Shown: one piece after another, positions 1-64,000 of the stretch | Position numbering within the stretch: position 1 is the stretch's first letter | Layout of the letters: each line of letters opens with the position of its first letter | From: an uncultured Eubacteriales bacterium | GTDB taxonomy: Bacteria; Bacillota; Clostridia; Christensenellales; Aristaeellaceae | Direction: 5' to 3' | Assembly (NCBI GenBank): GCA_900315675.1 | Contig: OMZY01000013.1 | Coordinates: forward strand, 700-64,699 | DNA length: 64,000 bases | The notes under the pieces: model-generated | The model's input: the letters and a program-made list of their open reading frames with translations, nothing else | The model's database searches: none | What the model was told of the DNA's origin: nothing | Program-made: the position numbers and the translations under genes

Positions 1-96
1 ATCGCAGAATTGTGGCAAAACATCCGTTTTGCCACTCCGTGTCAGTGTGCTTTTTCCTCCCCCGCGTTAGGCTGGACGCGAAAAGGAGGGAACACC

Positions 97-396
97 ATGG
101 ATTACTACAACGCGGAACACTATATGGACCGGACGGCGGCGGAAGCCATGCGCAACGTGATGGAGGAAGGGCGGGCGCCCCTGAATGAGGAGGGCTGCCT
201 GCGCCTGGCGGAAGCGCTGGTGCGCCTGGCGGCGGAAGATTACCTGCGGGCCTGGCGGTGCCTGCCCTGCCGGTCCGCGGGAAAGCGGATCGGGGAAATT
301 GAGGAATTCTTCCTGTCGGAGCATTTCACAGGCCTGACGGGCCTGGACGGCAGGGCGATATTGCGGATTGTGCGGAGGGAGGCGAAGAAGCAGTGA
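97..396 (+). CDS. Hypothetical protein of the kind found in Clostridial prophage regulatory regions
   Basis: RBS AGGAGG before ATG at 97; N-terminal YNAEHYMDRTAAEAM and C-terminal EIEEFFLSEHFTGLTGLDG resemble recurrent phage hypotheticals; GTGA overlap with next gene. Confidence 0.6.
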   Translation: MDYYNAEHYMDRTAAEAMRNVMEEGRAPLNEEGCLRLAEALVRLAAEDYLRAWRCLPCRSAGKRIGEIEEFFLSEHFTGLTGLDGRAILRIVRREAKKQ

Positions 397-803
397 AGGT
401 GCCGGAGGTGATCCGCAGGCCGAAGGACCTGCGGAAGGAAATGGAACGGAAGCAGACGCGGATTGACACCCTGCGCCGGTTTGCGCAGCAGCTGACGGCT
501 CCCCCGCGGGAGGTGAAGGTGAAAAGCAGCCCCGACCCGGCCCGCTTCCAGGCGCTGCTGGCGGAAGCCGCGGACGAGGAACAGGATCTGAAAAAGCTGG
601 AGGAGGAGCGGATGCAGGCGATGACCGAGGCGGTGCTGGCCTTCTCCGCCCTGCCGGATGAAAGGATGATCCGGATCATGGAACTGCGGTACCTGGAGGA
701 AAGAAGCTGGGAGGAGATAGCGGAAGAGATGTATATGAGCGAAAGCTGGACGCTGAAGCTGCACAAAGCAGCGGTCGCCGTCTTGTGCAGCAATGAAGAA
801 TGA
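393..803 (+). CDS. DUF1492/ArpU-like phage transcriptional regulator (sigma-70 region 4-like HTH)
   Basis: N-terminal coiled coil, C-terminal MELRYLEERSWEEIAEEMYMSESWTLKLH motif typical of ArpU/RinA/DUF1492 regulators. Confidence 0.7.
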   Translation: MKVPEVIRRPKDLRKEMERKQTRIDTLRRFAQQLTAPPREVKVKSSPDPARFQALLAEAADEEQDLKKLEEERMQAMTEAVLAFSALPDERMIRIMELRYLEERSWEEIAEEMYMSESWTLKLHKAAVAVLCSNEE

Positions 804-812
804 TGAATGAAA

Positions 813-847
813 AAGGGAACGATAGGGACAGTCCCTATCGTTCCCTT
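813..847. repeat. REP-like perfect palindrome (GGGAC-N-GTCCC family)
   Basis: AAGGGAACGATAGGGAC-A-GTCCCTATCGTTCCCTT; related copy at 11529-11561. Confidence 0.85.
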
Positions 848-865
848 GGAGTTCCTGTTGTGTGA

Positions 866-1720
866 TTAATCCCGGAATTGCTGCATAAAGATCCTGTCAG
901 CCTTCTCAAGCTTCGCCAGATACTCGTCATAGGCAGGACTGAGCCTTCTCATCGCAGGAATGAAAACGCTGTTATATCCCTGTTCCTCATTGAATTCCCT
1001 GATCAGTTCCTTCAGCTTAGCCCCCGGAGAGTTCCGGTATTCGGCTGTTTTCTGGAATTCCAGATACTGATCGATGATTTCCCTGTTGTTTTTCAGCCAG
1101 CCTTCAGGATCCTCCGCCGCTTCACTCAGTGCTGTGTCTGCCTGATCGGCTGCCTGACGGCCGATGTCAGTGTCCATCTCATCCAGGCAGTCCTTCAGTT
1201 CTTCCGGTACTTCCAGCTGTACGCTGTCCAGATAGTCGCAGACCTCCCGCAGCGCTTTCTCCTGGTCCCCGGTCCGGACAGGCTCCTGCAGGAACTGTCC
1301 GAAATGAAGGGCCAGATACTTGCCCCAGAAGCCCGGGAAAGCTGCCGTCAGCCTGTCTGTGACAGACTGCCTGCTTTCCGCGGCCGCGGCTTTGAGATAC
1401 ACGGCATCCCAGTCCTGTGAGGCTTCGAGCTCTTTCAGCATTTCATTCTGCTCTTTTCTCCTCCGGAGGATCGTTTCCTGTTTTTCAATGGTTCTCCGGA
1501 GGGCGGTATCATCCTTTCCGCTGAGCAGTTCCCGGATATCTTCAACCGATACGCCCAGGTTCCGCAGCAGCGAAATCTTTTTCAGGCAGGCAACATCTTC
1601 TTCGGAGAAATCCTTGTATCCGTTCTCTGAAACCCGCGGACTCAATAAGCCTTTCATGCAGTAATATTCAATGGCCTTCTTCGTCGTTCCCGACCGTTCA
1701 GCTGCTTCATGGATATACAT
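866..1720 (-). CDS. MerR family transcriptional regulator
   Basis: N-terminal IHEAAERSGTTKKAIEYY...GLLSP...NGYKDFSEEDV...ISLLRNLGVSVEDI MerR HTH; ATG at 1720 behind GGAGGTGAGG. Confidence 0.9.
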   Translation of the reverse strand: MYIHEAAERSGTTKKAIEYYCMKGLLSPRVSENGYKDFSEEDVACLKKISLLRNLGVSVEDIRELLSGKDDTALRRTIEKQETILRRRKEQNEMLKELEASQDWDAVYLKAAAAESRQSVTDRLTAAFPGFWGKYLALHFGQFLQEPVRTGDQEKALREVCDYLDSVQLEVPEELKDCLDEMDTDIGRQAADQADTALSEAAEDPEGWLKNNREIIDQYLEFQKTAEYRNSPGAKLKELIREFNEEQGYNSVFIPAMRRLSPAYDEYLAKLEKADRIFMQQFRD

Positions 1721-1739
1721 CTTCCTCACCTCCGATTCA

Positions 1740-1770
1740 ACTATAATCTACCCCCTAAGGGCACAGTCAA
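1740..1770 (-). promoter_or_regulatory. MerR-type promoter with 19-bp spacer
   Basis: TTGACT-N19-TATAGT on minus strand, spacer contains the imperfect dyad CCCTTAGGGG; long spacer plus dyad is the MerR hallmark. Confidence 0.7.
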
Positions 1771-1834
1771 GAGGTTTTTTGAAGGAAATTCTGATGCAGG
1801 GGAAAGGCACAGTGCCGTTGCTGAAGCGATGGCA

Positions 1835-1866
1835 AATGCAGAATTAAGAATGCAGAATGCAGAATG
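1835..1866. repeat. 7-bp tandem repeat tract
   Basis: AATGCA GAATTAA GAATGCA GAATGCA GAATGA; one of many related tracts in the window. Confidence 0.8.
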
Positions 1867-1905
1867 ATTCCGCTGCGGCGGGAATCGTCCTTCGGACGTA
1901 GCAAG

Positions 1906-2011
1906 GGATTCCTCGACTACGCTCGGAATGACACCCAGGGGCGTTGGAGTCCCTATAGCGTTCTCGAACGTTTACGGGCTGGGAGATCTCTCGACTACGC
2001 TCGAGATGACA
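1906..2011 (+). repeat. Two copies of a REP-like GATT(C/T)CTCGACTACGCTCG(G/A)(A/G)ATGACA element
   Basis: Copies at 1906-1933 and 1983-2011; relatives at 6891-6938, 9262-9291 and 60152-60196. Confidence 0.8.
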
Positions 2012-2056
2012 CACTGGGCGCCGCGGTGTTCCGGGTAACGTTCGGGGAGACTTTTG

Positions 2057-2118
2057 CTGCAGAGTTGACATTTACCCCGTCCCTCTGTCAACTATGGTAA
2101 CAGCGATCGCAGAATTAT
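2057..2118 (+). repeat. Bulged hairpin element ending TGGTAACAGCGATCGCAGAATTAT
   Basis: 24-bp exact match 2095-2118 = 10074-10097; encloses AGTTGACA...TGTCAACT stem. Confidence 0.75.
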
Positions 2119-2198
2119 GATTTGTTTCTTCTTCCCTTTTTGGTCTATAATAAGCATATCGGAACAAGTTGATGAACGAGACAGAAAGGATTTTGATT

Positions 2199-3323
2199 AT
2201 GTCAGACGCTTTCAGGCCTAATCCCTTCCGGCTGGCTTTCGGGCTGATGCGGCTGCCGAAGAACCCGGACGGCAGCATCGACATCCCCCAGGTGTGCGAA
2301 ATGACGGACCGGTTCATCGCCGCGGGCGGAACCTATTTTGACACCGCCTATGTATATGACGGCGGGGACAGCGAAAAAGCCTTCAGGGCAGCGGTGGCGG
2401 ACCGGTATCCCCGGGAAGCCTATACCCTGGCCACGAAGCTGCACGCCTCCATCGGGGCGACGGACGAGAAGAGCGCCAAGGCGGAATTTGCCGTGAGCCT
2501 TGAGCGCACCGGCGCGGGGTATTTCGACTACTACCTGCTCCACGCGCTGCAGCGCAGCACCTTTCAGAAATACGACGAATACCACCTGTGGGATTTTGTG
2601 AAGGAGCTGAAGGAAAAGGGGCTGATCCGCCACTGGGGATTCTCCTTCCATGCGGATCCGGAGCTGCTGGAGGAAATCCTGGACGCGCACCCGGACGCGG
2701 AATTCGTGCAGCTGCAGATCAACTACGCCGACTGGGACAACCCGGGCGTGGCCTCCCGCAGGAACTGGGAAATCTGCCGGAAGCGGGGCATTCCGGTGAT
2801 GATCATGGAACCGGTGAAGGGCGGCATCCTGGCCGACCCGATCCCGGAAGTGAAGGAAGTATATGACGGGAGCGGGGCGAAGGTCTCCTACGCCAGCTGG
2901 GCGCTGCGCTTCGCCGCCGGGCTGGAGGGCATCCACGCGGTGCTCAGCGGCATGAGCAGCCTGGCGCAGATGGAGGACAACCTGAAGACCTTCACGGACT
3001 TCCGTCCCCTGGACGAAAAGGAGATGGAGCTGATCCACCGGGCGCAGGCCGCCCTGGACGCGGACAAGTCTATCCCCTGCACCGCCTGCCACTACTGCAC
3101 GAAGGGCTGCCCGATGGAGATCCCGATTCCCGAGATTTTCAACGTGATCAACCGGCGCAAGGGCAGTCCGGAATTCCGCACCATCCGGGAATACGGCATC
3201 GTGACCGCCGGACGGGGCACCGCCGGGGACTGCGTATCCTGCGGCCAGTGCGAGCGGGCCTGCCCCCAGGGGCTGCCGATTATCAAACTGCTGCGGCAGT
3301 GCAGGGCGGAGCTGGAGAAATGA
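2199..3323 (+). CDS. Aldo/keto reductase with C-terminal 4Fe-4S dicluster
   Basis: LAFGLMRLP, YFDTAYVY, LATKL, YFDYYLLH, QLQINY, IMEPVKGG; C-terminal CTACHYC...CP and CVSCGQCERACP. Confidence 0.92.
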   Translation: MSDAFRPNPFRLAFGLMRLPKNPDGSIDIPQVCEMTDRFIAAGGTYFDTAYVYDGGDSEKAFRAAVADRYPREAYTLATKLHASIGATDEKSAKAEFAVSLERTGAGYFDYYLLHALQRSTFQKYDEYHLWDFVKELKEKGLIRHWGFSFHADPELLEEILDAHPDAEFVQLQINYADWDNPGVASRRNWEICRKRGIPVMIMEPVKGGILADPIPEVKEVYDGSGAKVSYASWALRFAAGLEGIHAVLSGMSSLAQMEDNLKTFTDFRPLDEKEMELIHRAQAALDADKSIPCTACHYCTKGCPMEIPIPEIFNVINRRKGSPEFRTIREYGIVTAGRGTAGDCVSCGQCERACPQGLPIIKLLRQCRAELEK

Positions 3324-3913
3324 AAAAGAAACTGAGGCTTTCCTTCAACGCGCCGGCGGTACTGGGGTTTGTGGGGCTGTGCGTGATCGCGCAGATCATC
3401 AGCATGCTGACCGGCGGGCAGAGCAGCAAGGTGCTCTTCAGCGTATACCGCGCCTCCCTGGCAGACCCGCTGACATACGTGCGGCTGTTTACCCACGTGC
3501 TTGGGCACGCCGGGTGGGACCACCTGCTGGGCAACATGATGTACATCCTGATCCTCGGGCCGATGATTGAGGAAAAATACGGCACCGGTACCACGGTGTT
3601 CATCATCGCGGTGACGGCGCTGGTGATCGGGATCATCAACATGGCCTTCTTCCCCGGGGTGAGGCTGCTGGGCGCCAGCGGCGTGGTGTTCGCCTTTATC
3701 CTGATCTCCTCCATCACCATCCGGGAGGACAACACCATTCCGGTGACCTTCATCCTGGTGGCGGTATTGTACCTGGGCCAGCAGATCTGGCAGGGGCTGT
3801 TCCAGCAGGACAACGTGAGCCAGATGGCCCACATCGCCGGCGGCGCGGTGGGCGCGGGGCTGGGGTTCCTGCTGGGCAGGGCCCATCAGCAAAAGAACCG
3901 TTCCTCGTTCTGA
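3320..3913 (+). CDS. Rhomboid family intramembrane serine protease
   Basis: HAGWDHLLGNM, catalytic GASG, AHIAG, multiple TM segments. Confidence 0.92.
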   Translation: MKKKLRLSFNAPAVLGFVGLCVIAQIISMLTGGQSSKVLFSVYRASLADPLTYVRLFTHVLGHAGWDHLLGNMMYILILGPMIEEKYGTGTTVFIIAVTALVIGIINMAFFPGVRLLGASGVVFAFILISSITIREDNTIPVTFILVAVLYLGQQIWQGLFQQDNVSQMAHIAGGAVGAGLGFLLGRAHQQKNRSSF

Positions 3914-3986
3914 GGAACGGTCCTTTTGAATGAAGAATGAAAAATGAAAAATGAAGAATGGCAGTGCCGTTATTCCGTTTCCTGAA

Positions 3987-4015
3987 TGGACACCGGGGAC
4001 AGTCTCCAGTGTCCA
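3987..4015. repeat. REP-like imperfect palindrome
   Basis: TGGACACCGGGGAC-A-GTCTCCAGTGTCCA; near-identical arms at 6215-6258. Confidence 0.75.
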
Positions 4016-4132
4016 CTTTTTTTGTTTTTCGGTGCTTTTCAACGTTTGCAAACGTATAGACATATGGTACAATATTCCCAATTGGAAAAAGCCCGGGATC
4101 CCGTACAAAACAAAAGACCGGAGTGAAGAAAA

Positions 4133-6202
4133 ATGAACCTGAGGAAGACCATCGCCGCGGTATTGATCCTGCTGGTCCTGTCGGCCGTCTGCGCAGCGGC
4201 GGGAGCGGAGACAAAAGTTGTGGAGATCATGGATCCTGCCTACGGGAAGGTTATTCTCAGTTACGGGCTGGATGATGAAACTAAAACAGCAGCGGTTGCG
4301 GGATTGGTTAACATTCCGCCGTCAGAGTACACGATTCCCGAAACAGTCACCTATGAGGGCATACAATACACGGTGACAGAGATTGCGGGCGAGGCATTTG
4401 ATCGGTATTATAACACTATCCGCAAAATTACGATCCCCTCCACCGTCACCCACATCGGGAAAATGAGTTTCTACGGTAGCCAAAATCTGACGACAGTGGA
4501 ATTCGCGCCCAATTCACAGCTGACCACCATCGACGACGCTGCTTTCTGCGGTACGCCCTCCCTGACCTCATTTGATCCCTTTCCGGAGAGTCTCACAACC
4601 ATCGGCGAAGCTGCATTCGACGGATCCGCCATTTCAGGAGATAACGGTACCCTGACGATCCCGGCCGGCGTGACCAGGATCGGAACAGACGCCTTTCTTG
4701 AATGCTTAAACCTGAAAGCATTCAGCGTCGATCCCCGGAACACGGCCTATAAGAGCGTGGACGGGATCATTTTTTCCAAGGACGGGACGGTCCTGGTTTG
4801 CGCTCCCCGGAGAAAGGAATATGCAGACGGAAAATACATTGTTCCGGACGGGGTCACAACCATCAATGAAAGCGCGTTTAGGAGAGGTATTCTGCAGGAT
4901 GATGAGCCTGAGCAGCAGGAGTATCTTCTCCTTCCCCCGAGCGTCGGGGAAATTGGGCGAGAAGCGTTTTTCTATTTCACCCCGAAGACAGTGGTTGTTT
5001 TGCCGGAAAATCCGCCCGTCTCCTCCATTACAACCTTCTCTCACCCAAAAGACTCTGTGGTCAATACTTACTTTGTCCGGTCAGCCGCATACAAGACTGC
5101 CCGGATATGGAAGAATTCTGCCGATAAGATGAAGGTCATCTCCACCGCGGAAACAGAAGACGGCGTCCTTTTCACCGGCGAAGCGGTGCTGGAACACGGC
5201 GGCGTCCGGTATTACGAAGAAGGAACAAAGCTGACCCTGAGCGGCAGCGACAGATACTTTGTGAGGGACAAGGAAGGAAACAACCTGACCGAACAGGTGC
5301 TGAGCGGAAGCATGCTCACCATGCCGGACAAGGACATCATCATCAGCAAGGCCGACACCTTTACCGTGACCTTTGCCGTAGAAAACGGGGAATGGGACGG
5401 CGGCGGCAGCAGCGCGGTGGAAAAGGTCCTGACAGGCCCCGCGGGCACCCTGAAGATCGCGGAAGACGACATCCCGGCGGCCGGAAACAAGCCCGCCGAG
5501 GACTATAAGGCCGGCAGGTGGAACCCGGTGCCGAAGGCCGGGGACGCGGTGACCGGCAACGTGACCTATACCTACACCTACGCGAAGGAGGACATCGTCT
5601 ACACCGCCGCGGCGGGCCCGGAAAGCGGGTATACGCATACCGTCGGCAGCGGAAAGGATCTTGTCATCACGGTGAAGCGTAACATCAACGACGCAAAGAC
5701 CTTTGATCAGTATACCGGCGCCGCCATGGACGGCAAAGCCCTGCCGGAGGGCGCCTCCGCAGCGGAAAAGGGCAGCCTGAACCTGACGGTGAAGAGCGGG
5801 TACCTGGACACGCTGGAAGCCGGAGACCATACGCTGGAGATTTCCTTCAGGGACGGCAGCGCGGAAGTGCCCCTGAAGGTGGAGGCTCCCGCGCCCACGG
5901 CCACCGCAACGCCCACGGCGACCCCTGAGGCGGCCAAGCCCACGCCCACGGCCACGCCGACAGCAACACCGACAGCAACACCAACAGCTACGCCGACCGC
6001 GACGCCCACAGCAACGCCGACACCCGCACCGACCGCGGCGCCCACCGCCGCACCTACGGCCACGCCGACTCCCGCGCCCACCACAACACCCAGGCCGGTT
6101 CCGCAGACCGGGGACAGCAGCGCGCCCCTGATGTGGCTGGGAATGATCCTACTGGGAATGATCGGGATCGGAGCCGCGGCGAAGAAGAGGAAAAACAATT
6201 AA
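4133..6202 (+). CDS. Cell-wall anchored BspA-type leucine-rich repeat surface protein
   Basis: Signal peptide; LRR_5-like repeats (ITIPSTVTHIGKMSF, LTTIDDAAF, LTTIGEAAF, IPAGVTRIGTDAF); Pro/Thr linker; VPQTG-TM-KKRK sortase-type tail. Confidence 0.85.
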   Translation: MNLRKTIAAVLILLVLSAVCAAAGAETKVVEIMDPAYGKVILSYGLDDETKTAAVAGLVNIPPSEYTIPETVTYEGIQYTVTEIAGEAFDRYYNTIRKITIPSTVTHIGKMSFYGSQNLTTVEFAPNSQLTTIDDAAFCGTPSLTSFDPFPESLTTIGEAAFDGSAISGDNGTLTIPAGVTRIGTDAFLECLNLKAFSVDPRNTAYKSVDGIIFSKDGTVLVCAPRRKEYADGKYIVPDGVTTINESAFRRGILQDDEPEQQEYLLLPPSVGEIGREAFFYFTPKTVVVLPENPPVSSITTFSHPKDSVVNTYFVRSAAYKTARIWKNSADKMKVISTAETEDGVLFTGEAVLEHGGVRYYEEGTKLTLSGSDRYFVRDKEGNNLTEQVLSGSMLTMPDKDIIISKADTFTVTFAVENGEWDGGGSSAVEKVLTGPAGTLKIAEDDIPAAGNKPAEDYKAGRWNPVPKAGDAVTGNVTYTYTYAKEDIVYTAAAGPESGYTHTVGSGKDLVITVKRNINDAKTFDQYTGAAMDGKALPEGASAAEKGSLNLTVKSGYLDTLEAGDHTLEISFRDGSAEVPLKVEAPAPTATATPTATPEAAKPTPTATPTATPTATPTATPTATPTATPTPAPTAAPTAAPTATPTPAPTTTPRPVPQTGDSSAPLMWLGMILLGMIGIGAAAKKRKNN

Positions 6203-6214
6203 TCATTGAGCAAA

Positions 6215-6258
6215 AAAAGTGGACACCGGGGACTGATATGTCCCCAGTGTCCACTTTT
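6215..6258. repeat. REP-like palindrome, probably also a bidirectional terminator
   Basis: AAAAGTGGACACCGGGGAC-TGATAT-GTCCCCAGTGTCCACTTTT between convergent genes. Confidence 0.75.
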
Positions 6259-6700
6259 ATCTGTTCAGCCGGATGCGGCGCCGCTCTTCCGCGGCGGCAT
6301 ACTCCTGTTTTTCCTCGGTGGTTTCCGGCACGAAGGGCGGAATGGCCACGGGACGGTCCTCCTCATCGATGGCGACAAAGACGGCGTAGGCCCGGTTGAT
6401 CAGCTCCCGGCTGCCGTCCAGGCGCTCCACCATACTGTCCACCCGGACCTCCAGGGAGGTGCGGCCGGTCCAGGTGACCACCGCCTCCTGCACCACGGTA
6501 TCGTTCAGGTAGGCCGGCTGGAGGAAGGTCAGGTTGTCGATGCAGACGGTGGTGACCGCCTGGCCGGTATAGCGGCGGGCCGCCACGGCGCCGACCACGT
6601 CGATCCAGGCCATGATCTGGCCGCCGAAAAGCCGGGGCTTGGCGTAGCCGTTGCAGTGCTGGGGCATGACGATCTGTACGGTGGTTGTTTTCTCTGCCAT
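6257..6700 (-). CDS. Acyl-CoA thioesterase (hotdog fold)
   Basis: VMPQHCNG...LFGGQIMAWIDVVG, VTTVCIDNLTFLQP, TWTGRTSLEV, VFVAIDEEDRP. Confidence 0.92.
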   Translation of the reverse strand: MAEKTTTVQIVMPQHCNGYAKPRLFGGQIMAWIDVVGAVAARRYTGQAVTTVCIDNLTFLQPAYLNDTVVQEAVVTWTGRTSLEVRVDSMVERLDGSRELINRAYAVFVAIDEEDRPVAIPPFVPETTEEKQEYAAAEERRRIRLNR

Positions 6701-6869
6701 AGGCGTTTTCCTCCATCGGGTTTTTCTGACCGAATTATATCCCATCCGGCGGGGAAAAGCGACTTTTATTTTTTTGTTCGCTTTTCTTCCCTTCCGGCTT
6801 TTTTTATAATAAAACGGAAGGCTTAATACTCTGTTGATTATGTTCTTCACAGAATGATGTTCCTTTGGG

Positions 6870-6938
6870 TTGAAGATTTACATCCCCGGAGGAGATTTCT
6901 CCACTGCACTCACTTCGTTCGTTCCGGTCGAAATGACA
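6870..6938 (+). repeat. REP-like GAGATT..ACT..TCGAAATGACA element with shared upstream flank
   Basis: TTGAAG(A/G)TTTACATC(C/T)CCGGAGGAGATT(T/C)CTCCACT shared with 9241-9291. Confidence 0.8.
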
Positions 6939-6987
6939 CCTGGAGGCAACGTTTTATCCATACGCCCTGCATCCGCAGTAAGGATCA

Positions 6988-7019
6988 TTATGAATTATGA
7001 ATTGTGAATTATGAATTAT
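6988..7019. repeat. 7-bp tandem repeat tract
   Basis: TTATGAA TTATGAA TTGTGAA TTATGAA; contains the first ATG of the next ORF. Confidence 0.8.
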
Positions 7020-7571
7020 TTATCCGATTTATCCATTGACATCTACGCGGAGCGCTACCGGGGCATGACCCGGGAGCAGCAGACCTGCTGCCTGACAGGG
7101 CACAGGATGATTCCGCCCGGGGAAGAGCAGAAGATCATGATCCGCGCGAAGAACATCCTGGTGCGGCTGATCCGGGAGCAGAACGTCCGGTACTTCGGCG
7201 TGGGCGGGGCCGTCGGCTTTGACATGCTGGCGGCGGAATACCTGCTGCACCTGAAGGCCCACGAGGAACAGCAGATCCGGATCATCTCCGTGCTGCCCTA
7301 CCCCGGATGGCGGGAAACGGAAGAGTGGGACGACCAGCTGCGCCTGCGGGAAGACTGGATCCTGCGGCAGTGCGACAAGGTGGTCTACGTCCGGCAGGAA
7401 TACGAAAAAGGCGTATTCCTCCTGCGGGACCGGAAGCTGGTGGACGGCTCCGGCTACTGCGTCAGCTACTGCAACCGGCCGAACACAGGCACCGCCTATA
7501 CGGTGAAATACGCCATGAAACGCGGAGTAAAGGTACTGAATGCCAGCAGTTTTGATCTGAGGAACTTGTGA
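7011..7571 (+). CDS. SLOG superfamily protein (YspA/DUF1273-like); start uncertain (7011 or 7065)
   Basis: CCLTGHR, FGVGGAVGFDMLAAE, LLRDRKLVDGS, GTAYTVKYAMKRG match the YspA-type SLOG pattern. Confidence 0.8.
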   Translation: MNYLSDLSIDIYAERYRGMTREQQTCCLTGHRMIPPGEEQKIMIRAKNILVRLIREQNVRYFGVGGAVGFDMLAAEYLLHLKAHEEQQIRIISVLPYPGWRETEEWDDQLRLREDWILRQCDKVVYVRQEYEKGVFLLRDRKLVDGSGYCVSYCNRPNTGTAYTVKYAMKRGVKVLNASSFDLRNL

Positions 7572-7648
7572 GAACGGAGGGACGGTTCCTTTCGTTCTTT
7601 TCGGTTTCATAAATGGTGAGAGAACGAAAGGAACCGTCCCTCCGTTCT
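7571..7648. repeat. Inverted pair of REP-like palindromes (REPIN/BIME-like doublet)
   Basis: 7571-7598 AGAACGGAGGGACGGTTCCTTTCGTTCT is the exact reverse complement of 7621-7648. Confidence 0.85.
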
Positions 7649-7652
7649 CTTC

Positions 7653-8234
7653 TCATTCCTTCATCAGGCCCGCGCCTGCGTTCCAGGCTTTGCCGACCTG
7701 TTCCCCGGAAACATAATAACCGTGTTTGAACTGATCGAAAATCAGAGCGTTCAGTCTGGCAGGATCAATCTTTCCTTTTTCATCCAGGACAGCTTCATCC
7801 GCTGCCACGTTGACGATTTTTCCGACAATTGCATACATGTTATCCGTATTGATAACCTCCGCAAGCTCGCACTCCATGACAACCGGGAATTCCTCAATGA
7901 TGGGAGCATTCACATGCTCGCTCTTTACGGCATGATATCCCGTGCGCTCGAATTTGTCGTTCATCCTGTTGCCGGAGGCAATCCCGAAGAAATCGGCAAC
8001 ATCCATATGCGCCTTGTCAGCCAGGGCAACGGTAAGGGCTTTCGTTTTCAGAATGTTCTGCGTTGTTTTGTGATCCTCGTCAATGAACAGCGCAATCTTA
8101 TCCATGGCACAGATCATGCCCCATGCCGCGTTCATCACATTAACCTTGCCCGTTTCATCGTAGGCAGCCACCATCAGCACCGGCATCGGATAAACAGCCT
8201 GAACCAGCCCCAGGTTTTTCTTCATTTTCATCAT
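7653..8234 (-). CDS. Flavin reductase family protein
   Basis: YPMPVLMVAAY...VNVMNAAW, APIIEEFPVVMECE, IVGKIVNV. Confidence 0.9.
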   Translation of the reverse strand: MMKMKKNLGLVQAVYPMPVLMVAAYDETGKVNVMNAAWGMICAMDKIALFIDEDHKTTQNILKTKALTVALADKAHMDVADFFGIASGNRMNDKFERTGYHAVKSEHVNAPIIEEFPVVMECELAEVINTDNMYAIVGKIVNVAADEAVLDEKGKIDPARLNALIFDQFKHGYYVSGEQVGKAWNAGAGLMKE

Positions 8235-8291
8235 CCTCCTGTCTCTTGCCTGATCAGCAGTTTCATGCTATCATTCATCCGACATGATTAC

Positions 8292-8333
8292 AAGTACCAA
8301 CATTAAAGTAAGGTACTTACCTAGAGGTAAGTA
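8292..8333. promoter_or_regulatory. Putative HxlR-family operator dyads in the divergent promoter region
   Basis: AAGTACC-N13-GGTACTT and TACTTACC-TAGA-GGTAAGTA between divergent flavin reductase and regulator. Confidence 0.55.
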
Positions 8334-8723
8334 ATGGAAGAGAAACGAATCGACGGAGCCTGTTTTGCCGATACAGGTTACAGCTATACCCTTTCACTGA
8401 TTTCCGGCAAATATAAACCAGTGATCCTTTATTGCCTGATGGAATATGAACCGGTCCGGTTCAATGAAATGCAGCGATATCTTGGCAGGGTGGCAGATAA
8501 AACGCTGAGCCTTCATCTGAAGGAGCTTGAGCGTGACGGACTGATCCATCGGAAGATGTATCCTGAAATTCCCCCCAAGGTTGAATACTCCCTGACGGAA
8601 CGGGGGCATTCTCTCATGAAAGTGCTGGACCAGCTGTGTACCTGGGGAAATGAAAACAGAAATGACAGTGCATTCCCGTCCTGCGGAGGCTGCAAAGATG
8701 ATCAGCCTGAACATAAAGCATAA
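8334..8723 (+). CDS. HxlR family winged-helix regulator
   Basis: TLSLISGKYKPVILY, KTLSLHLKELERDGLIHRKMYPEIPPKVEYSLTERG. Confidence 0.92.
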   Translation: MEEKRIDGACFADTGYSYTLSLISGKYKPVILYCLMEYEPVRFNEMQRYLGRVADKTLSLHLKELERDGLIHRKMYPEIPPKVEYSLTERGHSLMKVLDQLCTWGNENRNDSAFPSCGGCKDDQPEHKA

Positions 8724-8886
8724 TGAATTAACGGCTGAAGAATTCTTCAATGATCACGGCGTTCCCGGGACAGAAATCTTTGTTGAGCCGTGTGCCATGC
8801 CTGACAAGATTCAGTTTTATGAAAAGTTCGGTTTCAGCGCCAATGAAGCGCAGCGGTTACGAAAGTATCTGCGGGTCCGGGAATAA
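8698..8886 (+). pseudogene. Possible C-terminal remnant of a GNAT acetyltransferase
   Basis: 62 aa ending CAMPDKIQFYEKFGF, like the GNAT C-terminal FYEKFGF motif; no acetyl-CoA motif A; overlaps HxlR 3' end. Confidence 0.35.
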
Positions 8887-8888
8887 GA

Positions 8889-8916
8889 AGAACGGAGGGA
8901 AACGTCCCTCCGTTCT
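8889..8916. repeat. REP-like palindrome
   Basis: AGAACGGAGGGA-AACG-TCCCTCCGTTCT, same arms as 7571/7621 copies. Confidence 0.8.
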
Positions 8917-8922
8917 CACGTT

Positions 8923-9168
8923 TTACGGCCGGAAATCATCCGGCGCGGTGCCTTCGTCATCCTTGTCCCTGCCCAGGCGGATCAGAAGGACCACGCCGCC
9001 CACGCAGGCCGCGCCGATGGCCAGGCGCTTCAGCCCTTCCCAGATCAATGGGGAAAAGAACAGCGTAAAGAGGCAGTAGACCGCGCCCACACCCATGGCG
9101 ATGATCAGGATAAAGCGGACGATGAGTCCCATGGCACCGCCGAGTACGGAAAGGATGTCCCTGAGCAT
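8923..9168 (-). CDS. Small hypothetical membrane protein
   Basis: RBS GGAGG, two or three hydrophobic segments, acidic tail. Confidence 0.65.
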   Translation of the reverse strand: MLRDILSVLGGAMGLIVRFILIIAMGVGAVYCLFTLFFSPLIWEGLKRLAIGAACVGGVVLLIRLGRDKDDEGTAPDDFRP

Positions 9169-9240
9169 TTTGTCGTTCCTCCAAAATGCAATTCATAATT
9201 CATAATTGGCATGGTTTTGGGCAGAAAATGTTCCTGTTGC

Positions 9241-9291
9241 TTGAAGGTTTACATCTCCGGAGGAGATTCCTCCACTACGGTCGGAATGACA
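9241..9291 (+). repeat. REP-like GAGATTCCTCCACTACGGTCGGAATGACA element
   Basis: Matches 6870-6938 flank and 1906-1933 core. Confidence 0.8.
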
Positions 9292-9357
9292 ACGTGGGCG
9301 CTACGAGCTAATCATTAGACCAGGTATCCAGAGTATATAATTCTGAATTCTGAATTC

Positions 9358-9912
9358 TTAATTCTGAATTCTATTTATGATCGCTTGTCCTTCGGTTTTC
9401 AGCCATTTCAGCGGCTGTTTATAATCCGGCAGGACCTTCTCCACCTCCGCCCAGAAGCGGGGGGAATGGTTCAGTTCCTTCCGGTGGCACAGTTCATGCA
9501 CAATCACATAGTCCATCACGTCCTCCGGGCAGAGCATCAGCAGGCAGTTGAAGTTCAGGTTGCCCTTGGCGGAGCAGCTGCCCCAGCGGGTTTTCTGGTT
9601 CCGGATGGTGATCCGGCCGTAGGTGACGCCCATCTGTTTTGCCCGGGCTGCCACCCGGGGCGGGATCTCCTTCAGGGCGCGGTCGGCCAGGGCGTTCACT
9701 TCCTCCGCCGTCAGCTTCGGCAGCTGCGGCCGGGAGCTGATCTTCGCCAGGGTCTTTTCGATCCAGCTCCGCTTGCTCTCCAGCACCTGGCGGATCTCCC
9801 TTTCCGGCATGCGCAACGGCGCCCGGACGGTAATTTCGCCCGAGTCGTCAATGCGGATGCCCACGCTCCTGCGCCGGCTCCGGATCAGATGAATATGCCA
9901 CGAGTTTTCCAT
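9358..9912 (-). CDS. M48/SprT-like (YgjP-type) zinc metalloprotease
   Basis: RSRRRSVGIRI, QKTRWGSCS, YVIVHELCH...NHSPRFWAEV; stop codon lies in a 7-bp repeat tract. Confidence 0.9.
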   Translation of the reverse strand: MENSWHIHLIRSRRRSVGIRIDDSGEITVRAPLRMPEREIRQVLESKRSWIEKTLAKISSRPQLPKLTAEEVNALADRALKEIPPRVAARAKQMGVTYGRITIRNQKTRWGSCSAKGNLNFNCLLMLCPEDVMDYVIVHELCHRKELNHSPRFWAEVEKVLPDYKQPLKWLKTEGQAIINRIQN

Positions 9913-9991
9913 GCTTTTCCTCCGCTTTCAGCGATGTTCCGATTGAGTTCCAACCAGCTATAATTCTGAATTCTGCATTCTTAATTGTTGA

Positions 9992-10097
9992 GCATCTGTC
10001 CAAATCTTTGATTTGGGTAACAGATGCCATGCTACAGCTGTCAAAGGTCCGGAGGCATTGCCGAACGGAACTTTGGTAACAGCGATCGCAGAATTAT
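9992..10097 (+). repeat. Two tandem bulged hairpins of the CTGT-stem-GTA-ACAG family
   Basis: 9992-10027 GCATCTGT-CCAAATC-TTT-GATTTGG-GTA-ACAGATGC; 10037-10082 GCTGT-CAAAG...CTTTG-GTA-ACAGC. Confidence 0.75.
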
Positions 10098-10690
10098 TAA
10101 AACACTCCGGTGATAAAGATCTCCAATCCAATCAGGATCAGGATAATGCCGCCGAAGACCGACGCCTTGCCGGCCAGCTTCAGCCCCAGGCGCTTGCCCA
10201 GCTTGACGCCGAGAACGCAGATGCCGAAGGTCACCGCGCCGATGATCACCGCCTCCACCAGGGCGGAAAGCAGGTCGTATTTCGCGATGGTGAAGCCCAC
10301 GGACAGGGCGTCAATGGAGGTGGCGATGCCCTGCACCAGCAGCGCCCCGCCGCGGAGCAGCTTCTTCTCCTCCTCTTCCTCCCTTTCCGTTTCCTCCTGC
10401 AGGCCTTCCCGGATCATCTTGATGCCGATGAACAGGAGCAGCGCCAGGGCGATCCAGGGGATAAAGGGCTGGAAAGCCTGGAAGGCTTCGGCAATGGAAT
10501 GCACACACAGCCAGCCGGCCAGCGGCATCGCCGTCTGGAACAGGGCGAAGGTACCGGCCACCAGCAGCACCCGGCGGGCAGGCATGTTCGGCTCGTTCAG
10601 GCCGTTGGCCACGGAGACCGAGAAGGCGTCCATCGCCAGGCCGACGCCGAAGAGGATACTGTTGACCACAAACATGAAACCGATTGACAT
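10097..10690 (-). CDS. mntP: Manganese efflux pump MntP
   Basis: GVGLAMDAFSVSV, FALFQTAMP, GIATSIDALSVG; Mn riboswitch upstream. Confidence 0.92.
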   Translation of the reverse strand: MSIGFMFVVNSILFGVGLAMDAFSVSVANGLNEPNMPARRVLLVAGTFALFQTAMPLAGWLCVHSIAEAFQAFQPFIPWIALALLLFIGIKMIREGLQEETEREEEEEKKLLRGGALLVQGIATSIDALSVGFTIAKYDLLSALVEAVIIGAVTFGICVLGVKLGKRLGLKLAGKASVFGGIILILIGLEIFITGVF

Positions 10691-10707
10691 GACAGGACCT
10701 CCCAATG

Positions 10708-10740
10708 AAAAAGTCAGGCACGGCGAAACCGTACCTGACT
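10708..10740 (-). terminator. Intrinsic terminator (riboswitch expression platform)
   Basis: AGTCAGGTACGG-TTTCG-CCGTGCCTGACT followed by TTTT on minus strand, between riboswitch and mntP. Confidence 0.75.
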
Positions 10741-10779
10741 GTCTTGGGAGACCGTACATGTATAGCTTCGCAGTTATAC

Positions 10780-10866
10780 ATGAGTCTCGCATATTAAAGC
10801 AAGCCAGGCCGGGGGGGCCAGTATGTTGACTTGCTGCGTAATCACGCTTGCTACTCCCTCATGGGA
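10780..10866 (-). ncRNA. yybP-ykoY (Mn2+) riboswitch
   Basis: Minus strand GGGAGTAGC...GTCAACATAC...GGCCTGGC...GCGAGAC fits the family consensus; upstream of mntP; boundaries approximate. Confidence 0.8.
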
Positions 10867-10896
10867 CGGAAATCATTGTAAGAGCCGGTCTCGCTG

Positions 10897-11478
10897 TTAG
10901 TCAATGCTAATATCTGTTTCCCGGTCCCACTGCCGCAGGAAGGCCTCCATGAACGCGTGGCGTTCCTCCGCCAGCGCCTTCGCCTGCTCCGTGTTCATCA
11001 GGTCTTTGAGCAGGAGCAGCTTCTCATGGAAATGGGCGATGGAGTCCTCCGGCGTCCGGCCGTGCTTTCCGCCGTAGGCAAAGGTGCGGGCGATGCCCAC
11101 CGCGCCGATGGCGTCCAGCCGGTCCGCGTCCTGGATCAGCTGACCCTCGATGGTTTCCGGGCGCTTTCCCCGGTTCTGGCTGAAGGACACCGCGTTGATC
11201 GCCCCGCAGATCCGGTCCGCCGTTTCCGCGTCCACGCCCTGCTCCGTCAGGAAGCGCCGGGCGTTGGCGTTATGCTCCGTATGGAACAGCTTATGGTCGT
11301 CCGCGTCATGCAGCAGGGCGCCCAGCGCCACCACCAGCGGATCCGCCGCGGGGGCAGACTTCGCCAGGTGCAGGGCCGTGCGGTATACCCGCAGGGCATG
11401 CTCCAGGCCGTGGCCGTCCGCGTTTTCCGCGAAGAGCCGCCGGATATATTCAATCGCCGCGTCAATGATCTTCTGCAT
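10897..11478 (-). CDS. HD domain phosphohydrolase
   Basis: GHGLEHALRV, ALLHDADD, IQDADRLDAIGAVGIARTF, HFHEKLLLLK. Confidence 0.9.
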   Translation of the reverse strand: MQKIIDAAIEYIRRLFAENADGHGLEHALRVYRTALHLAKSAPAADPLVVALGALLHDADDHKLFHTEHNANARRFLTEQGVDAETADRICGAINAVSFSQNRGKRPETIEGQLIQDADRLDAIGAVGIARTFAYGGKHGRTPEDSIAHFHEKLLLLKDLMNTEQAKALAEERHAFMEAFLRQWDRETDISID

Positions 11479-11528
11479 CTTCCTTACCGTTCCCCGTTTC
11501 ATTTTCCCCTATCATACCACGGAAAAAA

Positions 11529-11561
11529 AGGGAACGAAAGGGACTGTCCCTTTCGTTCCCT
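11529..11561. repeat. REP-like perfect palindrome
   Basis: AGGGAACGAAAGGGAC-T-GTCCCTTTCGTTCCCT; compensatory T-A/A-T change relative to 813-847. Confidence 0.85.
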
Positions 11562-11581
11562 CCCCGGCAGCAGGCCATGGT

Positions 11582-14500
11582 TTATGCCGCAGGCGCGGCG
11601 GTTTCCGGGTCCGCATCCCATGGCCACTCCGCCATAACAAGCCCGGCAGGGAGTTCAAAGCGGCACGCCACGTTCAGGATTTTTTCAATGTGCGTCACAA
11701 AAGCAGAAAGCGTCATACGCTCCGCTTCATCCGGCGAAATTTCAAGAACATATTCATCCCATTCTCCCTTGGCTTCACCGGCAGACTTCCAGGACAGCTT
11801 ATTATACTCAATGTCTTTTCTTTCATCCCAGTCCCCGATTTCAGCATCGGCAGAAGCCGACCAGGAAAGATAATGCGTATTATCGATACGTACAGATGAA
11901 GGATCCGCATCATGGAATTGCACATGGAGCTTATTGTCAATCCAGCCGATCCCGGACAGGGAAAGTATTCCGCCCATGGATTCCTCCAGCGGCTGCGTAT
12001 AATCCAGGATTTCAGGATACATCGACACGTCCGCGGAAGATATGCTAAGCTGATCATGCGCCAGGAGACTGGTGTTTTCCGGCAGAGCCGTCACTGCCGC
12101 GTCTTTCCCGTACTTCTCCAGCAGCGGAAGCAGGTCAACCCTCTTTGCCTCCCGTGCGCCCAGGCCGCCGAATTGCAGCGTAATCTTCTGGTCAGCCTCT
12201 GCCGGATACACAAGTTCAAATTCTTTCAGGCAGGTCACTTTTTTCTGTTTCTCAGTATCATAGTCCAGTCTTATCAGACTGCTGGTGTTGTAATCCAGAG
12301 AAGGTTCCAAGGTGATCACCGGATCCGCTTTGAGCCGGCCTCCTTCCAGATCCTCAGCCGAAAAGACAACATACAGTCTCTGGTCCCTGATCAGGGCGGA
12401 AATGACCTCCATGCGAACGCCCTGCTCTATAGTGCGGAGATTCAACGGTTTCAGGTCCTTCAGCAGTCCCGGGCGCTTGTTCTCCAGGGCCGCGGTCCAG
12501 TCATTCGCCGGGAGTTCCGCTTCCTCTTCCCGATCAGCCGGTTCCGCGGCGGTCAGGTCCGGAAGCAGATCCAGCGGAACTTCCACAGTCCAGTCATCCC
12601 GGAGGGTCGCCCTCATGATCGTCCCGTATCCGTAAAGCCTCATACTGTCCACGTCTTCCGGCGTGCAGTTGAATATATATTCCTCCCTGCTGGTTTCATT
12701 CTGCAGATTGAACCAGGACACCGGACTGCCGTCCGCCTTGATTTCCTCATACGGTTTCCCGGTCACGTTGCAATTGATAAATAGGCGAAGATCGTTATAG
12801 GCAGGATCCGGAAGTTTCTCATTTTTCCTCACAAGCTGCACATGCAGCTGATCCCCGATCCAGCCAATGGCCGACAGGTATGTATTGCCGTCCAGATGAA
12901 TATCCAGGGATCCCTCATCATTGAGAACTTTCAGTCCGTCTTCCGCACGCTTTCCGTCAAACGTAAAAACAGGATAATTCTCCGGCAGGGTTATGCCCTC
13001 CTCCGTTCTGCCGTCCAGCTCCAGCAGCGGAAGCAGGTCGACTTCCCTTTCCTCCTTGAAATCCAGCTCCTCAATACCAACCCGGAGAGCATTGTTTTCA
13101 GCCAACGGCGCTTTGGACAGATCCACGCAGTAAAGCCAGGTAGTTGTGTTTTCTGTCCGGTTGATTCTCAGCCTTATGTAATGGCCGTATACAGTTCCAT
13201 CCTCCGTTTGCAGATCGTGCGGCGGATCACAGCTGTAGTCACTGTACTCCCCGCTCAGTTCCTGTGTGGTAAGGAGGAAATAAGCATTATCTCCTTTCCG
13301 GCAGCCGGAAACCACTTCCATGCGGATTCCCTGCTTTTCCATGCTCAGGCCGATGGGCGCCAGTTCATCATAGGCAACTTCCTCCACATGGGCGTCCATC
13401 GTGTCCCGGAGGAACGCCTCCTCCGTCACAAGGGTCAGTTCCTCCTCCGGAACCGCTTCGGCAGGCTGGCTGTTTTTGAAGCCTTCCGGGTTGATTTCGT
13501 ATTCATACGATCCGTTCCGGTTCATTTGCAGCCAGATCTCAACAGTATGCCGGGTATACCGGTATCCGCCGTCCTCCGCGTCCCACTGCACGGTCACATC
13601 CAGGGTGCGGACAGGATCACCCTTTGTTCCGGAAATGCCGTGAAGTTTATAGGCTCTCGGGGTACCGGCCGCCATGATCTCCTTCGCGGCCTCCGCCTCA
13701 TCAGGACGATCAGGCTCTGCATGATACGTTAATGCATTCTCCACACGGTCAGTATTGCCCAGGGCCCAGTCCCCGAAGAAAGTCCACAGGGCGGACTGAT
13801 AGGCGGAATCCGGATCGTTCTCTTTTTCAGCCGTTTCCGCGGCGTCCTTTTGCAGGAGCATGTTCATCGGGATCTCCACGCTCCAGTCGTCATACAGCGA
13901 TTCTTCATACTCTGTCAGATGCGTTTCCAGCGTCATCCGATCCACGTCATCCGGGTCACAATTGAATACATATTCACTCCACTCGTCCCAGCTGATCATA
14001 CCGACGTCCGCCTGGACATTTTCACCGTCTACAGCGCCGTAGGCTGACATCCCGTAACCTTTATTCAACACAGGTTGCTGCACGTACAGCTGCACATGCA
14101 GCTGACCGTCGATCCAGCCGATCCCCGACAGGAAAACATTCCCGAACAGGGGGATCTTCTCCTGAGACGCATCATAGCTGAGCACCTTCATATCGCCGGT
14201 TACGGGAGCCACGACATCGGATAAAGACCGCGCGTCTTCCGGCGGCGCCACGCCATCTTCCGTCCCGGCGTGTTCCTTCAGCAGCGGCACCAGATCGATG
14301 GTTGCCTCCTTCTTGGCATGGAATTTATTCATATTCAGATTGAGAGAATCCGATTCGGACGGCATGGGATCAGGCAGTTCCATCTCGTAAACCCAGACGC
14401 TGTAATTTTCAGCTTTATTGCGATACCGTTCCGAACTGGTTAAGGAGAGAAAACCTTCATTATTCGCTATATGAACCAGTTGCAGATCAAGCCCGTTATA

Positions 14501-16273
14501 CTTTCCTTCGACGTCGCGTACTATGACCAGGAAGCTTGCTTTGTCTTCCTGCAGGCAGCCGGAAACGACTTCCATCCGGATCCCCTGCTTTTCCACGCTG
14601 AGGTTGATCGGTACCGGATGATCCCGGAGTTCCGGATAGAACCGCAGCGCGTTCCGGAGGATCGCCTCCTCTGTCAGGAGAACCATCTCCCTCTCCTGCA
14701 CGGGCTCTGCGGGTTCACCCGCAGAGAAGCCTTCCGGATCAACACGGTAGGCGTCCATAGCCGGCGTGACCCTCTGCAGCCTGAGCGCAACCTCATGCCG
14801 GGTGTACGTATCGCCGCCATCTTCCCCGAGCCACTTCACCGTCACATCCAGCATACGGACCGGATCGCCGTCCCAGCCGGTAATACCGTTGATCCTGTAT
14901 CCTGCCGGACGGCGGGCATCCACAAGTTCCTTCACGGTCTGTTCCGGATCGGCCTGGCTTTCCTTCCACGTGTCCGCGCAAACATTCAGCAGGTAATCCG
15001 TATCCTTCAGCGCCCAGTCTTCAAAGAACGCCTGCAGGGTTGCCTTCCACTGAGGCTCCTCTTCAATGTTCCCGCCCGATTCCGTTTCCTCTTCCCGGGC
15101 AGCAGGCTCCTCAGCAGTCAACAGGATATCCGCCAGCGGGATCTGGACTTCCCAGGTATCCTTCACAACTTCCGTAATTTCGTGAATCCAGGCTTCCAGT
15201 CTGATTTTGTCCGCTTCGTCCGGCTGGATACCGAGTATAAACTCACTCATATCCCGATACCCGTCGCCGACAGAACTCCACATCGCCCGTTCCGTGGTAA
15301 CTTCCTTCTCCGGCTTTTCAGCATACAGCGCTGCGACGCCAATCACCATCGGAGGGATCGTTCTGGAGCCGATTGTGATCCGTTCCTGCTGCCGGTCCTG
15401 GACCTGCACATGCAGCTTGTTATCGATCCAGCCGATCCCGGTCAGATAAAAGTCTTTTTCCAGGCGCACATCCAGCGGATTGGTATAATCCAGGACTTTG
15501 GACGGGCTGTATACTATGGCGTCATCAGGCATCTTCACGCCCTCCGATGCTTTGCCATATTCCTTCAGGTAAGGAAGCAGGTCAAGTTTTATCTGCTTGT
15601 CAGCGCCCACATCTTCAACCCTGAACGAATAGAAATTATCCTCCGGATAAGCATAACCGTCGAATTCCGTATAATTCACGCATGTGATTTTATGTTCTGC
15701 CTCGTTATAGTCCAGGTAGCAGCTGTATCCGCTTCCCGGCCTGGTGCCGTAAAGGCCATCATACGTGGTCGCAAACCGGGTGACCCGGTCCCCTTCCAGA
15801 TCCTGGAGGGAGTAAACAATCCACGCTTCGTTTCCTTTTTCCAGGGCGGAAATCACTTCCATCCGGATCCCCTGCTTCTCCACGCTGAGGTTCACCGGCT
15901 TCAGTTCCCCGGCAATCCCCGGGAAATTCGTTTCAAACATTTTAAGCGCGTTCGCGGACAAAGTTTCCGTCCCGGCACCCGTTTCTTCTCCCTTGCCTTC
16001 AGACAGGGCCGTCACCAGGGGCGTTGCGGTTTCCCGCGCCCGGATGGTATCCGGCCGGATAATCAGATCCCGGGAGGCGGCCGTTACAAAGCACAACACC
16101 AGCGCCGCCGCCAGGGCAATGACAGGCTTCCGGTACCGGGATTTTTTCTTTATCGGAGCCTGCTCCTTCTGCTGCATAAGGGAAATGACCTTCCGGTCCA
16201 TTCTTTCCGCAAAGCCTTCCGGCGGCACGGGACTGTGCGCCTGAAGCGTTTTTTCAATATCATTCTTCAACAT
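11582..16273 (-). CDS. Large (1563 aa) single-TM putative anti-sigma factor with repeated DUF4179-like modules
   Basis: Overlaps 3' end of an ECF sigma; short N-terminal cytoplasmic domain, TM at about aa 50-65, four copies of NLSVEKQGIRMEV...GIGWIDxxLHVQ module and two of a second module. Confidence 0.7.
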   Translation of the reverse strand: MLKNDIEKTLQAHSPVPPEGFAERMDRKVISLMQQKEQAPIKKKSRYRKPVIALAAALVLCFVTAASRDLIIRPDTIRARETATPLVTALSEGKGEETGAGTETLSANALKMFETNFPGIAGELKPVNLSVEKQGIRMEVISALEKGNEAWIVYSLQDLEGDRVTRFATTYDGLYGTRPGSGYSCYLDYNEAEHKITCVNYTEFDGYAYPEDNFYSFRVEDVGADKQIKLDLLPYLKEYGKASEGVKMPDDAIVYSPSKVLDYTNPLDVRLEKDFYLTGIGWIDNKLHVQVQDRQQERITIGSRTIPPMVIGVAALYAEKPEKEVTTERAMWSSVGDGYRDMSEFILGIQPDEADKIRLEAWIHEITEVVKDTWEVQIPLADILLTAEEPAAREEETESGGNIEEEPQWKATLQAFFEDWALKDTDYLLNVCADTWKESQADPEQTVKELVDARRPAGYRINGITGWDGDPVRMLDVTVKWLGEDGGDTYTRHEVALRLQRVTPAMDAYRVDPEGFSAGEPAEPVQEREMVLLTEEAILRNALRFYPELRDHPVPINLSVEKQGIRMEVVSGCLQEDKASFLVIVRDVEGKYNGLDLQLVHIANNEGFLSLTSSERYRNKAENYSVWVYEMELPDPMPSESDSLNLNMNKFHAKKEATIDLVPLLKEHAGTEDGVAPPEDARSLSDVVAPVTGDMKVLSYDASQEKIPLFGNVFLSGIGWIDGQLHVQLYVQQPVLNKGYGMSAYGAVDGENVQADVGMISWDEWSEYVFNCDPDDVDRMTLETHLTEYEESLYDDWSVEIPMNMLLQKDAAETAEKENDPDSAYQSALWTFFGDWALGNTDRVENALTYHAEPDRPDEAEAAKEIMAAGTPRAYKLHGISGTKGDPVRTLDVTVQWDAEDGGYRYTRHTVEIWLQMNRNGSYEYEINPEGFKNSQPAEAVPEEELTLVTEEAFLRDTMDAHVEEVAYDELAPIGLSMEKQGIRMEVVSGCRKGDNAYFLLTTQELSGEYSDYSCDPPHDLQTEDGTVYGHYIRLRINRTENTTTWLYCVDLSKAPLAENNALRVGIEELDFKEEREVDLLPLLELDGRTEEGITLPENYPVFTFDGKRAEDGLKVLNDEGSLDIHLDGNTYLSAIGWIGDQLHVQLVRKNEKLPDPAYNDLRLFINCNVTGKPYEEIKADGSPVSWFNLQNETSREEYIFNCTPEDVDSMRLYGYGTIMRATLRDDWTVEVPLDLLPDLTAAEPADREEEAELPANDWTAALENKRPGLLKDLKPLNLRTIEQGVRMEVISALIRDQRLYVVFSAEDLEGGRLKADPVITLEPSLDYNTSSLIRLDYDTEKQKKVTCLKEFELVYPAEADQKITLQFGGLGAREAKRVDLLPLLEKYGKDAAVTALPENTSLLAHDQLSISSADVSMYPEILDYTQPLEESMGGILSLSGIGWIDNKLHVQFHDADPSSVRIDNTHYLSWSASADAEIGDWDERKDIEYNKLSWKSAGEAKGEWDEYVLEISPDEAERMTLSAFVTHIEKILNVACRFELPAGLVMAEWPWDADPETAAPAA

Positions 16274-16751
16274 CTCTCAAGCCCTCCTTTTCCAGGTTCT
16301 CCCTGAGGATTTTCAGCGCGTGACCGATGCGGGTGGAAACCGTTCCCCGGGGAATCCGGAGCACGGAAGCAATCTCCTTTTCGGTCATTCTCTCCTGCAT
16401 TTTGAGAATCAGGGGAATCCGGTATTTGTCCTCCAGGCCGCAGATATAGTCAAAAAGCAGGTCCCCGCTTTTCTCCGCCGCCCGGTTTTCCGGCACGGCA
16501 TCCAGGGGGACAAACTTTTTCCGCCTGCGCAGCTCGTTTTTCGAGCTATTGACCACACAGCGGATCAGATAGGCGCCCAGCGCGTCCGGATTCCGGATCA
16601 GGGCCAGGTGATTCCAGGCAGACTCAATAGCCGCGGACACCGCGTCCTCGGCGTCCGCCTCCGCATGCAGGAAACCCATCGCGACGCGGTACATCCTGTC
16701 CCTGTTTTCCCGGACCGTTTCCAGGAAATGCCGTTCCCGATCCATCCACAT
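16260..16751 (-). CDS. ECF RNA polymerase sigma-70 factor
   Basis: MYRVAMGFL...DAEDAVS (region 2), LEDKYRIPLIL...EIASVLRIPRGTVSTRI (region 4). Confidence 0.9.
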   Translation of the reverse strand: MWMDRERHFLETVRENRDRMYRVAMGFLHAEADAEDAVSAAIESAWNHLALIRNPDALGAYLIRCVVNSSKNELRRRKKFVPLDAVPENRAAEKSGDLLFDYICGLEDKYRIPLILKMQERMTEKEIASVLRIPRGTVSTRIGHALKILRENLEKEGLRDVEE

Positions 16752-16780
16752 ATCCTCCGAATTTGATCGATCTGTAATAC

Positions 16781-16805
16781 AGACGCACCAAAGAGGGCTT
16801 TTTGC
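16781..16805 (-). promoter_or_regulatory. Putative ECF autoregulatory promoter
   Basis: GCAAA-N15-CGTCT upstream of the sigma gene. Confidence 0.45.
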
Positions 16806-16868
16806 TTTTGGGAAATGAAAAAAATGATCCGGCTATGTATAACACAGCCGGATCAACCCGTCAATTCC

Positions 16869-19800
16869 TTATCTGGTTACTGTTTCCCCCGGCCCGGCCT
16901 CCGGACAGATTGTCCTGAGCGGGAACTTCACGCTCCAGTCTCCGTCCAGGTTCTCCTGGCCGATCGTCATGCTCGCCGTCAGCTTCAGCGTTTCCAGCTC
17001 TTCGGGCTCGCAGTCAAAGATATATTCCAGGTATTCCGTTTCCGTCCCCTCATCAAGCCAGCGCAGCGGGCTGCCCGGGGTTAGTTTTTCGGTCATGTTT
17101 TCCGCCCCGTTTTCCCTTTCGGTGAAAGTGAGGGAGAATCCGTAAAAAATATCCATGCGGATCTGCACATGCAGCTGGTCATCCACCCAGCCGATTCCGG
17201 TGAGAGACACATGATTCATCAGCGGAATATCCAGCGGCTTTGTATAATCCAGGACCCTGATCTTTTCCGGATCCAGCTGCCGGTCCATACGGTCATAGCG
17301 GTTGTCCGTGATGTTTTCCGGCGCCCGGATCCCCTCCGTGACCGTTCCGTACTGTTTCAGCAGGGCCGTCATGTCTGTCCATCCGTTCTTTTCCATGGAC
17401 AGGTTATCCAAATTGAGTGAAACGGTCCGGTCATCGGTCCCGATTTGCGTTTTGTATCTGGGATTCCAGATGAAATAGGCCTTATGCTCCTCCCTGTCCC
17501 TGTACAGGCATAGTTCAGAAAAGGACTGCATCTCTCCCACAGTATCCCTCATGCTGTAGGTGCGGTAGGAATAGCCTTCGTATGCCCCTTCCGGATCCTC
17601 CAGGGAGTATACATACCAGGCTTCATTTTCCTCTGCGTCCGCCAGTCCGGAAATCAGTTCCAGCCGGATTCCGTCTTCCCTGCAGCTCACGCCAATAGGC
17701 TTCAGCCGTTCCCTGACCCCGCCGAAGAAATTGTCCAGGCGGCCGTTTATGATCGCTTCCTTTGACAGGGAAACGGTCCGGACGGATGGATCGTATTCCG
17801 CCGGCTGCCTGTCTTCCAGGCTGTCCATGTCAATAAACGGGATAAATCCGTACTTCTTCATCCGGACGGCCATGTGTTCACAGCGGATTTCGCCGCTGCC
17901 CGGATCCAGCTGAACGGTGCAGTCATACAGCAGGCCGTCTTCATCTTCCTGTACCCCGTTTATCTGGTAGCCCAGCGGTTTCCCGCTGTCCAGCAATTCC
18001 CCGATCCGGGCCTGCAGCTGCTCCCCGCCGATCCGCTGTTCCGGAAGAAGATTATACGGCAGGTTGTCCGCGTCTTTTTCCGCCCAGTTGCAGAAGAACT
18101 CCCACAGAATAAACTGGTTATAGTCATTCCTCATGTCCGGATCCGCACCGGTTTCCTGCACAGCGGCGTCTGCGGTCTCCGCGCTGCCGGCCGGTTTCGC
18201 TTCCGGGCAGATCGCGCTCAGCGGGAACTCCAGCTTCCACGGCCCGGGCAGGGTCTTGCCGCCGTTCGCCACGTAAGACAGCTGCACAGTCACCATACGG
18301 TCCGTAAGATCAGCCTTTTCCCAATATTCGTAATGGCCCATCCGGATGGTCTGATGCTTATCCGGATCGTGATACAGTTCTCCGTCCTGGAACGATCTGT
18401 ATGCCCCGATGCTGTCCGACAGAGTATAGATCTCCCAGCTGTCATCGCCGGACTGCATCTCCAGATCCTGGACAGAATATACATACCATGCTTCATTGGG
18501 CGTAACAGCACCGGAGATCAGTTCCATCCGGATTCCGTCCTTTTCGCAGCTAACGCTGCTAACCGGGAACAGTTCCGCCGGAGGATCAAAGCCCTTCAGA
18601 TTGCGGTTAAAAATCGTTTCTTTGGAAAGATCAACAGCCTTCACAGCCGGATCGTTTTCAGCCGGTCCAAGGAGTACCAGGCTGAGCGGATCAGGCATCA
18701 GCTGCCCGTTATTGATCCGTCTGATATCCAGTTCGCACCGCTGATACTGCGGTTCCTCTCCATTGCCCGGATCCGCCAGGATGGTAAGGGTGACCTTACG
18801 CACTTTGCTGTCATCTGTCACAGAGACGCTGTTTACCTGGTAATTCAGCGGTCTGGCGAAGGACAGCTTCTCCTTCACGGCCTCCAGGATGGAAGACGCC
18901 TTATCAGTCCGTTCATACTGTGCAAAGACAGCTGCATTGCCCCAGTTCTTCTGGGCCCATTCAACCATAAAGCGATCCAGCTCATCATAGCCCCGCCCGA
19001 AACCGTCTTCTTCCGCCCCGGCGGTCACCTGATCATCCGGGATACGGATCGGATCCAGCGGAATGTCAAAGGTCCAGTCGTCTTCAATGATCCTGTCGGT
19101 AACGGTGATATTCGCGTTAAGCTCCATCTTTTCCGCGTCTTCCGGCTGACAGTTGAGCACATGTTCAGTCCACTCGGTCCATCCGTCACCGTCTCCGTCC
19201 CAGCTCAGCGGGGCATAATCATTATAGATTTCCCGGGAGGACTTCCCTGTCACGGAACAGGAAACGTTCATACTGCATGCGGAACCGCGGCCATTGCGCA
19301 GGTCAATAACGTCCCGCCCTGTGTTGTGAAGCTGCACATGCAGCCGGCCGTCGATCCAGCCGATGCCGCCCAGGCGCACATCCCTGAACAGAGGGATATC
19401 CAGCGGTTTTTTATAGTTGAGCACCTTCAGGTCCTTCGGCAGCTCAGCGTCTCTGTAGTTATTTTCCAGCCTGGGAAGCTCCACGCCTTCCTCTGTACCG
19501 CCGTGTTCCTTCAGCAGGGGCAGAAGATCGACGGTGCTGCTGTCTTCCACCCTGAAATGCTCGTAGCCAACCTGAAGACTTACGCCGGACGCCGGTAACA
19601 GGTCAGACAATTCCAGGCAGATCATCTGAGTATACTCATTCGCTTCCGGATCGGAAAACAGGTTCATGCAGCTCGTTGAAACAATGTCGTCGCTCCAGAG
19701 CGTTGACGCGTCCAGCTCATATCCGGCATATTTCCCGTCTGCATCCCGTACGTTGCACAGGAAGTATGCATATTTTCCCTTCACGCAGCCGGAAACCACA

Positions 19801-20648
19801 TCGACCCGGATCCCCTGTTTTTCAACGCTGAGGTTCAGCGGAATCAGGTCATCCACGGAGATTCCAAAGTGCATTTTCAGGTTGTGCTGCATAATGTCTT
19901 CCCTGGTCAGGAGAACCAGATCCTCTTCGGGAACAGCTTCCGCAAGCCCGCCGGTTCCGAAGCCCTCCGGATCAACGCGGTAGATATCATTCCCGCTGCT
20001 GAGACGCCGGAAGGCGATCACATGCTGTTTCCAGGTATAGGAACCGTCTTCCGCTTTCCACTGCACAGCAATGCTGGCCGTGCGAACCGGATTCTCCTGT
20101 CCGCCGGAAATTTTGATAATCTGATATCCCCGCGGTTTGGCGGACGCCGCAAGATTCTCAATTGCCTGCGCGGCATCCGGGGTGTTTGCTTTCCACTCGT
20201 CCGCACACAGGCTCAGCATCCGGTCTGTATCATTTTCAGCCCAGCCGACCATGAAGCCCCAGAAGGTGTGCTCGATCTGTCCGGCTGTTTCGTCCGCTGC
20301 GATTCCCGCGCCGTCCGCCAGTCCTTCTCCTTCGCCTTCTCCCTGCTCGGTGCCCTGGGCCAGCGCCGTCTCAATGGGCTGCACCGTATACTGGGCCTTG
20401 CCCGTCCGGATCTCGTCCGTATGCCCGGACAGGTTCAGGGTATCATTCACCGCCAGGAAACCGATGAACAGCACCAGAGCCATGGCCATGGCCAGCACCG
20501 GCCTGCGGTAGCGCAGCCAGTCCCCGGCGGTGCGCCGCTTCTTCTGCGTTTCCTTTGCCCGCAGCTCGCGGATTGTCTCCTTTGCCGCTGATTCAAAACC
20601 CGGAGCTACCGGCCCGAAGGCCTTCCGGAAATCTTCCGCTTTTTTCAT
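16869..20648 (-). CDS. Large (1259 aa) single-TM putative anti-sigma factor built from the same two modules
   Basis: ATGA overlap with ECF sigma; TM at about aa 50-68; alternating WA(E/Q)xD/N module and NLSVEKQGI...GIGWxDxxLHVQ module. Confidence 0.7.
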   Translation of the reverse strand: MKKAEDFRKAFGPVAPGFESAAKETIRELRAKETQKKRRTAGDWLRYRRPVLAMAMALVLFIGFLAVNDTLNLSGHTDEIRTGKAQYTVQPIETALAQGTEQGEGEGEGLADGAGIAADETAGQIEHTFWGFMVGWAENDTDRMLSLCADEWKANTPDAAQAIENLAASAKPRGYQIIKISGGQENPVRTASIAVQWKAEDGSYTWKQHVIAFRRLSSGNDIYRVDPEGFGTGGLAEAVPEEDLVLLTREDIMQHNLKMHFGISVDDLIPLNLSVEKQGIRVDVVSGCVKGKYAYFLCNVRDADGKYAGYELDASTLWSDDIVSTSCMNLFSDPEANEYTQMICLELSDLLPASGVSLQVGYEHFRVEDSSTVDLLPLLKEHGGTEEGVELPRLENNYRDAELPKDLKVLNYKKPLDIPLFRDVRLGGIGWIDGRLHVQLHNTGRDVIDLRNGRGSACSMNVSCSVTGKSSREIYNDYAPLSWDGDGDGWTEWTEHVLNCQPEDAEKMELNANITVTDRIIEDDWTFDIPLDPIRIPDDQVTAGAEEDGFGRGYDELDRFMVEWAQKNWGNAAVFAQYERTDKASSILEAVKEKLSFARPLNYQVNSVSVTDDSKVRKVTLTILADPGNGEEPQYQRCELDIRRINNGQLMPDPLSLVLLGPAENDPAVKAVDLSKETIFNRNLKGFDPPAELFPVSSVSCEKDGIRMELISGAVTPNEAWYVYSVQDLEMQSGDDSWEIYTLSDSIGAYRSFQDGELYHDPDKHQTIRMGHYEYWEKADLTDRMVTVQLSYVANGGKTLPGPWKLEFPLSAICPEAKPAGSAETADAAVQETGADPDMRNDYNQFILWEFFCNWAEKDADNLPYNLLPEQRIGGEQLQARIGELLDSGKPLGYQINGVQEDEDGLLYDCTVQLDPGSGEIRCEHMAVRMKKYGFIPFIDMDSLEDRQPAEYDPSVRTVSLSKEAIINGRLDNFFGGVRERLKPIGVSCREDGIRLELISGLADAEENEAWYVYSLEDPEGAYEGYSYRTYSMRDTVGEMQSFSELCLYRDREEHKAYFIWNPRYKTQIGTDDRTVSLNLDNLSMEKNGWTDMTALLKQYGTVTEGIRAPENITDNRYDRMDRQLDPEKIRVLDYTKPLDIPLMNHVSLTGIGWVDDQLHVQIRMDIFYGFSLTFTERENGAENMTEKLTPGSPLRWLDEGTETEYLEYIFDCEPEELETLKLTASMTIGQENLDGDWSVKFPLRTICPEAGPGETVTR

Positions 20649-21121
20649 GATTCAAACACATCCTCCCTGCAAATGCTCTGCAGCTGCCTGCGTCCCCGGT
20701 TCAGCCTGGACTTCACCGTGCCCTGCGGAATGCGCAGGATGGACGCAATTTCCCTGATGTCATATCCCTCAAGGTAATACAGCAGAATCGGTATTCGTTC
20801 CCGCTCCTCCAGCCGGAGCAGGCATTCCTTCAGGTCAACGGAGGGAGCTTCGGGCCCGGGCGGCGGTTCCGGAACAGACGCCGCCGGGATCATACGCTGT
20901 TTTTCCCGCTGGATATCGTGACAGACGTTCAGCAGGATGCGGACAATCCAGGTGCGGAAAAAGGAATCATTGATCAGTGAATCCTTCTTCTCCCAGGCCC
21001 GGCGCAGGGCCTCCTGGACCGCGTCCTCCCGATCCGCTTCCATGGACAGCTGGCTGCAGGTTACGCGGTACAGCGTCTGCATCATGTCCGTTACGGATGC
21101 CTCAAAGGTGTCGCCTGTCAT
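20645..21121 (-). CDS. ECF RNA polymerase sigma-70 factor
   Basis: TLYRV...DREDAVQEA...FRTWIVRILLNVCHD; LEERERIPILLYYLEGYDIREIASILRIPQGTVKSRLNRGR. Confidence 0.92.
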   Translation of the reverse strand: MTGDTFEASVTDMMQTLYRVTCSQLSMEADREDAVQEALRRAWEKKDSLINDSFFRTWIVRILLNVCHDIQREKQRMIPAASVPEPPPGPEAPSVDLKECLLRLEERERIPILLYYLEGYDIREIASILRIPQGTVKSRLNRGRRQLQSICREDVFES

Positions 21122-21152
21122 CTTGCTTCCTCCAGTTCTGCGATTACGCCTA

Positions 21153-21180
21153 TTAGACGGACTGGCACAGGGATTGGTTC
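21153..21180 (-). promoter_or_regulatory. ECF-type promoter
   Basis: GAACC-N16-CGTCTAA upstream of the sigma gene; same consensus and spacing at 54832-54859. Confidence 0.7.
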
Positions 21181-21258
21181 ACGGAAGGAGTAAAAAAATG
21201 AATCATAGCCGGAAAAATCCCCTCCGGAATACCAGAGGGGACAGGAAATCCATATGGT

Positions 21259-22527
21259 TTATTTCAGGCGGTCGTTGGCGACATGCAGGACCCACTCGCC
21301 GTAGGTTTCGCCGGTGTACAGCTCAAAAGCCTGGTCAAAGCTGTAGCCCTCCGGCAGCTTGAGAATCTGCACATGGTAGTTTTCCGGCGCGCCGTCAAAG
21401 GTGATAACGCCGTCTTCGCCGCCCTGGGCCATGGTGCAGGCCGCGTCCGTGCAGAAGTTGACCGCCGCGCCGGGCACGGGATTGCCGTCCTGGTCCAGCA
21501 CATGGATCACGTAGGCCTTCTGCTCCGGCGCCTGCGCGGGTTCCTCCGCCGCTTCCTCCCAGGTGACCTCATAGTCCATGGAGCGCAGGTAGGCGGCCAC
21601 GTCCTCCAGGTTTTCCTCCTTTTCCACGAGGAAGAACTCCATCAGGTCCGGATCGCCGTCCCCGCCCACGTTGTAGTACAGGCCGTAGAGATAGGGAACG
21701 CCCTCCGGGCTCTCCAGGACCTGGTCGTAGGCAAAGACATTGCGCTGCGCGTCCAGGATGTCCGGCAGGTCCACCCGGGCCACCTTCGCGTCGTCATAGT
21801 ACATCATGTCCGCCGCGTCGTCCGCGGAAGAGATGGTGAAGCGCAGGTGCGCCGTCTGATCGTTGACCACATAAACCGGCAGGGGCTTATCCGCGCCGGA
21901 AAGGGTGAAGTGAAACTTCTTCACGTTCTCATTATCCACATACAGCGCCCGGGCAGAGACCGGATAGGCGCGGGTGGTTCCCTTCTTCGGGATCTTTGTC
22001 AGCACGGCGGTCTCTGTATAGTCGTCTCCCAGGTAGCGGTCCAGCACATTGCCGACCTCCTCCGCGGTGTTGAAGCTGCCCAGGCGCAGGAAGCCCGTAT
22101 TGCCGAAGCGGTCAATGACGACCGTGGTGGGCACGCCGTACTGGGCGACGTAGTTATACAGGGCCGAGCCCTCGTCCCGCCCCATGGGGAAGGTGAGATT
22201 GTACTCCTCCTTAAACGCCGCGATCTTTTCGTTTGTATCCCCGTCGTCATAGGACAGGGCGATGAAAGCCACCTTGTCCTTATACTGCTGATAAGCTTTT
22301 TCCAGGTCCGGGAACTCGCTCTGGCAGGGGCCGCACCAGGTAGCCCAGATGTTCAGCAGCACCGCCTCATGGTCCTTCAGGGCTTCGGACAGGGTGAAGG
22401 TGTTGCCCTCCGTATCCGCGGCCGTAAAGTCCATAAAGGGCTTGCCCAGCTCAAAGCCGGTATCCGCGGACGCCGCACCGAGGCACAGTATCAATACTGT
22501 CAGGATCAATATAATTAATTTCTTCAT
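21259..22527 (-). CDS. Exported TlpA-family thioredoxin-like protein with C-terminal extension
   Basis: Signal peptide; LNIWATWCGPCQSEFPDL, YGVPTTVVIDR; C-terminal beta-rich domain with FCTDAAC. Confidence 0.85.
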   Translation of the reverse strand: MKKLIILILTVLILCLGAASADTGFELGKPFMDFTAADTEGNTFTLSEALKDHEAVLLNIWATWCGPCQSEFPDLEKAYQQYKDKVAFIALSYDDGDTNEKIAAFKEEYNLTFPMGRDEGSALYNYVAQYGVPTTVVIDRFGNTGFLRLGSFNTAEEVGNVLDRYLGDDYTETAVLTKIPKKGTTRAYPVSARALYVDNENVKKFHFTLSGADKPLPVYVVNDQTAHLRFTISSADDAADMMYYDDAKVARVDLPDILDAQRNVFAYDQVLESPEGVPYLYGLYYNVGGDGDPDLMEFFLVEKEENLEDVAAYLRSMDYEVTWEEAAEEPAQAPEQKAYVIHVLDQDGNPVPGAAVNFCTDAACTMAQGGEDGVITFDGAPENYHVQILKLPEGYSFDQAFELYTGETYGEWVLHVANDRLK

Positions 22528-22550
22528 GTTCTTTCATCTCCTTGGGTTTT

Positions 22551-23999
22551 TTATTCCGCCGCTTCCCGGTACAGGGCCTCCAGCTTTTCAGACGATACGG
22601 AACTGACGCTGTTGTAAACCACCTCGCCCCGCCGGTTTAATACGATCGTCTGGGGCAGGGTGGCGGTTCCGCCGACGATCTCCTTCACGGGATCGCCCGC
22701 CCCGTCCGTGGCGCAGGGCATGGTCAGGCTGAGGTCCGCCAGGAAGGCCTCCGGATCCTCCACGGTCATTTCCGGGTGGATGACGATCATGGCGACGTCC
22801 TCCGGATGGGCCTTGTACAGCTCCTCAAAATACGGAAGCTCCACGACGCACGGCGTGCACCAGGTGGCCCACCGGTTGATAAACACCACTTTGCCCCGGG
22901 TGTCCGCCAGGCGGAACTCGCTGCCGTCATAGCAGGGAAGGCTGAAGTCCGCCAGCCGCTGTCCGGGTTCGTACCCGACGACCGCGGCGCTTTCCGCCGG
23001 AAGGTTTTCATGCTGCCGGACGGAAGGATCCAGGAAATTGAACCAGACCAGCACCAGGCACAGAAGCGCCAGGGCGGCGGAGCGGAAGAGGATCTTCCGG
23101 CTCCTGGCGGGTTTCTTCTCCCCGCCGGTTTCAGGGCCCTTGAGGGTAATCTTTCCCGCCTTCAGGGAGATGGCTCCCCGGCTGCAGGCCTCCGCGCACT
23201 TTCCGCACTGGATGCACTCCCGGTCGCCCACACGGCGGATATCCATTTCACAGACGCGCAGGCAGGCGCCGCAGCCGTTGCAGCGGTCCGGGTCCGTTTG
23301 CACGCCCACCAGGCTGAAGCGGTTGAACAGCCCGTAGATCGCGCCCAGGGGGCAGAGGAAGCGGCAGAAGCTGCGATAGCAGAAGACGCAGGCCAGCAGG
23401 ATGGCAACGAGGATGACCCACTTGCTGGTGAAGACCCGGCCCAGCATTTCAAACATGGACGCGTTGGCGGGGTTGGCCAGGTGGCCGGCCGCGCCCTCCA
23501 GGGTGCCCGCCGGGCAGATATACTTGCAGAAGGCCGGCAGGGGCAGGCCCCGGGCCAGGGCATAATACAGCGGAAGGGCGATCACGAACACCGCCAGGAT
23601 GACGTATTTCACCCAGGACAGCGCCCGGGTTGCCTTTCCCTTGCGGATCTTCGGCACGGGCAGCTTATGAAGCAGGTCCTGGATCAGGCCCATGGGGCAC
23701 AGCCAGCCGCAGACCGTCCGGCCCAGCATGACGCCGAAGAGCAGGATCATGCCCAGCACATACCAGCCGGCCCGGTGTCCCGCGGCAGCCAGGGCGTTCT
23801 GCAGCGCCCCCAGGGGGCAGGCCCCCGTCGCGCCGGGACAGGAATAGCAGTTCAGGCCGGGGACGCACAGCGCCTTGGCCTTTCCCTCATAGATTTTCCC
23901 TTCAATGAATCCCCGCAGGTACGCGTTGTGCAAAAGCGCCGCGTACAGCTGGACAAGCCGCCGTTTCGCCGGACGGAAGGCCTGCAGCCGGGAGACCAT
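22551..23999 (-). CDS. Membrane polyferredoxin (NapH-like 4Fe-4S binding) fused to a TlpA thioredoxin domain
   Basis: LNCYSCP, GRTVCGWLCPMG, FCRFLCPLG, CNGCGAC, CIQCGKC, then RWATWCTPC. Confidence 0.85.
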   Translation of the reverse strand: MVSRLQAFRPAKRRLVQLYAALLHNAYLRGFIEGKIYEGKAKALCVPGLNCYSCPGATGACPLGALQNALAAAGHRAGWYVLGMILLFGVMLGRTVCGWLCPMGLIQDLLHKLPVPKIRKGKATRALSWVKYVILAVFVIALPLYYALARGLPLPAFCKYICPAGTLEGAAGHLANPANASMFEMLGRVFTSKWVILVAILLACVFCYRSFCRFLCPLGAIYGLFNRFSLVGVQTDPDRCNGCGACLRVCEMDIRRVGDRECIQCGKCAEACSRGAISLKAGKITLKGPETGGEKKPARSRKILFRSAALALLCLVLVWFNFLDPSVRQHENLPAESAAVVGYEPGQRLADFSLPCYDGSEFRLADTRGKVVFINRWATWCTPCVVELPYFEELYKAHPEDVAMIVIHPEMTVEDPEAFLADLSLTMPCATDGAGDPVKEIVGGTATLPQTIVLNRRGEVVYNSVSSVSSEKLEALYREAAE

Positions 24000-24006
24000 G
24001 TTCCGC

Positions 24007-24447
24007 TTATCCAAGGCCCACACACTCCGTACAGATACTGATGGCCTTGGCCAGCACGTCCTGAACGCTGCCGTTGGCGATGCCCGCGATGATCAGCAGC
24101 GCAGCCGCGGCGAAAACGGCTATGCGGATCCAGGTTTCGTGCTTCAGTTTCCCGGAGGCCGGGGAGGCTTTTCCGCCGCCCGTTTCCCCTTTGCCCTTTG
24201 GCGGCTTCACGTCCAGGATCAGGCAGGCCGCCAGCACGCAGAGGAGCGCCAGGAACACCGGCAGGGCCGCGGTCATCACCTGACCGGCCTTTTCCGCCGT
24301 ATAGATGTTTTCCAGCGGGTTTTCCGCCCTGCGGGGCGCCCCGTCCAGGTAAATCAGGACAGCGCCCGCCGCCAGGATCACCGCCAGGGCGGTACACAGA
24401 ACCGCCAGCAGCACCGGCAGGAATTTTCCCTTACCCGTATGGCTCAC
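24007..24447 (-). CDS. CD1871A-family CXXC protein with N-terminal membrane extension
   Basis: C-terminal VLAKAISICTECVGLG; GTG start; upstream of 4Fe-4S and TlpA genes. Confidence 0.75.
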   Translation of the reverse strand: MSHTGKGKFLPVLLAVLCTALAVILAAGAVLIYLDGAPRRAENPLENIYTAEKAGQVMTAALPVFLALLCVLAACLILDVKPPKGKGETGGGKASPASGKLKHETWIRIAVFAAAALLIIAGIANGSVQDVLAKAISICTECVGLG

Positions 24448-24579
24448 CTCCGCAAAGTTTCATCCGTGCCCGAAAGCATTGGACATAATATAAAACGTTG
24501 CAGGCCGCTGATTTGTACCGCAAATCAGCGGCCGCGACCATATAATTGTTAATTATTCATTGTTAATTGTTCATTGGCT

Positions 24580-25185
24580 TTACAGATTCTGTAAAGCCAT
24601 GATTCCCATGCAGATCGCAAACGTCCCTGCCACCATGGCAGCAAAGGCCACGGGCCACTTCCCCTGCTTGTTGAAGCCGTAGAAATCGTCCCAGCGCTTT
24701 TCCGGCGGAGCGAACAGGATCTTATACAGGTACAGCGGGCCGTAGAGCAGCACCGGCAGCATTCCCCACAGGCTCTGCAGGAAAGTCATCCCCTGCCGTT
24801 CAAACACGCAGAAGGTGAACAGCGCCAGCAGCGGCGTCAGCAGATGCATGAAGATATCCGACCCGGTCAGCAGGTACTTGACCCAGTCCTTCCCGATGCT
24901 CGGCGCCAGGAACAGGAACACCGTCAGCATGGTCACCGTCACCGCCGCCGTGCCGATATACTTCAGCGTCCAGATCCACCGCGGGATCGTTCCCTCCGAT
25001 GAAAGCGCCAGGGCCGTCAGCAGCGAGGCCGCGGCCACCAGGATATTGCTCTGGGTGGTGAAAAAGCGCAGTGCGAACTTCCCCCGCTCCGGTTCCCACT
25101 TTCCGTCCTTGCGGAAAAAGCCGAGTACCAGCAGCAGGGTCAGCAGGGCAATAAATACATTCAGTGTCCGGTCCACTGTCATCAT
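24580..25185 (-). CDS. Integral membrane protein (Pr6Pr-like)
   Basis: FFTTQSNIL, TVTMLTV, MHLLTPLL, multiple TMs. Confidence 0.7.
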   Translation of the reverse strand: MMTVDRTLNVFIALLTLLLVLGFFRKDGKWEPERGKFALRFFTTQSNILVAAASLLTALALSSEGTIPRWIWTLKYIGTAAVTVTMLTVFLFLAPSIGKDWVKYLLTGSDIFMHLLTPLLALFTFCVFERQGMTFLQSLWGMLPVLLYGPLYLYKILFAPPEKRWDDFYGFNKQGKWPVAFAAMVAGTFAICMGIMALQNL

Positions 25186-25646
25186 ATCCAGCTCACCTTC
25201 TCCTCAATCACCTTCACCAGCTGTTCCAGCCCTTCCCGGTCCTCCGGGCTGAACCGGTCCTTCACCGGGCTGTCGATATCCAGCACCGCCTTTACTTTCC
25301 CGTCTCCATGGATCGGGATGACGATTTCCGACTCGGAAGCCCCGTCGCAGGCGATATGTCCCGGGAACTGGTGCACGTCCGGCACCACGGTGGTTTCATC
25401 CTTCGCGGCCGCCGTGCCGCATACGCCTTTGCCGGGCGCGATATGAATGCAGGCGGGCAGTCCCTGGAAGGGGCCAACCGTCAGCTGTCCCTCCCGCATG
25501 AGATAGAACCCGGCCCAGTTCAGCCGGGGCAGCATGGCCATGATCAGCGCGGAAATATTGCTCAGCGACGAGGCATACCAGGGTTCCGCCTCCAGCATTT
25601 CCTTTGCCTGGTCCGCCAGCGTTTTATAGTCTGTCATATGCTTCAT
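25182..25646 (-). CDS. msrC: GAF-domain free methionine-R-sulfoxide reductase
   Basis: NWAGFYL, GPFQGLPAC, GKGVCG, HIACDGASESEIVIP, LDIDS. Confidence 0.85.
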   Translation of the reverse strand: MKHMTDYKTLADQAKEMLEAEPWYASSLSNISALIMAMLPRLNWAGFYLMREGQLTVGPFQGLPACIHIAPGKGVCGTAAAKDETTVVPDVHQFPGHIACDGASESEIVIPIHGDGKVKAVLDIDSPVKDRFSPEDREGLEQLVKVIEEKVSWI

Positions 25647-25817
25647 CCTCTTTTTTCAAAGTCTCCCTTTCATATTTCGCCAAAACATGTAAAAAGCCTT
25701 CTTGCATCAGCCTCCTGTATGAGGCTGATGCAACTCTTCAATCTTCACTTGAGTACTGAAAACAGCTTCCTTTCGGAAGCTGTTTTATCACCATTTTATG
25801 TTTTCAATATTCATTGA

Positions 25818-27230
25818 TTACGCCGTTTCCCGCAGCGGGATCACCTTGCCCTGTTCCGGATCGTCCGACTTCAGGTTCGGCAGCAGCCGTCCGTGGAGGG
25901 ACCGCATCAGGCGGAAATAGCAGGGGAACAGGAAGATGTCCGCCATGACCCAGGCCGCGGGGTTGGCGAAGCAGGCGCCGGTAAAGCCGGCCGCCGGCAC
26001 CACAAACAGCGCCACGGCGGTCCGGGCCAGCATCTCGGACAGGCCGGCAAACATTGCCACCCGGGTATAGCCCATGCCCTGAATGCACAGGCGCAGGATG
26101 TTCACAAACAGAAGCGGGATATAGAACGCGGCGTTGATCTTCAGGAACCGGAAAGCCAGCTCCATGACGGCGGCGTTTTCCCCGCTGTCGATGAACAGGC
26201 CCAGCGCCTTATCGCCGAAGAGCAGCACCACGCCCAGGGCCAGCACGCAGTAGATAATGCCTGCGGCGGAAGCGGCGCGCATGCCCTCCCGCACCCGGTC
26301 CAGCTTCCGGGCGCCGATGTTCTGCCCGGCAAAGGTGGCCATGGTGGACGCCAGGGCGTCAAACACGCAGCAGAAGAACATGCTCAGTTTTACCGCCGCG
26401 CTGACTGCCGCCACCGCGTTGACTCCCAGGCCGTTCACCGACCACTGAACCACCACGGAACCGATGGCGGTGATGGAAAACTGCAGGCCCATGGGCAGGC
26501 CGATGCCCAGCATGGACCGGGCCCGCTTCACGGAGAAGCGCCGGTCTTCCTTCGTCAGCTTCAGGATCGGGAATTTGCGGACGATGACCGCCAGGCAGCC
26601 CAGGCCGGAGATCAGCTGGCTGACCGCCGTAGCCACCGCCGCGCCGGCCACGTCCATGCCGCAGACGATAATCAGGAAAAGGTCCAGCACGATGTTCACC
26701 AGGGAAGCCAGCACCAGGAACACCACCGGCGTTTTGCTGTCCCCCAGGGAACGGAGGATGCCGCTGGCCATGTTATACAGTACGCAGCAGGGAATGGCCG
26801 CGAAAATGATCCGGATATAGGAGGCCGAGGAATCCAGGATTTCCTCCGGCGTGTTCATCAGCCGGAGCAGCGGCTTGCACAGCAGCGTGGCCGCCAGGCC
26901 GAAAATCACGCTCAGCACCACGCTGAGTACGGCGGAATGCCAGACGCAGCGGCGGACCTCATGCTCGTTCTTCGCGCCGAAGGCCTGGGCGATCGGGATC
27001 GCGAAGCCGGAGCAGAAGCCCAGGCACAGGCCGATTACCAGAAAGTTCACCGAGCCCGTGGCGCCGACGGCTGCCAGCTTCTCCGCTCCCAGATACCGGC
27101 CGACAATCGCCGTATCCACGAAGCTGTAGAACTGCTGGAACAGCATACCGAACAGCAGCGGGGCCGCAAAGGAAAGGACCAGCTTCAGCGGTTTCCCTTC
27201 CGTAAGATCTTTTGTCATGGAACGTGCCAT
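25818..27230 (-). CDS. MATE family efflux transporter
   Basis: DLTEGKPLKLVLSFAAP, YSFVDTAIVG, LRSLGDSKTP, FAGQNIGA. Confidence 0.92.
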   Translation of the reverse strand: MARSMTKDLTEGKPLKLVLSFAAPLLFGMLFQQFYSFVDTAIVGRYLGAEKLAAVGATGSVNFLVIGLCLGFCSGFAIPIAQAFGAKNEHEVRRCVWHSAVLSVVLSVIFGLAATLLCKPLLRLMNTPEEILDSSASYIRIIFAAIPCCVLYNMASGILRSLGDSKTPVVFLVLASLVNIVLDLFLIIVCGMDVAGAAVATAVSQLISGLGCLAVIVRKFPILKLTKEDRRFSVKRARSMLGIGLPMGLQFSITAIGSVVVQWSVNGLGVNAVAAVSAAVKLSMFFCCVFDALASTMATFAGQNIGARKLDRVREGMRAASAAGIIYCVLALGVVLLFGDKALGLFIDSGENAAVMELAFRFLKINAAFYIPLLFVNILRLCIQGMGYTRVAMFAGLSEMLARTAVALFVVPAAGFTGACFANPAAWVMADIFLFPCYFRLMRSLHGRLLPNLKSDDPEQGKVIPLRETA

Positions 27231-27269
27231 GCATTCATGCTCCTTCTGCAAACATTTGTTTGCTGCGAT

Positions 27270-27298
27270 GTTATAGCACTTTTCCACGCCCGGTACAA
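27270..27298 (-). promoter_or_regulatory. SigA-type promoter for the MATE gene
   Basis: TTGTAC-N17-TATAAC with TG extension. Confidence 0.55.
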
Positions 27299-27336
27299 TC
27301 AGTCTTCTGGTTGGTTTCTGTTCCATTTCAGGCATG

Positions 27337-27361
27337 AAAAAAGCCCTGCCGGAGCAGGACT
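27337..27361 (-). terminator. Intrinsic terminator downstream of the MoaF-like genes
   Basis: GTCCTGC-TCCG-GCAGGGC followed by TTTTTT on minus strand. Confidence 0.7.
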
Positions 27362-27513
27362 GGGATTAAACGGGCACCGCCGCGGCCAAACCCGGACAGG
27401 GTGGAGAAATCCAGGCCCGCCGCAGCAGGTTCCCAAAGTGTGATCATCCGGCTGTACAGGATCATACAGCCAAAGGAAAAACCCTCTCACAATTATGAAA
27501 TATGCTTTTTCTC

Positions 27514-28362
27514 CTACCAGATAAACTTTTCCCTTGTATTGTAGGCTCCGAGATCATATCCTCTCGCGCCATAAGTATAAAACTCAAAGCGCTGGTCGTG
27601 ATTGATACCGTAGAAGGTACCGCAGTCATGCATGGTCTTCAGGTTGACCAGCACCACGCCCTGCTGGCCAGAGCCCATGGTTTCCAGCCAGGTATAGAGA
27701 TACACATCCTTCGTGATCCGGAAATACTTGCAGGGAGCGGATCCCAGCAGTCCGGCGCCGGGTCCCGAGAGGATCACCCAGGAGATACCGTAGGGGGATC
27801 CGAAAATATGCTGGCTGGTCATATCATCCCGGTAGGACCAACCGAAGGAGCGGCCCACCAGGTCCCGCGTCACATGGTGCCTCAGGACATACGGCGCCGG
27901 GGCACCCTCCCGCAGGATGACGCCGTGGAGCACATGCTGGGTGATATCCCGGGCATAGGCGGGCGTTCCCATTGTGGAGCGGATCATGGTTGTCAGATTC
28001 ATCTTCAGGTCCAGCACGATGGTGCAGGAAGTGGTGGGACAGCTGTTTTTCCGCAGGTAGGCCACCATCAGGACATCCTTATCGATCTCGAACGCCTCGT
28101 AATACTCCGGATGAACCTGCCCGTCCTCATCCGTCCATTCCAGGGAATGGCTGTCCCTGAACACATGGGGATAGTTTCCTCCGTCCCCGTCGTATTTCAG
28201 CGTCATTTCCATTCCCGCGAGGCGGTCCGTAAAGGCCGGGCGTCGTCCGACAAGCCCGCCGGTGGTATAGTCCTCGCTTTTCGCGGCCAGTTCTTCCACT
28301 TCCTCCGGCGTCATGGGCTTGGTCAGCATTCCCGAACGGTAGGCACGCAAAAGGTTTTTCAT
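27514..28362 (-). CDS. MoaF-like protein (N and C beta-barrel domains)
   Basis: LAGMEMTLKYD; DLVGRSFGWSY...SQHIF...CKYFRITKDVYLYTWLE...VVLVNL; ATGA overlap with upstream paralog. Confidence 0.7.
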   Translation of the reverse strand: MKNLLRAYRSGMLTKPMTPEEVEELAAKSEDYTTGGLVGRRPAFTDRLAGMEMTLKYDGDGGNYPHVFRDSHSLEWTDEDGQVHPEYYEAFEIDKDVLMVAYLRKNSCPTTSCTIVLDLKMNLTTMIRSTMGTPAYARDITQHVLHGVILREGAPAPYVLRHHVTRDLVGRSFGWSYRDDMTSQHIFGSPYGISWVILSGPGAGLLGSAPCKYFRITKDVYLYTWLETMGSGQQGVVLVNLKTMHDCGTFYGINHDQRFEFYTYGARGYDLGAYNTREKFIW

Positions 28363-29237
28363 CTTTTCTCCTCCTCTGTGGCACGTACCGGCGGCCACGG
28401 CCAGTCCGCCCGGACATCATTGGGGATATTCAGGTTGGTCAGCTGGCCCACATACTCGCCCGTCGCGCCGAAAGTATAGCACTCAAACTTTCCCGCGCCG
28501 TTGATGCCGAAGAAGCAGCCGACATCATGCATTTCATGCAGGTTCATCAGTGCGAAGCCCTGGATTCCCGCCCCCTCTATCTCAATCCAGGAATAAATAT
28601 AGACATGGTCGTTGATCTTTACATAGTTGCAGGGGGAATCCAGCATCATACCGCCGATGGGAGAATAGAAATCCACAAAAGCCGAATACCATTTGGACGC
28701 GTAAATGTGCTGGATTACAAAGTCATCCGTATAGGACCAGATAATGGACTTGCCCACCAGATCCTCTGTCAGGCAGTGGGGCTCGCCCGCGGGCGGAGTC
28801 CCCCGGTCCACATAGCCGAAGCAGATTTCCCGGTCCACTTCCCGTGCGGAATACTGATTGCCGATCTTCACGAAAAAGGTTGTCACCCGTCCGGTGTCCG
28901 TGCTCACCACAACCATGCGCGCCGCCTGGGGTTTGCTTCCGCGGATGATGTGGAGGAAAAAGACCACATCCTTGTCCGGCGTCAGCGCTTCGTAATATTC
29001 CTCATGCCAGGTTTCCCCGCCCGGCTCCCGCCAGAACAAGGTATGAACATCCTCAAACCGGTACTCCAGGATCCGGCCTTCGTCATAACGGATGGTGAAC
29101 GCCTGTCCGGCCAGCCCTTCGTAGAACGGCGGGCGGTTTGCGCCGAGACCCCCGTGGTTGTAATCCGGTGATTCAGCGACAATCCGTTCCACATCCTCCG
29201 CGGTCAGTTCAGGACGTTGATGTGAATAACGCGGCAT
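28359..29237 (-). CDS. MoaF-like protein (N and C beta-barrel domains)
   Basis: LAGQAFTIRYD; DLVGKSIIWSY...IQHIY...CNYVKINDHVYIYSWIE; paralog of 27514-28362. Confidence 0.7.
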   Translation of the reverse strand: MPRYSHQRPELTAEDVERIVAESPDYNHGGLGANRPPFYEGLAGQAFTIRYDEGRILEYRFEDVHTLFWREPGGETWHEEYYEALTPDKDVVFFLHIIRGSKPQAARMVVVSTDTGRVTTFFVKIGNQYSAREVDREICFGYVDRGTPPAGEPHCLTEDLVGKSIIWSYTDDFVIQHIYASKWYSAFVDFYSPIGGMMLDSPCNYVKINDHVYIYSWIEIEGAGIQGFALMNLHEMHDVGCFFGINGAGKFECYTFGATGEYVGQLTNLNIPNDVRADWPWPPVRATEEEKR

Positions 29238-29252
29238 ACTGCTTCTCCTTTC

Positions 29253-30779
29253 TTAATATACTTGCGTTTCGCGGTACAGGTTGGGTTGGGATTCGATCAC
29301 GCCGTCGGACTCCACAAACTCGCCGAATGCGCCGAAGATGTAGTTCTCCGGATGCACGCGTCCCGTTTCCAGGCCGGCATGGCCGAAGGAACGTCCGACG
29401 TCATGCACACGCCGGGTATCGATGACAAAGAGCAGGGAATTCCCCGTCCAGCCGCGGCAGGCCATGTTCTTTTCCATGCAGCTGACCAGGTACAGGCCCG
29501 GACGGAGTTTGATAAAGGAAGCGGGTTCGTCGTAAGGTTCCCGTTCCACCAGTTCCTGCCAGGCCTTGGGGTCCGCGCCGGCCCAGCCCTTGTTCGCCGG
29601 CTGGGTCACACGCATATAGTCTGTAGCGTAATAAACGTGGATGATCTCCGTTCCCGGCGCATAATGCCAGTGGATGCGTTTGCCCAGCAGATCCGCCGTA
29701 TACTTGTGCCGCTTCTTCGGCAGCGGGAAACCGGGAACATCCAGGGCGCCGAAAAGGAACTTGCTGTCCACCATATAGGGGAACTTCGGATGATAGCCGG
29801 TAATGGTGGTAACCATCGTTACCAGACGCTCGTCCACGTCGATCACCAGGCTGATATTGGTCCGGGGCGTCCGCTCCTTCAGCTCAAAGTTCACAAAATA
29901 AACCCCGTCCTCCGCCTTGGCGCAGTCATAGTATTCCACAGTCTCCGGCTGGCCGAAGGCTCCCCACCGGAGGGTATGGCCGTCCAGGAAAGTCGCCGCG
30001 TACCGCACGCCGTCATCCATCGCCAGGGAATAATACCGGCCGGCCAGTTCAAAACAGAAGGGCTCCCGGTACTGGCTCATCCCCTCAAACTGCGGCTTTT
30101 CCTTCCGGATGCCGGCATAGGTTTCCGTTCGCGGCGCCGGCCGGCTGTCACTGACAGCAGTAAACCGGGCGCGGATAAACTTCCCGTTCTCCGCTTCATC
30201 CACCATCGCCACCGCGTAATCCGCATAGCTGATGTAGCTTTCGCCCGCGGTATTGAGGATAACAGTGTCGCCGCCGGTCACATAGGTACCGGTCTTGCGG
30301 CCCCGGGGATCAAAGAAGCAGGCGGGAGAGAAGAAGGTGTACTTCACGCCGCTCTTCTCCAGCAGCTGATACGCCCTGAACAGATCCATCGGATCCTTCC
30401 GGATTTCCTCCGGAAAGGAGTCGATCACCCGGCCGGTCTTTGTTTCATCCTGATACAGGCTGGCCGCGCCGCCGACCACCAGCAGCCGGACCTCCGGCAC
30501 CTTTTCAAAAATGCTGATCAGGTGAGCGTAGGCCTTCTGGTATGCGTCGTCCGGATGATTCCCGCCGAAGGGAAGCCCGAAGGTGCTGACCACCGCGTCA
30601 AACCCGCGGATGTCGTCCGCCGTCAGGTCAAACAGATCCTTCTCCAGGATCCTGTAGCGGCAGCCCGGCATCTTTTCCCTGTCCCGGATGATGGCCGTAA
30701 CGTCATGCCCGCGCTTATAGGCCTCATAGGCAATCAGCCTGCCCGATTTGCCGTTCGCGCCGATAATACCGATTTTCAT
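29253..30779 (-). CDS. NAD(P)H-binding (COG2910/YwnB-like) domain fused to MoaF-like domains
   Basis: GIIGANGKSG, RLLVVGGAASL, YTFFSPA, ISYADYAVAMVDE; then ELAGRYY...DLLGKRIHWHY...IHVYY. Confidence 0.75.
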   Translation of the reverse strand: MKIGIIGANGKSGRLIAYEAYKRGHDVTAIIRDREKMPGCRYRILEKDLFDLTADDIRGFDAVVSTFGLPFGGNHPDDAYQKAYAHLISIFEKVPEVRLLVVGGAASLYQDETKTGRVIDSFPEEIRKDPMDLFRAYQLLEKSGVKYTFFSPACFFDPRGRKTGTYVTGGDTVILNTAGESYISYADYAVAMVDEAENGKFIRARFTAVSDSRPAPRTETYAGIRKEKPQFEGMSQYREPFCFELAGRYYSLAMDDGVRYAATFLDGHTLRWGAFGQPETVEYYDCAKAEDGVYFVNFELKERTPRTNISLVIDVDERLVTMVTTITGYHPKFPYMVDSKFLFGALDVPGFPLPKKRHKYTADLLGKRIHWHYAPGTEIIHVYYATDYMRVTQPANKGWAGADPKAWQELVEREPYDEPASFIKLRPGLYLVSCMEKNMACRGWTGNSLLFVIDTRRVHDVGRSFGHAGLETGRVHPENYIFGAFGEFVESDGVIESQPNLYRETQVY

Positions 30780-30793
30780 ACTGGCTCCTCCCT

Positions 30794-32308
30794 TCAGACC
30801 GTGTAGAACGGCGGCTCGTTTTCAAGCGCGTCGTCCCCTTCCGGCGTCATATACTCACCGTAGGCGCCGAACAGGTAGTTTTCCGGCCGGTAGCTGGCCC
30901 CGCCGAACTGGCCTGTGTGGCCGAAGGACCTGCCCACGTCATGGAGCCGGTCTGTGTTCATCAGGAACAGCAGGCTGTTCCCGATCTTCCCCCGTTTCGA
31001 CATGCTCTGTTCCGTGAAACTGACCACGTACAGTCCTTCCCGGATCTTGACGTAGACAGCCTTCTCATCATAGGGATGCCCGGCCCAGCTCTCCAGATCA
31101 TCCGGTGACGGCGGGGTCATGCGCGCCAGGGCCTCCGGCGCGAAGGTGGCACGGACATAGTTCGGGTGGTAGTACACGTGGATAATGGCGAATTCCGGCC
31201 CGTAATGCCACTGAATCCGCTTGCCGACCAGGTCGCTGGTATATCCGTGCCGCTTTTCAGGCAGCGGATGTCCCGGCAGCACGATGGCGCCGAAATCGTA
31301 CACATGGTCGCACATCGTCGGGTATTCCTTCTTGTATCCCACATAGGTGTCCACCACGGTAACCAGGCGGGTCATCAGGTCCAGGATCAGGGTCACGTTG
31401 TGCCGGGGATCCGCGCCGGTGATCTCCAGGTTGACAAAATAAGCGAGATCGGCGCCCTTGGCACACTCATAGTGCTCCGTGTACCGGTTCTCCCCGCGAA
31501 TCATTTCCAGCGTGTCCCCGGTCAGGAACTTCACCAGGATATCGTCCGTCTGGTCCATTTTCAGGTGAAAATCCCGTCCCGCCAGCTCATAGTTCAGCGG
31601 CGGACGGTAGGTGCTGATCCCCTCGAAGACCGGCTTCCGGCGTTCTGTTCCGAAGTAGCCGTCCTTGTTGGGCGTCTTCTCGGAAGCCGCGGTCATCCGC
31701 TTCCGGATATGGTTCCCGTCCTCAATTTCATCCAACATTGCCGCGGCAAAGTCCGCGTAGCTCAGGTAGCTTTCTCCCTCGCTGTTGACCGTCACCTCAT
31801 TGCCTCCCAGGCGGTATTTTCCCGTCCGGGGCCCGTTCGGGTCAAAGGTCGCCGCCGGCGAAAAATAGGTCCAGTTCACCGCCGAGGTCTGCAACGTCTC
31901 AAAGGCGGCCTTCATATTGGCCGGCACCGCCTGCCACTGCTCCGGAATGCCCTCCAGGACCAGTTTCCTGTGCGACCGGTCCGTGTACAGACTGGCCGCG
32001 CCGCCGACCACCAGGAACCGCACCTCCGGCAGCTGCTCCATGACGCTGATCAGGTGCTTCATCGATGTCTGATGGCCTTTCGCGCTTTCCGGATCAAAGG
32101 CCGTGCCGAAGGCGTCCACCACCGCGTCAAAGTCCTTCAGGTCTTCCGCGGTCAGATCAAACAGATTCCGTTCCAGCACCGCCAGGGCTGGATTTGTGAT
32201 CTTTGAACGGTCCCGCACGATGGCCGTCACTTCATGGCGCCTGTAAAGCGCCTCCTCGGCGATGCAGCTTCCCGCCTTTCCCGAAGCGCCGATAATCCCT
32301 ATCTTCAT
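30794..32308 (-). CDS. NAD(P)H-binding (COG2910/YwnB-like) domain fused to MoaF-like domains
   Basis: Start MKIGIIGASGKAG at 32308 (ATGA overlap with MATE); VVGGAASL, WTYFSPA; ELAGRDF...DLVGKRIQWHY. Confidence 0.75.
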   Translation of the reverse strand: MKIGIIGASGKAGSCIAEEALYRRHEVTAIVRDRSKITNPALAVLERNLFDLTAEDLKDFDAVVDAFGTAFDPESAKGHQTSMKHLISVMEQLPEVRFLVVGGAASLYTDRSHRKLVLEGIPEQWQAVPANMKAAFETLQTSAVNWTYFSPAATFDPNGPRTGKYRLGGNEVTVNSEGESYLSYADFAAAMLDEIEDGNHIRKRMTAASEKTPNKDGYFGTERRKPVFEGISTYRPPLNYELAGRDFHLKMDQTDDILVKFLTGDTLEMIRGENRYTEHYECAKGADLAYFVNLEITGADPRHNVTLILDLMTRLVTVVDTYVGYKKEYPTMCDHVYDFGAIVLPGHPLPEKRHGYTSDLVGKRIQWHYGPEFAIIHVYYHPNYVRATFAPEALARMTPPSPDDLESWAGHPYDEKAVYVKIREGLYVVSFTEQSMSKRGKIGNSLLFLMNTDRLHDVGRSFGHTGQFGGASYRPENYLFGAYGEYMTPEGDDALENEPPFYTV

Positions 32309-33723
32309 TGGACAATTTCCTCCTCCAGATGATTGGTATGCGTTCTGTCCCCCATCCCTGCCAGCCGTCCGGCAGCCTCCATTCCGCGCAGGTGGCGGAA
32401 GAGGCTCACCGAAAGAATCACAGCCAGGAACGTGACCAGAATATCCGCGGCCGGCTGGGCGAACGCGAAGCCCGTAAGGCCGAACCGGTCTGGGAGCACC
32501 AGGAGCAGCGGCACATAGAAGATGAGCTGCCTTCCCAGCGTAATCAGCATGGCGCTGACAGATTTGCCCAGCGCCTGGAATGTAACGGTCAGCGTCAGCT
32601 GCAGTCCGACGAAGGGCATCGCGATACACAGCGCGCGCAGCATCATGCTTCCGACCCGAACCGTCGGTTCATGGTCGATAAAGAAACGGATCATATGATC
32701 CCCGCACAGCAGGAACAGCAGGTCAAACACACAGGCGACCGCCGTGGCCAGCAGGGCGGTGGTCCGGAAACCTTTCTTCAGCCGTGCATAGCTTCCCGCT
32801 CCGTAATTGTAGCCGGCAAAGGGCTGATAGCCGGTGGTCAGGCCCATGAGCAGCATCAGGCAGAGGGTGCCGACCCGAAGATAAACCCCGACACCCGCCA
32901 CCACCTCATCCCCGAAGGACGCGGCAATGTTGTTGCTCAGGATGGAAGTCCCGCTCATCACAATTTGGGACAGGGCTGCCGGCCCGCCGATCTTGAGGGT
33001 TTCCGCGTACACGGCCTTTCCCGGGCGGAAATACCGGGGCGAAAGGCTGAGCACCGAACGTCCCCGGAGAAATACGGAGAGAAAGAAAGCGACGGAGCAG
33101 ACAGAGCCGCAGACCGTGGCCAGCGCGGCGCCTGCCGTACCCATACGCAGGTAAATAATCAGGATCGGATCCAGGATGATATTGACAATCAGGCCCAGGG
33201 CCGTACCGGCCGTTGCCTGGCTTGTCGCCCCTTCGCTGCGCAGCTGTCCGCCGAGGGTCACCGTGAGGACCATGGGAATCACAAAGATTGAGATAATCCC
33301 GAAATAATCCGAAGCCGGCTGCCGGGTCACCGGGCTGACCCCGATCAGGTCCAGCAGCGGTCCGCGGAAAAGCAGGAGCAGCAGCGTCATGACGCCGCCG
33401 AGAATCACGGTGGTATAGCAGGCAGTCGCACAGGTTTCCCGGGCGGATTCCTTCTTCTTTGCTCCGAGCTGCCGGGAAATCAGACTGGCGGAACCGACCG
33501 CGAAGACGTTGCCGACGCCCTGGATAATATAGAACAGGGGCATGACCAGCGAGATTCCCGCCACCAGGGCCGGATCCCCCATCTGGCCGATAAAGTAGGT
33601 GTCCGTCATGTTGTAGACCATCTGAACCACCATGCCCAGCATGGTCGGCAGCGCCAGGCGCAGGATGCTCTGCATCACCGGTCCCCGCTCCATCATTTCC
33701 AGCCTGTCCTTCACGTCATTCAT
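32305..33723 (-). CDS. MATE family efflux transporter (MepA-like)
   Basis: LRLALPTMLGMVVQMVYNMTDTYFIG, NIILDPILI, GYQPFAGYNYGA. Confidence 0.92.
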   Translation of the reverse strand: MNDVKDRLEMMERGPVMQSILRLALPTMLGMVVQMVYNMTDTYFIGQMGDPALVAGISLVMPLFYIIQGVGNVFAVGSASLISRQLGAKKKESARETCATACYTTVILGGVMTLLLLLFRGPLLDLIGVSPVTRQPASDYFGIISIFVIPMVLTVTLGGQLRSEGATSQATAGTALGLIVNIILDPILIIYLRMGTAGAALATVCGSVCSVAFFLSVFLRGRSVLSLSPRYFRPGKAVYAETLKIGGPAALSQIVMSGTSILSNNIAASFGDEVVAGVGVYLRVGTLCLMLLMGLTTGYQPFAGYNYGAGSYARLKKGFRTTALLATAVACVFDLLFLLCGDHMIRFFIDHEPTVRVGSMMLRALCIAMPFVGLQLTLTVTFQALGKSVSAMLITLGRQLIFYVPLLLVLPDRFGLTGFAFAQPAADILVTFLAVILSVSLFRHLRGMEAAGRLAGMGDRTHTNHLEEEIVQ

Positions 33724-33733
33724 TCCTTTCCGG

Positions 33734-33767
33734 AAAAGGCAGAGCCCGCCTTTCGGCAGGCTCTGCC
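33734..33767 (-). terminator. Intrinsic terminator after the SBP gene
   Basis: GGCAGAGCCTGCC-GAAA-GGCGGGCTCTGCC-TTTT. Confidence 0.8.
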
Positions 33768-33792
33768 GGATTGATTCAGGTGTTTATATCTT

Positions 33793-35406
33793 TTACTGCG
33801 CAAGGAATTCCTTCAGCTGGGTTTTGCAGGCATCCAGGAGTTTTTCATATCCTGCTTCCTTCAGCAGGGAGATATACTCGTCCAGCTTCGCGTCCGTGTT
33901 GTCCCCGAAGACGCCCAGGTCAAAGGAAGTGGACCACTCGAGGCTGAGGGAGTTGATCGTGGCGGTGATGTCTTCCATGCCCTCCGTATCGAAGGTGAAG
34001 CCGTCGATCGGGAACCGGTCCATGGTAATGTTGTTGGCGTCAAACTGCGCACGGATCGCAAGCACTTCCGGCAGGATGCCGCCCACGGAGGGGTTCAGCT
34101 GGGTGCGCAGGCACCAGGCCCAGCCGCTCCAGGGATACTTCTCGGAATCGGGTCCGTTGGAACGGCTGCCGTCTTCACCGAGAATGTAATGCACGCCTTC
34201 AATACCGCCCTGCAGCAGGTTGGTGATGATGGAGTCGTTCTTCATGACGTCGATCGCCAGGCCCGCCCGTTCCGGATTCTTGCAGAAGGCGGTGATTGCC
34301 AGGGCGTCATAATTGTAGGGGGAGATCCGGGTACTGGCGTTCTCGGGCATGATGTTGAAGTATTCCGCGTCGTTGCCCTTTGCACGCTGCCGGATAATAT
34401 CCTCATTGGCGCTCTTGTACATGCAGATGTCGCTGGCGCTCTTGTCATCGTTGAACAGGTCGTTGATGTGGGTCACGTTGGTGATCGCGTTGGAAGGCCA
34501 TACGCCGTGCTTCGCCCAATCCACCATGCGATGGCAGTATTCACGGTATTCCTCGGTGAAGGTGCCGATGAACAGATCGTCCGGATTCAGGGTACCGTTG
34601 TCGGCATCCCAGTAGAAGTTGCCGACTGTCATCCAGTTGTTCGGTCCGGTCAGGAAGGTCAGGGTCATCGGGCTGGACGGGTTGGTGTACATCGCGTAGA
34701 TACCGCTGTCCTTCTCGTTTTCGGCGACCGCGTAGAGGTACTTCTCATAATCGTCGATGTTTTTGATTTCCGGGATGCCGTACTTTTCGCGCAGATCCTT
34801 GCGCACAACCACACCGTAGGTGTTGTCGTAGTCCGATTCGTTCCGCGGGATCTGGTACAGCTTGCCCTTATGCAGCGCCTGTTTCCAGCTGGAGGGTTCC
34901 TGAGACTTCATGGTCTCAGGCAGCCAGGTGTTCAGGAATTCTTCTGACAGCTCCATAAATGCGCCGTTGTCCGCCTGGGTGGCGAAGGGTCCGATGTAGG
35001 GGTGGGTCATGATAATGTCGCAGTCCGCACCGCCGGCCAGGACCAGGGGATACTTGGTCTGGAAATCAGATAGCGGGATGACGGAAACTTCGATCGTCGT
35101 GTTGATCAGCTGCTTCATCCGCTGGTTGGCCATATCAATCACTTTCCGGTGATCTTCTCCGTCCGAGCCGACCACGTAGAAGACCAGGTTGACCGGTTCG
35201 CTGGTGTCAAAGGAAGCCCAGGGGTTGTCTTCGGGTGCAATCGGCGCGCTCAGGTCCGCGTCCGCAGTCGCCACCTTGATGACTTTTCCGCTCACCTGGT
35301 TCAGCACCGTCTTGATTCCGTTTTCTTCCGTAATACCGTCCGCGAACACCGTGTTCAGCGAGAGCAGCATTGCCAGTGCCAGAACTGTTGCCAAGAGCCG
35401 TTTCAT
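33793..35406 (-). CDS. Carbohydrate ABC transporter substrate-binding protein (DUF3502-type)
   Basis: Signal peptide; GKLYQIP, VRKDLREKY, LLQGGIEGVHY, C-terminal GFTFDT...EAGYEKLLDACKTQLKEF. Confidence 0.88.
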   Translation of the reverse strand: MKRLLATVLALAMLLSLNTVFADGITEENGIKTVLNQVSGKVIKVATADADLSAPIAPEDNPWASFDTSEPVNLVFYVVGSDGEDHRKVIDMANQRMKQLINTTIEVSVIPLSDFQTKYPLVLAGGADCDIIMTHPYIGPFATQADNGAFMELSEEFLNTWLPETMKSQEPSSWKQALHKGKLYQIPRNESDYDNTYGVVVRKDLREKYGIPEIKNIDDYEKYLYAVAENEKDSGIYAMYTNPSSPMTLTFLTGPNNWMTVGNFYWDADNGTLNPDDLFIGTFTEEYREYCHRMVDWAKHGVWPSNAITNVTHINDLFNDDKSASDICMYKSANEDIIRQRAKGNDAEYFNIMPENASTRISPYNYDALAITAFCKNPERAGLAIDVMKNDSIITNLLQGGIEGVHYILGEDGSRSNGPDSEKYPWSGWAWCLRTQLNPSVGGILPEVLAIRAQFDANNITMDRFPIDGFTFDTEGMEDITATINSLSLEWSTSFDLGVFGDNTDAKLDEYISLLKEAGYEKLLDACKTQLKEFLAQ

Positions 35407-35471
35407 AGAATCCGTTCCTCCTTGTAATATAGATTTTTCTATTTCAAAGCGTTGCCGCTTTGGGTACGGGG

Positions 35472-36404
35472 TCAGCCCTTTACCGCGCCGATGACCAGGC
35501 CCTTGATGAAGAAGCGCTGCACAAAGGGATAAAGCAGGATGATCGGTCCGGTGGTGATCATGGTCATGGCCATCTTCAGGGTCTCCTGGGGCAGGTTCCT
35601 GGAGATCTGGCTCACATCCATGCCGGAGTTCACCAGGTTCTTCAGCGCCTGCATACTGTTGAGCATCTCCTGGAGGAAATACTGCAGGCTCTTGTACTCG
35701 TCCTTGGAGATAAAGAGCATGGAATTGTACCAGTCGTTCCAGTACGCCAGCGCGGCGAACAAGCCCAGGGTCGCGATCAGCGGCAGGGAAAGCGGGAGGA
35801 TCAGTCGGAAGAAGATCAGCAGGTCGTTCGCGCCGTCAATCTTGGCCGACTCGGTAATCTCATAGGGAATTCCTTTCATATAGTTCTTCGCAATGATCAT
35901 GTTCCATACGGAGAACATCAGAGGCAGGACCAGCGCGATGAAGTTGTTCTTGAAGCCCAGGTACCGGGTACACAGAATATACCAGGGCACCAGGCCGCCG
36001 TTGAACAGGGTGGTGAAGAAAAAGAACAGGGAGAACTTATTGCGCGGACGGAAGTCCGGGCGCTGGAGCACATACCCGGTCATGGTGGACAGCAGCACCG
36101 ACAGCGTTGTGCCGATCAGCGTGGCGCAGGTCGTGTTCCGGTAAGCCCAGAGGATCTTGTCGGGATTCCTGAAGGCCAGGTCGTATGCCTGGGTTGAAAA
36201 TTCCGCGATAAAGAAGGAATAGCCGTGATGCATCAGCGCGGATTCCGTCGTCAGGGAGGTGATGAATACCAGCAGGAACGGAAGCATACAGGCCAGGCCC
36301 ATAAGCGCGATCAGGATGTAGGAGATGATATTGAATACATACCGGTCCTTTTCTACAATTTTCCTTTGGGCGCCTTTGATGGCCTTCAGCGTTGTCATTG
36401 ACAT
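35472..36404 (-). CDS. Carbohydrate ABC transporter permease
   Basis: FNGGLVPWYI, EITESAKIDGA EAA loop, LAYWNDWY. Confidence 0.92.
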   Translation of the reverse strand: MSMTTLKAIKGAQRKIVEKDRYVFNIISYILIALMGLACMLPFLLVFITSLTTESALMHHGYSFFIAEFSTQAYDLAFRNPDKILWAYRNTTCATLIGTTLSVLLSTMTGYVLQRPDFRPRNKFSLFFFFTTLFNGGLVPWYILCTRYLGFKNNFIALVLPLMFSVWNMIIAKNYMKGIPYEITESAKIDGANDLLIFFRLILPLSLPLIATLGLFAALAYWNDWYNSMLFISKDEYKSLQYFLQEMLNSMQALKNLVNSGMDVSQISRNLPQETLKMAMTMITTGPIILLYPFVQRFFIKGLVIGAVKG

Positions 36405-36417
36405 ACCGGTTCCCTCC

Positions 36418-37365
36418 TCAGAACAGCGCGTAATCAGGATTCGCTTTCCTGATAATGCCGTTGACTGTCATGATGGTCACAAAGCACAGAACCGACTGAT
36501 AGAATCCCGCGGCGCTTGCCATACCCATATCGCTGGTGGACGCGAGGGCGCGGTAGACGTACAGGTCCAGGATATCCGTCTTCGGAAGCAGGAGGGCGTT
36601 GTTTCCGACCATCTGGTAGAAGAGGCCGAAATCTCCGCGGAACACTGCCCCGAGAGCGAGCAGGAACATGATCATCATCGTCGGGCGCAGGCCGGGCAGG
36701 GTAATATGCCGGATCCGTTTCCAGAAACCCGCGCCGTCAATCGACGCCGCCTCATACAGTTCCGGACTGATACCGGCAATGGACGCCATATAGACGATTG
36801 ATCCGTAGCCGGTGCCCTTCCACAGGTGCAGCATAATCAGCATGGCGGGCCAGGGATCCGCGCTGATATACAGGTTGATCCGCTCCAGGCCCATCCACTC
36901 CAGCACCCGGTTCAGCATGCCGTACTCATAGCCGAAGATCGCCTGCACCATGGCCGCGACAACGACCCAGGAGATGAAATAGGGCAGGAAGATGAAGGAC
37001 TGGAAGATCCGCTTGAACCACTTGACCCGGATTTCGTTGATCATGATGGCGAAACAGACCTGGATCACAATACCCAGAACAATGAACGCCAGGTTGTACA
37101 GCAGCGTGTTCCGGGTCAGGAACCACAGCTTGTGGGAATTAAACAGGAATTTGAAGTTCTTCAGGCCGACCCAGGGGCTTCCGAAGATTCCCTGAACGTA
37201 GTTATACTTCTTGAAAGCAATCACCAGGCCGCCCATGGGAACATAGGAAAAGAGAAGGGTATACAGCACCGCGGGAAGAATCATCAGATACAGAAACCGG
37301 TTATTGTAAAACCGGGTTCTTCCCGTTAAACGCCGATTGTTAACCACTGCAGGACGGATGCTCAC
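36418..37365 (-). CDS. Carbohydrate ABC transporter permease (LplB-like)
   Basis: IAFKKYNYVQGIFGSPWVGLKNF, LPYFISWVVV, ELYEAASIDGA. Confidence 0.92.
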   Translation of the reverse strand: MSIRPAVVNNRRLTGRTRFYNNRFLYLMILPAVLYTLLFSYVPMGGLVIAFKKYNYVQGIFGSPWVGLKNFKFLFNSHKLWFLTRNTLLYNLAFIVLGIVIQVCFAIMINEIRVKWFKRIFQSFIFLPYFISWVVVAAMVQAIFGYEYGMLNRVLEWMGLERINLYISADPWPAMLIMLHLWKGTGYGSIVYMASIAGISPELYEAASIDGAGFWKRIRHITLPGLRPTMMIMFLLALGAVFRGDFGLFYQMVGNNALLLPKTDILDLYVYRALASTSDMGMASAAGFYQSVLCFVTIMTVNGIIRKANPDYALF

Positions 37366-37668
37366 AGGACCACTCTCCTTCGCTGCTCTCGCTGCTTATG
37401 TGCTTCTCTCTTTACTTGCATTATAACCATCCGTTTTCCGGGCGAATCTCAAAAAAGCTGTTATCATCATCGAAATCCTGCTATGTTTTATCCGGTCAGT
37501 ATTTTTCCGGATTATACATGGCAGAATATCGAATACCGCAGCAGTATTTCAAAGAAAAAAGGCCCTCGGGCCTTTTCTGTATACAGGTCACAGGCTCTTC
37601 CGGACCGGAAAAATCACCGGAACCGAAAAAGCGCCGGAGAACATCTCTCCGGCGCTGCTTTTTCCCTT

Positions 37669-39477
37669 TTATGTCCGCACGGGCAGCCTGATGGTGATAG
37701 CCGTTCCCTTCCCTTCGGCGCTCTCATAACTCAGTCCCGCCCCGGGGCCATAGAGGCTGACCAGCCGGGAATTGATATTGCGCAGGGCATAGTGGCTGCC
37801 CGATTCCTCGTTGGCCTTTACGTCCTCAAGCTCCTCCCACAGCTGTTTCAGCCGTTCCGGCGTCATGCCGACGCCATCATCCTGTACCGTAATGCACAGT
37901 CCGTCGCCGTCATACCTGCCGGTCACACGGATCGTACCGCTGCGATCCGGTTTCTTGAGAATCCCGTGATGGATCGCGTTTTCCACCAGGGGCTGCAGGA
38001 TCAGGTGCGGCACCAGGCTCTGCTTCATCTCCTCCGGCACGTCAAAGATGAACTGAATCCTGTCCTCGTTCCGGATCTGCTGGATCTCACAGTAGAACCG
38101 CGTCAGCTCCAGTTCCTCCCGGACAGTCGCGTACTCGCTGCCGTAATTGAGACACCTCTTATAGAAACGGGACAGCAGAATAACGATGCGTTCCACCTGC
38201 TTCGCGTCGCCTACCATGGCGTAGTAATTGATCATCTCCAGGGTGTTGTACAGGAAATGCGGATTGATCTGTGCCTGGAGCGCTACCATCTCCGCGTGTT
38301 TCTGGCTTTCAGCCGCGAGCTTCTGCGCGTTCTTCAGCATGACCAGCTCGTCTGAAAGGTAATTGTAGCTCTCAATCAGCATACCGATTTCATCCTGGCG
38401 TTTCGTCCGGGGCAGCGGTTTCAGTTCTCCGTCCTTCAGGGCCGTCATCCCGTCGGAAACCATCGCGACCTTCTCCGTCATGTTTTTCGTGAAGGCCAGC
38501 GCGCCGACTGTAGCCGCCAGTCCCAGCAGCAGCGTAATGGCAATGATGACCAGCCACTGCCGGTTGCTGAAAATCAGTTTCCCCACGTCCATGACCCGGT
38601 AGGCATAAGCCAGGCGCCAGGGCGTACTCGCGACAGTCTCAATCCGCGCGACATAGTGATTCCCGCTGTCATCCAGCGTCATCCACCGGCCGAACTGGGA
38701 CACGTGGGTTTCGCTGATCCGCCGGACCAGCGTTTCCGGCAGCGTCTTTGCCCCCACAATCTGTTCCCCGTCGCGGGTCATCAGGAAGGCCCCGCACTCT
38801 CCGCCGATCAGCGACTGTTCCAGTGTCTGCTGGATATTCGCCGCGGAAAAATCAAAACGGATTACGGATACCGTAGACAGGATGCTGGCCGGATCACAGA
38901 CCCGCACCACACAGGAGAAGGGACTGTCCGTCAGGAATGAAACTTCCGAGTCATTCACGATCCAGTCTTTTTTGTAGGGTTCGGAAATCACCTTCCGGTA
39001 CCAGTCCATATTCTCAACCTGCCTGGCCGGAAAGATCCGACGGTTGTCCGTAAGGATATTCCGTTCCTGGGGAACGTAGACCTTCATGCTCATATTCCAG
39101 ATCTTCTCGTTGAGCACATAATCGAAGGTGGTGTTCATCAGCGCCTTGTCATGGGGCAGCTTCTGTGTATCCCAGTTTTCCGCGGGAGACTGAAGCAACG
39201 CCCGGACGTTGGCGTCCTGCAGCAGCAGGCAGATATCCTGCTGAACCACGTCCACACGGGTGGAAAACAGATCCAGCAGCTGGGAATAGGCATTCTGCGC
39301 ATTCTGTTCCTGGGATCTTGAAATGTTTTCCGCGCTGAAGCTGTTGAACAGTGAGGTGGACACCAGCAGCGGGACAAAAACAGAAAGCAGGACCAGCAGG
39401 GTCATCTTCGTTTTAAGCCGGCTGTCGCGGATCTTGCTGAAAAGCCATCTGAATCCCTTGTGCAGTACAGACTTCAT
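37669..39477 (-). CDS. YesM-type sensor histidine kinase
   Basis: Two TMs, HAMP, LQAQINPHFLYNTLE, LQPLVENAIHHG, VQDDGVG, GKGT. Confidence 0.92.
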   Translation of the reverse strand: MKSVLHKGFRWLFSKIRDSRLKTKMTLLVLLSVFVPLLVSTSLFNSFSAENISRSQEQNAQNAYSQLLDLFSTRVDVVQQDICLLLQDANVRALLQSPAENWDTQKLPHDKALMNTTFDYVLNEKIWNMSMKVYVPQERNILTDNRRIFPARQVENMDWYRKVISEPYKKDWIVNDSEVSFLTDSPFSCVVRVCDPASILSTVSVIRFDFSAANIQQTLEQSLIGGECGAFLMTRDGEQIVGAKTLPETLVRRISETHVSQFGRWMTLDDSGNHYVARIETVASTPWRLAYAYRVMDVGKLIFSNRQWLVIIAITLLLGLAATVGALAFTKNMTEKVAMVSDGMTALKDGELKPLPRTKRQDEIGMLIESYNYLSDELVMLKNAQKLAAESQKHAEMVALQAQINPHFLYNTLEMINYYAMVGDAKQVERIVILLSRFYKRCLNYGSEYATVREELELTRFYCEIQQIRNEDRIQFIFDVPEEMKQSLVPHLILQPLVENAIHHGILKKPDRSGTIRVTGRYDGDGLCITVQDDGVGMTPERLKQLWEELEDVKANEESGSHYALRNINSRLVSLYGPGAGLSYESAEGKGTAITIRLPVRT

Positions 39478-41033
39478 TTCAGATCCTCCGCCCGCCCGCT
39501 TGGCGCGAAGCCTTTCTGTTTCTTGAACGCGTAGGAGAAATAATTGCCGTTGCGGTAGCCGACCATCCGCGCAACGTCCTTCACCCGGTATTCCCCGCTT
39601 TCCATGATTTCCTGGGCTTTGTCAATCCGGATCCGGGTCAGGTAATCCCCCAGCGTGCAGCCGGTGACATTCCGGAAAAGATGGGCCAGGTAGGAGGACG
39701 ACAGGTGCATGTGCTCTGAAATCAGCCCGATGCTCAGCTCCGGATTCGCGTAATTCTGCTGGATATACCCGATGATCTTATTCACCACCGGATTGTCTGT
39801 ATAGTGGTTGTTCACCTTCTCATAATAATCCCGGATCACGCCGAGCGTGTACTGGTGCAGCTCGTCCAGGAAGCGGCAGCTCCGCAGCCGGTCCAGCATC
39901 CGGTATTCATCCATCGGGAGATCAAACAGCAGGATGTTCTCCTTTTCGGCCTCCCGATACATGCGCATAATAATCGAATAATAGAACCGGTGTACGTCCG
40001 AGGGCAGCGTCCCATCATTCATCTTCAGCTGCGCGGCAAGATTGTTCAGCATGGAGACAATCATCTCGCTGTTTTCCTTCTGCAGCGCGTGCGAATAAGC
40101 CGAGAGCGGGATCTCATTCAGATCCAGGCTCCGGGGCTTTTCCTCCTGGGACAGGATGAGGCACCCCGGTTCCCGGTAATAATACCGGAGCAGCGACTGC
40201 ATTGCGGACTGATAGGATCTGTACAGCTGGGAAGCGTCCCGGACAAATCGGCCGATCACGTGGCAGCAGATCACCTGCCGCTGCGCCAGGTAATCCGTAA
40301 TCTGTTCAAAGAGCGGCGCAAGCACCGCTGTCTTTTTCTGGGTTTCATCCGTGCAGAGGATGTGGAAAACCAGCCTGTTCTCGTCCTGGAAAAAGCACAT
40401 GCCAATTCCGGCGTTCCCGAAGGCAGGCATCAGGGCTGAAAACAGTTCCTCCGGGGAGCCAAGCCCGCCCCGGTCCGACGGAAAGAGCTGGGTGATCCCG
40501 GCAGCAAACAGGCAGAAGGATTTCTCCTTAAAATACTCCTTCAACGCCTGCACGGCTTCCGGATGGTTTTCTTCATTGATCAGGCTTTTCGCGATGGAAG
40601 TCTGCCGGGCGAAGAGACTCTTGGCCCGAAGCTCCTCCCGGTCCAGGCTTACCTGGTAACGGTTGGTGATCTCCTCTGCGGCCGTCCGGATATCCGCGGT
40701 CAGTTCCGCGATATCGATCGGTTTTTCCACATAACTAACCGCCCTGAGGCGAATTGCGCTGCGCAGGTACGGGACGTCCGAATACCCGCTGATAAAGATC
40801 ACTTTCGCCTCCGGGTTGTGGTAAAGGTATTCCTCCGCCAGCTTGATGCCGTCCAGGCCGGGCATACGGATATCCGTCACCAGGATATCCGGCTTGAATA
40901 CGCGTATCACGTTCAGTGCCCTCTCGCCGTCATCGCAGACTTCCAGCTGGTCAATCCCGATCTCCTGCCAGTTGATCTGTAACCGAATTCTTTCGCGTAC
41001 AAAAGATTCATCGTCAACCAACAATAGTTTCAT
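39474..41033 (-). CDS. YesN-type response regulator with AraC HTH
   Basis: LLLVDDE, VTDIRMPGLDG, C-terminal LSSSYLAHLF...VGYRNGNYFSYAFKK. Confidence 0.93.
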   Translation of the reverse strand: MKLLLVDDESFVRERIRLQINWQEIGIDQLEVCDDGERALNVIRVFKPDILVTDIRMPGLDGIKLAEEYLYHNPEAKVIFISGYSDVPYLRSAIRLRAVSYVEKPIDIAELTADIRTAAEEITNRYQVSLDREELRAKSLFARQTSIAKSLINEENHPEAVQALKEYFKEKSFCLFAAGITQLFPSDRGGLGSPEELFSALMPAFGNAGIGMCFFQDENRLVFHILCTDETQKKTAVLAPLFEQITDYLAQRQVICCHVIGRFVRDASQLYRSYQSAMQSLLRYYYREPGCLILSQEEKPRSLDLNEIPLSAYSHALQKENSEMIVSMLNNLAAQLKMNDGTLPSDVHRFYYSIIMRMYREAEKENILLFDLPMDEYRMLDRLRSCRFLDELHQYTLGVIRDYYEKVNNHYTDNPVVNKIIGYIQQNYANPELSIGLISEHMHLSSSYLAHLFRNVTGCTLGDYLTRIRIDKAQEIMESGEYRVKDVARMVGYRNGNYFSYAFKKQKGFAPSGRAEDLK

Positions 41034-41305
41034 ACCAATCCCCTATCCCCGGCTGTATATGGAAAAAGCGTTTCCTGTTCCTGTCCGCGTTTTCAGTTTT
41101 TCCGTCAGTCGGGATATCTTCCGTTGAAATTTTATTTATCATATCACAACCATACAAAAAGAAAAAGGCCTCTGCGCTTTGCGATATAAGCATGACAGTC
41201 GCTGTCAGATCCCATGGCAATTATATCCCGGCATTCTCCCAAGACCCGGACGCCTGTATCACATACTCAAAAAAGAGGAGCTTGTGCTCCTCTTTGTATT
41301 GGCTT

Positions 41306-43669
41306 TTACATATTACAGACAAGATTCGCCAGGATCTGGAATCCGGCCGCACCCCAGCTGCCCGCAAAGCCGGGCATGATGCCGAAGAAGGGGCTGCCCC
41401 CAAGTTTCATGCCGTCGCAGAAGCGGCGGGCGATTTCCTTCGCTAGTTCCGTCTTGCCGGCGCTGTACAGGCCGGTAGCAATCAGCAGGTTTTCCGACGC
41501 GCTGGGGCCGCCGTTGCCGTATCCATTCATGGAGAAATCCCGGCTGGTCAGGCGCTGGCTCAGCAAGCCGTAGGGGCTCAGGTAGTTTCCTTCCTCTGCC
41601 AGGTCTGCGGCCATTTTATCAATGATCTCCTGCGGCAGACGTTTCCCAAGCACCAACGGACGGTAGAACATGATAGCCGCCGTATCGATCACCTCGTGCG
41701 TGCCGTCCACCCGGCCGATGAAGCGCTCCCCGTTCCAGAAGTGGTCGATCATCTTCCGGATCAGATCATTTGATTTCACAGCCCAGTTCTTGCACTCCGC
41801 CTCATCCTTCCCAAGGATCTGTCCCAGCTTTCCGATGTATTCATACAGCAGCGCCAGGAAAGCGCTCAGGTCCGGCAGCTCCACCATGTGATGATCCCGG
41901 GTGATGGCGGTGCCGTCGTTGCCGGTTTCATCCCCATGCTCATAGTTCGGAATGCCGTCCCCGTCGTTGTCCCGGTACAGCGTAAACCAATCCGCCCAGC
42001 GGGCATAGCCGTCATACATCCACTCCAGCTTGTCCCGCGGGACCTCCTTCCTAAAGTCGTGTTCCCGCATCAGGATATCCAGCGCCCACCCCTGAACCGG
42101 CGGCTTGATCTGGCCGAGCACCGCCCGGCCGTCGCCATACAGATCCGCCAGCTGGCCGGACGGAGCCTGCCAGTCCAGCATGTTCAGCATCAGTTCAATT
42201 GCCACGGGCAGGTTATTTTTCAGCACCACTGCGTTCTCGCACATCTGCCACTCGGAAGCGCAGAAGGTGGCGCCCATGTACATATAAGGTCGTTTGATCC
42301 GACCGCTGGGGCTCATCAGATGGGTCCAGGTCATCCAGGCGGCCTTCTCCCGCTCCTCGGCGTAGTGCGCGCTGAGCGGCGGCTGTTTCGCCAGGAAAGA
42401 TTCCCAGTCGTTCCGGACTTTCTCCAGGCCTTCCTCATAGCTGTAAAGGCTTTCACGCTCCACGCCCGCGTGGTCGAAGTCCTCCACGGACAGGAGCAGT
42501 TCTCCGCTTTCGTCCGGCAGGAAATCGCCCTTCACAACGGGGGTGGACAGCTTTTCCCAGTCCCAGTCCGCTCTGATATCCGCCTTTCCCTTCCAGGGTG
42601 TGAACACAATGCTCGCCGTACGCAGGAACACCGCTTCCCAGGATTTTTTTCCCCGGGGCTTCATCATCTCATGGGAAGTCAGGTTCCCGTCGATCCGGAT
42701 TCCCAGGCCGTTCTCGCTCCGGAACAGCATGAGGTTCTCCTCCGGGAAGCAGACGCGGATGTTGCCGTGCTGCGTGCGGATCAGAAGCTCCGTGGGTGTT
42801 GTCAGCAGGGAGTAAGGCACCTTATGCCCCTCAAAGACAGGAGAAATATCGAACAGCCTGCTGCTGGGCACGATGCGGCGCAGTGCACCGTCCCGGCGGG
42901 AACCCAGATAGAGCTTCGCGGCGCCGTATCCGCTGCCGCCTCCCCCGTTGAACAGGCCCATCCAGCAGCCCTGCCGGGTATAGGCGTTCATCCCCAGGGC
43001 GATGAAGTTCTTGCCGTCGTTCTTGAACTTCGACTCGGACACCGCCGTGAACCGCGCGCGGATAAACGAGCGGTTCTCCATCTCGTCCACCACGGCCAGG
43101 GCGTAGTCCTCATAGGTGATGTAGCTCATGTTCATGGCGTTCTTGATGGCTACATCCGTGCCGAGGGTATAGGTGCCCACGCCCCTGCTGCCCGCATCGA
43201 AGAACTCGGCGGGACTCACGAAGGTGTAGTTCACCCTGCTGGCCGCCAGCTTCAGGTAGGCGTCGAACATCTTCCGCGGCACGACGCTGAACTCCGGTGA
43301 CATGTCGTCGATCAGCCGGCGGGTGCGGGTTTCATCCGTGAACAGGCTGGCCGCGCCGCCCACCACTATCAGGCGGACATCGGGGATCGGCTCCATAATC
43401 CGGATCATATGCTCCATGACCAGCACGTGCTGGTTCTCATTGCCAGGTTTGCCGAAATTGGTGCCGAAGGCGTTGACCACGACGTCAAATCCGCGCAGGT
43501 CCTCCGTGGTCAGCTCAAAAATATCCTTGGCAATCACGGGATAACTTTCTTCCAGCCGATGAACCGAAGCGGGACGCGTGACCGCCGTCACTTCGTATCC
43601 CCTTTTCTTCGCTTCCCGGGCAATCAGCTTACCCGCTTTGCCTGTTGCACCGATAACTGCTACTTTCAT
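41306..43669 (-). CDS. NAD(P)H-binding domain fused to a GH63/MGH1-like (alpha/alpha)6 domain
   Basis: AVIGATGKAG, IVVGGAASL; later GQLAD...IKPPVQGWAL, RDNDGDGIPNYEHGDETG, PDLSAFL, WNGERF. Confidence 0.7.
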   Translation of the reverse strand: MKVAVIGATGKAGKLIAREAKKRGYEVTAVTRPASVHRLEESYPVIAKDIFELTTEDLRGFDVVVNAFGTNFGKPGNENQHVLVMEHMIRIMEPIPDVRLIVVGGAASLFTDETRTRRLIDDMSPEFSVVPRKMFDAYLKLAASRVNYTFVSPAEFFDAGSRGVGTYTLGTDVAIKNAMNMSYITYEDYALAVVDEMENRSFIRARFTAVSESKFKNDGKNFIALGMNAYTRQGCWMGLFNGGGGSGYGAAKLYLGSRRDGALRRIVPSSRLFDISPVFEGHKVPYSLLTTPTELLIRTQHGNIRVCFPEENLMLFRSENGLGIRIDGNLTSHEMMKPRGKKSWEAVFLRTASIVFTPWKGKADIRADWDWEKLSTPVVKGDFLPDESGELLLSVEDFDHAGVERESLYSYEEGLEKVRNDWESFLAKQPPLSAHYAEEREKAAWMTWTHLMSPSGRIKRPYMYMGATFCASEWQMCENAVVLKNNLPVAIELMLNMLDWQAPSGQLADLYGDGRAVLGQIKPPVQGWALDILMREHDFRKEVPRDKLEWMYDGYARWADWFTLYRDNDGDGIPNYEHGDETGNDGTAITRDHHMVELPDLSAFLALLYEYIGKLGQILGKDEAECKNWAVKSNDLIRKMIDHFWNGERFIGRVDGTHEVIDTAAIMFYRPLVLGKRLPQEIIDKMAADLAEEGNYLSPYGLLSQRLTSRDFSMNGYGNGGPSASENLLIATGLYSAGKTELAKEIARRFCDGMKLGGSPFFGIMPGFAGSWGAAGFQILANLVCNM

Positions 43670-43687
43670 CTCTATCCGCCTCCTTCC

Positions 43688-46090
43688 TCAATGGTTGCAG
43701 CACAGGTCCGCCAGGGCGATATAAGCGGTGGCAGGCCAGCTGCCGGCCATGCCCGCGCCCCGGGAGCCGGAGAACGGATCCATGACCATGGAGAAAGTGC
43801 CGTCCCGGATGGCAGTGCAGTACCGCAAAGCGATTTTCTTTGCCAGTTTTTCCTCGCCTGCGTCATACAGGCCGTACAGGATCATCAGGTTCACAGGAGC
43901 CCAGATGCCGCCGCAGCAGGAGCCGCCCAGGCGGAAGTTCTCGCTGCTCAGCTTTTCGCTTGCCAGGCCGTAGTTCGTCAGCCAGTCCCCTTCCTCGCTC
44001 AGATCCTCCGCCATTTTCCGGATAATCTCCGGCGGCAGGCGTTTCCCAAGCACCAGGGGCATATAGTAGAGGATGGAATCGGTCTTCACTTCCTCATGGG
44101 TTCGGTTCACCAACGCGATGAAGCGCTCGCCGTTCCAGAAAGTTTTGATCATCCGGTCAATAATCTCCCGGGAACGGGTATACCATTCCTCACAGACAGC
44201 GCTATCCAGTTTCAGCATTCCGGCGAGATCACCGAGGACTTCGAACAGCAGCCCCAGGTAGGCGCACAGGTCCGGCGTCTCCATGACCGGAGCGTATTTG
44301 AACACAGAGTTGTCGTCCAGGCCCGCGTCATCCCCGTGCTCATACTGAGGAATGCCGTCGCGGTCGTCGTCCCTGTATTTCATAAACCAGTTTCCCCAGG
44401 CAGCCAGGCCGTCATACAGGTACTGCAAATCCTTCGGGGCCATTTCCGCAGCCAGGTCATGGTATTTCATGATCCATTTGAGGGCCCAGCCCTGGACCGG
44501 CGGCTTGATGGACTGCCAGCAGCCGTAGGAATCGTCATAAAAATCCGGAAGCTGGCCCTGGGGGCTGGCCTCATCCAACGGAATCATCATGAAATCCATG
44601 GCCATTCTCAGATCCCGGTGCAAAGCCACCGCATGATGGGACAGCTGCCACTGGGAGCCACAGAAATTGCTGAACATATACATCATCGGACGGCGGATCC
44701 GTCCGGCGGGATTGACGATATGGGAATAGAGAATGTAGGCAGCCTCGTCTCGGCGTTCGTCCAGCGCGGCGTCAAAGTGCGGGATATTCGCCAGGAAGGC
44801 TTCCCAGTCCGCGTTCGCGTCCGCAAGGGCCTCCTCATAGGTTGGATAGGTTTCCCGGACCCGCTGGCTGAACTCGCTTTCGTCCACGGCCAGCAGGAAG
44901 CGCCCGTTCTCATCCGGAGTAATAAAACCCTCCACAAACGGCGTAGTCATCTTTTCCAGATCCCATGGTGCATGCATGTCGATGGAGCCCTCCAGGGGAT
45001 TGAGCAGCAGGCAGCAGCCGCGCCAGTTGTTCATGCTCTCCCAGGCCTTGTCTCCCCGAGGCTTCATCATCTCATGGGCGACGTAGTCCTTGCGCACCCG
45101 CAGGGACAGACCCCGTTCGCCTTTGATATAGAGCATGTCGCTCTCAGCGAAGCAGCAGCGGATTTCCCCGTAAGCCGTGCGCAGGATCAGCTCCGTGGGC
45201 GAAGTAATAACCGCAAACTCGACGGTTCGCCCCTGCCATACCGGTGCAATCTGCAGCAGTTCCGCCACGCCGTCATCCGGCTCGATGTTCCCCCGCAGGC
45301 TGTTCAGACACAGCATGCCGCCGGCGTAATTCAGGCTGCCCCGTGCCCGCCGGTTGCCCGGCTTTCCGGAGAACACGCCGAAGTGCCCGCCCCTGCGCTT
45401 GAATGGTATGGCCGTAATATCGAAAGTCATACGCTCAATGTAGTTATAGCTTGTATCGGAAACGGCGGTAAACCGTCTGCCTTCAAACTGTTTCCGGCCG
45501 ATCTCATCGACCATGGCCACCGCGTAGTCTGCATAGGAAATATAGCTCCTGCCTTCAGGATTCATGATCCGTACATCGGTGGTTGTAATATAGTGCCCTG
45601 TCCGTTTTCCTGCAAAATCAAACTGCTCGGCAGGGCTGAAATAGGTCCAGTTAACACTGCTCTTCTTCAATTTCCCGAAGGCTTCCATCATCGCGACGGG
45701 AACCGCTCGGTAAGATTCCGGAATATTCTCCAGGACCAGGGATGTTTTGGTTTCATCCGTATACAGGCTGGCCGCGCCGCCCACCACCATCAGGCGGACC
45801 TCCGGTAGCGGCTCCAGGATTTCAATCAGGTGATCCATGGCGGCAACATGCTGCCCGGCTGCCCCGGGACTGCCCATGGGCGTGCCGAAGGCGTCCACCA
45901 CCACGTCAAATGCTTTCAGGTCCTCGGACGTCAGATCAAAGAGATCGCGATTCAATACGCTGTAATCCCCCTGCAGACGGGCCTGCGCGTCCCCGCGCAC
46001 AATGGCGGTCACCTCGTAACCGCGCAGCCTTGCTTCCGCTGCAATCAGCCCCCCGGCTCTGCCCGCCGCGCCGATAACAGCAATTCTCAT
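43688..46090 (-). CDS. NAD(P)H-binding domain fused to a GH63/MGH1-like (alpha/alpha)6 domain
   Basis: AVIGAAGRAG, MVVGGAASL; later GQLPD...IKPPVQGWAL, RDDDRDGIPQYEHGDDAGLDDNS, PDLCAYL, GIWAP. Confidence 0.72.
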   Translation of the reverse strand: MRIAVIGAAGRAGGLIAAEARLRGYEVTAIVRGDAQARLQGDYSVLNRDLFDLTSEDLKAFDVVVDAFGTPMGSPGAAGQHVAAMDHLIEILEPLPEVRLMVVGGAASLYTDETKTSLVLENIPESYRAVPVAMMEAFGKLKKSSVNWTYFSPAEQFDFAGKRTGHYITTTDVRIMNPEGRSYISYADYAVAMVDEIGRKQFEGRRFTAVSDTSYNYIERMTFDITAIPFKRRGGHFGVFSGKPGNRRARGSLNYAGGMLCLNSLRGNIEPDDGVAELLQIAPVWQGRTVEFAVITSPTELILRTAYGEIRCCFAESDMLYIKGERGLSLRVRKDYVAHEMMKPRGDKAWESMNNWRGCCLLLNPLEGSIDMHAPWDLEKMTTPFVEGFITPDENGRFLLAVDESEFSQRVRETYPTYEEALADANADWEAFLANIPHFDAALDERRDEAAYILYSHIVNPAGRIRRPMMYMFSNFCGSQWQLSHHAVALHRDLRMAMDFMMIPLDEASPQGQLPDFYDDSYGCWQSIKPPVQGWALKWIMKYHDLAAEMAPKDLQYLYDGLAAWGNWFMKYRDDDRDGIPQYEHGDDAGLDDNSVFKYAPVMETPDLCAYLGLLFEVLGDLAGMLKLDSAVCEEWYTRSREIIDRMIKTFWNGERFIALVNRTHEEVKTDSILYYMPLVLGKRLPPEIIRKMAEDLSEEGDWLTNYGLASEKLSSENFRLGGSCCGGIWAPVNLMILYGLYDAGEEKLAKKIALRYCTAIRDGTFSMVMDPFSGSRGAGMAGSWPATAYIALADLCCNH

Positions 46091-46183
46091 CGTTCTTCCC
46101 CCTTTGCTTCGTTCGGTGGAACAGGGTACCGCGGGGATAACCCCCGCGGTACCCGCCCTTTCCCTTCAGAAACCCGTTGCCGG

Positions 46184-47767
46184 TCAGTTGCTCATGTACC
46201 GGTCGAGCGCCTGCTGTTTAATCTCTATCAGTTTCTCAGCACCCATATCATAGCACTGCTTCAGATAATCGTCATACTCGCTCAGCGGACGGCTGCCGTT
46301 GATGAATTTCACCAGGTTTTCCTTCACATACGTGTCAAGATCGTCAAAGATCGCATAATACGCTTCGGATTCTTCCGTGTTCATCTCTGCAAAGGAGGTG
46401 TAAACACGGGTATCCTCCGTACAGTTGCTGTCCCATACTTCCGGTGCATTGAATGCGTCCTCGGACATCTGGATCTTTTCCTTGTGGTATACGTAAATGG
46501 TGGGAGCACCCTTCAGGGTGTAGTAATACAGGGCGGAGTTTCGGGTCATATCCGGATTGGCGTAAATCGTCGAACTGAACTGCGTACGCCCATCCACAAC
46601 TTCATAGGAAACGCCCTCGAAACCGTACTGTGACAGATGATAGCCGTCATCCGTAAACAGGTAGTCCAGCGCCTTGAGCAGCGGGACGGGATCCTTGCAG
46701 GCGGTGGTGATATACCAGGCGGGGCCGTTGATGTAGCCGCTGGTCCTCCAGATGGAAATCTTGTCGCCCTTGTTCTCCACCGGGTCCGGAACGGGCACCA
46801 GGTGGTAGTTGGGGTCCCCGGACTGCAGGCCGCGGTTGTCGATTTCCGTATACATCTCGAACCAGGCGCCAGCCATGCCGGTGGTCGTCAGGCTGGTGTC
46901 CGGGATGAAGTTGTTGTTGCGGGTATAGAAGTCCTTGTCGATCAGGCCTTCCTGGTACCACTGGGCCATGGTTTCCACATACTTGCGGTAGCCTTCGGTA
47001 ACGGGACCCCACTGAACCTTTCCGTCATCGTCCACGAAGTAAGCGTCGCAGGTACCGAATCCATTGGCCAGGTGGCTGGCGCCCATGCCTGTGGAAAGCA
47101 TGCCGTCGGAGGGCAGCAGCAGCGGCGCAGTGGCGCCCTTTTCATTCTTGAAGCGGGTCAGCATCTCGTGCCAGTCGTCATACGTTTCAGGCATGTCCAT
47201 GCCCAGATCGTCCAGCCAGTCCTTCCGCAGCACCGGTCCAAACCAGTTGTGCTGGGCAGGGATCCACACATTCATGATGCCCTTCAGATTGCCTTCGGGG
47301 GTGAACGCCTGGCGGCGGGTTTCATCGTCCGTGTTGATCAGAGCCCAGAAGTTGGGCATGTACTGCTCCGCCAGCTCGTTCAGCCGGAGATAGACGCCGT
47401 CGCGGATCGCCGCGTCCAGACCGCCCTTGTACAGGGTCGTACCAGTGGACAGGTTGACGATGTCCGGATAGTCTCCGGAAGCCAGCATCATGTTGTACGC
47501 TTCGCTGAAACCGTTCTGCGCGGTGGGAATAATGTCCAGGGACACGTTGGTCCGCTTGAACCATTCCTTGTAGGCGGCGCCGTCCGCCAGCGTCTCCATG
47601 CCGGCGCCTTCAAACTCGAAAGCCGTTTCAGACATCATCGTATAGGTGACGGGGTTTTCCACGACAGGCAGGGTATAGTCATTTTTGATCACGAAGTTCG
47701 GCTCAGCCATCGCCGTGCTGCCCAAAAGCAGGGCAACCATGAGAAGGATGGATATTATGCGTTTCAT
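46184..47767 (-). CDS. Carbohydrate ABC transporter substrate-binding protein
   Basis: Signal peptide; MLASGDYPDI, LRKDWLDDLGMDMPETYDDW, GFEGVSYE, C-terminal KFINGSRPLSEYDDY. Confidence 0.9.
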   Translation of the reverse strand: MKRIISILLMVALLLGSTAMAEPNFVIKNDYTLPVVENPVTYTMMSETAFEFEGAGMETLADGAAYKEWFKRTNVSLDIIPTAQNGFSEAYNMMLASGDYPDIVNLSTGTTLYKGGLDAAIRDGVYLRLNELAEQYMPNFWALINTDDETRRQAFTPEGNLKGIMNVWIPAQHNWFGPVLRKDWLDDLGMDMPETYDDWHEMLTRFKNEKGATAPLLLPSDGMLSTGMGASHLANGFGTCDAYFVDDDGKVQWGPVTEGYRKYVETMAQWYQEGLIDKDFYTRNNNFIPDTSLTTTGMAGAWFEMYTEIDNRGLQSGDPNYHLVPVPDPVENKGDKISIWRTSGYINGPAWYITTACKDPVPLLKALDYLFTDDGYHLSQYGFEGVSYEVVDGRTQFSSTIYANPDMTRNSALYYYTLKGAPTIYVYHKEKIQMSEDAFNAPEVWDSNCTEDTRVYTSFAEMNTEESEAYYAIFDDLDTYVKENLVKFINGSRPLSEYDDYLKQCYDMGAEKLIEIKQQALDRYMSN

Positions 47768-47805
47768 GATGAAATACTCCTTTTCGCCTTATTACGGTTC
47801 CGTTG

Positions 47806-48207
47806 TTACAGTTCGATCGTCCGGTCTTCGGTGAAACTCCATATTCTCGCGGACTCGGGCTTGATATACATGGCCGCGAAAATGGGATTGTCCGGGGACT
47901 GATACAGGTGCTTCAGCGCCGGGGAGTTGGCAAACAGCTTTTCCTTAATTTCCATCCGGTCGTCCAGGTATGCCTTTCCGTGCACCCGCACCACCTTGGC
48001 GAAGTTCGGGGCGCTGACCGCCAGCTCCACGTCGGGCTGGCCCTGGATCTGCGTGTACATGCCCTTCTGGGTGGACAGGGCGTAGTAGAGCTTTCCGTCC
48101 TCCACATAATTCAGGCCGATCACCCGCGCATGCGGCCTGCCCTCCGCGTCCACGGTAGCCAGGTAGCCGCTCCTGTTTTCCAGCAGGAACTGAATGACTT
48201 CCTCCAT
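47806..48207 (-). CDS. Pyridoxamine 5'-phosphate oxidase-like FMN-binding protein
   Basis: YLATVDAEGRPHAR, LYYALSTQKGMYTQIQGQPDVEL, VRVHG. Confidence 0.88.
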   Translation of the reverse strand: MEEVIQFLLENRSGYLATVDAEGRPHARVIGLNYVEDGKLYYALSTQKGMYTQIQGQPDVELAVSAPNFAKVVRVHGKAYLDDRMEIKEKLFANSPALKHLYQSPDNPIFAAMYIKPESARIWSFTEDRTIEL

Positions 48208-48264
48208 TGTTTTTCCTCCTTTCCCTTTGAAATAAAACCTGTGGTATGGGATATATATCCTCGC

Positions 48265-49155
48265 TCAGCCTTTGATCGAGCCGAGCATTACGCCCGCGAC
48301 AAAGTATTTCTGGATGAAGGGATACACCGCCAGGATCGGCGCCGTGGCGATCACGATGGTCGTGTACTGGACCAGAGGCCGGTACAGGTCCGTCGCGCTG
48401 GCCGCGTCGCTGGGCACGTTGATGCTGGAGGTGTCCGCGTTGATCAGAATATCCCGCAGCACCAGCTGCAGCGGCCGGAGCGCCCGGTTCTTGCTCAGGT
48501 AGATGGAGGCCGGAAACCAGGAGTTCCAGATACCCACCGCGTAGTACAGTGCGATCACGGCCAGGGTCGCCTTGGTCACCGGCATGATGATCCGAAACAT
48601 GATGGTCAGGTGCCCGGCACCGTCGATGGTGGCGGATTCAACCAGGCCGTCCGGCACTTCCGACAGGGCGGTCCGCATGATGATGAAGTTGAAGGTGGAC
48701 ATGACCGTCGGCAGGATCAGCGCCGCCCGGGTATCCAGCATACCCAGGCCCCGGATGACCATGAAACGCGGAATCAGGCCGCCGTCAAACCACATCGTGA
48801 ACATGATCAGGAAGATCAGGACGCTTCCAAAGAGCAGGTTCTTCCTGGAAAGCACATAGGCCGCGATAAAGGTGAGCAGCACGCCCAGAAGGGTTCCCAG
48901 GCTCACATTGATGATCGTGTTCAGGTAGCCGGTCCAGACGCTTTTATTATTCAGCACCAGCGCATAGCCTTCCGTTGTAAATCCGCCGGCCGGCCAGAGC
49001 AGCAGCCCGCTGGACCGTCCCAGGTCGTAGGGCATACTGAAGGATGCGCACAGGGTATGCCAGATCGGCATCAGGCAGATCAGCGCGAAGAGAATCATGA
49101 TCAGGTGATTGAAAACCGTAAAGGTGATACCGCCGGCTGTTTTTCTGTATTTCAT
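48265..49155 (-). CDS. Carbohydrate ABC transporter permease
   Basis: FDGGLIP, GLVESATIDGA, VGIWNSWF, RPLQLVL. Confidence 0.92.
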   Translation of the reverse strand: MKYRKTAGGITFTVFNHLIMILFALICLMPIWHTLCASFSMPYDLGRSSGLLLWPAGGFTTEGYALVLNNKSVWTGYLNTIINVSLGTLLGVLLTFIAAYVLSRKNLLFGSVLIFLIMFTMWFDGGLIPRFMVIRGLGMLDTRAALILPTVMSTFNFIIMRTALSEVPDGLVESATIDGAGHLTIMFRIIMPVTKATLAVIALYYAVGIWNSWFPASIYLSKNRALRPLQLVLRDILINADTSSINVPSDAASATDLYRPLVQYTTIVIATAPILAVYPFIQKYFVAGVMLGSIKG

Positions 49156-49180
49156 ATCGATCGCCTCCGTTCGCCGCCGG

Positions 49181-50089
49181 TCAGAACAGGCTTCTCTCGG
49201 TCAGTTTCCGGGACAGGGCGTTGAAGCTGATCAGGAGAATGAAGTTCATCAGCGAGTTGAAAAGGTTCACCGCTGCGGCATAACTGTAATTGGCTTCCTT
49301 CAGGCCTGACCGGTACACGAAGGAGGAAATGGTATCCGCCGTCTCATACACCGCGGGGGAATACAGGAGGATGATCTTCTCGTAGCCGACGCTGAAGAGG
49401 CTGCCCAGCCGCATGATCAGCAGGATGATGATCGTCGTGCTGATCCCCGGCAGCGTCACGTGCAGGGTCTGCTGCCATCGGTTGGCGCCGTCCACAATCG
49501 ACGCATCGTACAGTTCCGGATCCACGCCGGAGATGGCAGCCAGGTAGATAATGCTGTTGAATCCGCAGTACTGCCACAGGTTGGTGCCCACAAAGATGCT
49601 CTGGAAGTACCGGTTGTCCCCCAGCATGTTGGTCGGGCTCATCCCGAAGAGCGTAAACAGCTGCGTGACGGCGCCCGTGGAGGAGAAGAACTCGATGATC
49701 AGCTTGGACATGACCACCACCGAGATGAAGTACGGCATGTAGCTGATCGTCTGGATCGTTTTCTTGAACCGCCGGCTCTTCAGCTCGTTGAGCAGCAGCG
49801 CCAGGATGATCGGCGCGGGGAAACCGATCAGGATGTCCTTCAGGCTCAGCAACAGGGTGTTCTTCAGCAGCCGGGAAAAATAGTAACTGCCGAAAAACTG
49901 CTCAAACCATTTGAAGCCCACCCAGTCGCTTCCGATAAAGCCCCGGGTCGGATTGAAGCGTTCAAAGGCCATGACCACGCCGAACATGGGGAAGTAATGG
50001 AAAATGATATAGAATGCCAGCACTGGCAGAAGGATCAGGTACAGGGTGCCATTCCGCCGCAGATCCCTCCTGAGAATGTTCTGTTTCAC
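49181..50089 (-). CDS. Carbohydrate ABC transporter permease (LplB-like)
   Basis: SDWVGFKWF, YMPYFISVVV, ELYDASIVDGA; GTG start. Confidence 0.92.
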   Translation of the reverse strand: MKQNILRRDLRRNGTLYLILLPVLAFYIIFHYFPMFGVVMAFERFNPTRGFIGSDWVGFKWFEQFFGSYYFSRLLKNTLLLSLKDILIGFPAPIILALLLNELKSRRFKKTIQTISYMPYFISVVVMSKLIIEFFSSTGAVTQLFTLFGMSPTNMLGDNRYFQSIFVGTNLWQYCGFNSIIYLAAISGVDPELYDASIVDGANRWQQTLHVTLPGISTTIIILLIMRLGSLFSVGYEKIILLYSPAVYETADTISSFVYRSGLKEANYSYAAAVNLFNSLMNFILLISFNALSRKLTERSLF

Positions 50090-50362
50090 ACAACCACCCG
50101 CTTTCGGAAATAGTGAAATAAACCGCCGTCATTGATTTTTGGCAACAGCAAACACACTCCCTCAGAGATCCCTTTTCCCCTTTGTTTTCCGGGGTCTTCC
50201 AGTTGCTGTGCCTGTTATTTTGTTCCGTTCTCCTGTTTACGCTCACATATTAGCATGTATTTTTGTCTTGACAAGTACTATCTTTTTTATTAGTATTAAC
50301 CCGAGCCAACAAATTATGCCTGAAGCTAATGAAGCAAATGAATCAGAGAGGAAGCGGAAAAT

Positions 50363-50722
50363 ATGACTGACCGTTCCAATATCACCCTTTTCGGGATTTG
50401 CCCGCTGACCACCGCGCAGGCAGTAATCTTCGGCAAATGGAAGCTGATGATCGTTTACCAGATCGGCACGGGGCAGAACCGTTTCAGTTCCATCAAGAAA
50501 AACCTTCCCGACTGTTCCGAAGCCATCCTGGCCAAGCAGCTGCGCGAACTGGAAGCCGACGGCATCATCCGGCGGATCGATTTCTTCGAGATGCCGCCCC
50601 ATGTAGAGTATTCCCTGACCGAATACGGCGAGAACCTGATGGGAATCGTCAGCATGATCGCCAAATGGGGCACCTCCTGGATCGCTGAATTCTGCCCGCG
50701 TACCGATCAGAAGGAAGCCTGA
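50363..50722 (+). CDS. HxlR family winged-helix regulator
   Basis: CPLTTAQAVIFGKWKLMI, LAKQLRELEADGII, PPHVEYSLTEYG. Confidence 0.92.
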   Translation: MTDRSNITLFGICPLTTAQAVIFGKWKLMIVYQIGTGQNRFSSIKKNLPDCSEAILAKQLRELEADGIIRRIDFFEMPPHVEYSLTEYGENLMGIVSMIAKWGTSWIAEFCPRTDQKEA

Positions 50723-50763
50723 TGTTCCTGATATGCGGGTTTCATTCCCATCCGCTTCAATAT

Positions 50764-50799
50764 AAAAAAGCCTTCCGGAATATCATCCGGAAGGCTTTT
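50764..50799. terminator. Bidirectional intrinsic terminator
   Basis: AAAAGCCTTCCGGA-ATATCA-TCCGGAAGGCTTTT. Confidence 0.8.
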
Positions 50800-50819
50800 C
50801 CATCACCTGTTCAATTGTC

Positions 50820-51610
50820 CACGGCGTCGTATCCGCAACCTCATTCGGCGCACTTTCCGCAATCTCAGTCGGCGCAGCAGGCATCGCTGACGCATCAACC
50901 CGCTGCTTGCTTCGATTGACTCGTTCGGGGCACTTTTGTCTTCGGCAAATGACCCACTGGGTCACCGCTTCCCTCGCTCCCCATTGGGCAGCTCGCTTGC
51001 TTCGGTTGAGACGACGATCGATGAGCCTTCAGCCACTCCTCTGTATGTGAACTGTTACCCAAATCAGAGATTTGGACAGTTCATCACGGCTGTCATCGAT
51101 TGTCGTATCCGCAACCTCAATCATCGCACTTTCCGCAATCTCAATGGTCGCAACTCCACACTGTGGAGCTTGCTCCCTTTCGATTGACCTCACCTCTGAC
51201 GAAATTTCTGCCACTGGCAGTCGTCAGAGGTTCGCCCCTTGGAGCGGTCGCATTGCTCGTTTCGGTACGGATTCGCGCGCGCACCGCGGGCGGAATTCCC
51301 GTCTCGCGCACCGCGCACGACAGGACTCCGCCTCATTTCGGCTTCGCCGACAGCCCACTGGGCTGACATTCAACTCGCTCTCCGCACCCTCAATCGGCGC
51401 GACTGTCTCCCAGACAGATCGCTTGTTTCGGGTGAGACGACGACCGATGAGATTTACTCCCGCATCCTCAAAGGTCGTTCATAGCCCTTGGAACGGGCTA
51501 TGCTCTTCCTTTCGGATGACTCGTTCGTCTCATTTCGGCTTCGCCGACAGCCCACTGGGCTGACATTCGGCTCGCTCCCCACTGGCTGTCATCGGTTGTC
51601 GTCCCACGGA
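50820..51610. other. ORF-poor region of nested hairpins and internal repeats
   Basis: 40-bp exact direct repeat (51332-51371, 51529-51568); imperfect 45-bp repeat (50826, 51102); several CCA-C-TGG palindromes; long-range inverted pairs. Confidence 0.7.
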
Positions 51611-51849
51611 TCTTCATACCCCATGGCCCGTTCGCTATCCCCTACACCAGCCGTAGTTGGATCCACAATGACGCCGATGAGGCCCAGGAAGGTCAGCACC
51701 TGGTTCAGCAGCTGCACAACCAGGTTCTGGGTCACCGCCGGGAACACGTCAAACAGCGCCAGCAGGCTGTAAATAAAGCCGATTACTAGGCTCAGGAAGC
51801 TTCCCAGCCAGACCTTGTTCTTAAAGCGCACTTTCCAGTTAATTCTCAT
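51589..51849 (-). CDS. Phage holin (phi LC3/LL-H-like)
   Basis: INWKVRFKNKVW...GVIVDPTTAGVGDSERAM; two TMs; RBS AGGAGG. Confidence 0.9.
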   Translation of the reverse strand: MRINWKVRFKNKVWLGSFLSLVIGFIYSLLALFDVFPAVTQNLVVQLLNQVLTFLGLIGVIVDPTTAGVGDSERAMGYEDPWDDNR

Positions 51850-51861
51850 AGTCATTCCTCC

Positions 51862-52080
51862 TTAAAGATGTTTGATTTCCTTCAGTTCGTCCTGCAGGTT
51901 TTTGACCGTTTCCTCCAGGCGGAACATCCGCTCCACCACGCTGTTGTGCTTGTCCACCTTCTCCTCCAGCTTTTCCAGCCGGTAAGCCACCAGCGCCGTC
52001 TGCTTCCGGTTGCTCACATAGACGCCCAGGAAGGCAAAACCGGCAGTGATCAGGGCAGCAATAATCGTCTCAACACTCAT
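51862..52080 (-). CDS. Small lysis-cassette membrane protein (XhlA/hemolysin-like)
   Basis: N-terminal TM then YRLEKLEEKVDKHNSVVER coiled coil; lies between endolysin and holin. Confidence 0.7.
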   Translation of the reverse strand: MSVETIIAALITAGFAFLGVYVSNRKQTALVAYRLEKLEEKVDKHNSVVERMFRLEETVKNLQDELKEIKHL

Positions 52081-52838
52081 CAGTTCATCAGCTCCTTCCA
52101 GGTCTTGGGCCCGCAGATCCCGTCAACGGTTAAACCATGGTCCTTCTGGAAGGCCTTCACTGCTTTTTCCGTCATCCTTCCAAAGTCCCCATCCACGCCG
52201 CAGGATCCCAGATCATAGCCCAGGCGTTCCAGAATACCCTGCATTTCCGCTACTGTTTCACCTTTACTTCCCCGCCGGATCGTCAGCCGGTTTTCAGCAT
52301 TTAATTCTGCATTCTGCATTCGCAATTCTGCATTGTCACCGGCGTAATCTACGCCGGTGACTTCCCCCCAGTGCGTCCATTTTCCCGCCGTGACCTTCGT
52401 GGTGGTCACGCCTTTGAGCGTGCTCATGGCTTCGATCACAATCCCGCCGCCCGCATACAGTCCCACATGGCTGTAGCTGCTGCCGTTCCAGACGAAGACC
52501 GCGGTGCCGGGCTTCAGGGTGCCCCGATCGGTGCGCTTGCCCTTGCTCAGTTCTCCCTTGTTCACGCAGAATTTCCGGTACATGGTATCGGATCCGTGGT
52601 AGATGCTTCCGCCCAGCTACTTAAACGCCCACGAAAAAAGGCCGCTGCAGTCAGCGACCCTGTGCCCGATCCATTTGCTCCCATACTGCCGTCCCTGTGC
52701 CCGGTTGGCATCCGTTGTTTTCTCCAGTTCCTTCTGCTTTTCGGCCGTCCACTTTTCTCCGGCCGTTCCCCAGATATAGCCCCAGTGTTCATCCAGCGCC
52801 TGCTGAAACTTCGCGATCAGCGCTTCTGCTTTGATCAT
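52080..52838 (-). pseudogene. NlpC/P60 endolysin with C-terminal peptidoglycan-binding domain, split by one in-frame TAG
   Basis: GYIWG...VADCSGL (Cys), TAG at 52617-52619, then in frame SHVGLY (His) and PG_binding_1 motif RRGSKGETV..MQGIL..LGYD..VDGDFG..T..AV..FQ. Confidence 0.8.
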
Positions 52839-52965
52839 TTCATTCACCTCTCCCTGATGCAATAGACTTGTCTATTTTTCTCTTTTGAGCCTGTTTCCCG
52901 CTTCCCCGCTGCGTTATGCTTTATGCAGCAAAAAGCGGCTGACGCCGCAAACGGAGGAAGAGATC

Positions 52966-53262
52966 ATGAAGAAACAGCTGTTTGTCGTAAGTTTCTGCTA
53001 CCGGGGTATGCTGGGCGGCGATATCATCGCGGATGAGAACGCCATCACCTACAAGACCGGAAAACTGACCATCCCCGCCGAATTCCGGAACCTGGAAATG
53101 AAGTATGCGGACATCGCTTATGTTTATCGTGACAAGGCCGGTTTTTTCCCGGCGGTCACCGTGCATATGAAAGATGGAAAGAACTATAAGTTTGTCATCT
53201 TCTTCGCCCGGAAGCGGTTCTTTGAACTGATGAAAAGCCGGGGCGTGAATGTCAATTCATAA
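52966..53262 (+). CDS. Hypothetical protein (non-phage, inserted)
   Basis: RBS GGAGG; 98 aa, beta-rich; opposite strand to phage genes. Confidence 0.7.
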   Translation: MKKQLFVVSFCYRGMLGGDIIADENAITYKTGKLTIPAEFRNLEMKYADIAYVYRDKAGFFPAVTVHMKDGKNYKFVIFFARKRFFELMKSRGVNVNS

Positions 53263-53312
53263 TTCACAATTCATAATGATATAATCACCAGACTCCCGGG
53301 AAAACGGGAAGA

Positions 53313-53373
53313 TGACAGAGGAGACGGGGTTAAGGTCAAACTTCGCATGACATTAACCCCGTCCCTCGTGTCA
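53313..53373. repeat. REP-like long hairpin (GACAGAGG...CCGTCCCTC.TGTC family)
   Basis: Right arm nearly identical to 2073-2093; related to 60056-60121. Confidence 0.75.
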
Positions 53374-53427
53374 ACTTCCCGCCATGCGCGATGAGCGCAT
53401 TAAGTATTAATTCTTCATTCTTCATTC

Positions 53428-53853
53428 TTAATTCTTAATTGTTTTTGTCCCCGCCGGGATCGGAATCACCTTCCCTGCCACTTCTCCATTTATCCCCGTA
53501 ATTGAAACCGTTCCGTCCCCGTTGTCTGTCTGCATGACGCCCGGAAAGGCCGTATGCAGCACCGCGGGGACGGTTTTGTTTGTCCCGTCCCAGGACCACA
53601 GGGCCAGCTTTGCCAGCAGGTACTGCCGGAAGGCTTCATCCTGTGCATCTGCGCCGACATCCCCGCGGTCCAGCCCCACGGACCGGGCCAGACTGTCCAG
53701 CTGAATCCCCTCCGCCGCGGCAAAGGAAAAGGCCGGCTGCAATGCTTCAATCACAGAAACCAGATCCTCCGCCTGCCGAAACACCGCCCCGGCCAGCGCC
53801 ATCAGGCGGGGTTTGTCCCGGGAGGCGCCCGGGAAAAGGGAAAGCCAGTCCAT
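53428..53853 (-). CDS. Baseplate protein, DUF2612-like
   Basis: AFSFAAAEGIQLDSLARSVGLDR...DEAFRQYLLAKL...WDGT; follows baseplate J. Confidence 0.7.
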   Translation of the reverse strand: MDWLSLFPGASRDKPRLMALAGAVFRQAEDLVSVIEALQPAFSFAAAEGIQLDSLARSVGLDRGDVGADAQDEAFRQYLLAKLALWSWDGTNKTVPAVLHTAFPGVMQTDNGDGTVSITGINGEVAGKVIPIPAGTKTIKN

Positions 53854-53865
53854 CCGTTCCCTCCT

Positions 53866-54783
53866 TTACTCAAAATGAATGGTAATGCCCGTACCCGGCA
53901 TCGGGGTGATCTTCTCTTTCCACCCGCAGGGAACCAGGTCCCGGATCACACCGGAAGCCCCCGCCGCGTTCACCTGCACATCCGTGACGATAAAGGTCCT
54001 CGCCATGGCCGGATCCGCCGCGTAGGCGACGCCGAACAGCTGCGGCACATTCAGCGGCACCGCCAGTCCCAGGTTCCCGATGTATTCCGCGACCGCGGCC
54101 GTCACCGCGTCCCGGATCCGGTCCCGGTTTCCGCTTTCCATCACCCGGATATACAGGTGAATCATCACCAGCTTGTCCGCATACCGGGTGAAGGGAATCA
54201 GATGCTCCCGTCCCTCCGCGTCCGTCGCGACGCCGGAGGTACTTCCCCAGGCGCCGATCCCCGGCGCTTTTTTGTCATAGATCGCCTGGGCCACCGCGTT
54301 CGACCCGCCGCCCCGGACCACCACGGCAATGCTGTGGCCGGGAATCCCGAGGCTGTCCGGCGCGTCCGTTTCATTCACATACACCAGGGCGTCCATGGCT
54401 CCGCCCGCAGACCGAACCGCCGCCAGGATCGCGTCTTTCGATCCGGATCCCCGGCTTGCCAGCGCGTGCCGGATCCTGTTCCGGACAGAAACGTCCGTTT
54501 CCCCCGCCTCCCGGGCCAACCCGTACTGGGGCAGCAGCAGGTCCAGCGCCTGCCCGGACGCGTAAGCCGGGTTCCGGCTGTTATAAGCCTTCAGCACCAG
54601 GGCGGAAACGTCGTCCAGCGCCCTGGCAAAAACGGAAAGCAGCTGGTAATCCGGCGCGGCGGCGGACAGCTCCGCCCCGGCGCCGAAGATCCCCCGGTAG
54701 GCTTCCGTCAGCGCCTCCAGCCGTTCCTCATACGTCGGCATATGGATGCCGGTACCGTCGATATACGGCGCGAAATATGCCAT
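53866..54783 (-). CDS. Baseplate J/gp47-like protein
   Basis: YFAPYIDGTGIHMPTYEE, NPAYASGQALDLL, GETDVSVRNR, PGHSIAVVVRGG..VAQAIYDKKAPGIG. Confidence 0.85.
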   Translation of the reverse strand: MAYFAPYIDGTGIHMPTYEERLEALTEAYRGIFGAGAELSAAAPDYQLLSVFARALDDVSALVLKAYNSRNPAYASGQALDLLLPQYGLAREAGETDVSVRNRIRHALASRGSGSKDAILAAVRSAGGAMDALVYVNETDAPDSLGIPGHSIAVVVRGGGSNAVAQAIYDKKAPGIGAWGSTSGVATDAEGREHLIPFTRYADKLVMIHLYIRVMESGNRDRIRDAVTAAVAEYIGNLGLAVPLNVPQLFGVAYAADPAMARTFIVTDVQVNAAGASGVIRDLVPCGWKEKITPMPGTGITIHFE

Positions 54784-54831
54784 CTCAATTCTCCGTTCTC
54801 TTTTGTCAGAAAAAAGTTTATAGTTAAAACA

Positions 54832-54859
54832 GAACCTGTTTTCCGGTTTCCCCGTCTAA
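54832..54859 (+). promoter_or_regulatory. ECF-type promoter
   Basis: GAACC-N16-CGTCTAA, same as 21153-21180. Confidence 0.7.
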
Positions 54860-54903
54860 CGGATGGAAAGAATCCCCGACAGTATGCTCCAGGAGGAACG
54901 ACC

Positions 54904-55389
54904 TTGACCAACGAAGCCTTTACCGAAGCCGTCATCCGGATGACGCCCACCCTGTACCGGGTTGCCCGGGGCCAGCTGATCATCGAAGCGGATCAGCAGG
55001 ACGCCGTGCAGGAAGCAATCCGCCGCAGCTGGGAAAAGCGCGGCAGCCTGAAGAACGAGCGCTATCTTCAGACCTGGGTCATTCGCATTCTCCTGAACGT
55101 TTGTCATGACATCCAGCGGCACAGCAAGCGGGAGGTCCCGGTGGAAGAACTCCCGGACCGGCCGATGGCGGCAGCGGATTCCATCGACCTGCGGGACGCC
55201 CTGTTCCGGCTGACGGAAAAAGAACGCGTTTCCGTGATCCTGCATTATATCGAAGGATATGATGTGAAGCATGTCGCTGAAATCCTGAAGATTCCTGTCG
55301 GCTCCGTCAAGACAAGACTGATGCGTGCCCGCGCCCATCTGCGGGAGATCCTGAACGAGGAGGCACTGGAAGACAATGAAACGAAATGA
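54904..55389 (+). CDS. ECF RNA polymerase sigma-70 factor
   Basis: TTG start behind AGGAGG; TLYRV...DAVQEA...TWVIRILLNVCHD; YIEGYDVKHVAEILKIPVGSVKTRL. Confidence 0.9.
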   Translation: MTNEAFTEAVIRMTPTLYRVARGQLIIEADQQDAVQEAIRRSWEKRGSLKNERYLQTWVIRILLNVCHDIQRHSKREVPVEELPDRPMAAADSIDLRDALFRLTEKERVSVILHYIEGYDVKHVAEILKIPVGSVKTRLMRARAHLREILNEEALEDNETK

Positions 55390-57223
55390 AGATTTCAGAA
55401 ATGCCCTGGGGCAACCGGATGAATACTTCCGGCAGTCCGTCATTGATACACTGGACCAGCTGAATATGCAGGCGGAAAAGGAAAAGCGCCCGCAGAGAAG
55501 GTTTCCCGCCCGGCTCGTGTGCACTTTCGCCGCCCTGGCGCTGGCAATCACCGGCCTGTTCCTGTCCGGAGTGCACATTCCCGGCATTCCGACCGAAAGC
55601 TCTGTGGACGCAATCCGGCCGACGCCCACCGTTGCCACGCAGCTGACCGCCGACCAGCCGTCAGCGGCCGCCGCAGACCAGGCCGTATCCCGGATTCCTT
55701 TTGTGGAAACAGAGCTGGCTACCCTGACCATCCGCAACCCAAAGATCATCGGCTCCCATATTAAACTGCAGGTTGAAGTGATGCCCAAAGCCGAGAAGAC
55801 TCTGGCCCTGAACTGGAGTATTCATCCTTATACCGACCGTGTGACAAAAATCGGAAAAACCCCGGATTACGCGGGGCAGTCCATCATGCAATGGGCCAAC
55901 GATCATGGCTATACGCTTCTCCGCGTCGTCTTTGGCAATGCGTTTGAACCTGAGATTCCCGGAGTTTTACCCGACATTGATCCTCCAAAGACAGGAACTA
56001 TCCAAGCGCCCGCTTTTGATTCCATTTTCATTGATCAGTCAACCTATGAAGACAGCGGCGCTACGGTTATCACAGTCTCCGGTGATACGCTTCCGGACAC
56101 CATGGATTACATGCTTGGTTTTGTCCTGCAGACCTGGGACAATACAAAAACAGATTATCGCGATTATGAGAACGCCTTCCATTCGGACGGCCAGATCTTC
56201 GGGAATATTCCTTTCAGGACTGAAGCAGAGATCATCGAGACCGTCGCCCTGTACACCTCCCATCCCCATCCGTTCAAAAGCGATTCAGATCTTGAGTACA
56301 CTGCCGCATTCTATAAAACCACCTACGGTGAATATATGGAGGTTCGCACAAATGACCTTTCCCTCACCGACACATTTAAATCGTACAACCTGTATCTGAT
56401 GAGCCAGCTTTCCAGCCACCAGTTCCTCGTTCTTTATGATTTCTGGGCTACGAGGGTTTATCCCGATTCAGCGAACATCGATTCGCCTCTGGAGAGCGAA
56501 TGCTATCAGACGGAAGACGGCTGGCTCGTCGTCAGATGTCCCTGTGTGATATCCGAACTTCCGGATATGCTCGATCTGGATGTTGGAACAAGTCACTGCA
56601 ACCTCATAAAGGTTGAATCCGGCTGGAACAACTGGGGCGAAGAAATTGACCGGAGCACAGTAATCAGCACGGGCCCGGAAAACAACACATTGGAAACGGA
56701 ACTGGCCGACCTGAAGCTTCTGCAGGCTGAAACCGATGACCAGGGTCTCCTCTTCTCCTTTGCGGTTTCTCCCCGGCAGGATCACATCCTGGTAATCGGT
56801 ACAGATATCAATCCGGAAATAAATTCACCGACAAAAATCGGCCTGACTCCTGACCGCGCCGGCCAGACAATCGCCGAATGGGCTTTGAAACACGGCTATG
56901 ACCAGGTTATGGCCATCGATCTCTTCTCCCCGTCTGTCGAAGAATGCCCCACCCGGGACGCAAAATGCCGTACCGCGATCAGGGCCGCCGGGCAGGACGG
57001 TTCCGCCATCCTGGATGTACGCGGCAGCATTCTGGCCGATAAAGCGCTGTATGATCTGTGCTGCACCATTTCAGTCAGTAACTTGGCCGGCCATTATACA
57101 TACACCGATGACGGTGCAGGCGGTTCAGGCACGACTTTCACCGCAACATATACCCAGGATGCGCATACTTTCCTGAAGGTTTCCGTTCCCGGCGGAGAGG
57201 AAACGCCTGTCACCCGTAACTGA
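55376..57223 (+). CDS. Single-TM putative anti-sigma factor (615 aa) with a duplicated extracellular domain
   Basis: N-terminus MKRNEDFRNALG resembles MKKAEDFRKAFG of 16869-20648; TM; two copies of ETELA.L...TKIG.TPD.AGQ.I..WA..HGY. Confidence 0.7.
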   Translation: MKRNEDFRNALGQPDEYFRQSVIDTLDQLNMQAEKEKRPQRRFPARLVCTFAALALAITGLFLSGVHIPGIPTESSVDAIRPTPTVATQLTADQPSAAAADQAVSRIPFVETELATLTIRNPKIIGSHIKLQVEVMPKAEKTLALNWSIHPYTDRVTKIGKTPDYAGQSIMQWANDHGYTLLRVVFGNAFEPEIPGVLPDIDPPKTGTIQAPAFDSIFIDQSTYEDSGATVITVSGDTLPDTMDYMLGFVLQTWDNTKTDYRDYENAFHSDGQIFGNIPFRTEAEIIETVALYTSHPHPFKSDSDLEYTAAFYKTTYGEYMEVRTNDLSLTDTFKSYNLYLMSQLSSHQFLVLYDFWATRVYPDSANIDSPLESECYQTEDGWLVVRCPCVISELPDMLDLDVGTSHCNLIKVESGWNNWGEEIDRSTVISTGPENNTLETELADLKLLQAETDDQGLLFSFAVSPRQDHILVIGTDINPEINSPTKIGLTPDRAGQTIAEWALKHGYDQVMAIDLFSPSVEECPTRDAKCRTAIRAAGQDGSAILDVRGSILADKALYDLCCTISVSNLAGHYTYTDDGAGGSGTTFTATYTQDAHTFLKVSVPGGEETPVTRN

Positions 57224-57575
57224 TCCGCGCCGTTCCCGCCCCGGTGTCAACGGTGCACTCATAGCGGAACTGCCCGCCCTCAAAAGAACACTTTACCTCC
57301 CGGACGTCCACGACGCCGGGAGTTTTTCTGATATAGTCCGAAAGATAATTGGCCAGGATCTGCCGGTCCGTTTCCGTCAGTCGGGATTCCCTCAGCAGCT
57401 CCAGGATGCCGTTTCCCCACTCGGGATTCTCCCACCAGTCGCCGGTCAGCAGGTTCAGCCGGTCCCGGATCAGCTGCGTTTCCGCCCGGATGCCCGTCAG
57501 CAGGTCAGCAGCCGAAAGTACCGGCAGGATATCGCCGGAAGTGTCCGCAGGACGATAAGTTAATTCATAATTCAT
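57210..57575 (-). CDS. Baseplate wedge/gp25-like protein (DUF2634-like)
   Basis: YRPADTSGDIL...RLNLLTGDWWENPEWG...IRKTPGVVDV; position between spike and baseplate J. Confidence 0.75.
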   Translation of the reverse strand: MNYELTYRPADTSGDILPVLSAADLLTGIRAETQLIRDRLNLLTGDWWENPEWGNGILELLRESRLTETDRQILANYLSDYIRKTPGVVDVREVKCSFEGGQFRYECTVDTGAGTARISYG

Positions 57576-57585
57576 AATTCACAAT

Positions 57586-58008
57586 TCATAATGAATAGTT
57601 TGCTGCCGCTTCCGGCGTGCTTGTAAAGCGCGGTTTGAAGCCTATGAACGCGAAGGCGTCTGACAGCGAATGCTGCCTGCCGGAGCGGGGGATCTCCGCT
57701 TCCCCGGTTTCGAGCCAGGCGTCAATATCGCAGTCGGCAAAAATCAGCAGGCAGGCGTCCCCCGGATTCACCTCAAAGGGAACGGGCATAAACACGGGCA
57801 CGTCCCGTAAAAGCGGAAGCGCGCAGGCGTCTTTTCCCGGGCCGGACCCCGTCCGCCGTTTCAGTGCCGGGCGGATCGCGGCGGTTTGGGTTTCCGGATC
57901 GAATGCCTCCACCGTCCCCGGCAGCGCGCAGTGAAGTGCGGAGAGGATCTCCCTTTTCAGCGCCCCGATTCCGGAAGGAAACCCCTCTGTTTCAGTCGAA
58001 TTATTCAT
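57586..58008 (-). CDS. Gp138-like baseplate spike N-terminal domain, apparently C-terminally truncated
   Basis: HCALPGTVEAFDPETQTAAIRP...DVPV...GDACLLIFADCDIDAW...HSLSDAFAFIG, then stop about 15 aa later inside a repeat tract. Confidence 0.8.
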   Translation of the reverse strand: MNNSTETEGFPSGIGALKREILSALHCALPGTVEAFDPETQTAAIRPALKRRTGSGPGKDACALPLLRDVPVFMPVPFEVNPGDACLLIFADCDIDAWLETGEAEIPRSGRQHSLSDAFAFIGFKPRFTSTPEAAANYSL

Positions 58009-58051
58009 TCTGTCACCTCGGTAAATCAATTTTGCAAGGGAGACTTGATCT

Positions 58052-58603
58052 TTGAAACTGCTGATTGCTTCGGATATCCACGGCTCCGCCCTGTACTGCG
58101 GCGAGCTGCTGAAAGCTTATGACCGGGAGAAGGCGGACCGGCTTCTCCTGCTGGGAGACGTTCTGTATCACGGTCCACGCAACGATCTGCCCGACGGCTA
58201 TGCCCCCAAGGAGGTCATTCCCATGCTGAACGCGCGGAAGAATGACCTCCTGTGCATCCGGGGAAACTGCGACACGGAAGTGGACCAGATGGTGCTGGAT
58301 TTCCCCCTGATGGCGGACTACGCCCTGCTGTGCGTTGACAATCTCCGGATCTACGCCACCCACGGCCATGTTTTCAACCCGGACCGCCTGCCGCCGCTGC
58401 AGCCGGGAGACATCCTGCTCTACGGTCACACCCACATCCCCGCCTGGGACAAAAAGGACGGCGTCCTGTGCCTGAATCCCGGCTCCGTCTCCATCCCGAA
58501 GGCCGGGTCAGAAAGGGGCTACATGTTACTGGAAGATGGAGTGTTCAGTTGGAAAACGCTGTGCGGAAGCATTGTTCACGAGGAACAATGTTCCGCACAA
58601 TGA
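58052..58603 (+). CDS. yfcE: Calcineurin-like phosphodiesterase YfcE
   Basis: IASDIHGS, LGDVLYHGPRNDLP, IRGNCDTEVDQMVL, THGH, GHTH, NPGSVSIPK. Confidence 0.92.
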   Translation: MKLLIASDIHGSALYCGELLKAYDREKADRLLLLGDVLYHGPRNDLPDGYAPKEVIPMLNARKNDLLCIRGNCDTEVDQMVLDFPLMADYALLCVDNLRIYATHGHVFNPDRLPPLQPGDILLYGHTHIPAWDKKDGVLCLNPGSVSIPKAGSERGYMLLEDGVFSWKTLCGSIVHEEQCSAQ

Positions 58604-58700
58604 ATTATTGAGCCGCAAACGGCTCAATATGAATTATTTGCCTGCGGCAAATATGAATTATCCCTCTGCGAGTGATATGAATTATTCACCTTCGGTGAAT
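58600..58700 (+). repeat. Mini-array: four ATGAATTAT repeats separated by short hairpin spacers
   Basis: Repeats at 58600, 58629, 58653, 58677; spacers 20, 15, 15 and 15 nt, mostly self-complementary. Confidence 0.85.
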
Positions 58701-58768
58701 GTTTTATAATCTTCTCCCGCCAGGATTTGCGGCCGCAGTATTAATTCTGAATTCTTAATTCTGAATTC

Positions 58769-59557
58769 TTAATTCTGCATTTGCCTCTGCCAATCCGCCT
58801 TCAGGCTGATCAGCAGCATGCTTTCCCATTTTCCGTTCAGCGTATCAATATCCATCCTGCGTTCTGTGACGAGTCCCTCCGCGGACCCGTCTTTCCATTT
58901 GACGGAGATTCTTTCCCCCACCGGCCAGCCGGTCACGGTGGTCCGCAGGATCATCTGCCCGTCCGTGAAGGAAGGAGCGTCGATCAGGTCCCGTTCCGTC
59001 AGATACAGGATCACCGGCAGGCCTTCCGCCGGGATCACCCGCAGGCCGGCCGGGCTGAGGCAGGCCCGGGCAGGTACAGCGGAGAGCGCCTCCTCCGCGC
59101 ATTCCGCCGCCCGGCCGTAAAAGGCCTGGCCCCGGGTGCGGACAGGATCCGGCCCCGGAAAGGCCAGGAGGGAGATCCCCATTCCGGAAGCGGCCAGGAT
59201 CCTCCGCAGGGTTTCCGAAACAGAAACGCCGGCTTCCACCGACAGGGAGACCGGCGCTTCCCACAGGGGAAGGCCCGGGGAAAAGACTACCTCCGTCAGG
59301 GTTCCCTCCGGCACAGTCCGCCGCAGCACCGCCGACACCCGTCCCCAGGCCAGCAGGGATCCGTCCCGCAGGACCGAAAGATTCCTTGCGGCGTACAGCA
59401 GCCCGGTTCCGGAATCCGGCAGGTTCAGAAGCCGCAGCGTATAGGGCAGCGGCAAAAGGCCCAGGGCTTCCCGGCCCGTCAGGCGCGCATAACAAAAACC
59501 GGTCACCTGTTCCCCGTCCGCCAGAACGGTCAGTGACCGGAAAAGATTCTTTTCCAT
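58769..59557 (-). CDS. Putative baseplate hub protein
   Basis: LRLLNLP...VSLSVEAGVSVSETLRRI...FYGRAAEC...LIDAP; syntenic slot between plug and spike; call rests mainly on position. Confidence 0.6.
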   Translation of the reverse strand: MEKNLFRSLTVLADGEQVTGFCYARLTGREALGLLPLPYTLRLLNLPDSGTGLLYAARNLSVLRDGSLLAWGRVSAVLRRTVPEGTLTEVVFSPGLPLWEAPVSLSVEAGVSVSETLRRILAASGMGISLLAFPGPDPVRTRGQAFYGRAAECAEEALSAVPARACLSPAGLRVIPAEGLPVILYLTERDLIDAPSFTDGQMILRTTVTGWPVGERISVKWKDGSAEGLVTERRMDIDTLNGKWESMLLISLKADWQRQMQN

Positions 59558-59561
59558 GCTC

Positions 59562-59951
59562 TTATATATTCGTATACTCCGATACGTCCAGGCCGATCCG
59601 GCTCATGGCGTCCCTCAGTCCCGGAAGGATTTCCTCCCGGTCGAATTCCGCCCTGGCCAGGAATTCATCATCCTTGCTGTTCACATGATCGTAGAACTGC
59701 AGGATCAGGAGCCCCAGCGCGTCCTTTGCCATGCCGGAGGTTTCGATGATATCAAACAGCCGGTCCTCCGCGGCGTTGATTTCGCCCTTGTCCACCATCT
59801 CCAGCAGGAGATCGTTGCTGCCCCTGAATTCATCTCCCAGGGCAATGAACACTTCCTCTGAATTCAGTTTTTTGCCGAAAAGGATTACCGCCAGCATCTG
59901 GGTGATGCCGTAGATCATGCGCATGATGTAGTCCTTTTCGTAAATAAACAT
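59562..59951 (-). CDS. DUF6483-like hypothetical protein (non-phage, inserted)
   Basis: EKDYIMRMI...GEINAAEDRLF...FYDHVN...FL...EFDREEI. Confidence 0.7.
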   Translation of the reverse strand: MFIYEKDYIMRMIYGITQMLAVILFGKKLNSEEVFIALGDEFRGSNDLLLEMVDKGEINAAEDRLFDIIETSGMAKDALGLLILQFYDHVNSKDDEFLARAEFDREEILPGLRDAMSRIGLDVSEYTNI

Positions 59952-60055
59952 ATTCATCCGCTCCGTTTCAGATTGCAATGCAATTGTACAACAAGGAAAG
60001 GCAATTCTCAATTCATAATTCAGAATGATTATATCCCATGACGCAATGCGGGAAT

Positions 60056-60121
60056 GTGACAGAGGGACAGACCAACTGTCACGGCTAAAGGCTGTGTACA
60101 GTTGATCTGTCCCTCTGTCAC
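60056..60121. repeat. REP-like long hairpin
   Basis: GTGACAGAGGGACAGA...TCTGTCCCTCTGTCAC with inner CAACTGT/ACAGTTG stem. Confidence 0.8.
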
Positions 60122-60151
60122 GTTCCGTTTCTGCGCTTTGCTGTCTCCAGA

Positions 60152-60196
60152 TGTCATCCTGAGCAAGGGCGCTTGCGCCCGCGTCGAAGGATCTCC
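60152..60196 (-). repeat. REP-like GAGATCCTTCGAC...CTCAGGATGACA element overlapping the 3' end of the plug gene
   Basis: Reverse complement matches the 1906/1983/9262 family and supplies the gene's TGA. Confidence 0.75.
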
Positions 60197-60597
60197 CCCG
60201 CCGCAGCGGATAATTGTTCATTTGGCATCGTCAGAGACGATGCCATTCCCCACAGCAAACAGAAGTCTGTTATCGTGCCTTTCGCCGGATCCAGGCTGGA
60301 CGGTTCCCCGCCGTCCCTCAGGCAGATCAGCGATCCCACACCCTTGCCGTTCCGCAGATGGCGGAAGGGCAGGAGCAGGTCATTGATTTCTCCCCGGGAG
60401 CAGATCAGCGGGATCATGTTCACCAGCAGTTCTCCCGCCGCGTGATCCCACAGCGAGAAAAACCACTGGTCCGCCGCGGGCAGGTACCGGATCTCAATCT
60501 GCGCCTGGAAAGGTTCTCCGCTTATCTCCGCGCCGAAGGTCATCACCTGGCGGGTCGCGGAAGTCAGAGGAAGCTGATAGAACAATTCATAATTCAT
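60154..60597 (-). CDS. Phage baseplate plug-like protein (DUF6983-like)
   Basis: YQLPLT...QVMTF...IRYLPAADQWFFSLWD..GELLVNMIPLI...NDLL.PF. Confidence 0.7.
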   Translation of the reverse strand: MNYELFYQLPLTSATRQVMTFGAEISGEPFQAQIEIRYLPAADQWFFSLWDHAAGELLVNMIPLICSRGEINDLLLPFRHLRNGKGVGSLICLRDGGEPSSLDPAKGTITDFCLLWGMASSLTMPNEQLSAAAGEILRRGRKRPCSG

Positions 60598-60669
60598 AAT
60601 TCATAATGATTTCAGTCATAACGCAACGGATCATCCTTTGCGTGAAGGTTTCTTCCGGGCTGCCGCGGG

Positions 60670-61188
60670 TCACAGGCGGGACAGGATCAGCCTTGCCGCT
60701 TCCCCCGTCAGGCGGAGCACATTGCCGGTGAAGCCGGTATGTTCCCGGGTGGAGGAATTGTCATTGGTTTTCACGCTGCCGGCGTTTTTCCCGTCGGCCG
60801 GCACATACTGGGTGAAGGACAGGCTGCCGCTCCAGCCGCACTGGTTCTCCTCATCCTGCGTCGCCGTGATTTCCGTCAGCAACATATTGGAGTAGGTGCC
60901 CATGGAGGTGACCACGCCGCACAGCACCCGCCGGCTCTTCAGGGAGGCCATGGCCGCCAGCATATGGGCGGACCAGCCGGGCATATGCTCGGCGTCCGTT
61001 TCGATGACCGTGAGCGTCACCCGGTCCGGCTGGTTTCGCGCCCCGTTGATCAGTTCCGCCTCCTGCGAAGCGGTGCTGCCCAGGGTCAGCGACAGGCTGT
61101 GCTCAATGGAAGTCACGCCGGTAAAATGCCAGGCGCAGGAATCTCCGTTCACCCGGGCGGTCACATAGGCGGCGGACGCGGCGTTCAT
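60670..61188 (-). CDS. Dit-like distal tail/baseplate protein
   Basis: WHFTGVTSIEHS...NQPDRVTLTV...VVTSMGTYSNMLLTEITATQD...SLSFTQ; first phage gene after tape measure. Confidence 0.7.
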   Translation of the reverse strand: MNAASAAYVTARVNGDSCAWHFTGVTSIEHSLSLTLGSTASQEAELINGARNQPDRVTLTVIETDAEHMPGWSAHMLAAMASLKSRRVLCGVVTSMGTYSNMLLTEITATQDEENQCGWSGSLSFTQYVPADGKNAGSVKTNDNSSTREHTGFTGNVLRLTGEAARLILSRL

Positions 61189-61211
61189 GGTTTTCCCTCC
61201 TTCCGGGCATC

Positions 61212-61235
61212 AAAAAAGGCCTGCCGCAGCAGGCC
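61212..61235 (-). terminator. Intrinsic terminator between antiporter and Dit-like gene
   Basis: GGCCTGC-TGCG-GCAGGCC-TTTTTT on minus strand. Confidence 0.75.
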
Positions 61236-61262
61236 AAAGAACGAAAGGAAGACCCTCCGTTC

Positions 61263-62228
61263 TCACCTTGCAAACTGGAAAATGCAGAAGGCCGCGTAAA
61301 CGCACAGCAGGCAGATGCCCTGGGGCCGTGTCAGCTTTTCACGCTTCAGCGCGGGCAGGGTCATAAAGGCCATGACGAAGAACATCACGGGGATGTCCAC
61401 GGCCAGTGAAACCGGAACCCCGAACACGGTGTTTGTCGCCGGTACGGCAAACGGGGAAAGGGTGGTGCTCAGACCGGAAACCAGCACCAGGTTGAACAGG
61501 TTCGCGCCCACGATATTGCCCAGGCTTAAGGCGCTGTGTCCCTTGCGCAGGGCGGTGATGGCCGTGACCAGCTCCGGCAGGCTCGTGCCCAGGGCCACAA
61601 AGGTCAGGGCAATGACAGTTTCCGGTACGCCCATGGCATGAGCGATTTTCGTTCCGTTATCCACCAGCAGCCTCGCGCCGACGGCAATGGCCGCCGCGCC
61701 GGCAACCAGCATGAGCATGGTTTTCCAGAGGGGACTGTCCTTGTAGTCCTCCGCCCGGTCCTCTTTTCCGAAGCCGTGCCGCTTGCCGGACCAGACGGTA
61801 TAGCCGATGTAGAACGCGAACACCAGCAGCAGGGCGATGCCCGCCAGCCGGGTGAAGTAGCGGTCGATGTAGGCGTTCAGCGCGTAGAAAACCGCCGCGG
61901 CGAAGAAGAAAACCACCGGGGTGCGGAAGGTACGCCTGTCCACCGTACAGGGCCGGATCGCGAAGGTGATTGCCGAGATCAGCGCTGTGTTGCAGATGAT
62001 GCTGCCGATGGCGTTTCCGTAGGCAATTTCACTGTGGCCGCTGAGGGCGCCGGTTGCTGAAACCAGCACCTCCGGCAGGGTTGTTCCGATGGAAACCACC
62101 GTCGCGCCGATGATCAGCTCCGGTACATGGAAGCGGCGCGCCAGATCGCTGGATCCGTCCACAAACCAGTCTCCGCCTTTGATCAGCAGGACCAGTCCGA
62201 GAATAAACAATAAAACCGGTACAAGCAT
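61263..62228 (-). CDS. Calcium/sodium antiporter (CaCA family; non-phage, inserted)
   Basis: Two alpha repeats GTTLPEVLVS and GTSLPELVTA; GNAIGSIICN, GNIVGANLFN. Confidence 0.92.
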   Translation of the reverse strand: MLVPVLLFILGLVLLIKGGDWFVDGSSDLARRFHVPELIIGATVVSIGTTLPEVLVSATGALSGHSEIAYGNAIGSIICNTALISAITFAIRPCTVDRRTFRTPVVFFFAAAVFYALNAYIDRYFTRLAGIALLLVFAFYIGYTVWSGKRHGFGKEDRAEDYKDSPLWKTMLMLVAGAAAIAVGARLLVDNGTKIAHAMGVPETVIALTFVALGTSLPELVTAITALRKGHSALSLGNIVGANLFNLVLVSGLSTTLSPFAVPATNTVFGVPVSLAVDIPVMFFVMAFMTLPALKREKLTRPQGICLLCVYAAFCIFQFAR

Positions 62229-62336
62229 GTTTATCTCCTCCTGACCGGAAGATTATAACACACTCTCGCGGAATCTTGGGAACCGCTTTGAGAAAATAGC
62301 GGGGGCTATTCCGTCGAAAACCGCAAAATAGATTTT

Positions 62337-63230
62337 TCAGGAAAAAGCGGATTCCAGCGTCCGCAGCAGGTACCGCTCCGTCACGCTGTACAGGGACTGC
62401 CCGATCTCCTTCGCGTCCGCGCCCGAAGCATGCACCTGGATACTCACCGGCGCGGAAACCGACCGGGCGTCCCGGGTGACAATGCTCAGCACCTGTCCCG
62501 CTGCCGGACTCCCGGTGAGTACGCTCCCCATGAGTCCCTTCCCGATTTTTTCCTCTCCGTGAATTTTGAATTCCTGCGGAGTCAGTATTAATTCTGAATT
62601 CTGAATTCGTAATTCTGAATTGGTAACCCTCTCCCTCGCCGCCGGCGAAAGCTCCGAAAGCAGCCGGCGCAGCAGCGGCACCGCCCGTTTCTCCTTTTTG
62701 ACGGGAATAATGTATTCCGCGTCCCCGTCCTCCGCCACCTGTACCTCCGTCGGCCGGGAAAAGCGGCCGCCCGCGGACATTTTCACCGGGGGTCCGCCTC
62801 CGGGATCCGTTCCCCCGCCTTCCTGTTCCGCCTTCACGTGCAGCGTCACCGGCGCCGCAAAAAGGCTCCGGACGCTGTTCAGGGCCGTCCGGGCCGCGGA
62901 AGTGATTCCCGCCGCGCTGGCTTTCAGGGCGATCGGCTGTTTCACCAGGGCGGTGAAACGCTCATAATCCGTGAAAGCCTGTGACAGATCCAGGCCCAGG
63001 GACAGCCCGCCCAGTCCGTTCAGGCTTTCCGTCACAACGCCCCTGCCGGAGAAATCCGGCAGCAGGCCCAGGTCCTCCGCAAAAGCATGCAGGGAGGCGG
63101 AAGCGGCGCCGAAGGCCGCGGCCAGGGAATCCGCCAGCGCCGTGTTTTCCGCCAGGACCGACTGCAGGCGGGCAATCCCCGCCTCATCCAGTTCCACCGC
63201 AAAGGAAGCCAGAAACTCCTGATCCGCCAT
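62337..63230 (-). CDS. Very short (297 aa) tape-measure-like protein
   Basis: N-terminal EFLASFAVELD, Ala-rich helical middle, SAGGRFSRPT...AEDGDAEYIIPV tail motif; position upstream of Dit. Confidence 0.65.
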   Translation of the reverse strand: MADQEFLASFAVELDEAGIARLQSVLAENTALADSLAAAFGAASASLHAFAEDLGLLPDFSGRGVVTESLNGLGGLSLGLDLSQAFTDYERFTALVKQPIALKASAAGITSAARTALNSVRSLFAAPVTLHVKAEQEGGGTDPGGGPPVKMSAGGRFSRPTEVQVAEDGDAEYIIPVKKEKRAVPLLRRLLSELSPAARERVTNSELRIQNSELILTPQEFKIHGEEKIGKGLMGSVLTGSPAAGQVLSIVTRDARSVSAPVSIQVHASGADAKEIGQSLYSVTERYLLRTLESAFS

Positions 63231-63318
63231 CTTTCCTCTCTCCTTTCCGCCGTACTTGCCTCACCCCGCGCCGGGGTGATATCATATTTTCTGAAATACA
63301 GTAAGGATGGGTTCTGCC

Positions 63319-63954
63319 ATGAATATCTATGTTGATTTTGATGACTGCCTGTGTGAAACCGGAAGATCTTTTTCCGTTCTCGCCTCCGAGCTGTTCGGAA
63401 TAAACGTGCCCTACGAGGAGATGCGTTATTTCAACCTCCAGCACGCCTTCGGCCTGACGGAGGAACAGTACCGCCTGCTGCTTGTCAAAGGCCATGAGCC
63501 GGACCGGATCCTCGCCTTTGAGGAAACGCCCGGCGCCTCAGCGGTCATGAACGAATGGCTCCGCGCCGGCCACAATGTGTCGGTGATAACCGGCCGTCCC
63601 GGCAGCTGCTATGACGTATCCCGCGCCTGGCTGGACAACCACGGCCTGCAGGATATCCCGCTGTTCACCCTGGACAAATACGGCCGGGAGAACGGTATGC
63701 AGCACGGTGCCACCAGCCTCTCCCTGTACGACTATTACAAAATGAAATTCGATTACGCGGTGGAGGATTCTCCCCTGGCTTTCCGGTTTTTCGATCACCT
63801 GCCGGACCTGAAGGTCCTGGTCTTCGACCGCCCCTGGAACCGGCTTCCGTCGCTGCCCGGCAGCAATTACCTCCGGTGCTGTGACTGGAAAGCCGTCCGG
63901 GCCGCCGCCCTGAACCCCTACGGCGTGGAAGCCTCCGTCCTTGAACAGCCATAA
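63319..63954 (+). CDS. HAD-superfamily 5'(3')-nucleotidase-like protein
   Basis: IYVDFDDCLCET, VITGRP, SRAWLDNHG, YAVEDSP, VFDRPWN. Confidence 0.85.
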   Translation: MNIYVDFDDCLCETGRSFSVLASELFGINVPYEEMRYFNLQHAFGLTEEQYRLLLVKGHEPDRILAFEETPGASAVMNEWLRAGHNVSVITGRPGSCYDVSRAWLDNHGLQDIPLFTLDKYGRENGMQHGATSLSLYDYYKMKFDYAVEDSPLAFRFFDHLPDLKVLVFDRPWNRLPSLPGSNYLRCCDWKAVRAAALNPYGVEASVLEQP

Positions 63955-64000
63955 AGAACGATATAACGTTCCTCATCCCCGGGCAGCTTCGGCTGCCCGG

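Follow-up and report, generated by a model that had tools for sequence, protein, structure and literature searches.

Here we describe a locus of a rumen bacterium of the Christensenellales in which two neighbouring two-gene units each consist of a gene for a stress-type ECF sigma followed by the gene for a giant membrane protein. We favour, with a probability of about 0.7, the reading that these are two independent operons, each pairing an ECF sigma with an anti-sigma factor that sits in the membrane and belongs to the DUF4179 class known from Firmicutes, in which the ectodomain has been iterated and recombines and from which the sigma is released by proteolysis. The giant modular proteins look like a variable, undescribed family of surface sensors.

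The two giant proteins, P1 (1563 aa, positions 11582..16273) and P2 (1259 aa, positions 16869..20648), are encoded on the minus strand, as are all the features located below, of the window, that is, the whole 64,000-nucleotide stretch of DNA that was analysed; the coordinates and lengths that the original prediction had given for both were exact. Each gene is physically joined to that of a sigma factor. The start of P1 overlaps by 14 nt the 3' end of a gene for a sigma of 163 aa (16260..16751; Pfam Sigma70_r2 2e-11, Sigma70_r4_2 1.8e-8), while the start of P2 overlaps by 4 nt the stop of a gene for a sigma of 158 aa (20645..21121; Sigma70_r2 3.7e-8, Sigma70_r4_2 1.2e-16). ECF sigmas (sigma-70 group 4) are recognized by having regions 2 and 4 only, in about 160-200 aa, and it is this pair of regions that both proteins carry. 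Both also pass the sigma70-ECF model TIGR02937 (74 bits for the P2-operon sigma and 65 bits for the P1-operon sigma, cut-off 42.9 bits), and the P2-operon sigma reaches no equivalog cut-off. As single-pass membrane proteins whose genes follow directly on that of an ECF sigma, P1 and P2 conform to the pattern of the DUF4179 class.

The two units are separated by an intrinsic-terminator-like hairpin (14 bp stem and a run of seven T, 16825..16855) that lies between P2 and the P1-operon sigma gene and is conserved in loci L001 and L003. Co-transcription with a cognate anti-sigma gene and an autoregulated promoter of the GAAC...CGTC type are further marks of ECF sigmas, and a GAACC/CGTCTAA promoter had been proposed for this locus. 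An ECF-type promoter-like motif, GAACC-N16-CGTCTAA, is present upstream of the P2-operon sigma gene (21153..21180), and the syntenic metagenome locus L003 has it unchanged, but the P1-operon sigma gene has only CGTCTG and no clear -35 element. The same form precedes the third sigma gene of the window; a loose version of the pattern gave 22 matches in 3.6 Mb, and this genome-wide search found the motif at these two sigma genes only and picked out no further downstream targets. Both giant genes are covered by contigs of 95-99% identity in bovine, sheep and other gut metatranscriptomes; the depth of these contigs is low, and some may stem from DNA carry-over.

Hydropathy indicates a single hydrophobic segment in each giant protein, at about aa 49-70, with a Lys/Arg cluster before it, so that aa 1-72 of P1 (16058..16273) and of P2 (20433..20648) would comprise a short cytoplasmic N-terminus, putatively sigma-binding, and the TM helix. 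The N-terminus of P2 is 35-37% identical to that of P1 and 34% identical, over 38 aa, to that of a third sigma-adjacent protein; this region (about 45 aa) matched no anti-sigma Pfam domain. Beyond the membrane, the outer parts are very acidic (289 D+E against 152 K+R in P1), and their modules are joined by Glu/Pro/Ala-rich linkers.

Profile HMMs built from the copies bear out the module orders first proposed, TM-A-B-A-B-A-A for P1 and TM-B-A-B-A'-B-A for P2. All the claimed copies were recovered when 120-aa pieces were compared with both proteins by BLAST (E values of 1e-5 to 1e-36), their starts lying within about 20 nt of the boundaries drawn here. P1 has four full A domains (358-408 bits), namely A1 (aa 118-402, 15068..15922, 374 bits), A2 (aa 546-822, 13808..14638), A3 (aa 965-1262, 12488..13381, 408 bits) and A4 (aa 1266-1563, 11585..12478, 358 bits), and two B domains, B1 (aa 403-548, 14630..15067, 214 bits) and B2 (aa 820-966, 13376..13816, 209 bits). 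P2 has three B domains, B1 (aa 118-262, 19863..20297, 216 bits), B2 (aa 550-688, 18585..19001, 181 bits) and B3 (aa 840-976, 17721..18131, 186 bits), so that B domains in the two proteins score 181-216 bits. These alternate with two full A domains, A1 (aa 262-552, 18993..19865, 402 bits) and A3 (aa 975-1259, 16872..17726, 377 bits), and with one split half-copy, A' (aa 687-842, 18123..18590), which matches HMM positions 4-106 (124 bits) and 253-292 (17 bits). The half-module thus consists of the first beta-sandwich and the last ~40 residues of A, and it is retained in alleles P0026-28, P0030 and P0036. As had been noted, the copies are well diverged: relative to the first copy in the alignment, the A modules are 29-32% and the B modules 23-41% identical, and at the DNA level nothing more than short repeats of 60-83% identity remains within the locus. 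The diverged copies (23-41% identity) nevertheless keep the same conserved core residues.

Module A spans about 285 aa, and the AlphaFold2 (AF2) model of the P2 A1 copy (pLDDT 91.2, pTM 0.85) predicts with confidence that it consists of two beta-sandwiches. In Foldseek searches its sole match below E 1e-3 was 3FBQ (E 1.5e-5, probability 1.0, a full-length alignment of 325 columns), the second-best match reaching only E 0.022. This structure is that of the ectodomain of BAS1627, a DUF4179 anti-sigma factor from Bacillus anthracis (PMC6066255). The resemblance is at the level of fold only, with 10% identity, no sequence-profile match and a TM score that is as low as 0.28 because of a hinge. By this match, one module A corresponds to the entire ectodomain of an ordinary DUF4179 anti-sigma, with the BAS1627 fold. 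At the sequence level, the DUF4179 (PF13786) match of P1 (aa 42-157, over the TM region) scores 24.0 bits, below the gathering score of 30.1; P2 has no DUF4179 match in Pfam, single-A paralogs score 16-27 bits, also sub-threshold, and precomputed PF13786 matches exist in several relatives (P0008, P0010-13, P0017-18 and others). Judged by these profile matches, the family as a whole connects to DUF4179, and P1 and P2 themselves do not formally pass. The description of the proteins as anti-sigma-like is supported by the overlaps with sigma genes, the sub-threshold match of P1, the PF13786 matches of relatives and the 3FBQ-like fold of A taken together. The expected ordinary, single-module relatives also exist in the same genome, as proteins of 364-405 aa with one A beside ECF sigmas. 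All six complete A-bearing ORFs of the genome directly follow an ECF sigma ORF, with reading frames overlapping or abutting. One paralog, C45, appears frameshifted.

Module B (about 140 aa) had been suspected to be an unnamed NTF2-like domain, and the structural models agree. The AF2 model of the P1 B1 copy (pLDDT 94.8) has four helices (residues 6-51) followed by four long strands (54-109), forming an alpha+beta cone in which the N-terminal helices pack on a curved antiparallel sheet. The best 50 Foldseek matches listed are all NTF2-like (best E 1.5e-3, TM 0.5-0.6, identity 8-16%), and the top ones include 2I9W/2JQ5 (SEC-C/YchJ type), ketosteroid isomerases, limonene epoxide hydrolases, the CaMKII hub and the PBP5 N-domain. 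No Pfam model is matched significantly by any of the five B copies in the window (best E 0.096, to unrelated families), and B-bearing relatives give weak, mostly sub-threshold matches to MecA_N, SnoaL_2, DUF4440 and TcpC. B matches 248 of 1.84 billion representative proteins; it is found in 35 of 36 genomes of the same genus, in none of 24 other families of the order and, in a class-level sample of 300 scored genomes, in G000 only. By these surveys, module B constitutes a new sequence family that does not extend beyond one genus, and its fold is predicted with confidence to be NTF2-like. The literature searchable here describes no anti-sigma ectodomain in which such a fold serves as a repeated spacer.

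Of the genus's 37 genomes, G000 among them, 11 contain module A and, judging from these genome surveys, the family occurs only in part of a single rumen genus of the Christensenellales. The 61 relatives (868-2525 aa) carry two to nine modules in 43 distinct architectures. In the A-module tree the sequence context changes repeatedly, A subtypes being tied to context with repeated exceptions, and B nearly always precedes one particular A subtype, so that the building units are 'A' and 'B-A'. This diversity of architectures, the shifts of context on the tree and the mosaic alleles described below support the combinatorial assembly by domain shuffling put forward in the original prediction. Some relatives end in a C-terminal leucine-rich-repeat region (LRR_5/LRR_8), and the only relative with a name carries no annotation beyond that of an LRR protein. 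A protein of equal length and 96% identity was recovered from independent sources, including an NCBI genome.

Near-identical alleles from other rumen samples are mosaics, in which blocks only 28-70% identical have taken the place of whole A cores or of the whole distal half; identity remains at 92-100% next to the membrane, in the B modules and in some of the A modules. In P1, residues 1-160 are 95-100% identical in P0001, P0002, P0003 and P0008, whereas in P0005 and P0007 identity drops to 45-62% from about residue 81. The replaced cores are those of A1 (aa 161-360) and A2 (aa 601-800); conservation among the compared P1 alleles reaches 92-98% in the B modules, and the distal modules A3 and A4 of P1 are conserved at 87-96%. 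It is tempting to speculate that A rather than B sets specificity, and this conservation of B beside two variable A cores, if anything, points that way. Synonymous divergence is raised in the replaced blocks, where dS is mostly 0.35-2.3 and that of the flanks does not exceed 0.27, and therefore we consider that they were exchanged by homologous recombination; the sequences point to an exchange of cassettes. For the A1 block, the dN/dS ratio is around 0.4-1.5. The majority of alleles derive from metagenome assemblies, in which repeats may be mis-joined; P0002 was assembled identically in two runs, and the locus recurs in synteny, with different alleles, in independent assemblies.

How could such proteins work? 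We propose that the N-terminus would keep the cognate sigma at the membrane. A signal from outside, received by the variable A modules or, in proteins that have one, by the distal LRR, would lead to cleavage near the conserved juxtamembrane region, after which an M50 site-2 protease would cut within the membrane and set the sigma free. The freed sigma would then drive its own GAACC-N16-CGTCTAA promoter plus other targets. An M50 protease is present in the genome; this protease is universal and its presence says little. The length of the chain may serve the multivalent binding of a polymeric or particulate ligand, or may carry the distal modules past the wall.

A bolder version of the anti-sigma reading, which we regard as speculative and rather doubtful, is that the family represents a strain-variable receptor repertoire, in which a conserved signalling stem is combined with BAS1627-type cassettes that are swapped between strains by homologous recombination. 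The stem would comprise the putative sigma-binding N-terminus, the TM helix, the juxtamembrane region and the NTF2-like spacers, sometimes with an LRR head. If this were true, each strain of this abundant rumen lineage would couple a different set of stimuli from its surroundings, such as plant polymers, phage, other microbes or host molecules, to its own ECF sigmas, and the family would constitute a sensory system, both modular and recombining, of a sort that has not been described before among anti-sigma factors.

The same features can be read differently. The proteins could serve chiefly as adhesins on the surface or as structural fibres of the envelope, tethered by an N-terminal TM helix like BspA-like LRR proteins or Ig-repeat adhesins, the adjacency of the sigma being a secondary contact-signalling add-on or without regulatory meaning. 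Ig-like beta-sandwiches strung into a long chain by acidic linkers would suit such a role, as would the terminal LRR_5/LRR_8 regions of many relatives, the annotation of the one named relative as nothing but an LRR protein, and the strain-level hypervariability that is typical of exposed surface proteins. We nonetheless consider this unlikely: the invariable position of the complete A-bearing genes behind an ECF sigma gene (6/6) argues against an incidental adjacency, the single-module forms of 364-405 aa are too short for fibres, and in 4 of the 6 P1 alleles compared conservation is highest over the 160 residues nearest the membrane. The giant proteins contain no sortase or cell-wall-anchoring motif, their sole anchor being the N-terminal TM helix. 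Adhesion and signalling can coexist.

It is also conceivable that the variable modules are targets rather than sensors, either as receptors or decoys for phage or as antigens exposed to the immune pressure of the host, so that mosaicism would represent escape from phage or antibody and the coupled sigma would report damage to, or loss of, the protein. Ancient divergent blocks swapped between otherwise near-identical genes, the dN/dS ratio of the A1 block, the concentration of variation in particular outer modules and the patchy presence of A within the genus all fit this idea. The raised dS, however, reflects recombination between old alleles and does not identify the selective agent, the distal A3 and A4 of P1 are conserved, there is no direct phage link, and no diversity-generating retroelement or invertase lies near the locus; we hold this explanation to be improbable. 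The repeats might finally be neutral relics left by tandem duplication in genes that are decaying or have no function, or assembly artefacts, given that C45 appears frameshifted and that repeated genes are prone to mis-assembly. This can be set aside with some confidence, as it is contradicted by the intact frames of 1563 and 1259 codons, the core residues kept by such diverged copies, the confident AF2 folds of both modules, the independent 96% identical copy and the existence of transcript contigs.

Several known systems help to place the anti-sigma reading. The B modules resemble NTF2-like envelope domains (MecA_N of PBP2a/PBP5, TcpC, SnoaL-like and YchJ-type SEC-C) in their alpha+beta cone, but differ from the named families in having no significant Pfam match in five copies, at 8-16% identity and TM 0.5-0.6. 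The RsgI anti-sigmaI factors of Clostridium thermocellum combine modular extracellular sensing domains with regulated intramembrane proteolysis (PMC10328401, PMC6852018, PMC10556640). As here, the sigma/anti-sigma pairs are multiple and paralogous, and the organism is a clostridial one that degrades plant fibre. This is a functional analogy only: their partner is sigmaI and not an ECF sigma, Pfam scans of P1 and P2 found no RsgI-type, SEAL or carbohydrate-binding family, and RsgI proteins carry one or two sensor modules instead of the chains of 6-9 seen here. RsiV, the Bacillus subtilis anti-sigma of sigmaV and lysozyme receptor, is a DUF4179-class protein with one TM helix whose ectodomain directly binds the inducing ligand, and which is cut by signal peptidase at site 1 in the DUF4179 region and then by the site-2 protease (PMC6066255). 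By analogy, we take this two-step cleavage as the model for what may happen to the giant proteins. The ectodomain of RsiV belongs to another fold family, which Pfam did not find here, and the two sigmas score 76 and 66 bits against the SigV equivalog NF053879, whose cut-off is 190.

Also of the DUF4179 (PF13786) class are the BAS1627-type anti-sigmas of the ECF30 group, whose gene also comes directly after that of the ECF sigma (PMC6066255, PMC7826278). In both kinds of protein a short N-terminus on the cytoplasmic side is followed by one TM helix and by a juxtamembrane region of the DUF4179 type, whose profile match is sub-threshold in P1 and passes in several relatives; both also have the two-beta-sandwich ectodomain unit that Foldseek paired with 3FBQ alone. 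In contrast to ordinary members, which have 300-500 aa and one ectodomain, the proteins described here repeat this unit three to four times, and up to seven in relatives, interleave it with NTF2-like modules and reach 1259-2525 aa.

Both giant genes lie on the reverse strand with the coordinates and lengths claimed in the original prediction: P1, an ORF of 1563 aa (11582-16273), and P2, an ORF of 1259 aa (16869-20648). The start of each is overlapped by the 3' end of a small gene on the same strand (16260-16751 for P1 and 20645-21121 for P2, hereafter the first and second sigma genes). Sigma70_r2 and Sigma70_r4_2 domains are present in both small gene products, and each product scores above the threshold of the sigma70-ECF superfamily model but of no equivalog model. 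Because whole-protein BLAST masks internal repeats, we replaced the whole-protein self-comparison with BLAST of 120-aa fragments of P1 and P2, and each fragment past about residue 110 matched three to six other sites across the two proteins (E 1e-5 to 1e-36). Profile HMMs made from the aligned copies of the two repeated modules, A (about 285 aa) and B (about 140 aa), assigned four complete A and two B to P1, and two complete A, one split half-copy (A') and three B to P2. Fragment BLAST and HMMs thus recovered the proposed orders, TM-A-B-A-B-A-A in P1 and TM-B-A-B-A'-B-A in P2, with module starts agreeing to within about 20 nt. The copies are indeed well diverged, as had been noted: measured against the first copy in their own alignment, A copies are 29-32% and B copies 23-41% identical. 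Since the giant genes also contain, at the DNA level, only short repeats of 60-83% identity, the duplications are old.

Neither module has a significant match in Pfam or NCBIfam, searched as whole proteins and module by module, or among PDB sequences searched with the HMM profiles. The sole sequence match is to DUF4179, below threshold (24 bits against 30.1), and runs in P1 from the TM segment into the first strands of its first A module, A1. AlphaFold2, run on alignments enriched with module copies taken from 61 relatives, gave confident models for both modules. Module A (pLDDT 91.2, pTM 0.85) is predicted to form two beta-sandwiches (strands 8-113 and 157-269) with a short helix and a loop between them. 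Foldseek gives a single match below E 1e-3, 3FBQ (E 1.5e-5, probability 1.0, 325 aligned columns), followed by generic Ig/Fab pairs at E >0.02; a hinge between the two halves keeps the TM score against 3FBQ low. 3FBQ is the extracellular domain of BAS1627, a Bacillus anthracis DUF4179 anti-sigma factor of the ECF30 group for which no function is reported (PMC6066255). The predicted fold therefore identifies module A as the ordinary ectodomain of DUF4179-class anti-sigma factors, used here as a repeat unit. According to the HMM, the half-copy A' of P2 consists of the first sandwich plus the final ~40 residues of A, and it is retained in alleles P0026-28, P0030 and P0036.

For module B, the suggestion of an unnamed NTF2-like domain agrees well with the model (pLDDT 94.8, pTM 0.88), in which four helices precede a curved four-stranded sheet. 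All of the top 50 PDB hits from Foldseek are NTF2-like (best E 1.5e-3, TM 0.5-0.6), among them SEC-C/YchJ-type proteins, ketosteroid isomerases, limonene epoxide hydrolases, the CaMKII hub, SnoaL-like cyclases and the PBP5 N-terminal domain. Moreover, distant B-bearing proteins give weak Pfam matches to the NTF2-like families MecA_N, SnoaL_2, DUF4440 and TcpC. On the strength of these matches, module B is modelled as an NTF2-like cone outside every named sequence family.

The distribution of B is narrow. Its profile finds just 248 proteins at E <=1e-3 among 1.84 billion representatives, and B is present in 35 of the 36 other genomes of the genus, in none of 24 other families of the order and, among 300 genomes scored as a sample of the class, in the window's own alone. 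Most genomes of the genus hold a single B, carried by a conserved ~520-650-aa membrane protein (here C48:640994-641317, in a 581-aa ORF) with a long Q/G/Y/P-rich N-terminus. Nearly all members of the genus have one copy of this protein, and it is probably the source of the B modules in the anti-sigma giants. The A family is found in 11 of 37 genus genomes (own included), about 7 of which encode multi-module giants, and related loci come from rumen and omasum MAGs assigned to Christensenellales or Clostridia. A further B lies ~6.4 kb past the end of the window in a 263-aa ORF (C23:71780-72570) with a signal-peptide-like N-terminus, and this protein shares with the C48 one a C-terminal Cys motif, YH(L/R)DPNCK...C(E/H)ICGAP. 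Since SEC-C-motif (YchJ-type) NTF2 proteins are structurally closest to B, a zinc-binding tail beside the NTF2 cone may be the ancestral arrangement.

The full-length P1 query retrieved 61 clusters of 868-2525 aa, nearly all unnamed and from rumen or gut metagenomes, one of them an Aristaeella lactis protein annotated just as an LRR protein. The HMM survey of architectures that had been called for resolved 43 arrangements among these 61 relatives, from A-B to A-A-A-B-A-B-A-A-A, and about one third carry a C-terminal region of ~260-470 aa with LRR_5 or LRR_8 matches. Module order is non-random: after B comes A in 87 cases, another B in 7 and the tail in 3, and the final module is nearly always A. 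When 80 A modules are placed on a tree, most copies that follow B group in one supported clade and copies that follow the TM segment or A lie elsewhere, with 16 context changes against a shuffled mean of 34.5 (0 of 200 shuffles as low). Well-supported sister modules nevertheless sit in different contexts, such as module 2 of P0041 (after B) and module 1 of P0047 (after TM). The bias from B to A, the clade of A subtypes and these displaced sisters together argue that the building units are 'A' and 'B-A', rearranged repeatedly, in keeping with the domain shuffling originally proposed.

Rearrangement is also visible among alleles of the same locus. Independent assemblies keep the order of two redoxin genes, a 158-aa sigma factor, a P2-type gene, a 161-aa sigma factor and a P1-type gene. 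In the window, the two thioredoxin/redoxin-fold genes (21259-24023, reverse strand) lie directly upstream of the sigma operons and encode a 422-aa lipoprotein-like protein and a 490-aa membrane protein with 4Fe-4S motifs; their synteny with these operons extends to a related metagenome locus (L003). The giants themselves differ, a P2-type allele elsewhere having 1913 aa with an LRR tail (1259 aa here) and P1-type alleles 1590 or 1160 aa (1563 aa here). Allele P0002 is 73% identical to P1 in A1, 96% in B1, 58% in A2, 97% in B2 and 95% in both A3 and A4; P0005 has two unrelated A modules (29-34% identical) where P1 has A1, and P0008 is without B2-A3. In 40-residue windows, P1 and P0002 are 95-100% identical to residue 160, 55-72% over 161-360 and then 92-98%, before dropping to 40-68% over 601-800 and returning to 85-100%. 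Similarly, residues 1-800 of P2 are 95-100% identical to P0026 (100% in all but four windows) and the remainder 28-60%, the breakpoint being the end of the half-module A'. Synonymous divergence follows the same pattern: dS in the replaced blocks is mostly 0.35-2.3 (a few edge windows are lower) and <=0.27 in the flanks. This elevation indicates that the blocks were swapped in by recombination with old, divergent alleles, and it rules out local positive selection on a clonal background as the sole cause of the variable blocks. Long identical DNA repeats that could drive recombination within a gene were also searched for; only the short, diverged ones exist, so the mosaicism lies between alleles. 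In two gut metatranscriptome runs, contigs join 15089 to 15987, skipping or replacing A1 of P1. The same runs contain contigs that join 17606 to 18511, equivalent sites in A' and A3 of P2, with 34 other letters between and a flanking match of just 21 nt. Both joints may represent further structural alleles in the community.

The proposed anti-sigma role was supported and is the likely reading. P1 and P2 each have a single hydrophobic segment (~aa 49-70) after a Lys/Arg cluster, the rest being strongly acidic, a predicted topology in line with such a role. The genomic context is likewise compatible: the A profile finds four further complete proteins in the same genome, three of 364-405 aa (likely start) and one of 896 aa, and all four, like P1 and P2, are encoded immediately 3' of an ECF sigma ORF. 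Together with the DUF4179 hit in P1, these features favour the anti-sigma-like reading, whereas the ~45-aa N-terminus matches no known anti-sigma domain in Pfam. Each sigma/giant operon is a unit of its own, with a strong terminator hairpin (16855-16825) after P2 and a second hairpin, recognized by eye (~21213-21240), ahead of the upstream operon, and the intergenic regions are kept in syntenic metagenome contigs. The GAACC-N16-CGTCTAA motif, a form typical of ECF promoters, lies upstream of the second sigma gene (21180-21153), but the first has a CGTCTG element only. A loose version of the pattern has 22 matches genome-wide; a wider regulon was considered and rejected, as the full motif precedes a sigma-like gene only at the second and third sigma genes of the window.

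The third of these belongs to another sigma/anti-sigma-like pair (54832-57223, forward strand), with the motif at 54832-54859. Its ECF sigma gene ends at 55389, matches the sigma factor at 20645-21121 (phmmer E 6.6e-50) and overlaps the gene for a 615-aa single-TM protein (55376-57223, forward strand). The N-terminus of that protein resembles that of P2 (34% over 38 aa), and its outer part, with no A, B or Pfam match, contains the internal repeat IGKTPDYAGQSIMQWANDHGY and IGLTPDRAGQTIAEWALKHGY. At C45:70706-74136 in the same genome, an ECF sigma gene precedes the 896-aa ORF, in which A, ~140 aa of unassigned sequence, B and a weak B are followed by the first part of a further A, the remainder of which runs in another frame (C45:73813, 105 aa). 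This ORF is probably a frameshifted or pseudogenised multi-module paralog. The paralogs also have in common, just outside the TM helix, the motif (T/Y)(A/V)xP(L/I/M)xTAL(S/A)xGxGE followed by a Gly/Glu-rich stretch (16000-16060, 20370-20430 and the C45 paralog), a candidate site-1 cleavage or protection region.

How might such proteins signal? M50 site-2 proteases are universal, and one is encoded in this genome. Among DUF4179 anti-sigma factors only RsiV has a known mechanism (PMC6066255). If the giants work in an analogous way, their N-terminus would sequester the sigma factor until an external event on the ectodomain made the conserved juxtamembrane region accessible to site-1 cleavage; intramembrane cutting by the M50 protease would follow, and the freed sigma factor would switch on its own promoter. 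Two observations fit this scheme: the stem hardly varies (residues 1-160 of P1 in four of six compared alleles, residues 1-800 of P2 in P0026), and B modules are conserved while A cores vary. The second suggests that A modules or the LRR head would make the specific contacts and that B would act as a spacer or interaction scaffold.

Other explanations can be considered. The giants could be surface adhesins with incidental signalling, which we regard as unlikely, or the target of a phage or an immune system, which seems somewhat less likely still; both ideas overlap partly with the RsiV-like reading. Neutral decay, in contrast, is contradicted by the intact reading frames, the confident module folds, the conservation across sources and the presence of transcript contigs: metatranscriptomes of bovine, sheep and other guts yield low-depth contigs, 95-99% identical, that span much of the two operons.

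Few bacterial signalling devices are as common as ECF sigma/anti-sigma pairs, and for the DUF4179 class we know of a ligand for RsiV only. The locus is a tractable entry point to a sensor domain not yet characterised, in a lineage abundant in the rumen: the exchange of ectodomain cassettes between strains provides a natural variant series for asking what the domain recognises, and the conserved stem with its variable cassettes may serve as a scaffold for engineered sensors. Aristaeella, which belongs to this rumen Christensenellales genus, is represented by cultured isolates, and the proteins are transcribed in rumen samples, so the question is directly testable. Pairs of ECF sigma and DUF4179 anti-sigma factors were already known (PMC6066255, PMC7826278). 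In the literature on DUF4179, 3FBQ/BAS1627 and NTF2-like domains with anti-sigma factors, we found no report of anti-sigma factors that have a multi-module or iterated BAS1627-type ectodomain or that carry NTF2-like modules in their ectodomains, nor of anti-sigma genes that are cassette mosaics. Here, the BAS1627-type ectodomain behaves as a portable module, chained up to seven times and combined with a new NTF2-like module and LRR heads. Functionally, the nearest analogues of the giants are the RsgI biomass sensors of Clostridium thermocellum, a different protein family.

Follow-up and report, generated by a model that had tools for sequence, protein, structure and literature searches.

Four proteins encoded at a single locus of an uncultured Eubacteriales bacterium, within a stretch of 64,000 nucleotides (the window), begin with the same NAD(P)H-binding domain (N-domain), which is fused in two of them to a GH63-like scaffold and in the other two to a MoaF-type double barrel. 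A new finding is that the fused GH63-like family, as judged from its alignments, retains the general acid of GH63 enzymes, with both base-side residues replaced. Neither fusion type has been characterised although both occur widely among gut anaerobes, which makes them promising starting points in the search for new enzyme chemistry. The presence of a specialised reductase domain on two unrelated scaffolds, together with a recurrent flavoprotein, suggests that some plant-derived glycoconjugate is broken down through a redox step not yet described. Inducer and substrate could be found through the sensor kinase, the two importers and the two exporters of the locus, so that the question is experimentally tractable.

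Organisation of the locus

All features described here lie on the minus strand. An ORF check places the GH63-type fusions at 43688..46090 (A-type, 800 amino acids) and 41306..43669 (B-type, 787 amino acids), and the fusions with a MoaF N/C double barrel at 29253..30779 (508 amino acids, the N-domain being encoded by 30135-30779) and 30794..32308 (504 amino acids). Each of these four ORFs opens with the same N-domain of about 212 amino acids, and ORFs, Pfam and alignment agree with the original prediction that the four genes share one paralogous N-domain. For the second MoaF fusion, whose ORF extends to a GTG at 32629, we prefer a start at the ATG of 32308: this start is in line with the paralogs (MKIGIIGASGKAG), and in ATGA it overlaps the stop codon of the MATE gene upstream.

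The layout is best explained as two adjoining, independent catabolic modules with one YesM/YesN-type two-component system between them. Module 1 (50089 to 41306) would comprise an ABC importer (permeases at 48265-49155 and 49181-50089; solute-binding protein at 46184..47767, 527 amino acids), a small PNPOx/Nim-like split-barrel flavoprotein (47806..48207, 133 amino acids) and the A/B pair of GH63-type fusions. The two-component system (37669..41033) consists of an AraC-type response regulator (39474-41033) and a dCache/HAMP/His_kinase sensor (37669-39477). Directly 3′ of the kinase gene, a terminator-like hairpin (37630..37656; 12-bp stem with 8 GC pairs, T tail) divides the regulator unit from the importer-MATE-MoaF unit downstream. 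Module 2 (37365 to about 25818) would comprise a second ABC importer (33793..37365; permeases at 36418-37365 and 35472-36404, and a solute-binding protein with DUF3502 at 33793-35406, 537 amino acids), a MATE exporter (32305..33723, 472 amino acids) and the two MoaF fusions. It would also hold two free MoaF N+C paralogs, at 28359..29237 (292 amino acids, 27% identity to the fused MoaF part) and 27514..28398 (294 amino acids counted from a GTG, the true start possibly lying further downstream), and another MATE exporter (25818..27335, 505 amino acids), which closes the MoaF unit on its downstream side. The import, regulator and MATE genes reappear in the loci of relatives. In other genomes, GH63-type and MoaF-type modules are each found without the other.

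The N-terminal NAD(P)H-binding domain

Pfam places NAD_binding_10 (PF13460) at residues 7-194 of all four fusion proteins, with E-values of 1.6e-8 to 1.7e-19 and bit scores of 35-71 against a cut-off of 27.2. The four N-domains are 51-53% identical, the other three sharing 51-52% with the first and 66 of their 217 alignment columns being invariant, and the E-values between copies within the genome (1e-62 to 9e-66) mark a similarity far beyond chance. The dinucleotide motif GxxGxxG at residues 7-13 reads GANGKSG, GASGKAG, GATGKAG and GAAGRAG, the glycines of the A-type protein being G7, G10 and G13. Also present, as originally described, are VVGGAASL, (Y/W)T(F/Y)(F/V)SPA and (I/L)(S/T)Y(A/E)D(Y/F)AxAxxDE, except that the V proposed as an alternative at the first position of (Y/W)T(F/Y)(F/V)SPA does not occur. 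Arg32 follows strand 2 in all four copies, and an Arg or Lys at the end of this strand suggests NADP(H) as the likely cofactor. The Tyr-Lys pair of SDR enzymes is absent from the alignment of the four copies.

The best solved relative is 4R01, a stand-alone protein of 210 amino acids annotated as a ‘putative NADH-flavin reductase’ (6e-46; 6.6e-60 with the N-domain family profile), which the predicted N-domain structures match with Foldseek TM scores of 0.87-0.91. Across the YwnB-like/COG2910 proteins (NAD_binding_10; 4R01, 3EW7, 3H2S) and human biliverdin IX-beta reductase/flavin reductase (BVR-B; 1HDO), fold and length are as in the N-domain (TM 0.85-0.91). These proteins and the N-domain have GxxGxxG, GGAxSL and SPA in common, and the SDR Tyr-Lys pair is absent. 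Enzymes of the BVR-B type need no catalytic residues to reduce the planar electrophiles that they bind, namely flavins, biliverdin IX-beta and quinones. As had been stated at the outset, relatives of the domain normally stand alone at about 210 amino acids: most of the best 150 of 2252 matches (50% clustering) are 200-235 amino acids long. Unlike YwnB-like proteins and BVR-B, the N-domain here is always N-terminal in a protein of 500 or 800 amino acids; the 3.6-Mb genome holds four copies, all fused and all in this locus, and a search across it for a stand-alone copy found none. At fourteen positions, GH-type and MoaF-type N-domains alike are conserved and stand-alone proteins are not, and the conservation comparison found no position that separates the two types. 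The four N-domains are shown to belong to one specialised subfamily of YwnB/BVR-B-like atypical SDRs. The domain is modular, occurring elsewhere as three tandem copies or attached to other tails.

Between orthologs, the N-domain (53-62% identity) is as conserved as the barrel (38-61%). GxxGxxG and Arg or Lys at position 32 are retained in most family members; one whole subclade (P0078-P0091, P0095 and P0099) has lost the glycine motif and Arg32 and kept the domain. Such retention, together with the absence of the domain from some B-subunits and the hetero-oligomers suggested by the A/B tandem pairs, would suit a non-catalytic N-domain by which the C-terminal enzymes are regulated or assembled, whether as a structural module, through oligomerisation or as an NmrA-like redox sensor. 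We consider this improbable, since in both families most members retain GxxGxxG, R/K32, GGAASL and SPA, the degenerate clade lies inside intact ones and thus reflects secondary loss, and the consistent flavoprotein neighbour suggests electron transfer.

Distribution and history of the fusions

Each of the two fusion architectures is represented by more than 100 clusters at 90% identity, and the hosts of both are gut Clostridia and termite-gut spirochaetes, anaerobes of the herbivore, human and termite gut. A characterised member of either fusion was sought in the PDB, NCBIfam and the searched literature, and none was found, generic names only being in use. Of the original caveat that the architectures might already be common and characterised, the first half is borne out.

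In a tree of N-domains, the GH63 fusions form one clade and the MoaF fusions another. The fused genes therefore go back to no more than two ancient fusions, followed by duplication of whole fused genes, and the original picture of a module fused four times by repeated recruitment is not upheld. The A/B pair of GH63 fusions is kept in tandem in other genomes. Equally, the tight coupling originally proposed between the redox step and both reaction types is too strong a claim, as there are pairs (L007, L008, L011 and L095) in which one or both members lack the N-domain or its glycine motif.

The GH63-like C-terminal part

AlphaFold2 predicts both architectures with confidence (pLDDT 92.3 with pTM 0.87, and pLDDT 91.8 with pTM 0.88). 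MGH1-like_GH is matched by Pfam in both GH63-type fusions (E 6.9e-16 and 2.2e-27). The A-type protein is laid out as N-domain (1-212), beta-sandwich (about 230-410) and (alpha/alpha)6 barrel (about 418-800), and its GH63 character is supported by a match of the model to YgjK across sandwich and barrel (Foldseek 4e-23) and by hhalign to the same protein (558 columns, probability 99.1%). A DxDxDG loop is also common to both. The solved structures of GH63 and MoaF proteins hold no Rossmann domain, in accord with the claim that neither normally carries one. Compared with the inverting GH63 alpha-glycosidases YgjK, Thermus mannosylglycerate hydrolase (2Z07/4WVA) and Mycolicibacterium glucosylglycerate hydrolase (MhGgH; 5OHC), the fusions add the N-terminal NAD(P)H domain and occur as A/B tandem pairs.

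The acid Asp of these enzymes, in a G-x-D-(D/N) loop, is retained: D592 of the A-type protein aligns with YgjK D501 and MhGgH D182, is present in at least 90% of a 52-sequence family alignment and does not vary across the seven sequences of alignment A4. In the B-type protein, the acid loop reads GNDGT. The position of the second base-side Asp (YgjK D324 and MhGgH D43), in contrast, is Gln in 52 of 52 family members (Q482 in the A-type protein; WQ in the B-type protein). The position of the general base Glu (YgjK E727 and MhGgH E419), in the motif F-x-E-x-Y-x-P-x-TG, is M768 in the A-type protein, and in the B-type protein a five-residue deletion removes the loop that bears it; across the family it is Met, Leu or, in one clade, His, or the loop is deleted. 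The His clade (L009 and L010) lies among housekeeping genes with no transporter. Asp, Glu and acid are all retained (WD, GWDNS, MAENF) in four unfused MGH1-like homologs from Bacilli (L013-L016; Paenibacillus, Bacillus salipaludis, Brevibacillus), the nearest unfused homologs at 31-33% identity over sandwich and barrel. These likewise adjoin ABC importers and YesM/N-type regulators but, unlike the fusions, are single genes without an N-domain, and they score 190 bits with PF22422 against 59-97 for the fusions.

Because both base-side residues, which in GH63 enzymes position and activate water, are lost, the GH63-like parts are not ordinary glycosidases: a GH63 scaffold that keeps the acid and lacks both bases family-wide cannot play the textbook role of an inverting glycosidase. 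On sequence grounds, the family would be either a pseudo-glycosidase that recognises the substrate, or an enzyme with new chemistry.

A direct part for the cofactor in glycoside cleavage, with the nicotinamide placed where catalytic water and bases once were, is a proposal to which we give little credence. Either a tightly bound NAD(P)+ would transiently oxidise the sugar so that the aglycone is eliminated, as in GH4/GH109, or hydride from NADPH would trap an oxocarbenium made by the retained acid Asp (reductive cleavage). The bases are swapped for uncharged Q and M only in the N-domain-bearing clade while the acid is kept, the fusion is old and stable with a strongly constrained N-domain, and the high pTM suggests a fixed domain arrangement. 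However, the bases are also absent where the NAD(P) site is not intact (L008, L095) or where there is no N-domain (L011), which argues that the barrel chemistry is independent of a fused cofactor; the same N-domain sits on MoaF barrels, which are not glycosidases; and it lacks the SDR Tyr-Lys pair for alcohol oxidation. GH4 and GH109 use NAD+, whereas Arg32 suggests NADP(H). Those families bind NAD+ inside the catalytic domain near C3 of the sugar and use a Tyr/His catalytic base, along with Mn2+ in GH4; the fusions have no sequence or fold relation to them, and carry their Rossmann domain, which is BVR-B-like and lacks Tyr-Lys, as a unit of its own. It also seems unlikely that the fused GH63-like proteins form a new class of non-hydrolytic enzymes that process glycosides with the help of nicotinamide, in which the Asp-to-Gln and Glu-to-Met changes would make room for the nicotinamide ring of the fused domain, the acid Asp would cleave the glycosidic bond, hydride transfer or transient oxidation would replace attack by water, and the reductase domain would serve the MoaF fusions likewise for the pathway's next intermediate.

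The MoaF part

The two MoaF fusions score 60 and 40 bits with PF10703 (cut-off 23.3), and a borderline 21 and 24 bits with PF17409 (MoaF_C; cut-off 22.1). Their C-terminal part matches the MoaF structure 4Q51 from Burkholderia cenocepacia (PF10703/PF17409; Foldseek 4e-16, phmmer 4e-5), with which it shares a double beta-barrel. A literature search on the biochemical function of MoaF yielded no relevant paper. Within the 3.6-Mb genome, MoaF domains are confined to this locus. The core residues G233, H358, W371, H381, E436 and E478 of the fused MoaF are common to most free paralogs compared, whereas C286, K288, E299, R306, R357, R368, Y416, D417, S464 and N479 are invariant polar residues of the fused form only; the free paralog at 28359..29237 lacks C286, K288, E299, R306, R357, R368, S464 and N479. 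Compared with MoaF, the fused form has two insertions in addition to the N-terminal reductase domain.

The flavoprotein and a proposed role for the N-domain

A Nim/PNPOx-like gene adjoins N-domain proteins in six independent loci, here and in five others, in different genomes and with both fusion types represented; it was not found at L001, L007, L008 or L011. This recurrence, and the flavin reductase activity of BVR-B along with the annotation of the closest solved relatives as NADH-flavin reductases, raise the prospect of an N-domain that acts as NAD(P)H:flavin reductase and feeds reduced FMN to the Nim/PNPOx-like protein, which would be the real substrate reductase, the fusion merely localising supply. 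We doubt this, as the names come from structural-genomics annotation and not from assays, several loci lack the flavoprotein, and the choice of these two scaffolds would be left unexplained.

Among the roles originally suggested, reduction of a reactive intermediate remains, as an inference, the best reading. Our preferred explanation, a tentative one, casts the N-domain as an accessory NADPH reductase. With the flavoprotein as partner, it would act on an electrophilic product made by non-canonical C-terminal enzymes, in a locus for import, processing and export. An imported glycoconjugate of plant type would undergo its primary, non-canonical chemistry at the C-terminal modules, where the GH63-like A/B pair would bind or cleave the glycoside without normal inverting hydrolysis and the MoaF barrels would transform the moiety set free. 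The N-domain would then donate hydride from NADPH in an accessory role, probably alongside the small flavoprotein, and so reduce the electrophilic product or aglycone (of carbonyl, quinone or quinone-methide type) where it is formed, and the MATE pumps would export the product as the last step. If accessory, the reductase would have been free to decay or disappear later in certain lineages. Against this explanation, such a role by itself leaves the loss of the water-activating residues unexplained, several loci lack the flavoprotein, and the His clade loci L009 and L010 have no transporter.

The accessory-reductase arrangement would resemble the breakdown of unsaturated glucuronides. There, an (alpha/alpha)6 enzyme, the GH88/GH105 unsaturated glucuronyl hydrolase, requires no more than an acid Asp to free a reactive keto-sugar, and a nicotinamide-dependent reductase follows (KduI/KduD); by analogy, an (alpha/alpha)6 enzyme would be followed by a reductase here. 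The KduI/KduD pathway relies on a classical SDR as a stand-alone reductase, whereas the fusions carry the reductase domain in the same protein, and there is no indication of uronate substrates at this locus. Esterase genes adjoin GH63-like pairs at L001, L008 and L095. Together with MATE and MarR genes, one URO-D-like gene and the relation between the MoaF and PAD folds, they hint weakly at a phenolic aglycone.

A common N-domain on two scaffolds

The four open reading frames of the original prediction were confirmed on the minus strand, and their domain content is backed by Pfam. All four proteins begin with a ~212-aa YwnB/BVR-B-like domain (the N-domain), in which NAD_binding_10 spans residues 7-194. 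MoaF and MoaF_C domains follow in the proteins of 508 aa (29253-30779) and 504 aa (30794-32308), and an MGH1-like_GH domain in those of 787 aa (41306-43669; B-type) and 800 aa (43688-46090; A-type). The reading frame of the second gene reaches upstream to a GTG at 32629, but the ATG at 32308 is preferable, since it yields MKIGIIGASGKAG as in the paralogues and overlaps the stop codon of the upstream MATE gene as ATGA.

The four N-domains contain the predicted motifs and share 66 invariant columns in their alignment, with identities of 51-52% to the first copy and 53% between the two GH63-linked copies. Among solved structures they come closest to 4R01 (6e-46), a stand-alone protein of 210 aa annotated as 'putative NADH-flavin reductase', and biliverdin IX-beta reductase is found among the more distant relatives. 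The GxxGxxG motif and an arginine at the end of strand 2 (R32) are kept in all four. An arginine at this position of a Rossmann fold suggests NADP(H), and the N-domain is probably NADP(H)-binding. No conserved SDR Tyr-Lys pair is present in the four aligned N-domains. The whole 3.6-Mb assembly contains only these four N-domain copies, all fused and all in this locus, to which its MoaF domains are likewise confined.

Distribution of the fusions

Both architectures had been expected to be unusual and undescribed. They are in fact common in databases, though uncharacterised. The 800-aa protein, searched against 5.8 billion proteins, retrieved about 100 clusters (at 90% identity) with the same two Pfam domains or full-length coverage, and the 508-aa protein more than 110 clusters with NAD_binding_10 and MoaF. 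The matches are named only 'NAD(P)H-binding protein', 'putative NADH-flavin reductase' or 'hypothetical' in their sources. We found no solved structure covering both parts of either fusion, no specific NCBIfam model for the four fusions, the free MoaF proteins or the binding proteins of the locus, and nothing relevant in a literature search on either fusion, its families and YwnB. The organisms named are Clostridia, Oscillospiraceae, Lachnospiraceae, Eubacteriales, Treponema and Spirochaetia, and the sampled sources include the rumen, caecum and hindgut of ruminants and buffalo as well as chicken, human and termite gut. In the order to which the window belongs, the fused GH63 pair has a rare and patchy occurrence, in 2 of 301 species genomes, and two genomes from the window's genus lack it.

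The premise that the N-domain normally stands alone is borne out. Searched by itself against 1.84 billion representatives at 50% identity, it gave 2252 matches, and most of the best 150 of these are stand-alone proteins of 200-235 aa.

Origin of the fusions

A maximum-likelihood tree was built from 145 N-domains (52 GH63-fused, 50 MoaF-fused and 43 stand-alone). All GH-type N-domains fall into one clade and all MoaF-type N-domains into another (SH-aLRT 91 and 90), each together with one or two short sequences, probably fragments; a third clade takes 38 of the 43 stand-alone proteins. The window's own N-domains belong to four well-supported subclades, each with orthologues from other genomes. 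The A and B GH63 types each form an old orthogroup, and their tandem order is the same in two loci of relatives, L001 (793 and 784 aa) and L002 (797 and 785 aa). The tree clades and the conserved tandem therefore indicate no more than two fusion events, after which complete fused genes were duplicated, and the four independent recruitments originally proposed are ruled out by the single N-domain clade for each architecture.

Fourteen N-domain positions, among them P95, P130, S143, D157, Y182 and M192, are conserved in both fusion types and not in stand-alone proteins, and the GH-type and MoaF-type N-domains do not differ in conservation at any position. A specialised BVR-B-like domain is thus carried on two scaffolds. 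This pattern fits the transfer of one specialised N-domain subfamily onto a second scaffold, with the same constraints acting on both. The GH-type, MoaF-type and stand-alone clades form a polytomy (SH-aLRT 88-91), which does not settle whether the fused types are sisters; their common derived residues favour a single origin of both N-domain types, without amounting to proof.

The altered GH63 active site

The A-type fusion was modelled with high confidence (AlphaFold2 with the family alignment; pLDDT 91.8, pTM 0.88). Residues ~215-800 of the model match E. coli YgjK (Foldseek, 4e-23), a GH63 enzyme composed of a beta-sandwich and an (alpha/alpha)6 barrel, both of which are matched. The stretch between the Rossmann domain and the barrel is therefore a normal GH63 N-terminal domain and not a linker.

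In alignments to Thermus MGH and to Mycolicibacterium GgH (wild type and E419A), the G-x-D-D loop of the family falls on the general acid, and the position of the general base Glu is taken by Met or Leu; in the B-type the five residues carrying the base are deleted. A profile alignment of the family to YgjK (probability 99.1%, 558 columns) places YgjK D324, D501 and E727 on Q482, D592 and M768 of the 800-aa protein, respectively. D324N and E727A are glycosynthase mutants of YgjK according to their PDB titles, which identifies D324 and E727 as the two water-side residues of the active site. All 52 family members have Gln at the position of Q482, and one clade (loci L009 and L010, protein P0097) has His at the E727 position. 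The nearest unfused homologues, from Paenibacillus, Bacillus salipaludis and Brevibacillus, are 31-33% identical to the fused GH63-like part. These homologues retain all three residues (in WD, GWDNS and MAENF), whereas the fused family retains only the acid, and their match to PF22422 scores 190 bits, against 59-97 bits for the fused proteins. Since the unfused homologues are intact, it is the N-domain-carrying clade that altered its active site. Judged from these alignments, the GH63-like domain is not a canonical hydrolase: the acid is kept and the bases are lost.

The window's genome also encodes a third MGH1-like protein of 483 aa without an N-domain (contig C19:110244-111152). It has Gln at the E727 position in a single-sequence hhalign comparison to YgjK, with a probability of only 63%, and may likewise be without a canonical base.

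The MoaF part

The MoaF fusion was also modelled confidently (AlphaFold2 with the family alignment; pLDDT 92.3, pTM 0.87). The full-length model served as Foldseek query and Rossmann matches dominated its list; the MoaF part matches 4q51, a structural-genomics MoaF without known function (4e-16). Fused MoaF domains share the invariant polar residues Y284, C286, K288, E299, R306, D314, R357, H358, R368, H381, Y383, Y416, D417, E436, S464, E478, N479 and Y480, and with these the barrel looks like an enzyme. MoaF is presumably related to phenolic acid decarboxylase in the calycin superfamily.

The two free MoaF paralogues of the window (28359-29237 and 27514-28398, minus strand) differ from the fused type in keeping only a common core (H358, W371, H381, E436 and E478) and in lacking two insertions. 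With the GTG at 28398 as start, their reading frames overlap by 40 nt (28359-28398); a later start is probable for the downstream gene.

Locus organisation and conserved neighbours

All genes from 50089 down to 25818 lie on the minus strand. In gene order, the two permeases of one ABC importer are followed by a gene for a 133-aa PNPOx/Nim-like protein (47806-48207), the 527-aa binding protein of the same importer, and the A-type and B-type GH63-like fusions. After a gap come an AraC-type response regulator and a dCache/His_kinase sensor, and then a strong terminator-like hairpin (37656-37630, minus strand). Two further permeases, a 537-aa DUF3502 binding protein, a MATE pump, the two MoaF fusions, the two free MoaF paralogues and a second MATE pump complete the locus, which thus consists of two import-process-export modules under one sensor. 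No Rfam family matched within 25000-51500. YesM/N-type regulators, ABC importers with ~530-aa binding proteins and MATE pumps recur in relatives, and esterases (BD-FAE, COesterase, GDSL/CE2) lie beside GH63-like pairs in L001, L008 and L095.

A small PNPOx_N-family gene adjoins N-domain proteins of both fusion types in six loci from different genomes (the window, L002, L004, L006, L089 and L091); in L006, from a Spirochaetia genome, it stands directly upstream of a lone GH63 fusion. Among solved structures, the window's 133-aa protein matches 2IG6 best (4e-12), a member of the NimC/NimA family. With only three PNPOx_N genes in the window's genome, the adjacency to N-domain proteins is unlikely to be due to chance, and the 133-aa protein may be the real redox partner. 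That the N-domain acts instead as a flavin reductase feeding this small flavoprotein seems to us improbable. The remodelled GH63 active site and the conserved flavoprotein partner are new here, and both raise the value of the finding.

Either module can occur without the other. The genome carrying L002 (G153) has the GH63 pair and no MoaF. Clusters of two free and two fused MoaF genes occur in four genomes of family f26, none of which has a fused GH63 protein; two of these four, G116 and G090, have only unfused or distant GH63-like homologues. A single obligatory pathway through both modules is ruled out by G153 and the four f26 genomes.

Role of the N-domain

Among A-type orthologues the N-domain is 53-62% identical, equal to or above the barrel, and most family members retain GxxGxxG and R/K32. 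A subclade nested in the GH-type clade (P0078-P0091, P0095 and P0099, including L008:2065-4395 and L095:8001-10328) has GAETALG or GMTALLG in place of GxxGxxG, and Arg32 and GGAASL are lost as well. The B-subunit is entirely without N-domain in L007, L008 and L095, so that the L008 and L095 pairs, with their degenerate A-subunit N-domains, have no intact nicotinamide site. Both subunits are without N-domain, and still without bases, in L011 (9839-15668, an Oscillospiraceae MAG), where the two GH63-like genes are followed directly by free MoaF, URO-D-like and GH3 genes; among the relatives, only here were GH63-like and MoaF genes found side by side, as in the window.

Because the pairs in L008, L095 and L011 lack an intact site, the core function of the barrel appears independent of the fused cofactor, which argues against an essential GH4-like role of the N-domain and for an accessory one. 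The same three loci weaken the idea that the cofactor is essential for barrel chemistry, and we consider it unlikely that the nicotinamide takes a direct part in bond cleavage. A structural or sensing role of the N-domain, which the degenerate copies favour and the motifs kept by most members speak against, is similarly doubtful. The original prediction was therefore right in its observation and only partly so in its interpretation: like the four recruitments, tight coupling of the redox step does not hold, since the N-domain is degenerate or missing in L007, L008, L095 and L011.

The N-domain behaves as a portable module in other respects. A 658-aa protein from a JGI metagenome (P0105) is built from three N-domains in tandem, whose GxxGxxG motifs are at residues 4, 226 and 449, and other relatives join the N-domain to acidic Pro-rich tails, an N-terminal membrane segment or an unidentified ~160-aa C-terminal part. 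In genome G140 (L089:16315-17915), a free MoaF gene is followed immediately by a gene for a stand-alone N-domain of 217 aa, a split arrangement that reverses the order of the fusion.

In the accessory role that we prefer, an imported glycoconjugate of plant type would undergo its primary, non-canonical conversion by the C-terminal modules. Reduction of an electrophilic product or aglycone at its site of formation would fall to the N-domain, probably together with the Nim/PNPOx-like flavoprotein, and the MATE pumps would then export the product. We put forward this combination of non-canonical chemistry, local reduction and export tentatively, as possible but somewhat short of probable. The substrate might be an acylated or phenolic glycoside, at which the esterases, MarR, MATE and URO-D-like proteins and the gut and termite habitat faintly hint.

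Flanking regions

A phage-tail-like region (51589-63230) directly adjoins the locus; this flank and the lack of the locus in congeneric genomes suggest that the catabolic locus is accessory DNA. Just outside its other end, two proteins with redoxin/AhpC-TSA domains are encoded at 21259-24023 (minus strand), one of which (490 aa) also has several 4Fe-4S binding motifs, an unusual combination.

Follow-up and report, generated by a model that had tools for sequence, protein, structure and literature searches.

Phage genes and inserted loci in the window

The window (the whole 64,000-nucleotide stretch of DNA that was analysed) carries phage tail and lysis genes on the minus strand. They follow the canonical order and are separated by six non-phage loci (Table 1). 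Identities were assigned from Pfam, PHROG, PDB and fold matches. Every gene named in an earlier, sequence-only reading of the window is in place and in the order that it gave. Most of those names are backed by a family or fold match. Exceptions are the XhlA-like protein, which can be so called from its architecture only because its sole matches are phrog_1863 and a sub-threshold DUF7365 hit, and the putative anti-sigma, for which neither Pfam nor PHROG gave a match.

Table 1. Positions and assignments of the phage genes and inserted loci
Feature	Coordinates	Strand	Basis
Holin, last gene of the element	51589..51855	-	Pfam Phage_holin_1, E 1e-22
Small TM + coiled-coil lysis-cassette protein	51862..52080	-	phrog_1863, E 2e-11; DUF7365 sub-threshold
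Endolysin, NlpC/P60 + PG_binding_1	52080..52862	-	Pfam
Insert: hyp125, 125-aa hypothetical protein	52885..53262	+	no Pfam or PHROG match
DUF2612 baseplate/structural protein	53428..53853	-	Pfam DUF2612; phrog_587
Baseplate wedge, Baseplate J / Pam3 gp22-like	53866..54783	-	phrog_6, E 7e-19; PDB 7yfz_A (Pam3 gp22), E 5e-15
Insert: ECF sigma factor, start taken as TTG 54904	54904..55389	+	Sigma70_r2/r4_2; start codon scan
Insert: putative anti-sigma, 615 aa, overlaps sigma stop	55376..57223	+	position and paralogs only
gp25-like sheath initiator	57210..57575	-	phrog_120/975 baseplate wedge
Central spike, Gp138-type N-terminal OB domain	57586..58029	-	Pfam PF18352, E 7e-22
Insert: YfcE-type metallophosphoesterase	58052..58603	+	Metallophos_2, E 3e-22
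Baseplate hub, gp27 / Mu gp44 / Pam3 gp19-like	58769..59557	-	predicted fold
Insert: DUF6483 protein	59562..59950	-	Pfam DUF6483, E 5e-24
Baseplate plug, Pam3 gp18-like	60154..60597	-	Pfam Pam3_gp18, E 4e-7
Dit-like tube initiator	60670..61188	-	Pfam Dit_like, E 3e-8
Insert: Ca/Na antiporter (CaNa)	61263..62228	-	Na_Ca_ex, E 7e-60
Short tape measure protein (TMP), 297 aa	62337..63230	-	weak phrog_167 match
Insert: HAD-like hydrolase, between tape measure and tail chaperone	63307..63954	+	weak sub-threshold Pfam LNS2
Tail assembly chaperone pair (TAC), 3' end	63973..64000	-	continues beyond window edge

The baseplate genes constitute a Pam3-type set (Dit_like, Pam3_gp18, a Gp138-type N domain, a gp25-like protein, the 7yfz_A wedge and the 7yfz_t hub fold). 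The Pam3 baseplate itself is composed of a tube initiator, plug, hub, spike, sheath initiator and gp22/gp23 wedge (PMC9942802). Sequence-family searches gave no match for the hub. Its AlphaFold model (pLDDT 63) matches 3d37, 1wru and 7yfz_t (E 1e-8 to 5e-7), so that the predicted structure resembles the Mu gp44, Pam3 and VgrG hubs. The tape measure assignment is backed by position and by full-length homologs (~270-340 aa) located between TAC and Dit in compact relatives, and its short length is native to the Pam3-type family rather than a truncation. None of the genes of the element could be recognised as coding for a tail fibre or receptor-binding protein, a point against the interpretation as a viriform discussed below. 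The interval between the DUF2612 and endolysin genes has no ORF for a gp24-type fibre, and G000, the genome that carries the window, has no homolog of the 529-aa ORF seen in the compact phage.

A holin/endolysin cassette is present, and the holin is conserved at 70-93% identity in relatives. The endolysin frame of G000 carries one in-frame TAG (amber) codon (52617-52619) between the catalytic Cys and His. Four relatives have K or Q at this site and an open frame of ~265 aa.

Several inserts occupy the same junctions in G001 and G002: hyp125 (66-68% identity; an identical G001 contig is binned in G004), the sigma/anti-sigma pair, yfcE (83-89%, single copy in the genome) and CaNa. The ECF sigma factor is 72-87% identical and has many paralogs genome-wide, while the putative anti-sigma is 56-58% identical to that of G001 across its N-terminal half. 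CaNa lies between TMP and Dit in G023 as well and marks the interleaved clade. It has its own -10 box and terminator, with a terminator-like site at 61235-61218. As the sequence-only reading had predicted, the intervening genes vary between species. DUF6483, whose open frame extends to 60221 and whose homology begins near residue 91, is found at its junction in G001 and is absent in G002. The G001 and G002 orthologs of the HAD-like gene are located outside the element. MurJ, CaNa, yfcE and TRIC, all embedded in the element, are the sole copies in the genome.

The phage genes are GC-rich (60.8%, against 54% for the genome and 55.7% for the inserts), with a GC3 of 0.74 compared with a long-ORF median of 0.63. 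Two samples counted by hand in the earlier reading (43/60 and 25/60 GC) are exact, but its view that the phage genes are the more host-like is wrong, the inserts being nearer to the genome value.

As had been claimed, three of the five internal inserts run opposite to the phage genes, and a conserved terminator lies just before Dit. Both features should interrupt operon transcription and also count against the viriform interpretation. At two divergent junctions only ~22-43 nt separate the start codons. Neither a dedicated regulator nor a shared promoter motif was identified for the element.

Extent of the late region and conservation between species

On the contig beyond the window, the element reaches a neck gene at window-equivalent 69944. 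This part includes TAC (Phage_TAC_15, phrog_1688, DUF6889), tube (KPP10_Orf10) and sheath (DUF3383, phrog_205, E 4e-56) genes, terminator, head-tail and Neck1 genes, and the inserts SH3, hyp106 and CPBP. The head genes of G000 are on contig C39: TerL (Terminase_6N), the portal (Phage_portal_3, E 1e-103), a DUF2213 protease adjoined by MurJ, and the capsid (E 2e-61). The tail-to-lysis module first described is real, but it is part of a whole late region that covers at least 36 kb over two contigs in G000 (C39 and C23, separated by a gap) and ~41 kb in G002. More than half of the G000 region is non-phage DNA, and inserted chromosomal DNA amounts to at least 19 kb. The window would hold the tail-and-lysis half of a complete set for packaging, head, neck, tail, baseplate and lysis. 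The capsid, terminase and portal genes belong to the best-conserved group (84-93% identity between species, 93% for the capsid between G000 and G002), and the protease is conserved to the same degree (84-93%).

MurJ is found beside the protease in G000, G001 and G002 alike, and G023 conserves the element in part. The non-coding TMP-CaNa and CaNa-Dit junctions align across G000, G001 and G023, and the CaNa-bearing elements form one clade (support 99/100). Housekeeping proteins (RpoB 96%, GyrB 98% and RecA 95-97% identity to G000) place G001 and G002 among the closest relatives. Together these observations support one ancestral insertion event. Independently assembled genomes show the same arrangement, among them G002 on a contig of 3.4 Mb. 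G001 and G004 are different genomes with near-identical contigs, which suggests mis-binning or recent transfer, and the two were counted as one witness. Some rearrangement is seen: neck1 is on the other side of a lipoprotein-RpiB block in G002 and G004, and the left flank past the holin shows no synteny between species. The next-closest relatives (G011, G012 and G017) have a related element that lacks the CaNa insert, and in these genomes the capsid gene seems to lie in two parts, far from each other or on different contigs. Retention is thus not uniform in the genus. Genomes searched beyond the interleaved clade have their CaNa ortholog at a distance from phage genes.

The phage genes have dN/dS values of 0.06-0.41, the small TM/coiled-coil protein reaching 0.06 against G001. 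Their dS (0.5-1.1) is similar to that of the embedded host genes (0.48-0.69). Since the insertions are common to G000, G001 and G002, this divergence postdates them, and ~27 genes are intact in all three. In a neutral simulation at 20% substitution only 1.7 of 24 frames remained open, whereas all 24 are open in G000; the endolysin, whose amber codon is the only defect of the element, was left out of this set.

A compact form of the element exists in the rumen virome. In the IMG/VR contig L045 the genes from protease through endolysin follow the same order within a measured 13.7 kb; the late region of G000 is about twice as long as the full compact form, whose ~20 kb is an estimate. In a related IMG/VR contig, L047, an integrase-like gene, a Cro/CI repressor, AAA_23 and AAA_24 directly follow the holin. 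In G000 no integrase, repressor or replication gene was found past the holin or in the 11 kb that precede TerS, where lipoprotein-like ORFs without family match, an ECF sigma, DegV and CobW are located. Only two homologs of the L047 early genes occur in G000 (33% and 44% identity, on C50 and C27), distant from the element. On the content of these adjacent stretches, an intact temperate prophage, which would carry a contiguous integrase, repressor and replication module, was rejected.

The sequence-only reading had proposed an old module under selection rather than a recent prophage, and had allowed for a GTA, a tailocin or a relic. The shared insertions and the dN/dS values support the old module. 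The checks that it had proposed came out in its favour: orthologous loci occur in G001, G002 and partly G023, with inserts and junctions in common, dN/dS is well below 1, sheath, tube, capsid and terminase genes exist outside the window, as does a portal gene, and no integrase or replication gene is adjacent. The adjacent regions lack a repressor too.

Probable origin and alternative explanations

The element looks like a domesticated virus of the gene-transfer-agent (GTA) or killer-particle type and not like a dying prophage, since a full head, tail and lysis set is conserved among chromosomal genes without genes for integration or replication. From the genome comparisons, it is probably a viriform (GTA- or PBSX-like) that descends from a temperate myophage of the Pam3 type, is passed on vertically and is maintained by selection. 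The element would have lost its integrase, repressor and replication modules. Within a single subclade of a genus of rumen Christensenellales, inheritance would be vertical, purifying selection keeping the element intact; taken together, module loss, vertical inheritance and purifying selection point to a viriform of the GTA or PBSX kind. As a chromosomal element need not fit its own capsid, gene-sized pieces of chromosome could accumulate. These inserts, mostly with their own signals, would have entered at ~ten intergenic junctions without breaking a structural gene. The genes may still be co-expressed from several transcription units, and head and contractile-tail particles may be assembled and released by the holin/endolysin cassette. 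Such particles might carry host DNA or kill relatives. On the sequences compared, vertical inheritance and purifying selection apply to no more than one subclade of the genus. Besides the points named above, several others speak against the viriform interpretation: the amber codon in the G000 endolysin, the lack of an identified regulator, the two closely spaced divergent junctions, the CaNa-free elements of G011, G012 and G017, the near-identity of the G001 and G004 contigs and the non-syntenic left flank.

An old prophage relic in slow decay, its frames still open for want of time or through exaptation of a few genes to a non-particle role, is unlikely. The ~27 genes intact in G000, G001 and G002 after a post-insertion dS of 0.5-1.1 argue against it, as do the neutral expectation of ~2 open frames in 24 and the place of capsid, terminase and portal among the best-conserved genes. 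The endolysin amber codon and the unrecognised fibre gene are nevertheless what a relic would show. So are the capsid and sheath pieces lying far apart or on separate contigs in G009-G013, G014 and G017 (a few with internal stops), and the ongoing insertions and rearrangements, exemplified by the neck1 position in G002 and G004.

It is very improbable that the element is an active temperate phage with many morons, sharing an integration site across species and having its early region distant or unassembled. Integrase-bearing temperate relatives exist, CaNa resembles a moron in having its own promoter and terminator, and the G001/G004 contigs are near-identical across different genomes. However, early genes were found neither past the holin nor in the 11 kb that precede TerS, and the late region far exceeds the estimated compact length in G000 and G002. 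MurJ and the Ca/Na antiporter have their only genomic copies inside the element, the antiporter ortholog is separate from phage genes in the searched genomes outside the interleaved clade, and species differ in their flanking sequence. An artefact of assembly or binning that interleaves phage and host contigs is scarcely credible: all genomes are MAGs and one contig occurs in two bins, but phage and host loci alternate gene by gene across intact junctions, and this is reproduced in independent assemblies from different studies.

Comparison with known systems

Like R-type tailocins and extracellular contractile injection systems, the element keeps sheath, tube, baseplate and spike genes in the chromosome. 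Unlike them, it has TerL, portal, protease and capsid genes that are conserved between species. It is therefore not a tail-only device, and the tailocin or baseplate-derived apparatus that the earlier reading had allowed for is ruled out. With Pam3-type myophages and L045/L047 it shares the order tube initiator, plug, hub, spike, sheath initiator, wedge, with direct matches to Pam3 gp18 and gp22. It differs from them in that no gp24-type fibre was found, in having no lysogeny or replication module and in its inserted DNA.

PBSX of Bacillus subtilis is likewise from Firmicutes and combines a contractile tail with a head. Its lysis cassette also places a small TM/coiled-coil protein beside holin and endolysin, and its cluster contains a sigma-type regulator gene (Xpf). 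In contrast, the element belongs to another structural lineage, with a DUF3383 sheath, a KPP10_Orf10 tube and a baseplate of the Pam3 type. Its ECF sigma, only a candidate for such a role, has paralogs in many host pairs, and PBSX is compact. Descent from PBSX (Xkd) was rejected on the families DUF3383, KPP10_Orf10, Pam3_gp18 and Phage_portal_3, which are not known to be PBSX families, and because no Xre-type gene is adjacent. The resemblance to PBSX is functional only.

GTAs (RcGTA, BaGTA, VSH-1, FpGTA) share with the element a chromosomal head, tail and lysis set that has no lysogeny or replication genes, vertical descent constrained by purifying selection, and structural genes GC-richer than the genome average. 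They differ in that more than half of the present element consists of unrelated chromosomal genes over ~ten junctions, whereas known GTA head-tail clusters are, to our knowledge, compact operons. The element is also myovirus-derived, with a predicted contractile tail, whereas RcGTA is siphovirus-like. FpGTA is podovirus-like, and gut Christensenellaceae are reported to show GTA-like packaging that has no assigned gene cluster (PMC12946183). We tentatively suggest, as a possibility open to considerable doubt, that the element is a working GTA or PBSX-like killer particle of rumen Christensenellales, with ~27 structural genes expressed from ~ten units among housekeeping genes such as MurJ and the Ca/Na antiporter. 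If so, the embedded ECF sigma/anti-sigma pair might be a host-side switch and the element could be the missing gene set behind the packaging in gut Christensenellaceae. It would then be a bacterial counterpart of the dispersal of domesticated-virus genes in polydnaviruses.

Gene content and extent of the element

The tail, baseplate and lysis genes that the sequence-only reading had listed on the minus strand were borne out by ORF listing and family scans, as were the identities of the genes inserted among them (Table). From tube initiator through plug, hub, spike and sheath initiator to wedge, the baseplate genes are arranged as in the minimal myophage Pam3 (PMC9942802). The protein assigned to the hub has no family match, and a sequence-profile search of the PDB gave no match. 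A fold search with its pLDDT-63 model gave baseplate hubs as the best matches (Neisseria 3d37, Mu gp44 1wru, Pam3 7yfz_t and VgrGs; E 1e-8 to 1e-6), which points to a hub. Relatives have tape measures of about 270-340 aa; the short protein is typical of the phage family and not truncated.

The element continues on the same contig, C23, of which the window covers 700-64699, past the window with a pair of tail assembly chaperone genes, SH3, hyp106 and CPBP protease inserts, and the tube, sheath, tail terminator, head-tail and neck1 genes. In G002, another genome of the genus, the capsid genes lie 6.6 kb further upstream of neck1. Used as probes, they revealed the head genes of the source MAG (G000; 57 contigs, 3.6 Mb) at the end of contig C39, and the tailocin reading was dropped. 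With C39 and C23 joined by synteny with G002, the element measures at least 36 kb from TerS to holin, of which about 16.5 kb is phage coding sequence, and carries at least 19 non-phage genes at about ten junctions. The position of neck1 relative to the lipoprotein-RpiB block differs between G000 and G002 or G004, indicating that either one phage gene or the block moved, neither being damaged.

Genes and sites of the element in G000 and in named loci of relatives (plain positions are window coordinates)
Feature	Location	Strand	Match or description
Putative TerS	C39		no family match; by position and N-terminal sequence
TerL	C39		Terminase_6N
Portal	C39		Phage_portal_3, E 1e-103
Inserts after portal	C39		two small genes and MurJ
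Protease	C39		DUF2213
phrog_563 protein	C39		after protease
Capsid	C39		PF09950, E 2e-61; 93% identical to G002
115-aa protein	C39		after capsid
BspA-type LRR protein (insert)	C39		after 115-aa protein
phrog_302 protein	C39		after LRR insert
239-aa gene (insert)	C39		last before contig end
Lipoprotein, TRIC channel, RpiB, 207-aa protein	C23, after neck1 to contig end		207-aa protein without family match
Neck1 adjoining head-tail gene	C23, window-equivalent 69438-73421
Neck1 beyond lipoprotein-RpiB block	G002:C1 2108290-2111568; G004:C57 29078-41253
Sheath	C23 past window		DUF3383; phrog_205, E 4e-56
Tube	C23 past window		KPP10_Orf10
HAD-like gene	right side	plus	weak, sub-threshold Pfam match
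Tail-to-lysis genes	51589-63230	minus	tape measure to holin
Tape measure		minus	297 aa; weak tape-measure match
Ca/Na antiporter (insert)		minus	Na_Ca_ex
DUF6483 (insert)		minus
Dit-like protein		minus
Plug		minus	Pam3_gp18
Hub		minus	262 aa; by predicted fold
YfcE-type phosphoesterase (insert)		plus
Spike		minus	Gp138-type N-terminal domain
gp25-like protein		minus
Putative anti-sigma (insert)		plus	615 aa; no family match
ECF sigma (insert)	start 54904	plus	probable TTG start
Wedge		minus	phrog_6; Pam3 gp22 7yfz_A, E 5e-15
DUF2612 protein		minus
hyp125 (insert)		plus	125-aa hypothetical
Endolysin		minus	NlpC/P60 and PG_binding_1
Endolysin TAG	52617-52619
72-aa TM/coiled-coil protein		minus	phrog_1863 sole match; XhlA-like by architecture only
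Holin		minus	Phage_holin_1, E 1e-22
ORF-poor stretch	50820-51610		about 790 nt, right after holin
7-nt tandem arrays	52303-52334, 53253-53280, 53408-53440, 57554-57595, 58735-58795, 60002-60029, 60583-60610, 62589-62630
Element in G002	2,090,743 to about 2,131,036		3.4-Mb contig
About 121-aa gene, chaperone/tape measure junction	L028 5962-6366; L035 4813-5178
About 121-aa gene, tape measure/Dit junction	L032 7735-8100
Counterpart of 121-aa gene in G000	C53:130714-131076		70-80% identical
Tandem wedge (Baseplate J-like) paralogs	L041 3929-5737; G023:C29 9707-11530
Capsid pieces	G009:C40 45780-46136 and 23996-24667		about 21 kb apart
Duplicated hub and sheath 3' ends	L030 11516-11608; L033 6496-6591; L032 3613-3777

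The 11 kb upstream of TerS contain lipoprotein-like ORFs without family match, an ECF sigma gene, DegV and two CobW proteins. The ORF-poor stretch after the holin is rich in repeats (families D4, D6 and D12) and has no Rfam match; two short pieces of it are kept in the G001/G004 flank.

An IMG/VR locus (L045) carries protease through endolysin in identical order in 13.7 kb. Its sister contig L047 is laid out like a temperate phage, with genes for an integrase-like protein, a Cro/CI repressor, AAA_23 and AAA_24 following the holin. No homologs of these integrase, repressor and AAA genes lie near the G000 element, the sole matches being a 33% integrase on C50 and a 44% AAA_24 on C27. Scans of 45-64 kb for Rfam families and tRNA genes were negative: neither flanks the element, and there is no att-type tRNA.

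Conservation and turnover of the inserts

The organisms compared are rumen Christensenellales, all represented by MAGs, and sheath homologs occur in 20 of the 24 other genomes of the genus. Concatenated-protein searches and maps of the named loci place the same inserts at the same junctions in orthologous loci of relatives, in line with an old phage module interleaved with host loci, as first proposed. hyp125 (DUF2612/endolysin), the sigma/anti-sigma pair (gp25/wedge) and yfcE (hub/spike) are shared by G000, G001 and G002, the antiporter (tape measure/Dit) by these three and G023:C38, and MurJ, beside the protease, by G000 and G002. Other genomes hold compact or differently interrupted copies (L030, L032, L041). 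The non-coding junctions on both sides of the antiporter can be aligned in G000, G001 and G023, including its -10 box and terminator, so its insertion was a single ancestral event. In the concatenated tree the antiporter-bearing elements form one clade (99/100), and the IMG/VR temperate phage branches elsewhere, with the G018 copy.

G001 and G002 are among the closest relatives of G000 (95-98% identity in RpoB, GyrB and RecA), whereas G004 is farther (90-92%). L028 (G004:C57) and L029 (G001:C6), from species-representative MAGs of different goat omasum samples, show 2 differences in 20,759 positions. Since the two MAGs differ in GyrB/RecA identity to G000 (92/90% for G004 versus 98/95%), the G004 contig was mis-binned or very recently transferred (at least 45 kb).

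The intervening genes vary from species to species, as anticipated, and the phage genes persist. Inserts of relatives' elements have counterparts elsewhere in G000 (65-82% identity), and the HAD, SH3 and CPBP genes of G000 are grouped outside the element in G001. Chromosomal genes therefore enter and leave the element between species. MurJ, the antiporter, yfcE, TRIC and several other inserts are sole genome copies.

Additional rearrangements were observed. The gene of about 121 aa recurs at two junctions, its G000 counterpart being on another contig. Two tandem wedge paralogs are present in compact chromosomal copies, against a single wedge gene in the interleaved clade; directly upstream of this single gene in G000 is the sigma/anti-sigma pair, which may have taken the place of a lost copy. 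Short duplicated 3' ends of hub and sheath genes follow large inserts and would be the expected trace of an element inserting at a gene 3' end and carrying a replacement end. The capsid gene appears as N- and C-terminal pieces with an overlap of about 25 residues in G009, G010, G011, G012 and G017 (on separate contigs in the last four), a pattern resembling a large insertion that duplicated a segment of its target.

The 7-nt arrays (units ATGAATT/CAGAATT and complements) overlap stop and start codons; several genes at them begin with MNYEL or MNCEL. (AATTCNN)n arrays are enriched: the 18.4-kb tail region has 8, whereas the genome as a whole has 231 with at least three units, or 1 per 15.7 kb. 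They were rejected as insertion boundaries: they also occur at uninterrupted phage-phage junctions and run through coding linkers (NSELRIQNSEL in the tape measure, NAELRMQNAEL in the endolysin), and are missing at the antiporter, HAD and anti-sigma borders. Relatives have few or none: some junctions retain one in G001 and G023, and the compact relatives lack them.

Selection and composition

Between the G000 and G001 loci the phage genes have dN/dS of 0.06-0.41, well below 1 as expected of a module kept under selection, with dS of 0.5-1.1 (partly saturated). The exception, 0.57, is a chaperone reading frame overlapping another. The embedded host genes show similar values (dN/dS 0.14-0.28, dS 0.48-0.69); both classes have therefore been diverging in place over comparable times, and the constraint on them is comparable. 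The G001-G004 pair, with 2 differences in 20.7 kb, is unusable for recent dN/dS.

A neutral simulation with substitutions only, covering 24 phage genes but neither the endolysin nor one overlapping chaperone frame, kept 5.1, 1.7 and 0.35 of 24 frames open at 10, 20 and 40% substitution per site. All 24 are open in G000, and the frames are open in G002 and G023 too. The endolysin, the sole broken phage gene of G000, is one frame with a single TAG at a position that is Lys or Gln in four relatives. This codon falls between the catalytic Cys and His; the relatives' codons are AAG or CAG-type.

Both hand GC counts of the sequence-only reading were exact. However, its view that the phage genes look more host-like is reversed: the inserts (55.7%, GC3 0.70) are nearer the genome (54%) than the phage genes (60.8%, GC3 0.74). 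The structural genes are modestly enriched in GC and stay inside the host range.

Nature of the element

The gene content and conservation are best read as those of a viriform, a domesticated late region comparable to GTAs or PBSX. Freedom from the capsid-size limit would then account for the tolerance of gene-sized insertions. Several features speak against particles that work: the endolysin's amber codon in G000, the apparently two-piece capsid gene of G009-G012 and G017, the conserved terminator ahead of Dit, the very tight divergent junctions, the lack of a recognised fibre gene in the element, and the absence of an identified regulator and of any convincing promoter motif shared upstream of its 15 gene blocks. 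The candidate ATATCAC was rejected (0.21/kb in the element versus 0.12/kb genome-wide, not significant). A functionless relic is hard to square with the same inserts at the same junctions across species, the low dN/dS and the open frames. An active phage rich in morons, a reading in favour of which temperate relatives with an integrase exist, conflicts with the absence of early genes near the element, with its size and with the sole-copy housekeeping genes inside it. An assembly artefact is excluded by the independent assemblies.

The element shows that selection can keep a complete set of particle genes intact in a locus that has more than doubled in length through chromosomal genes. Such elements would be missed or mis-scored by prophage and GTA finders that depend on gene density. 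Very few bacterial lineages are known to have domesticated phage particles, and nearly all described examples are compact operons. In Christensenellales, which are abundant in gut and rumen, the element is a concrete candidate for mobilising DNA in capsids. GTA-like packaging has been reported in gut Christensenellaceae with the gene cluster unassigned, PBSX and FpGTA being listed as the only Gram-positive examples (PMC12946183).
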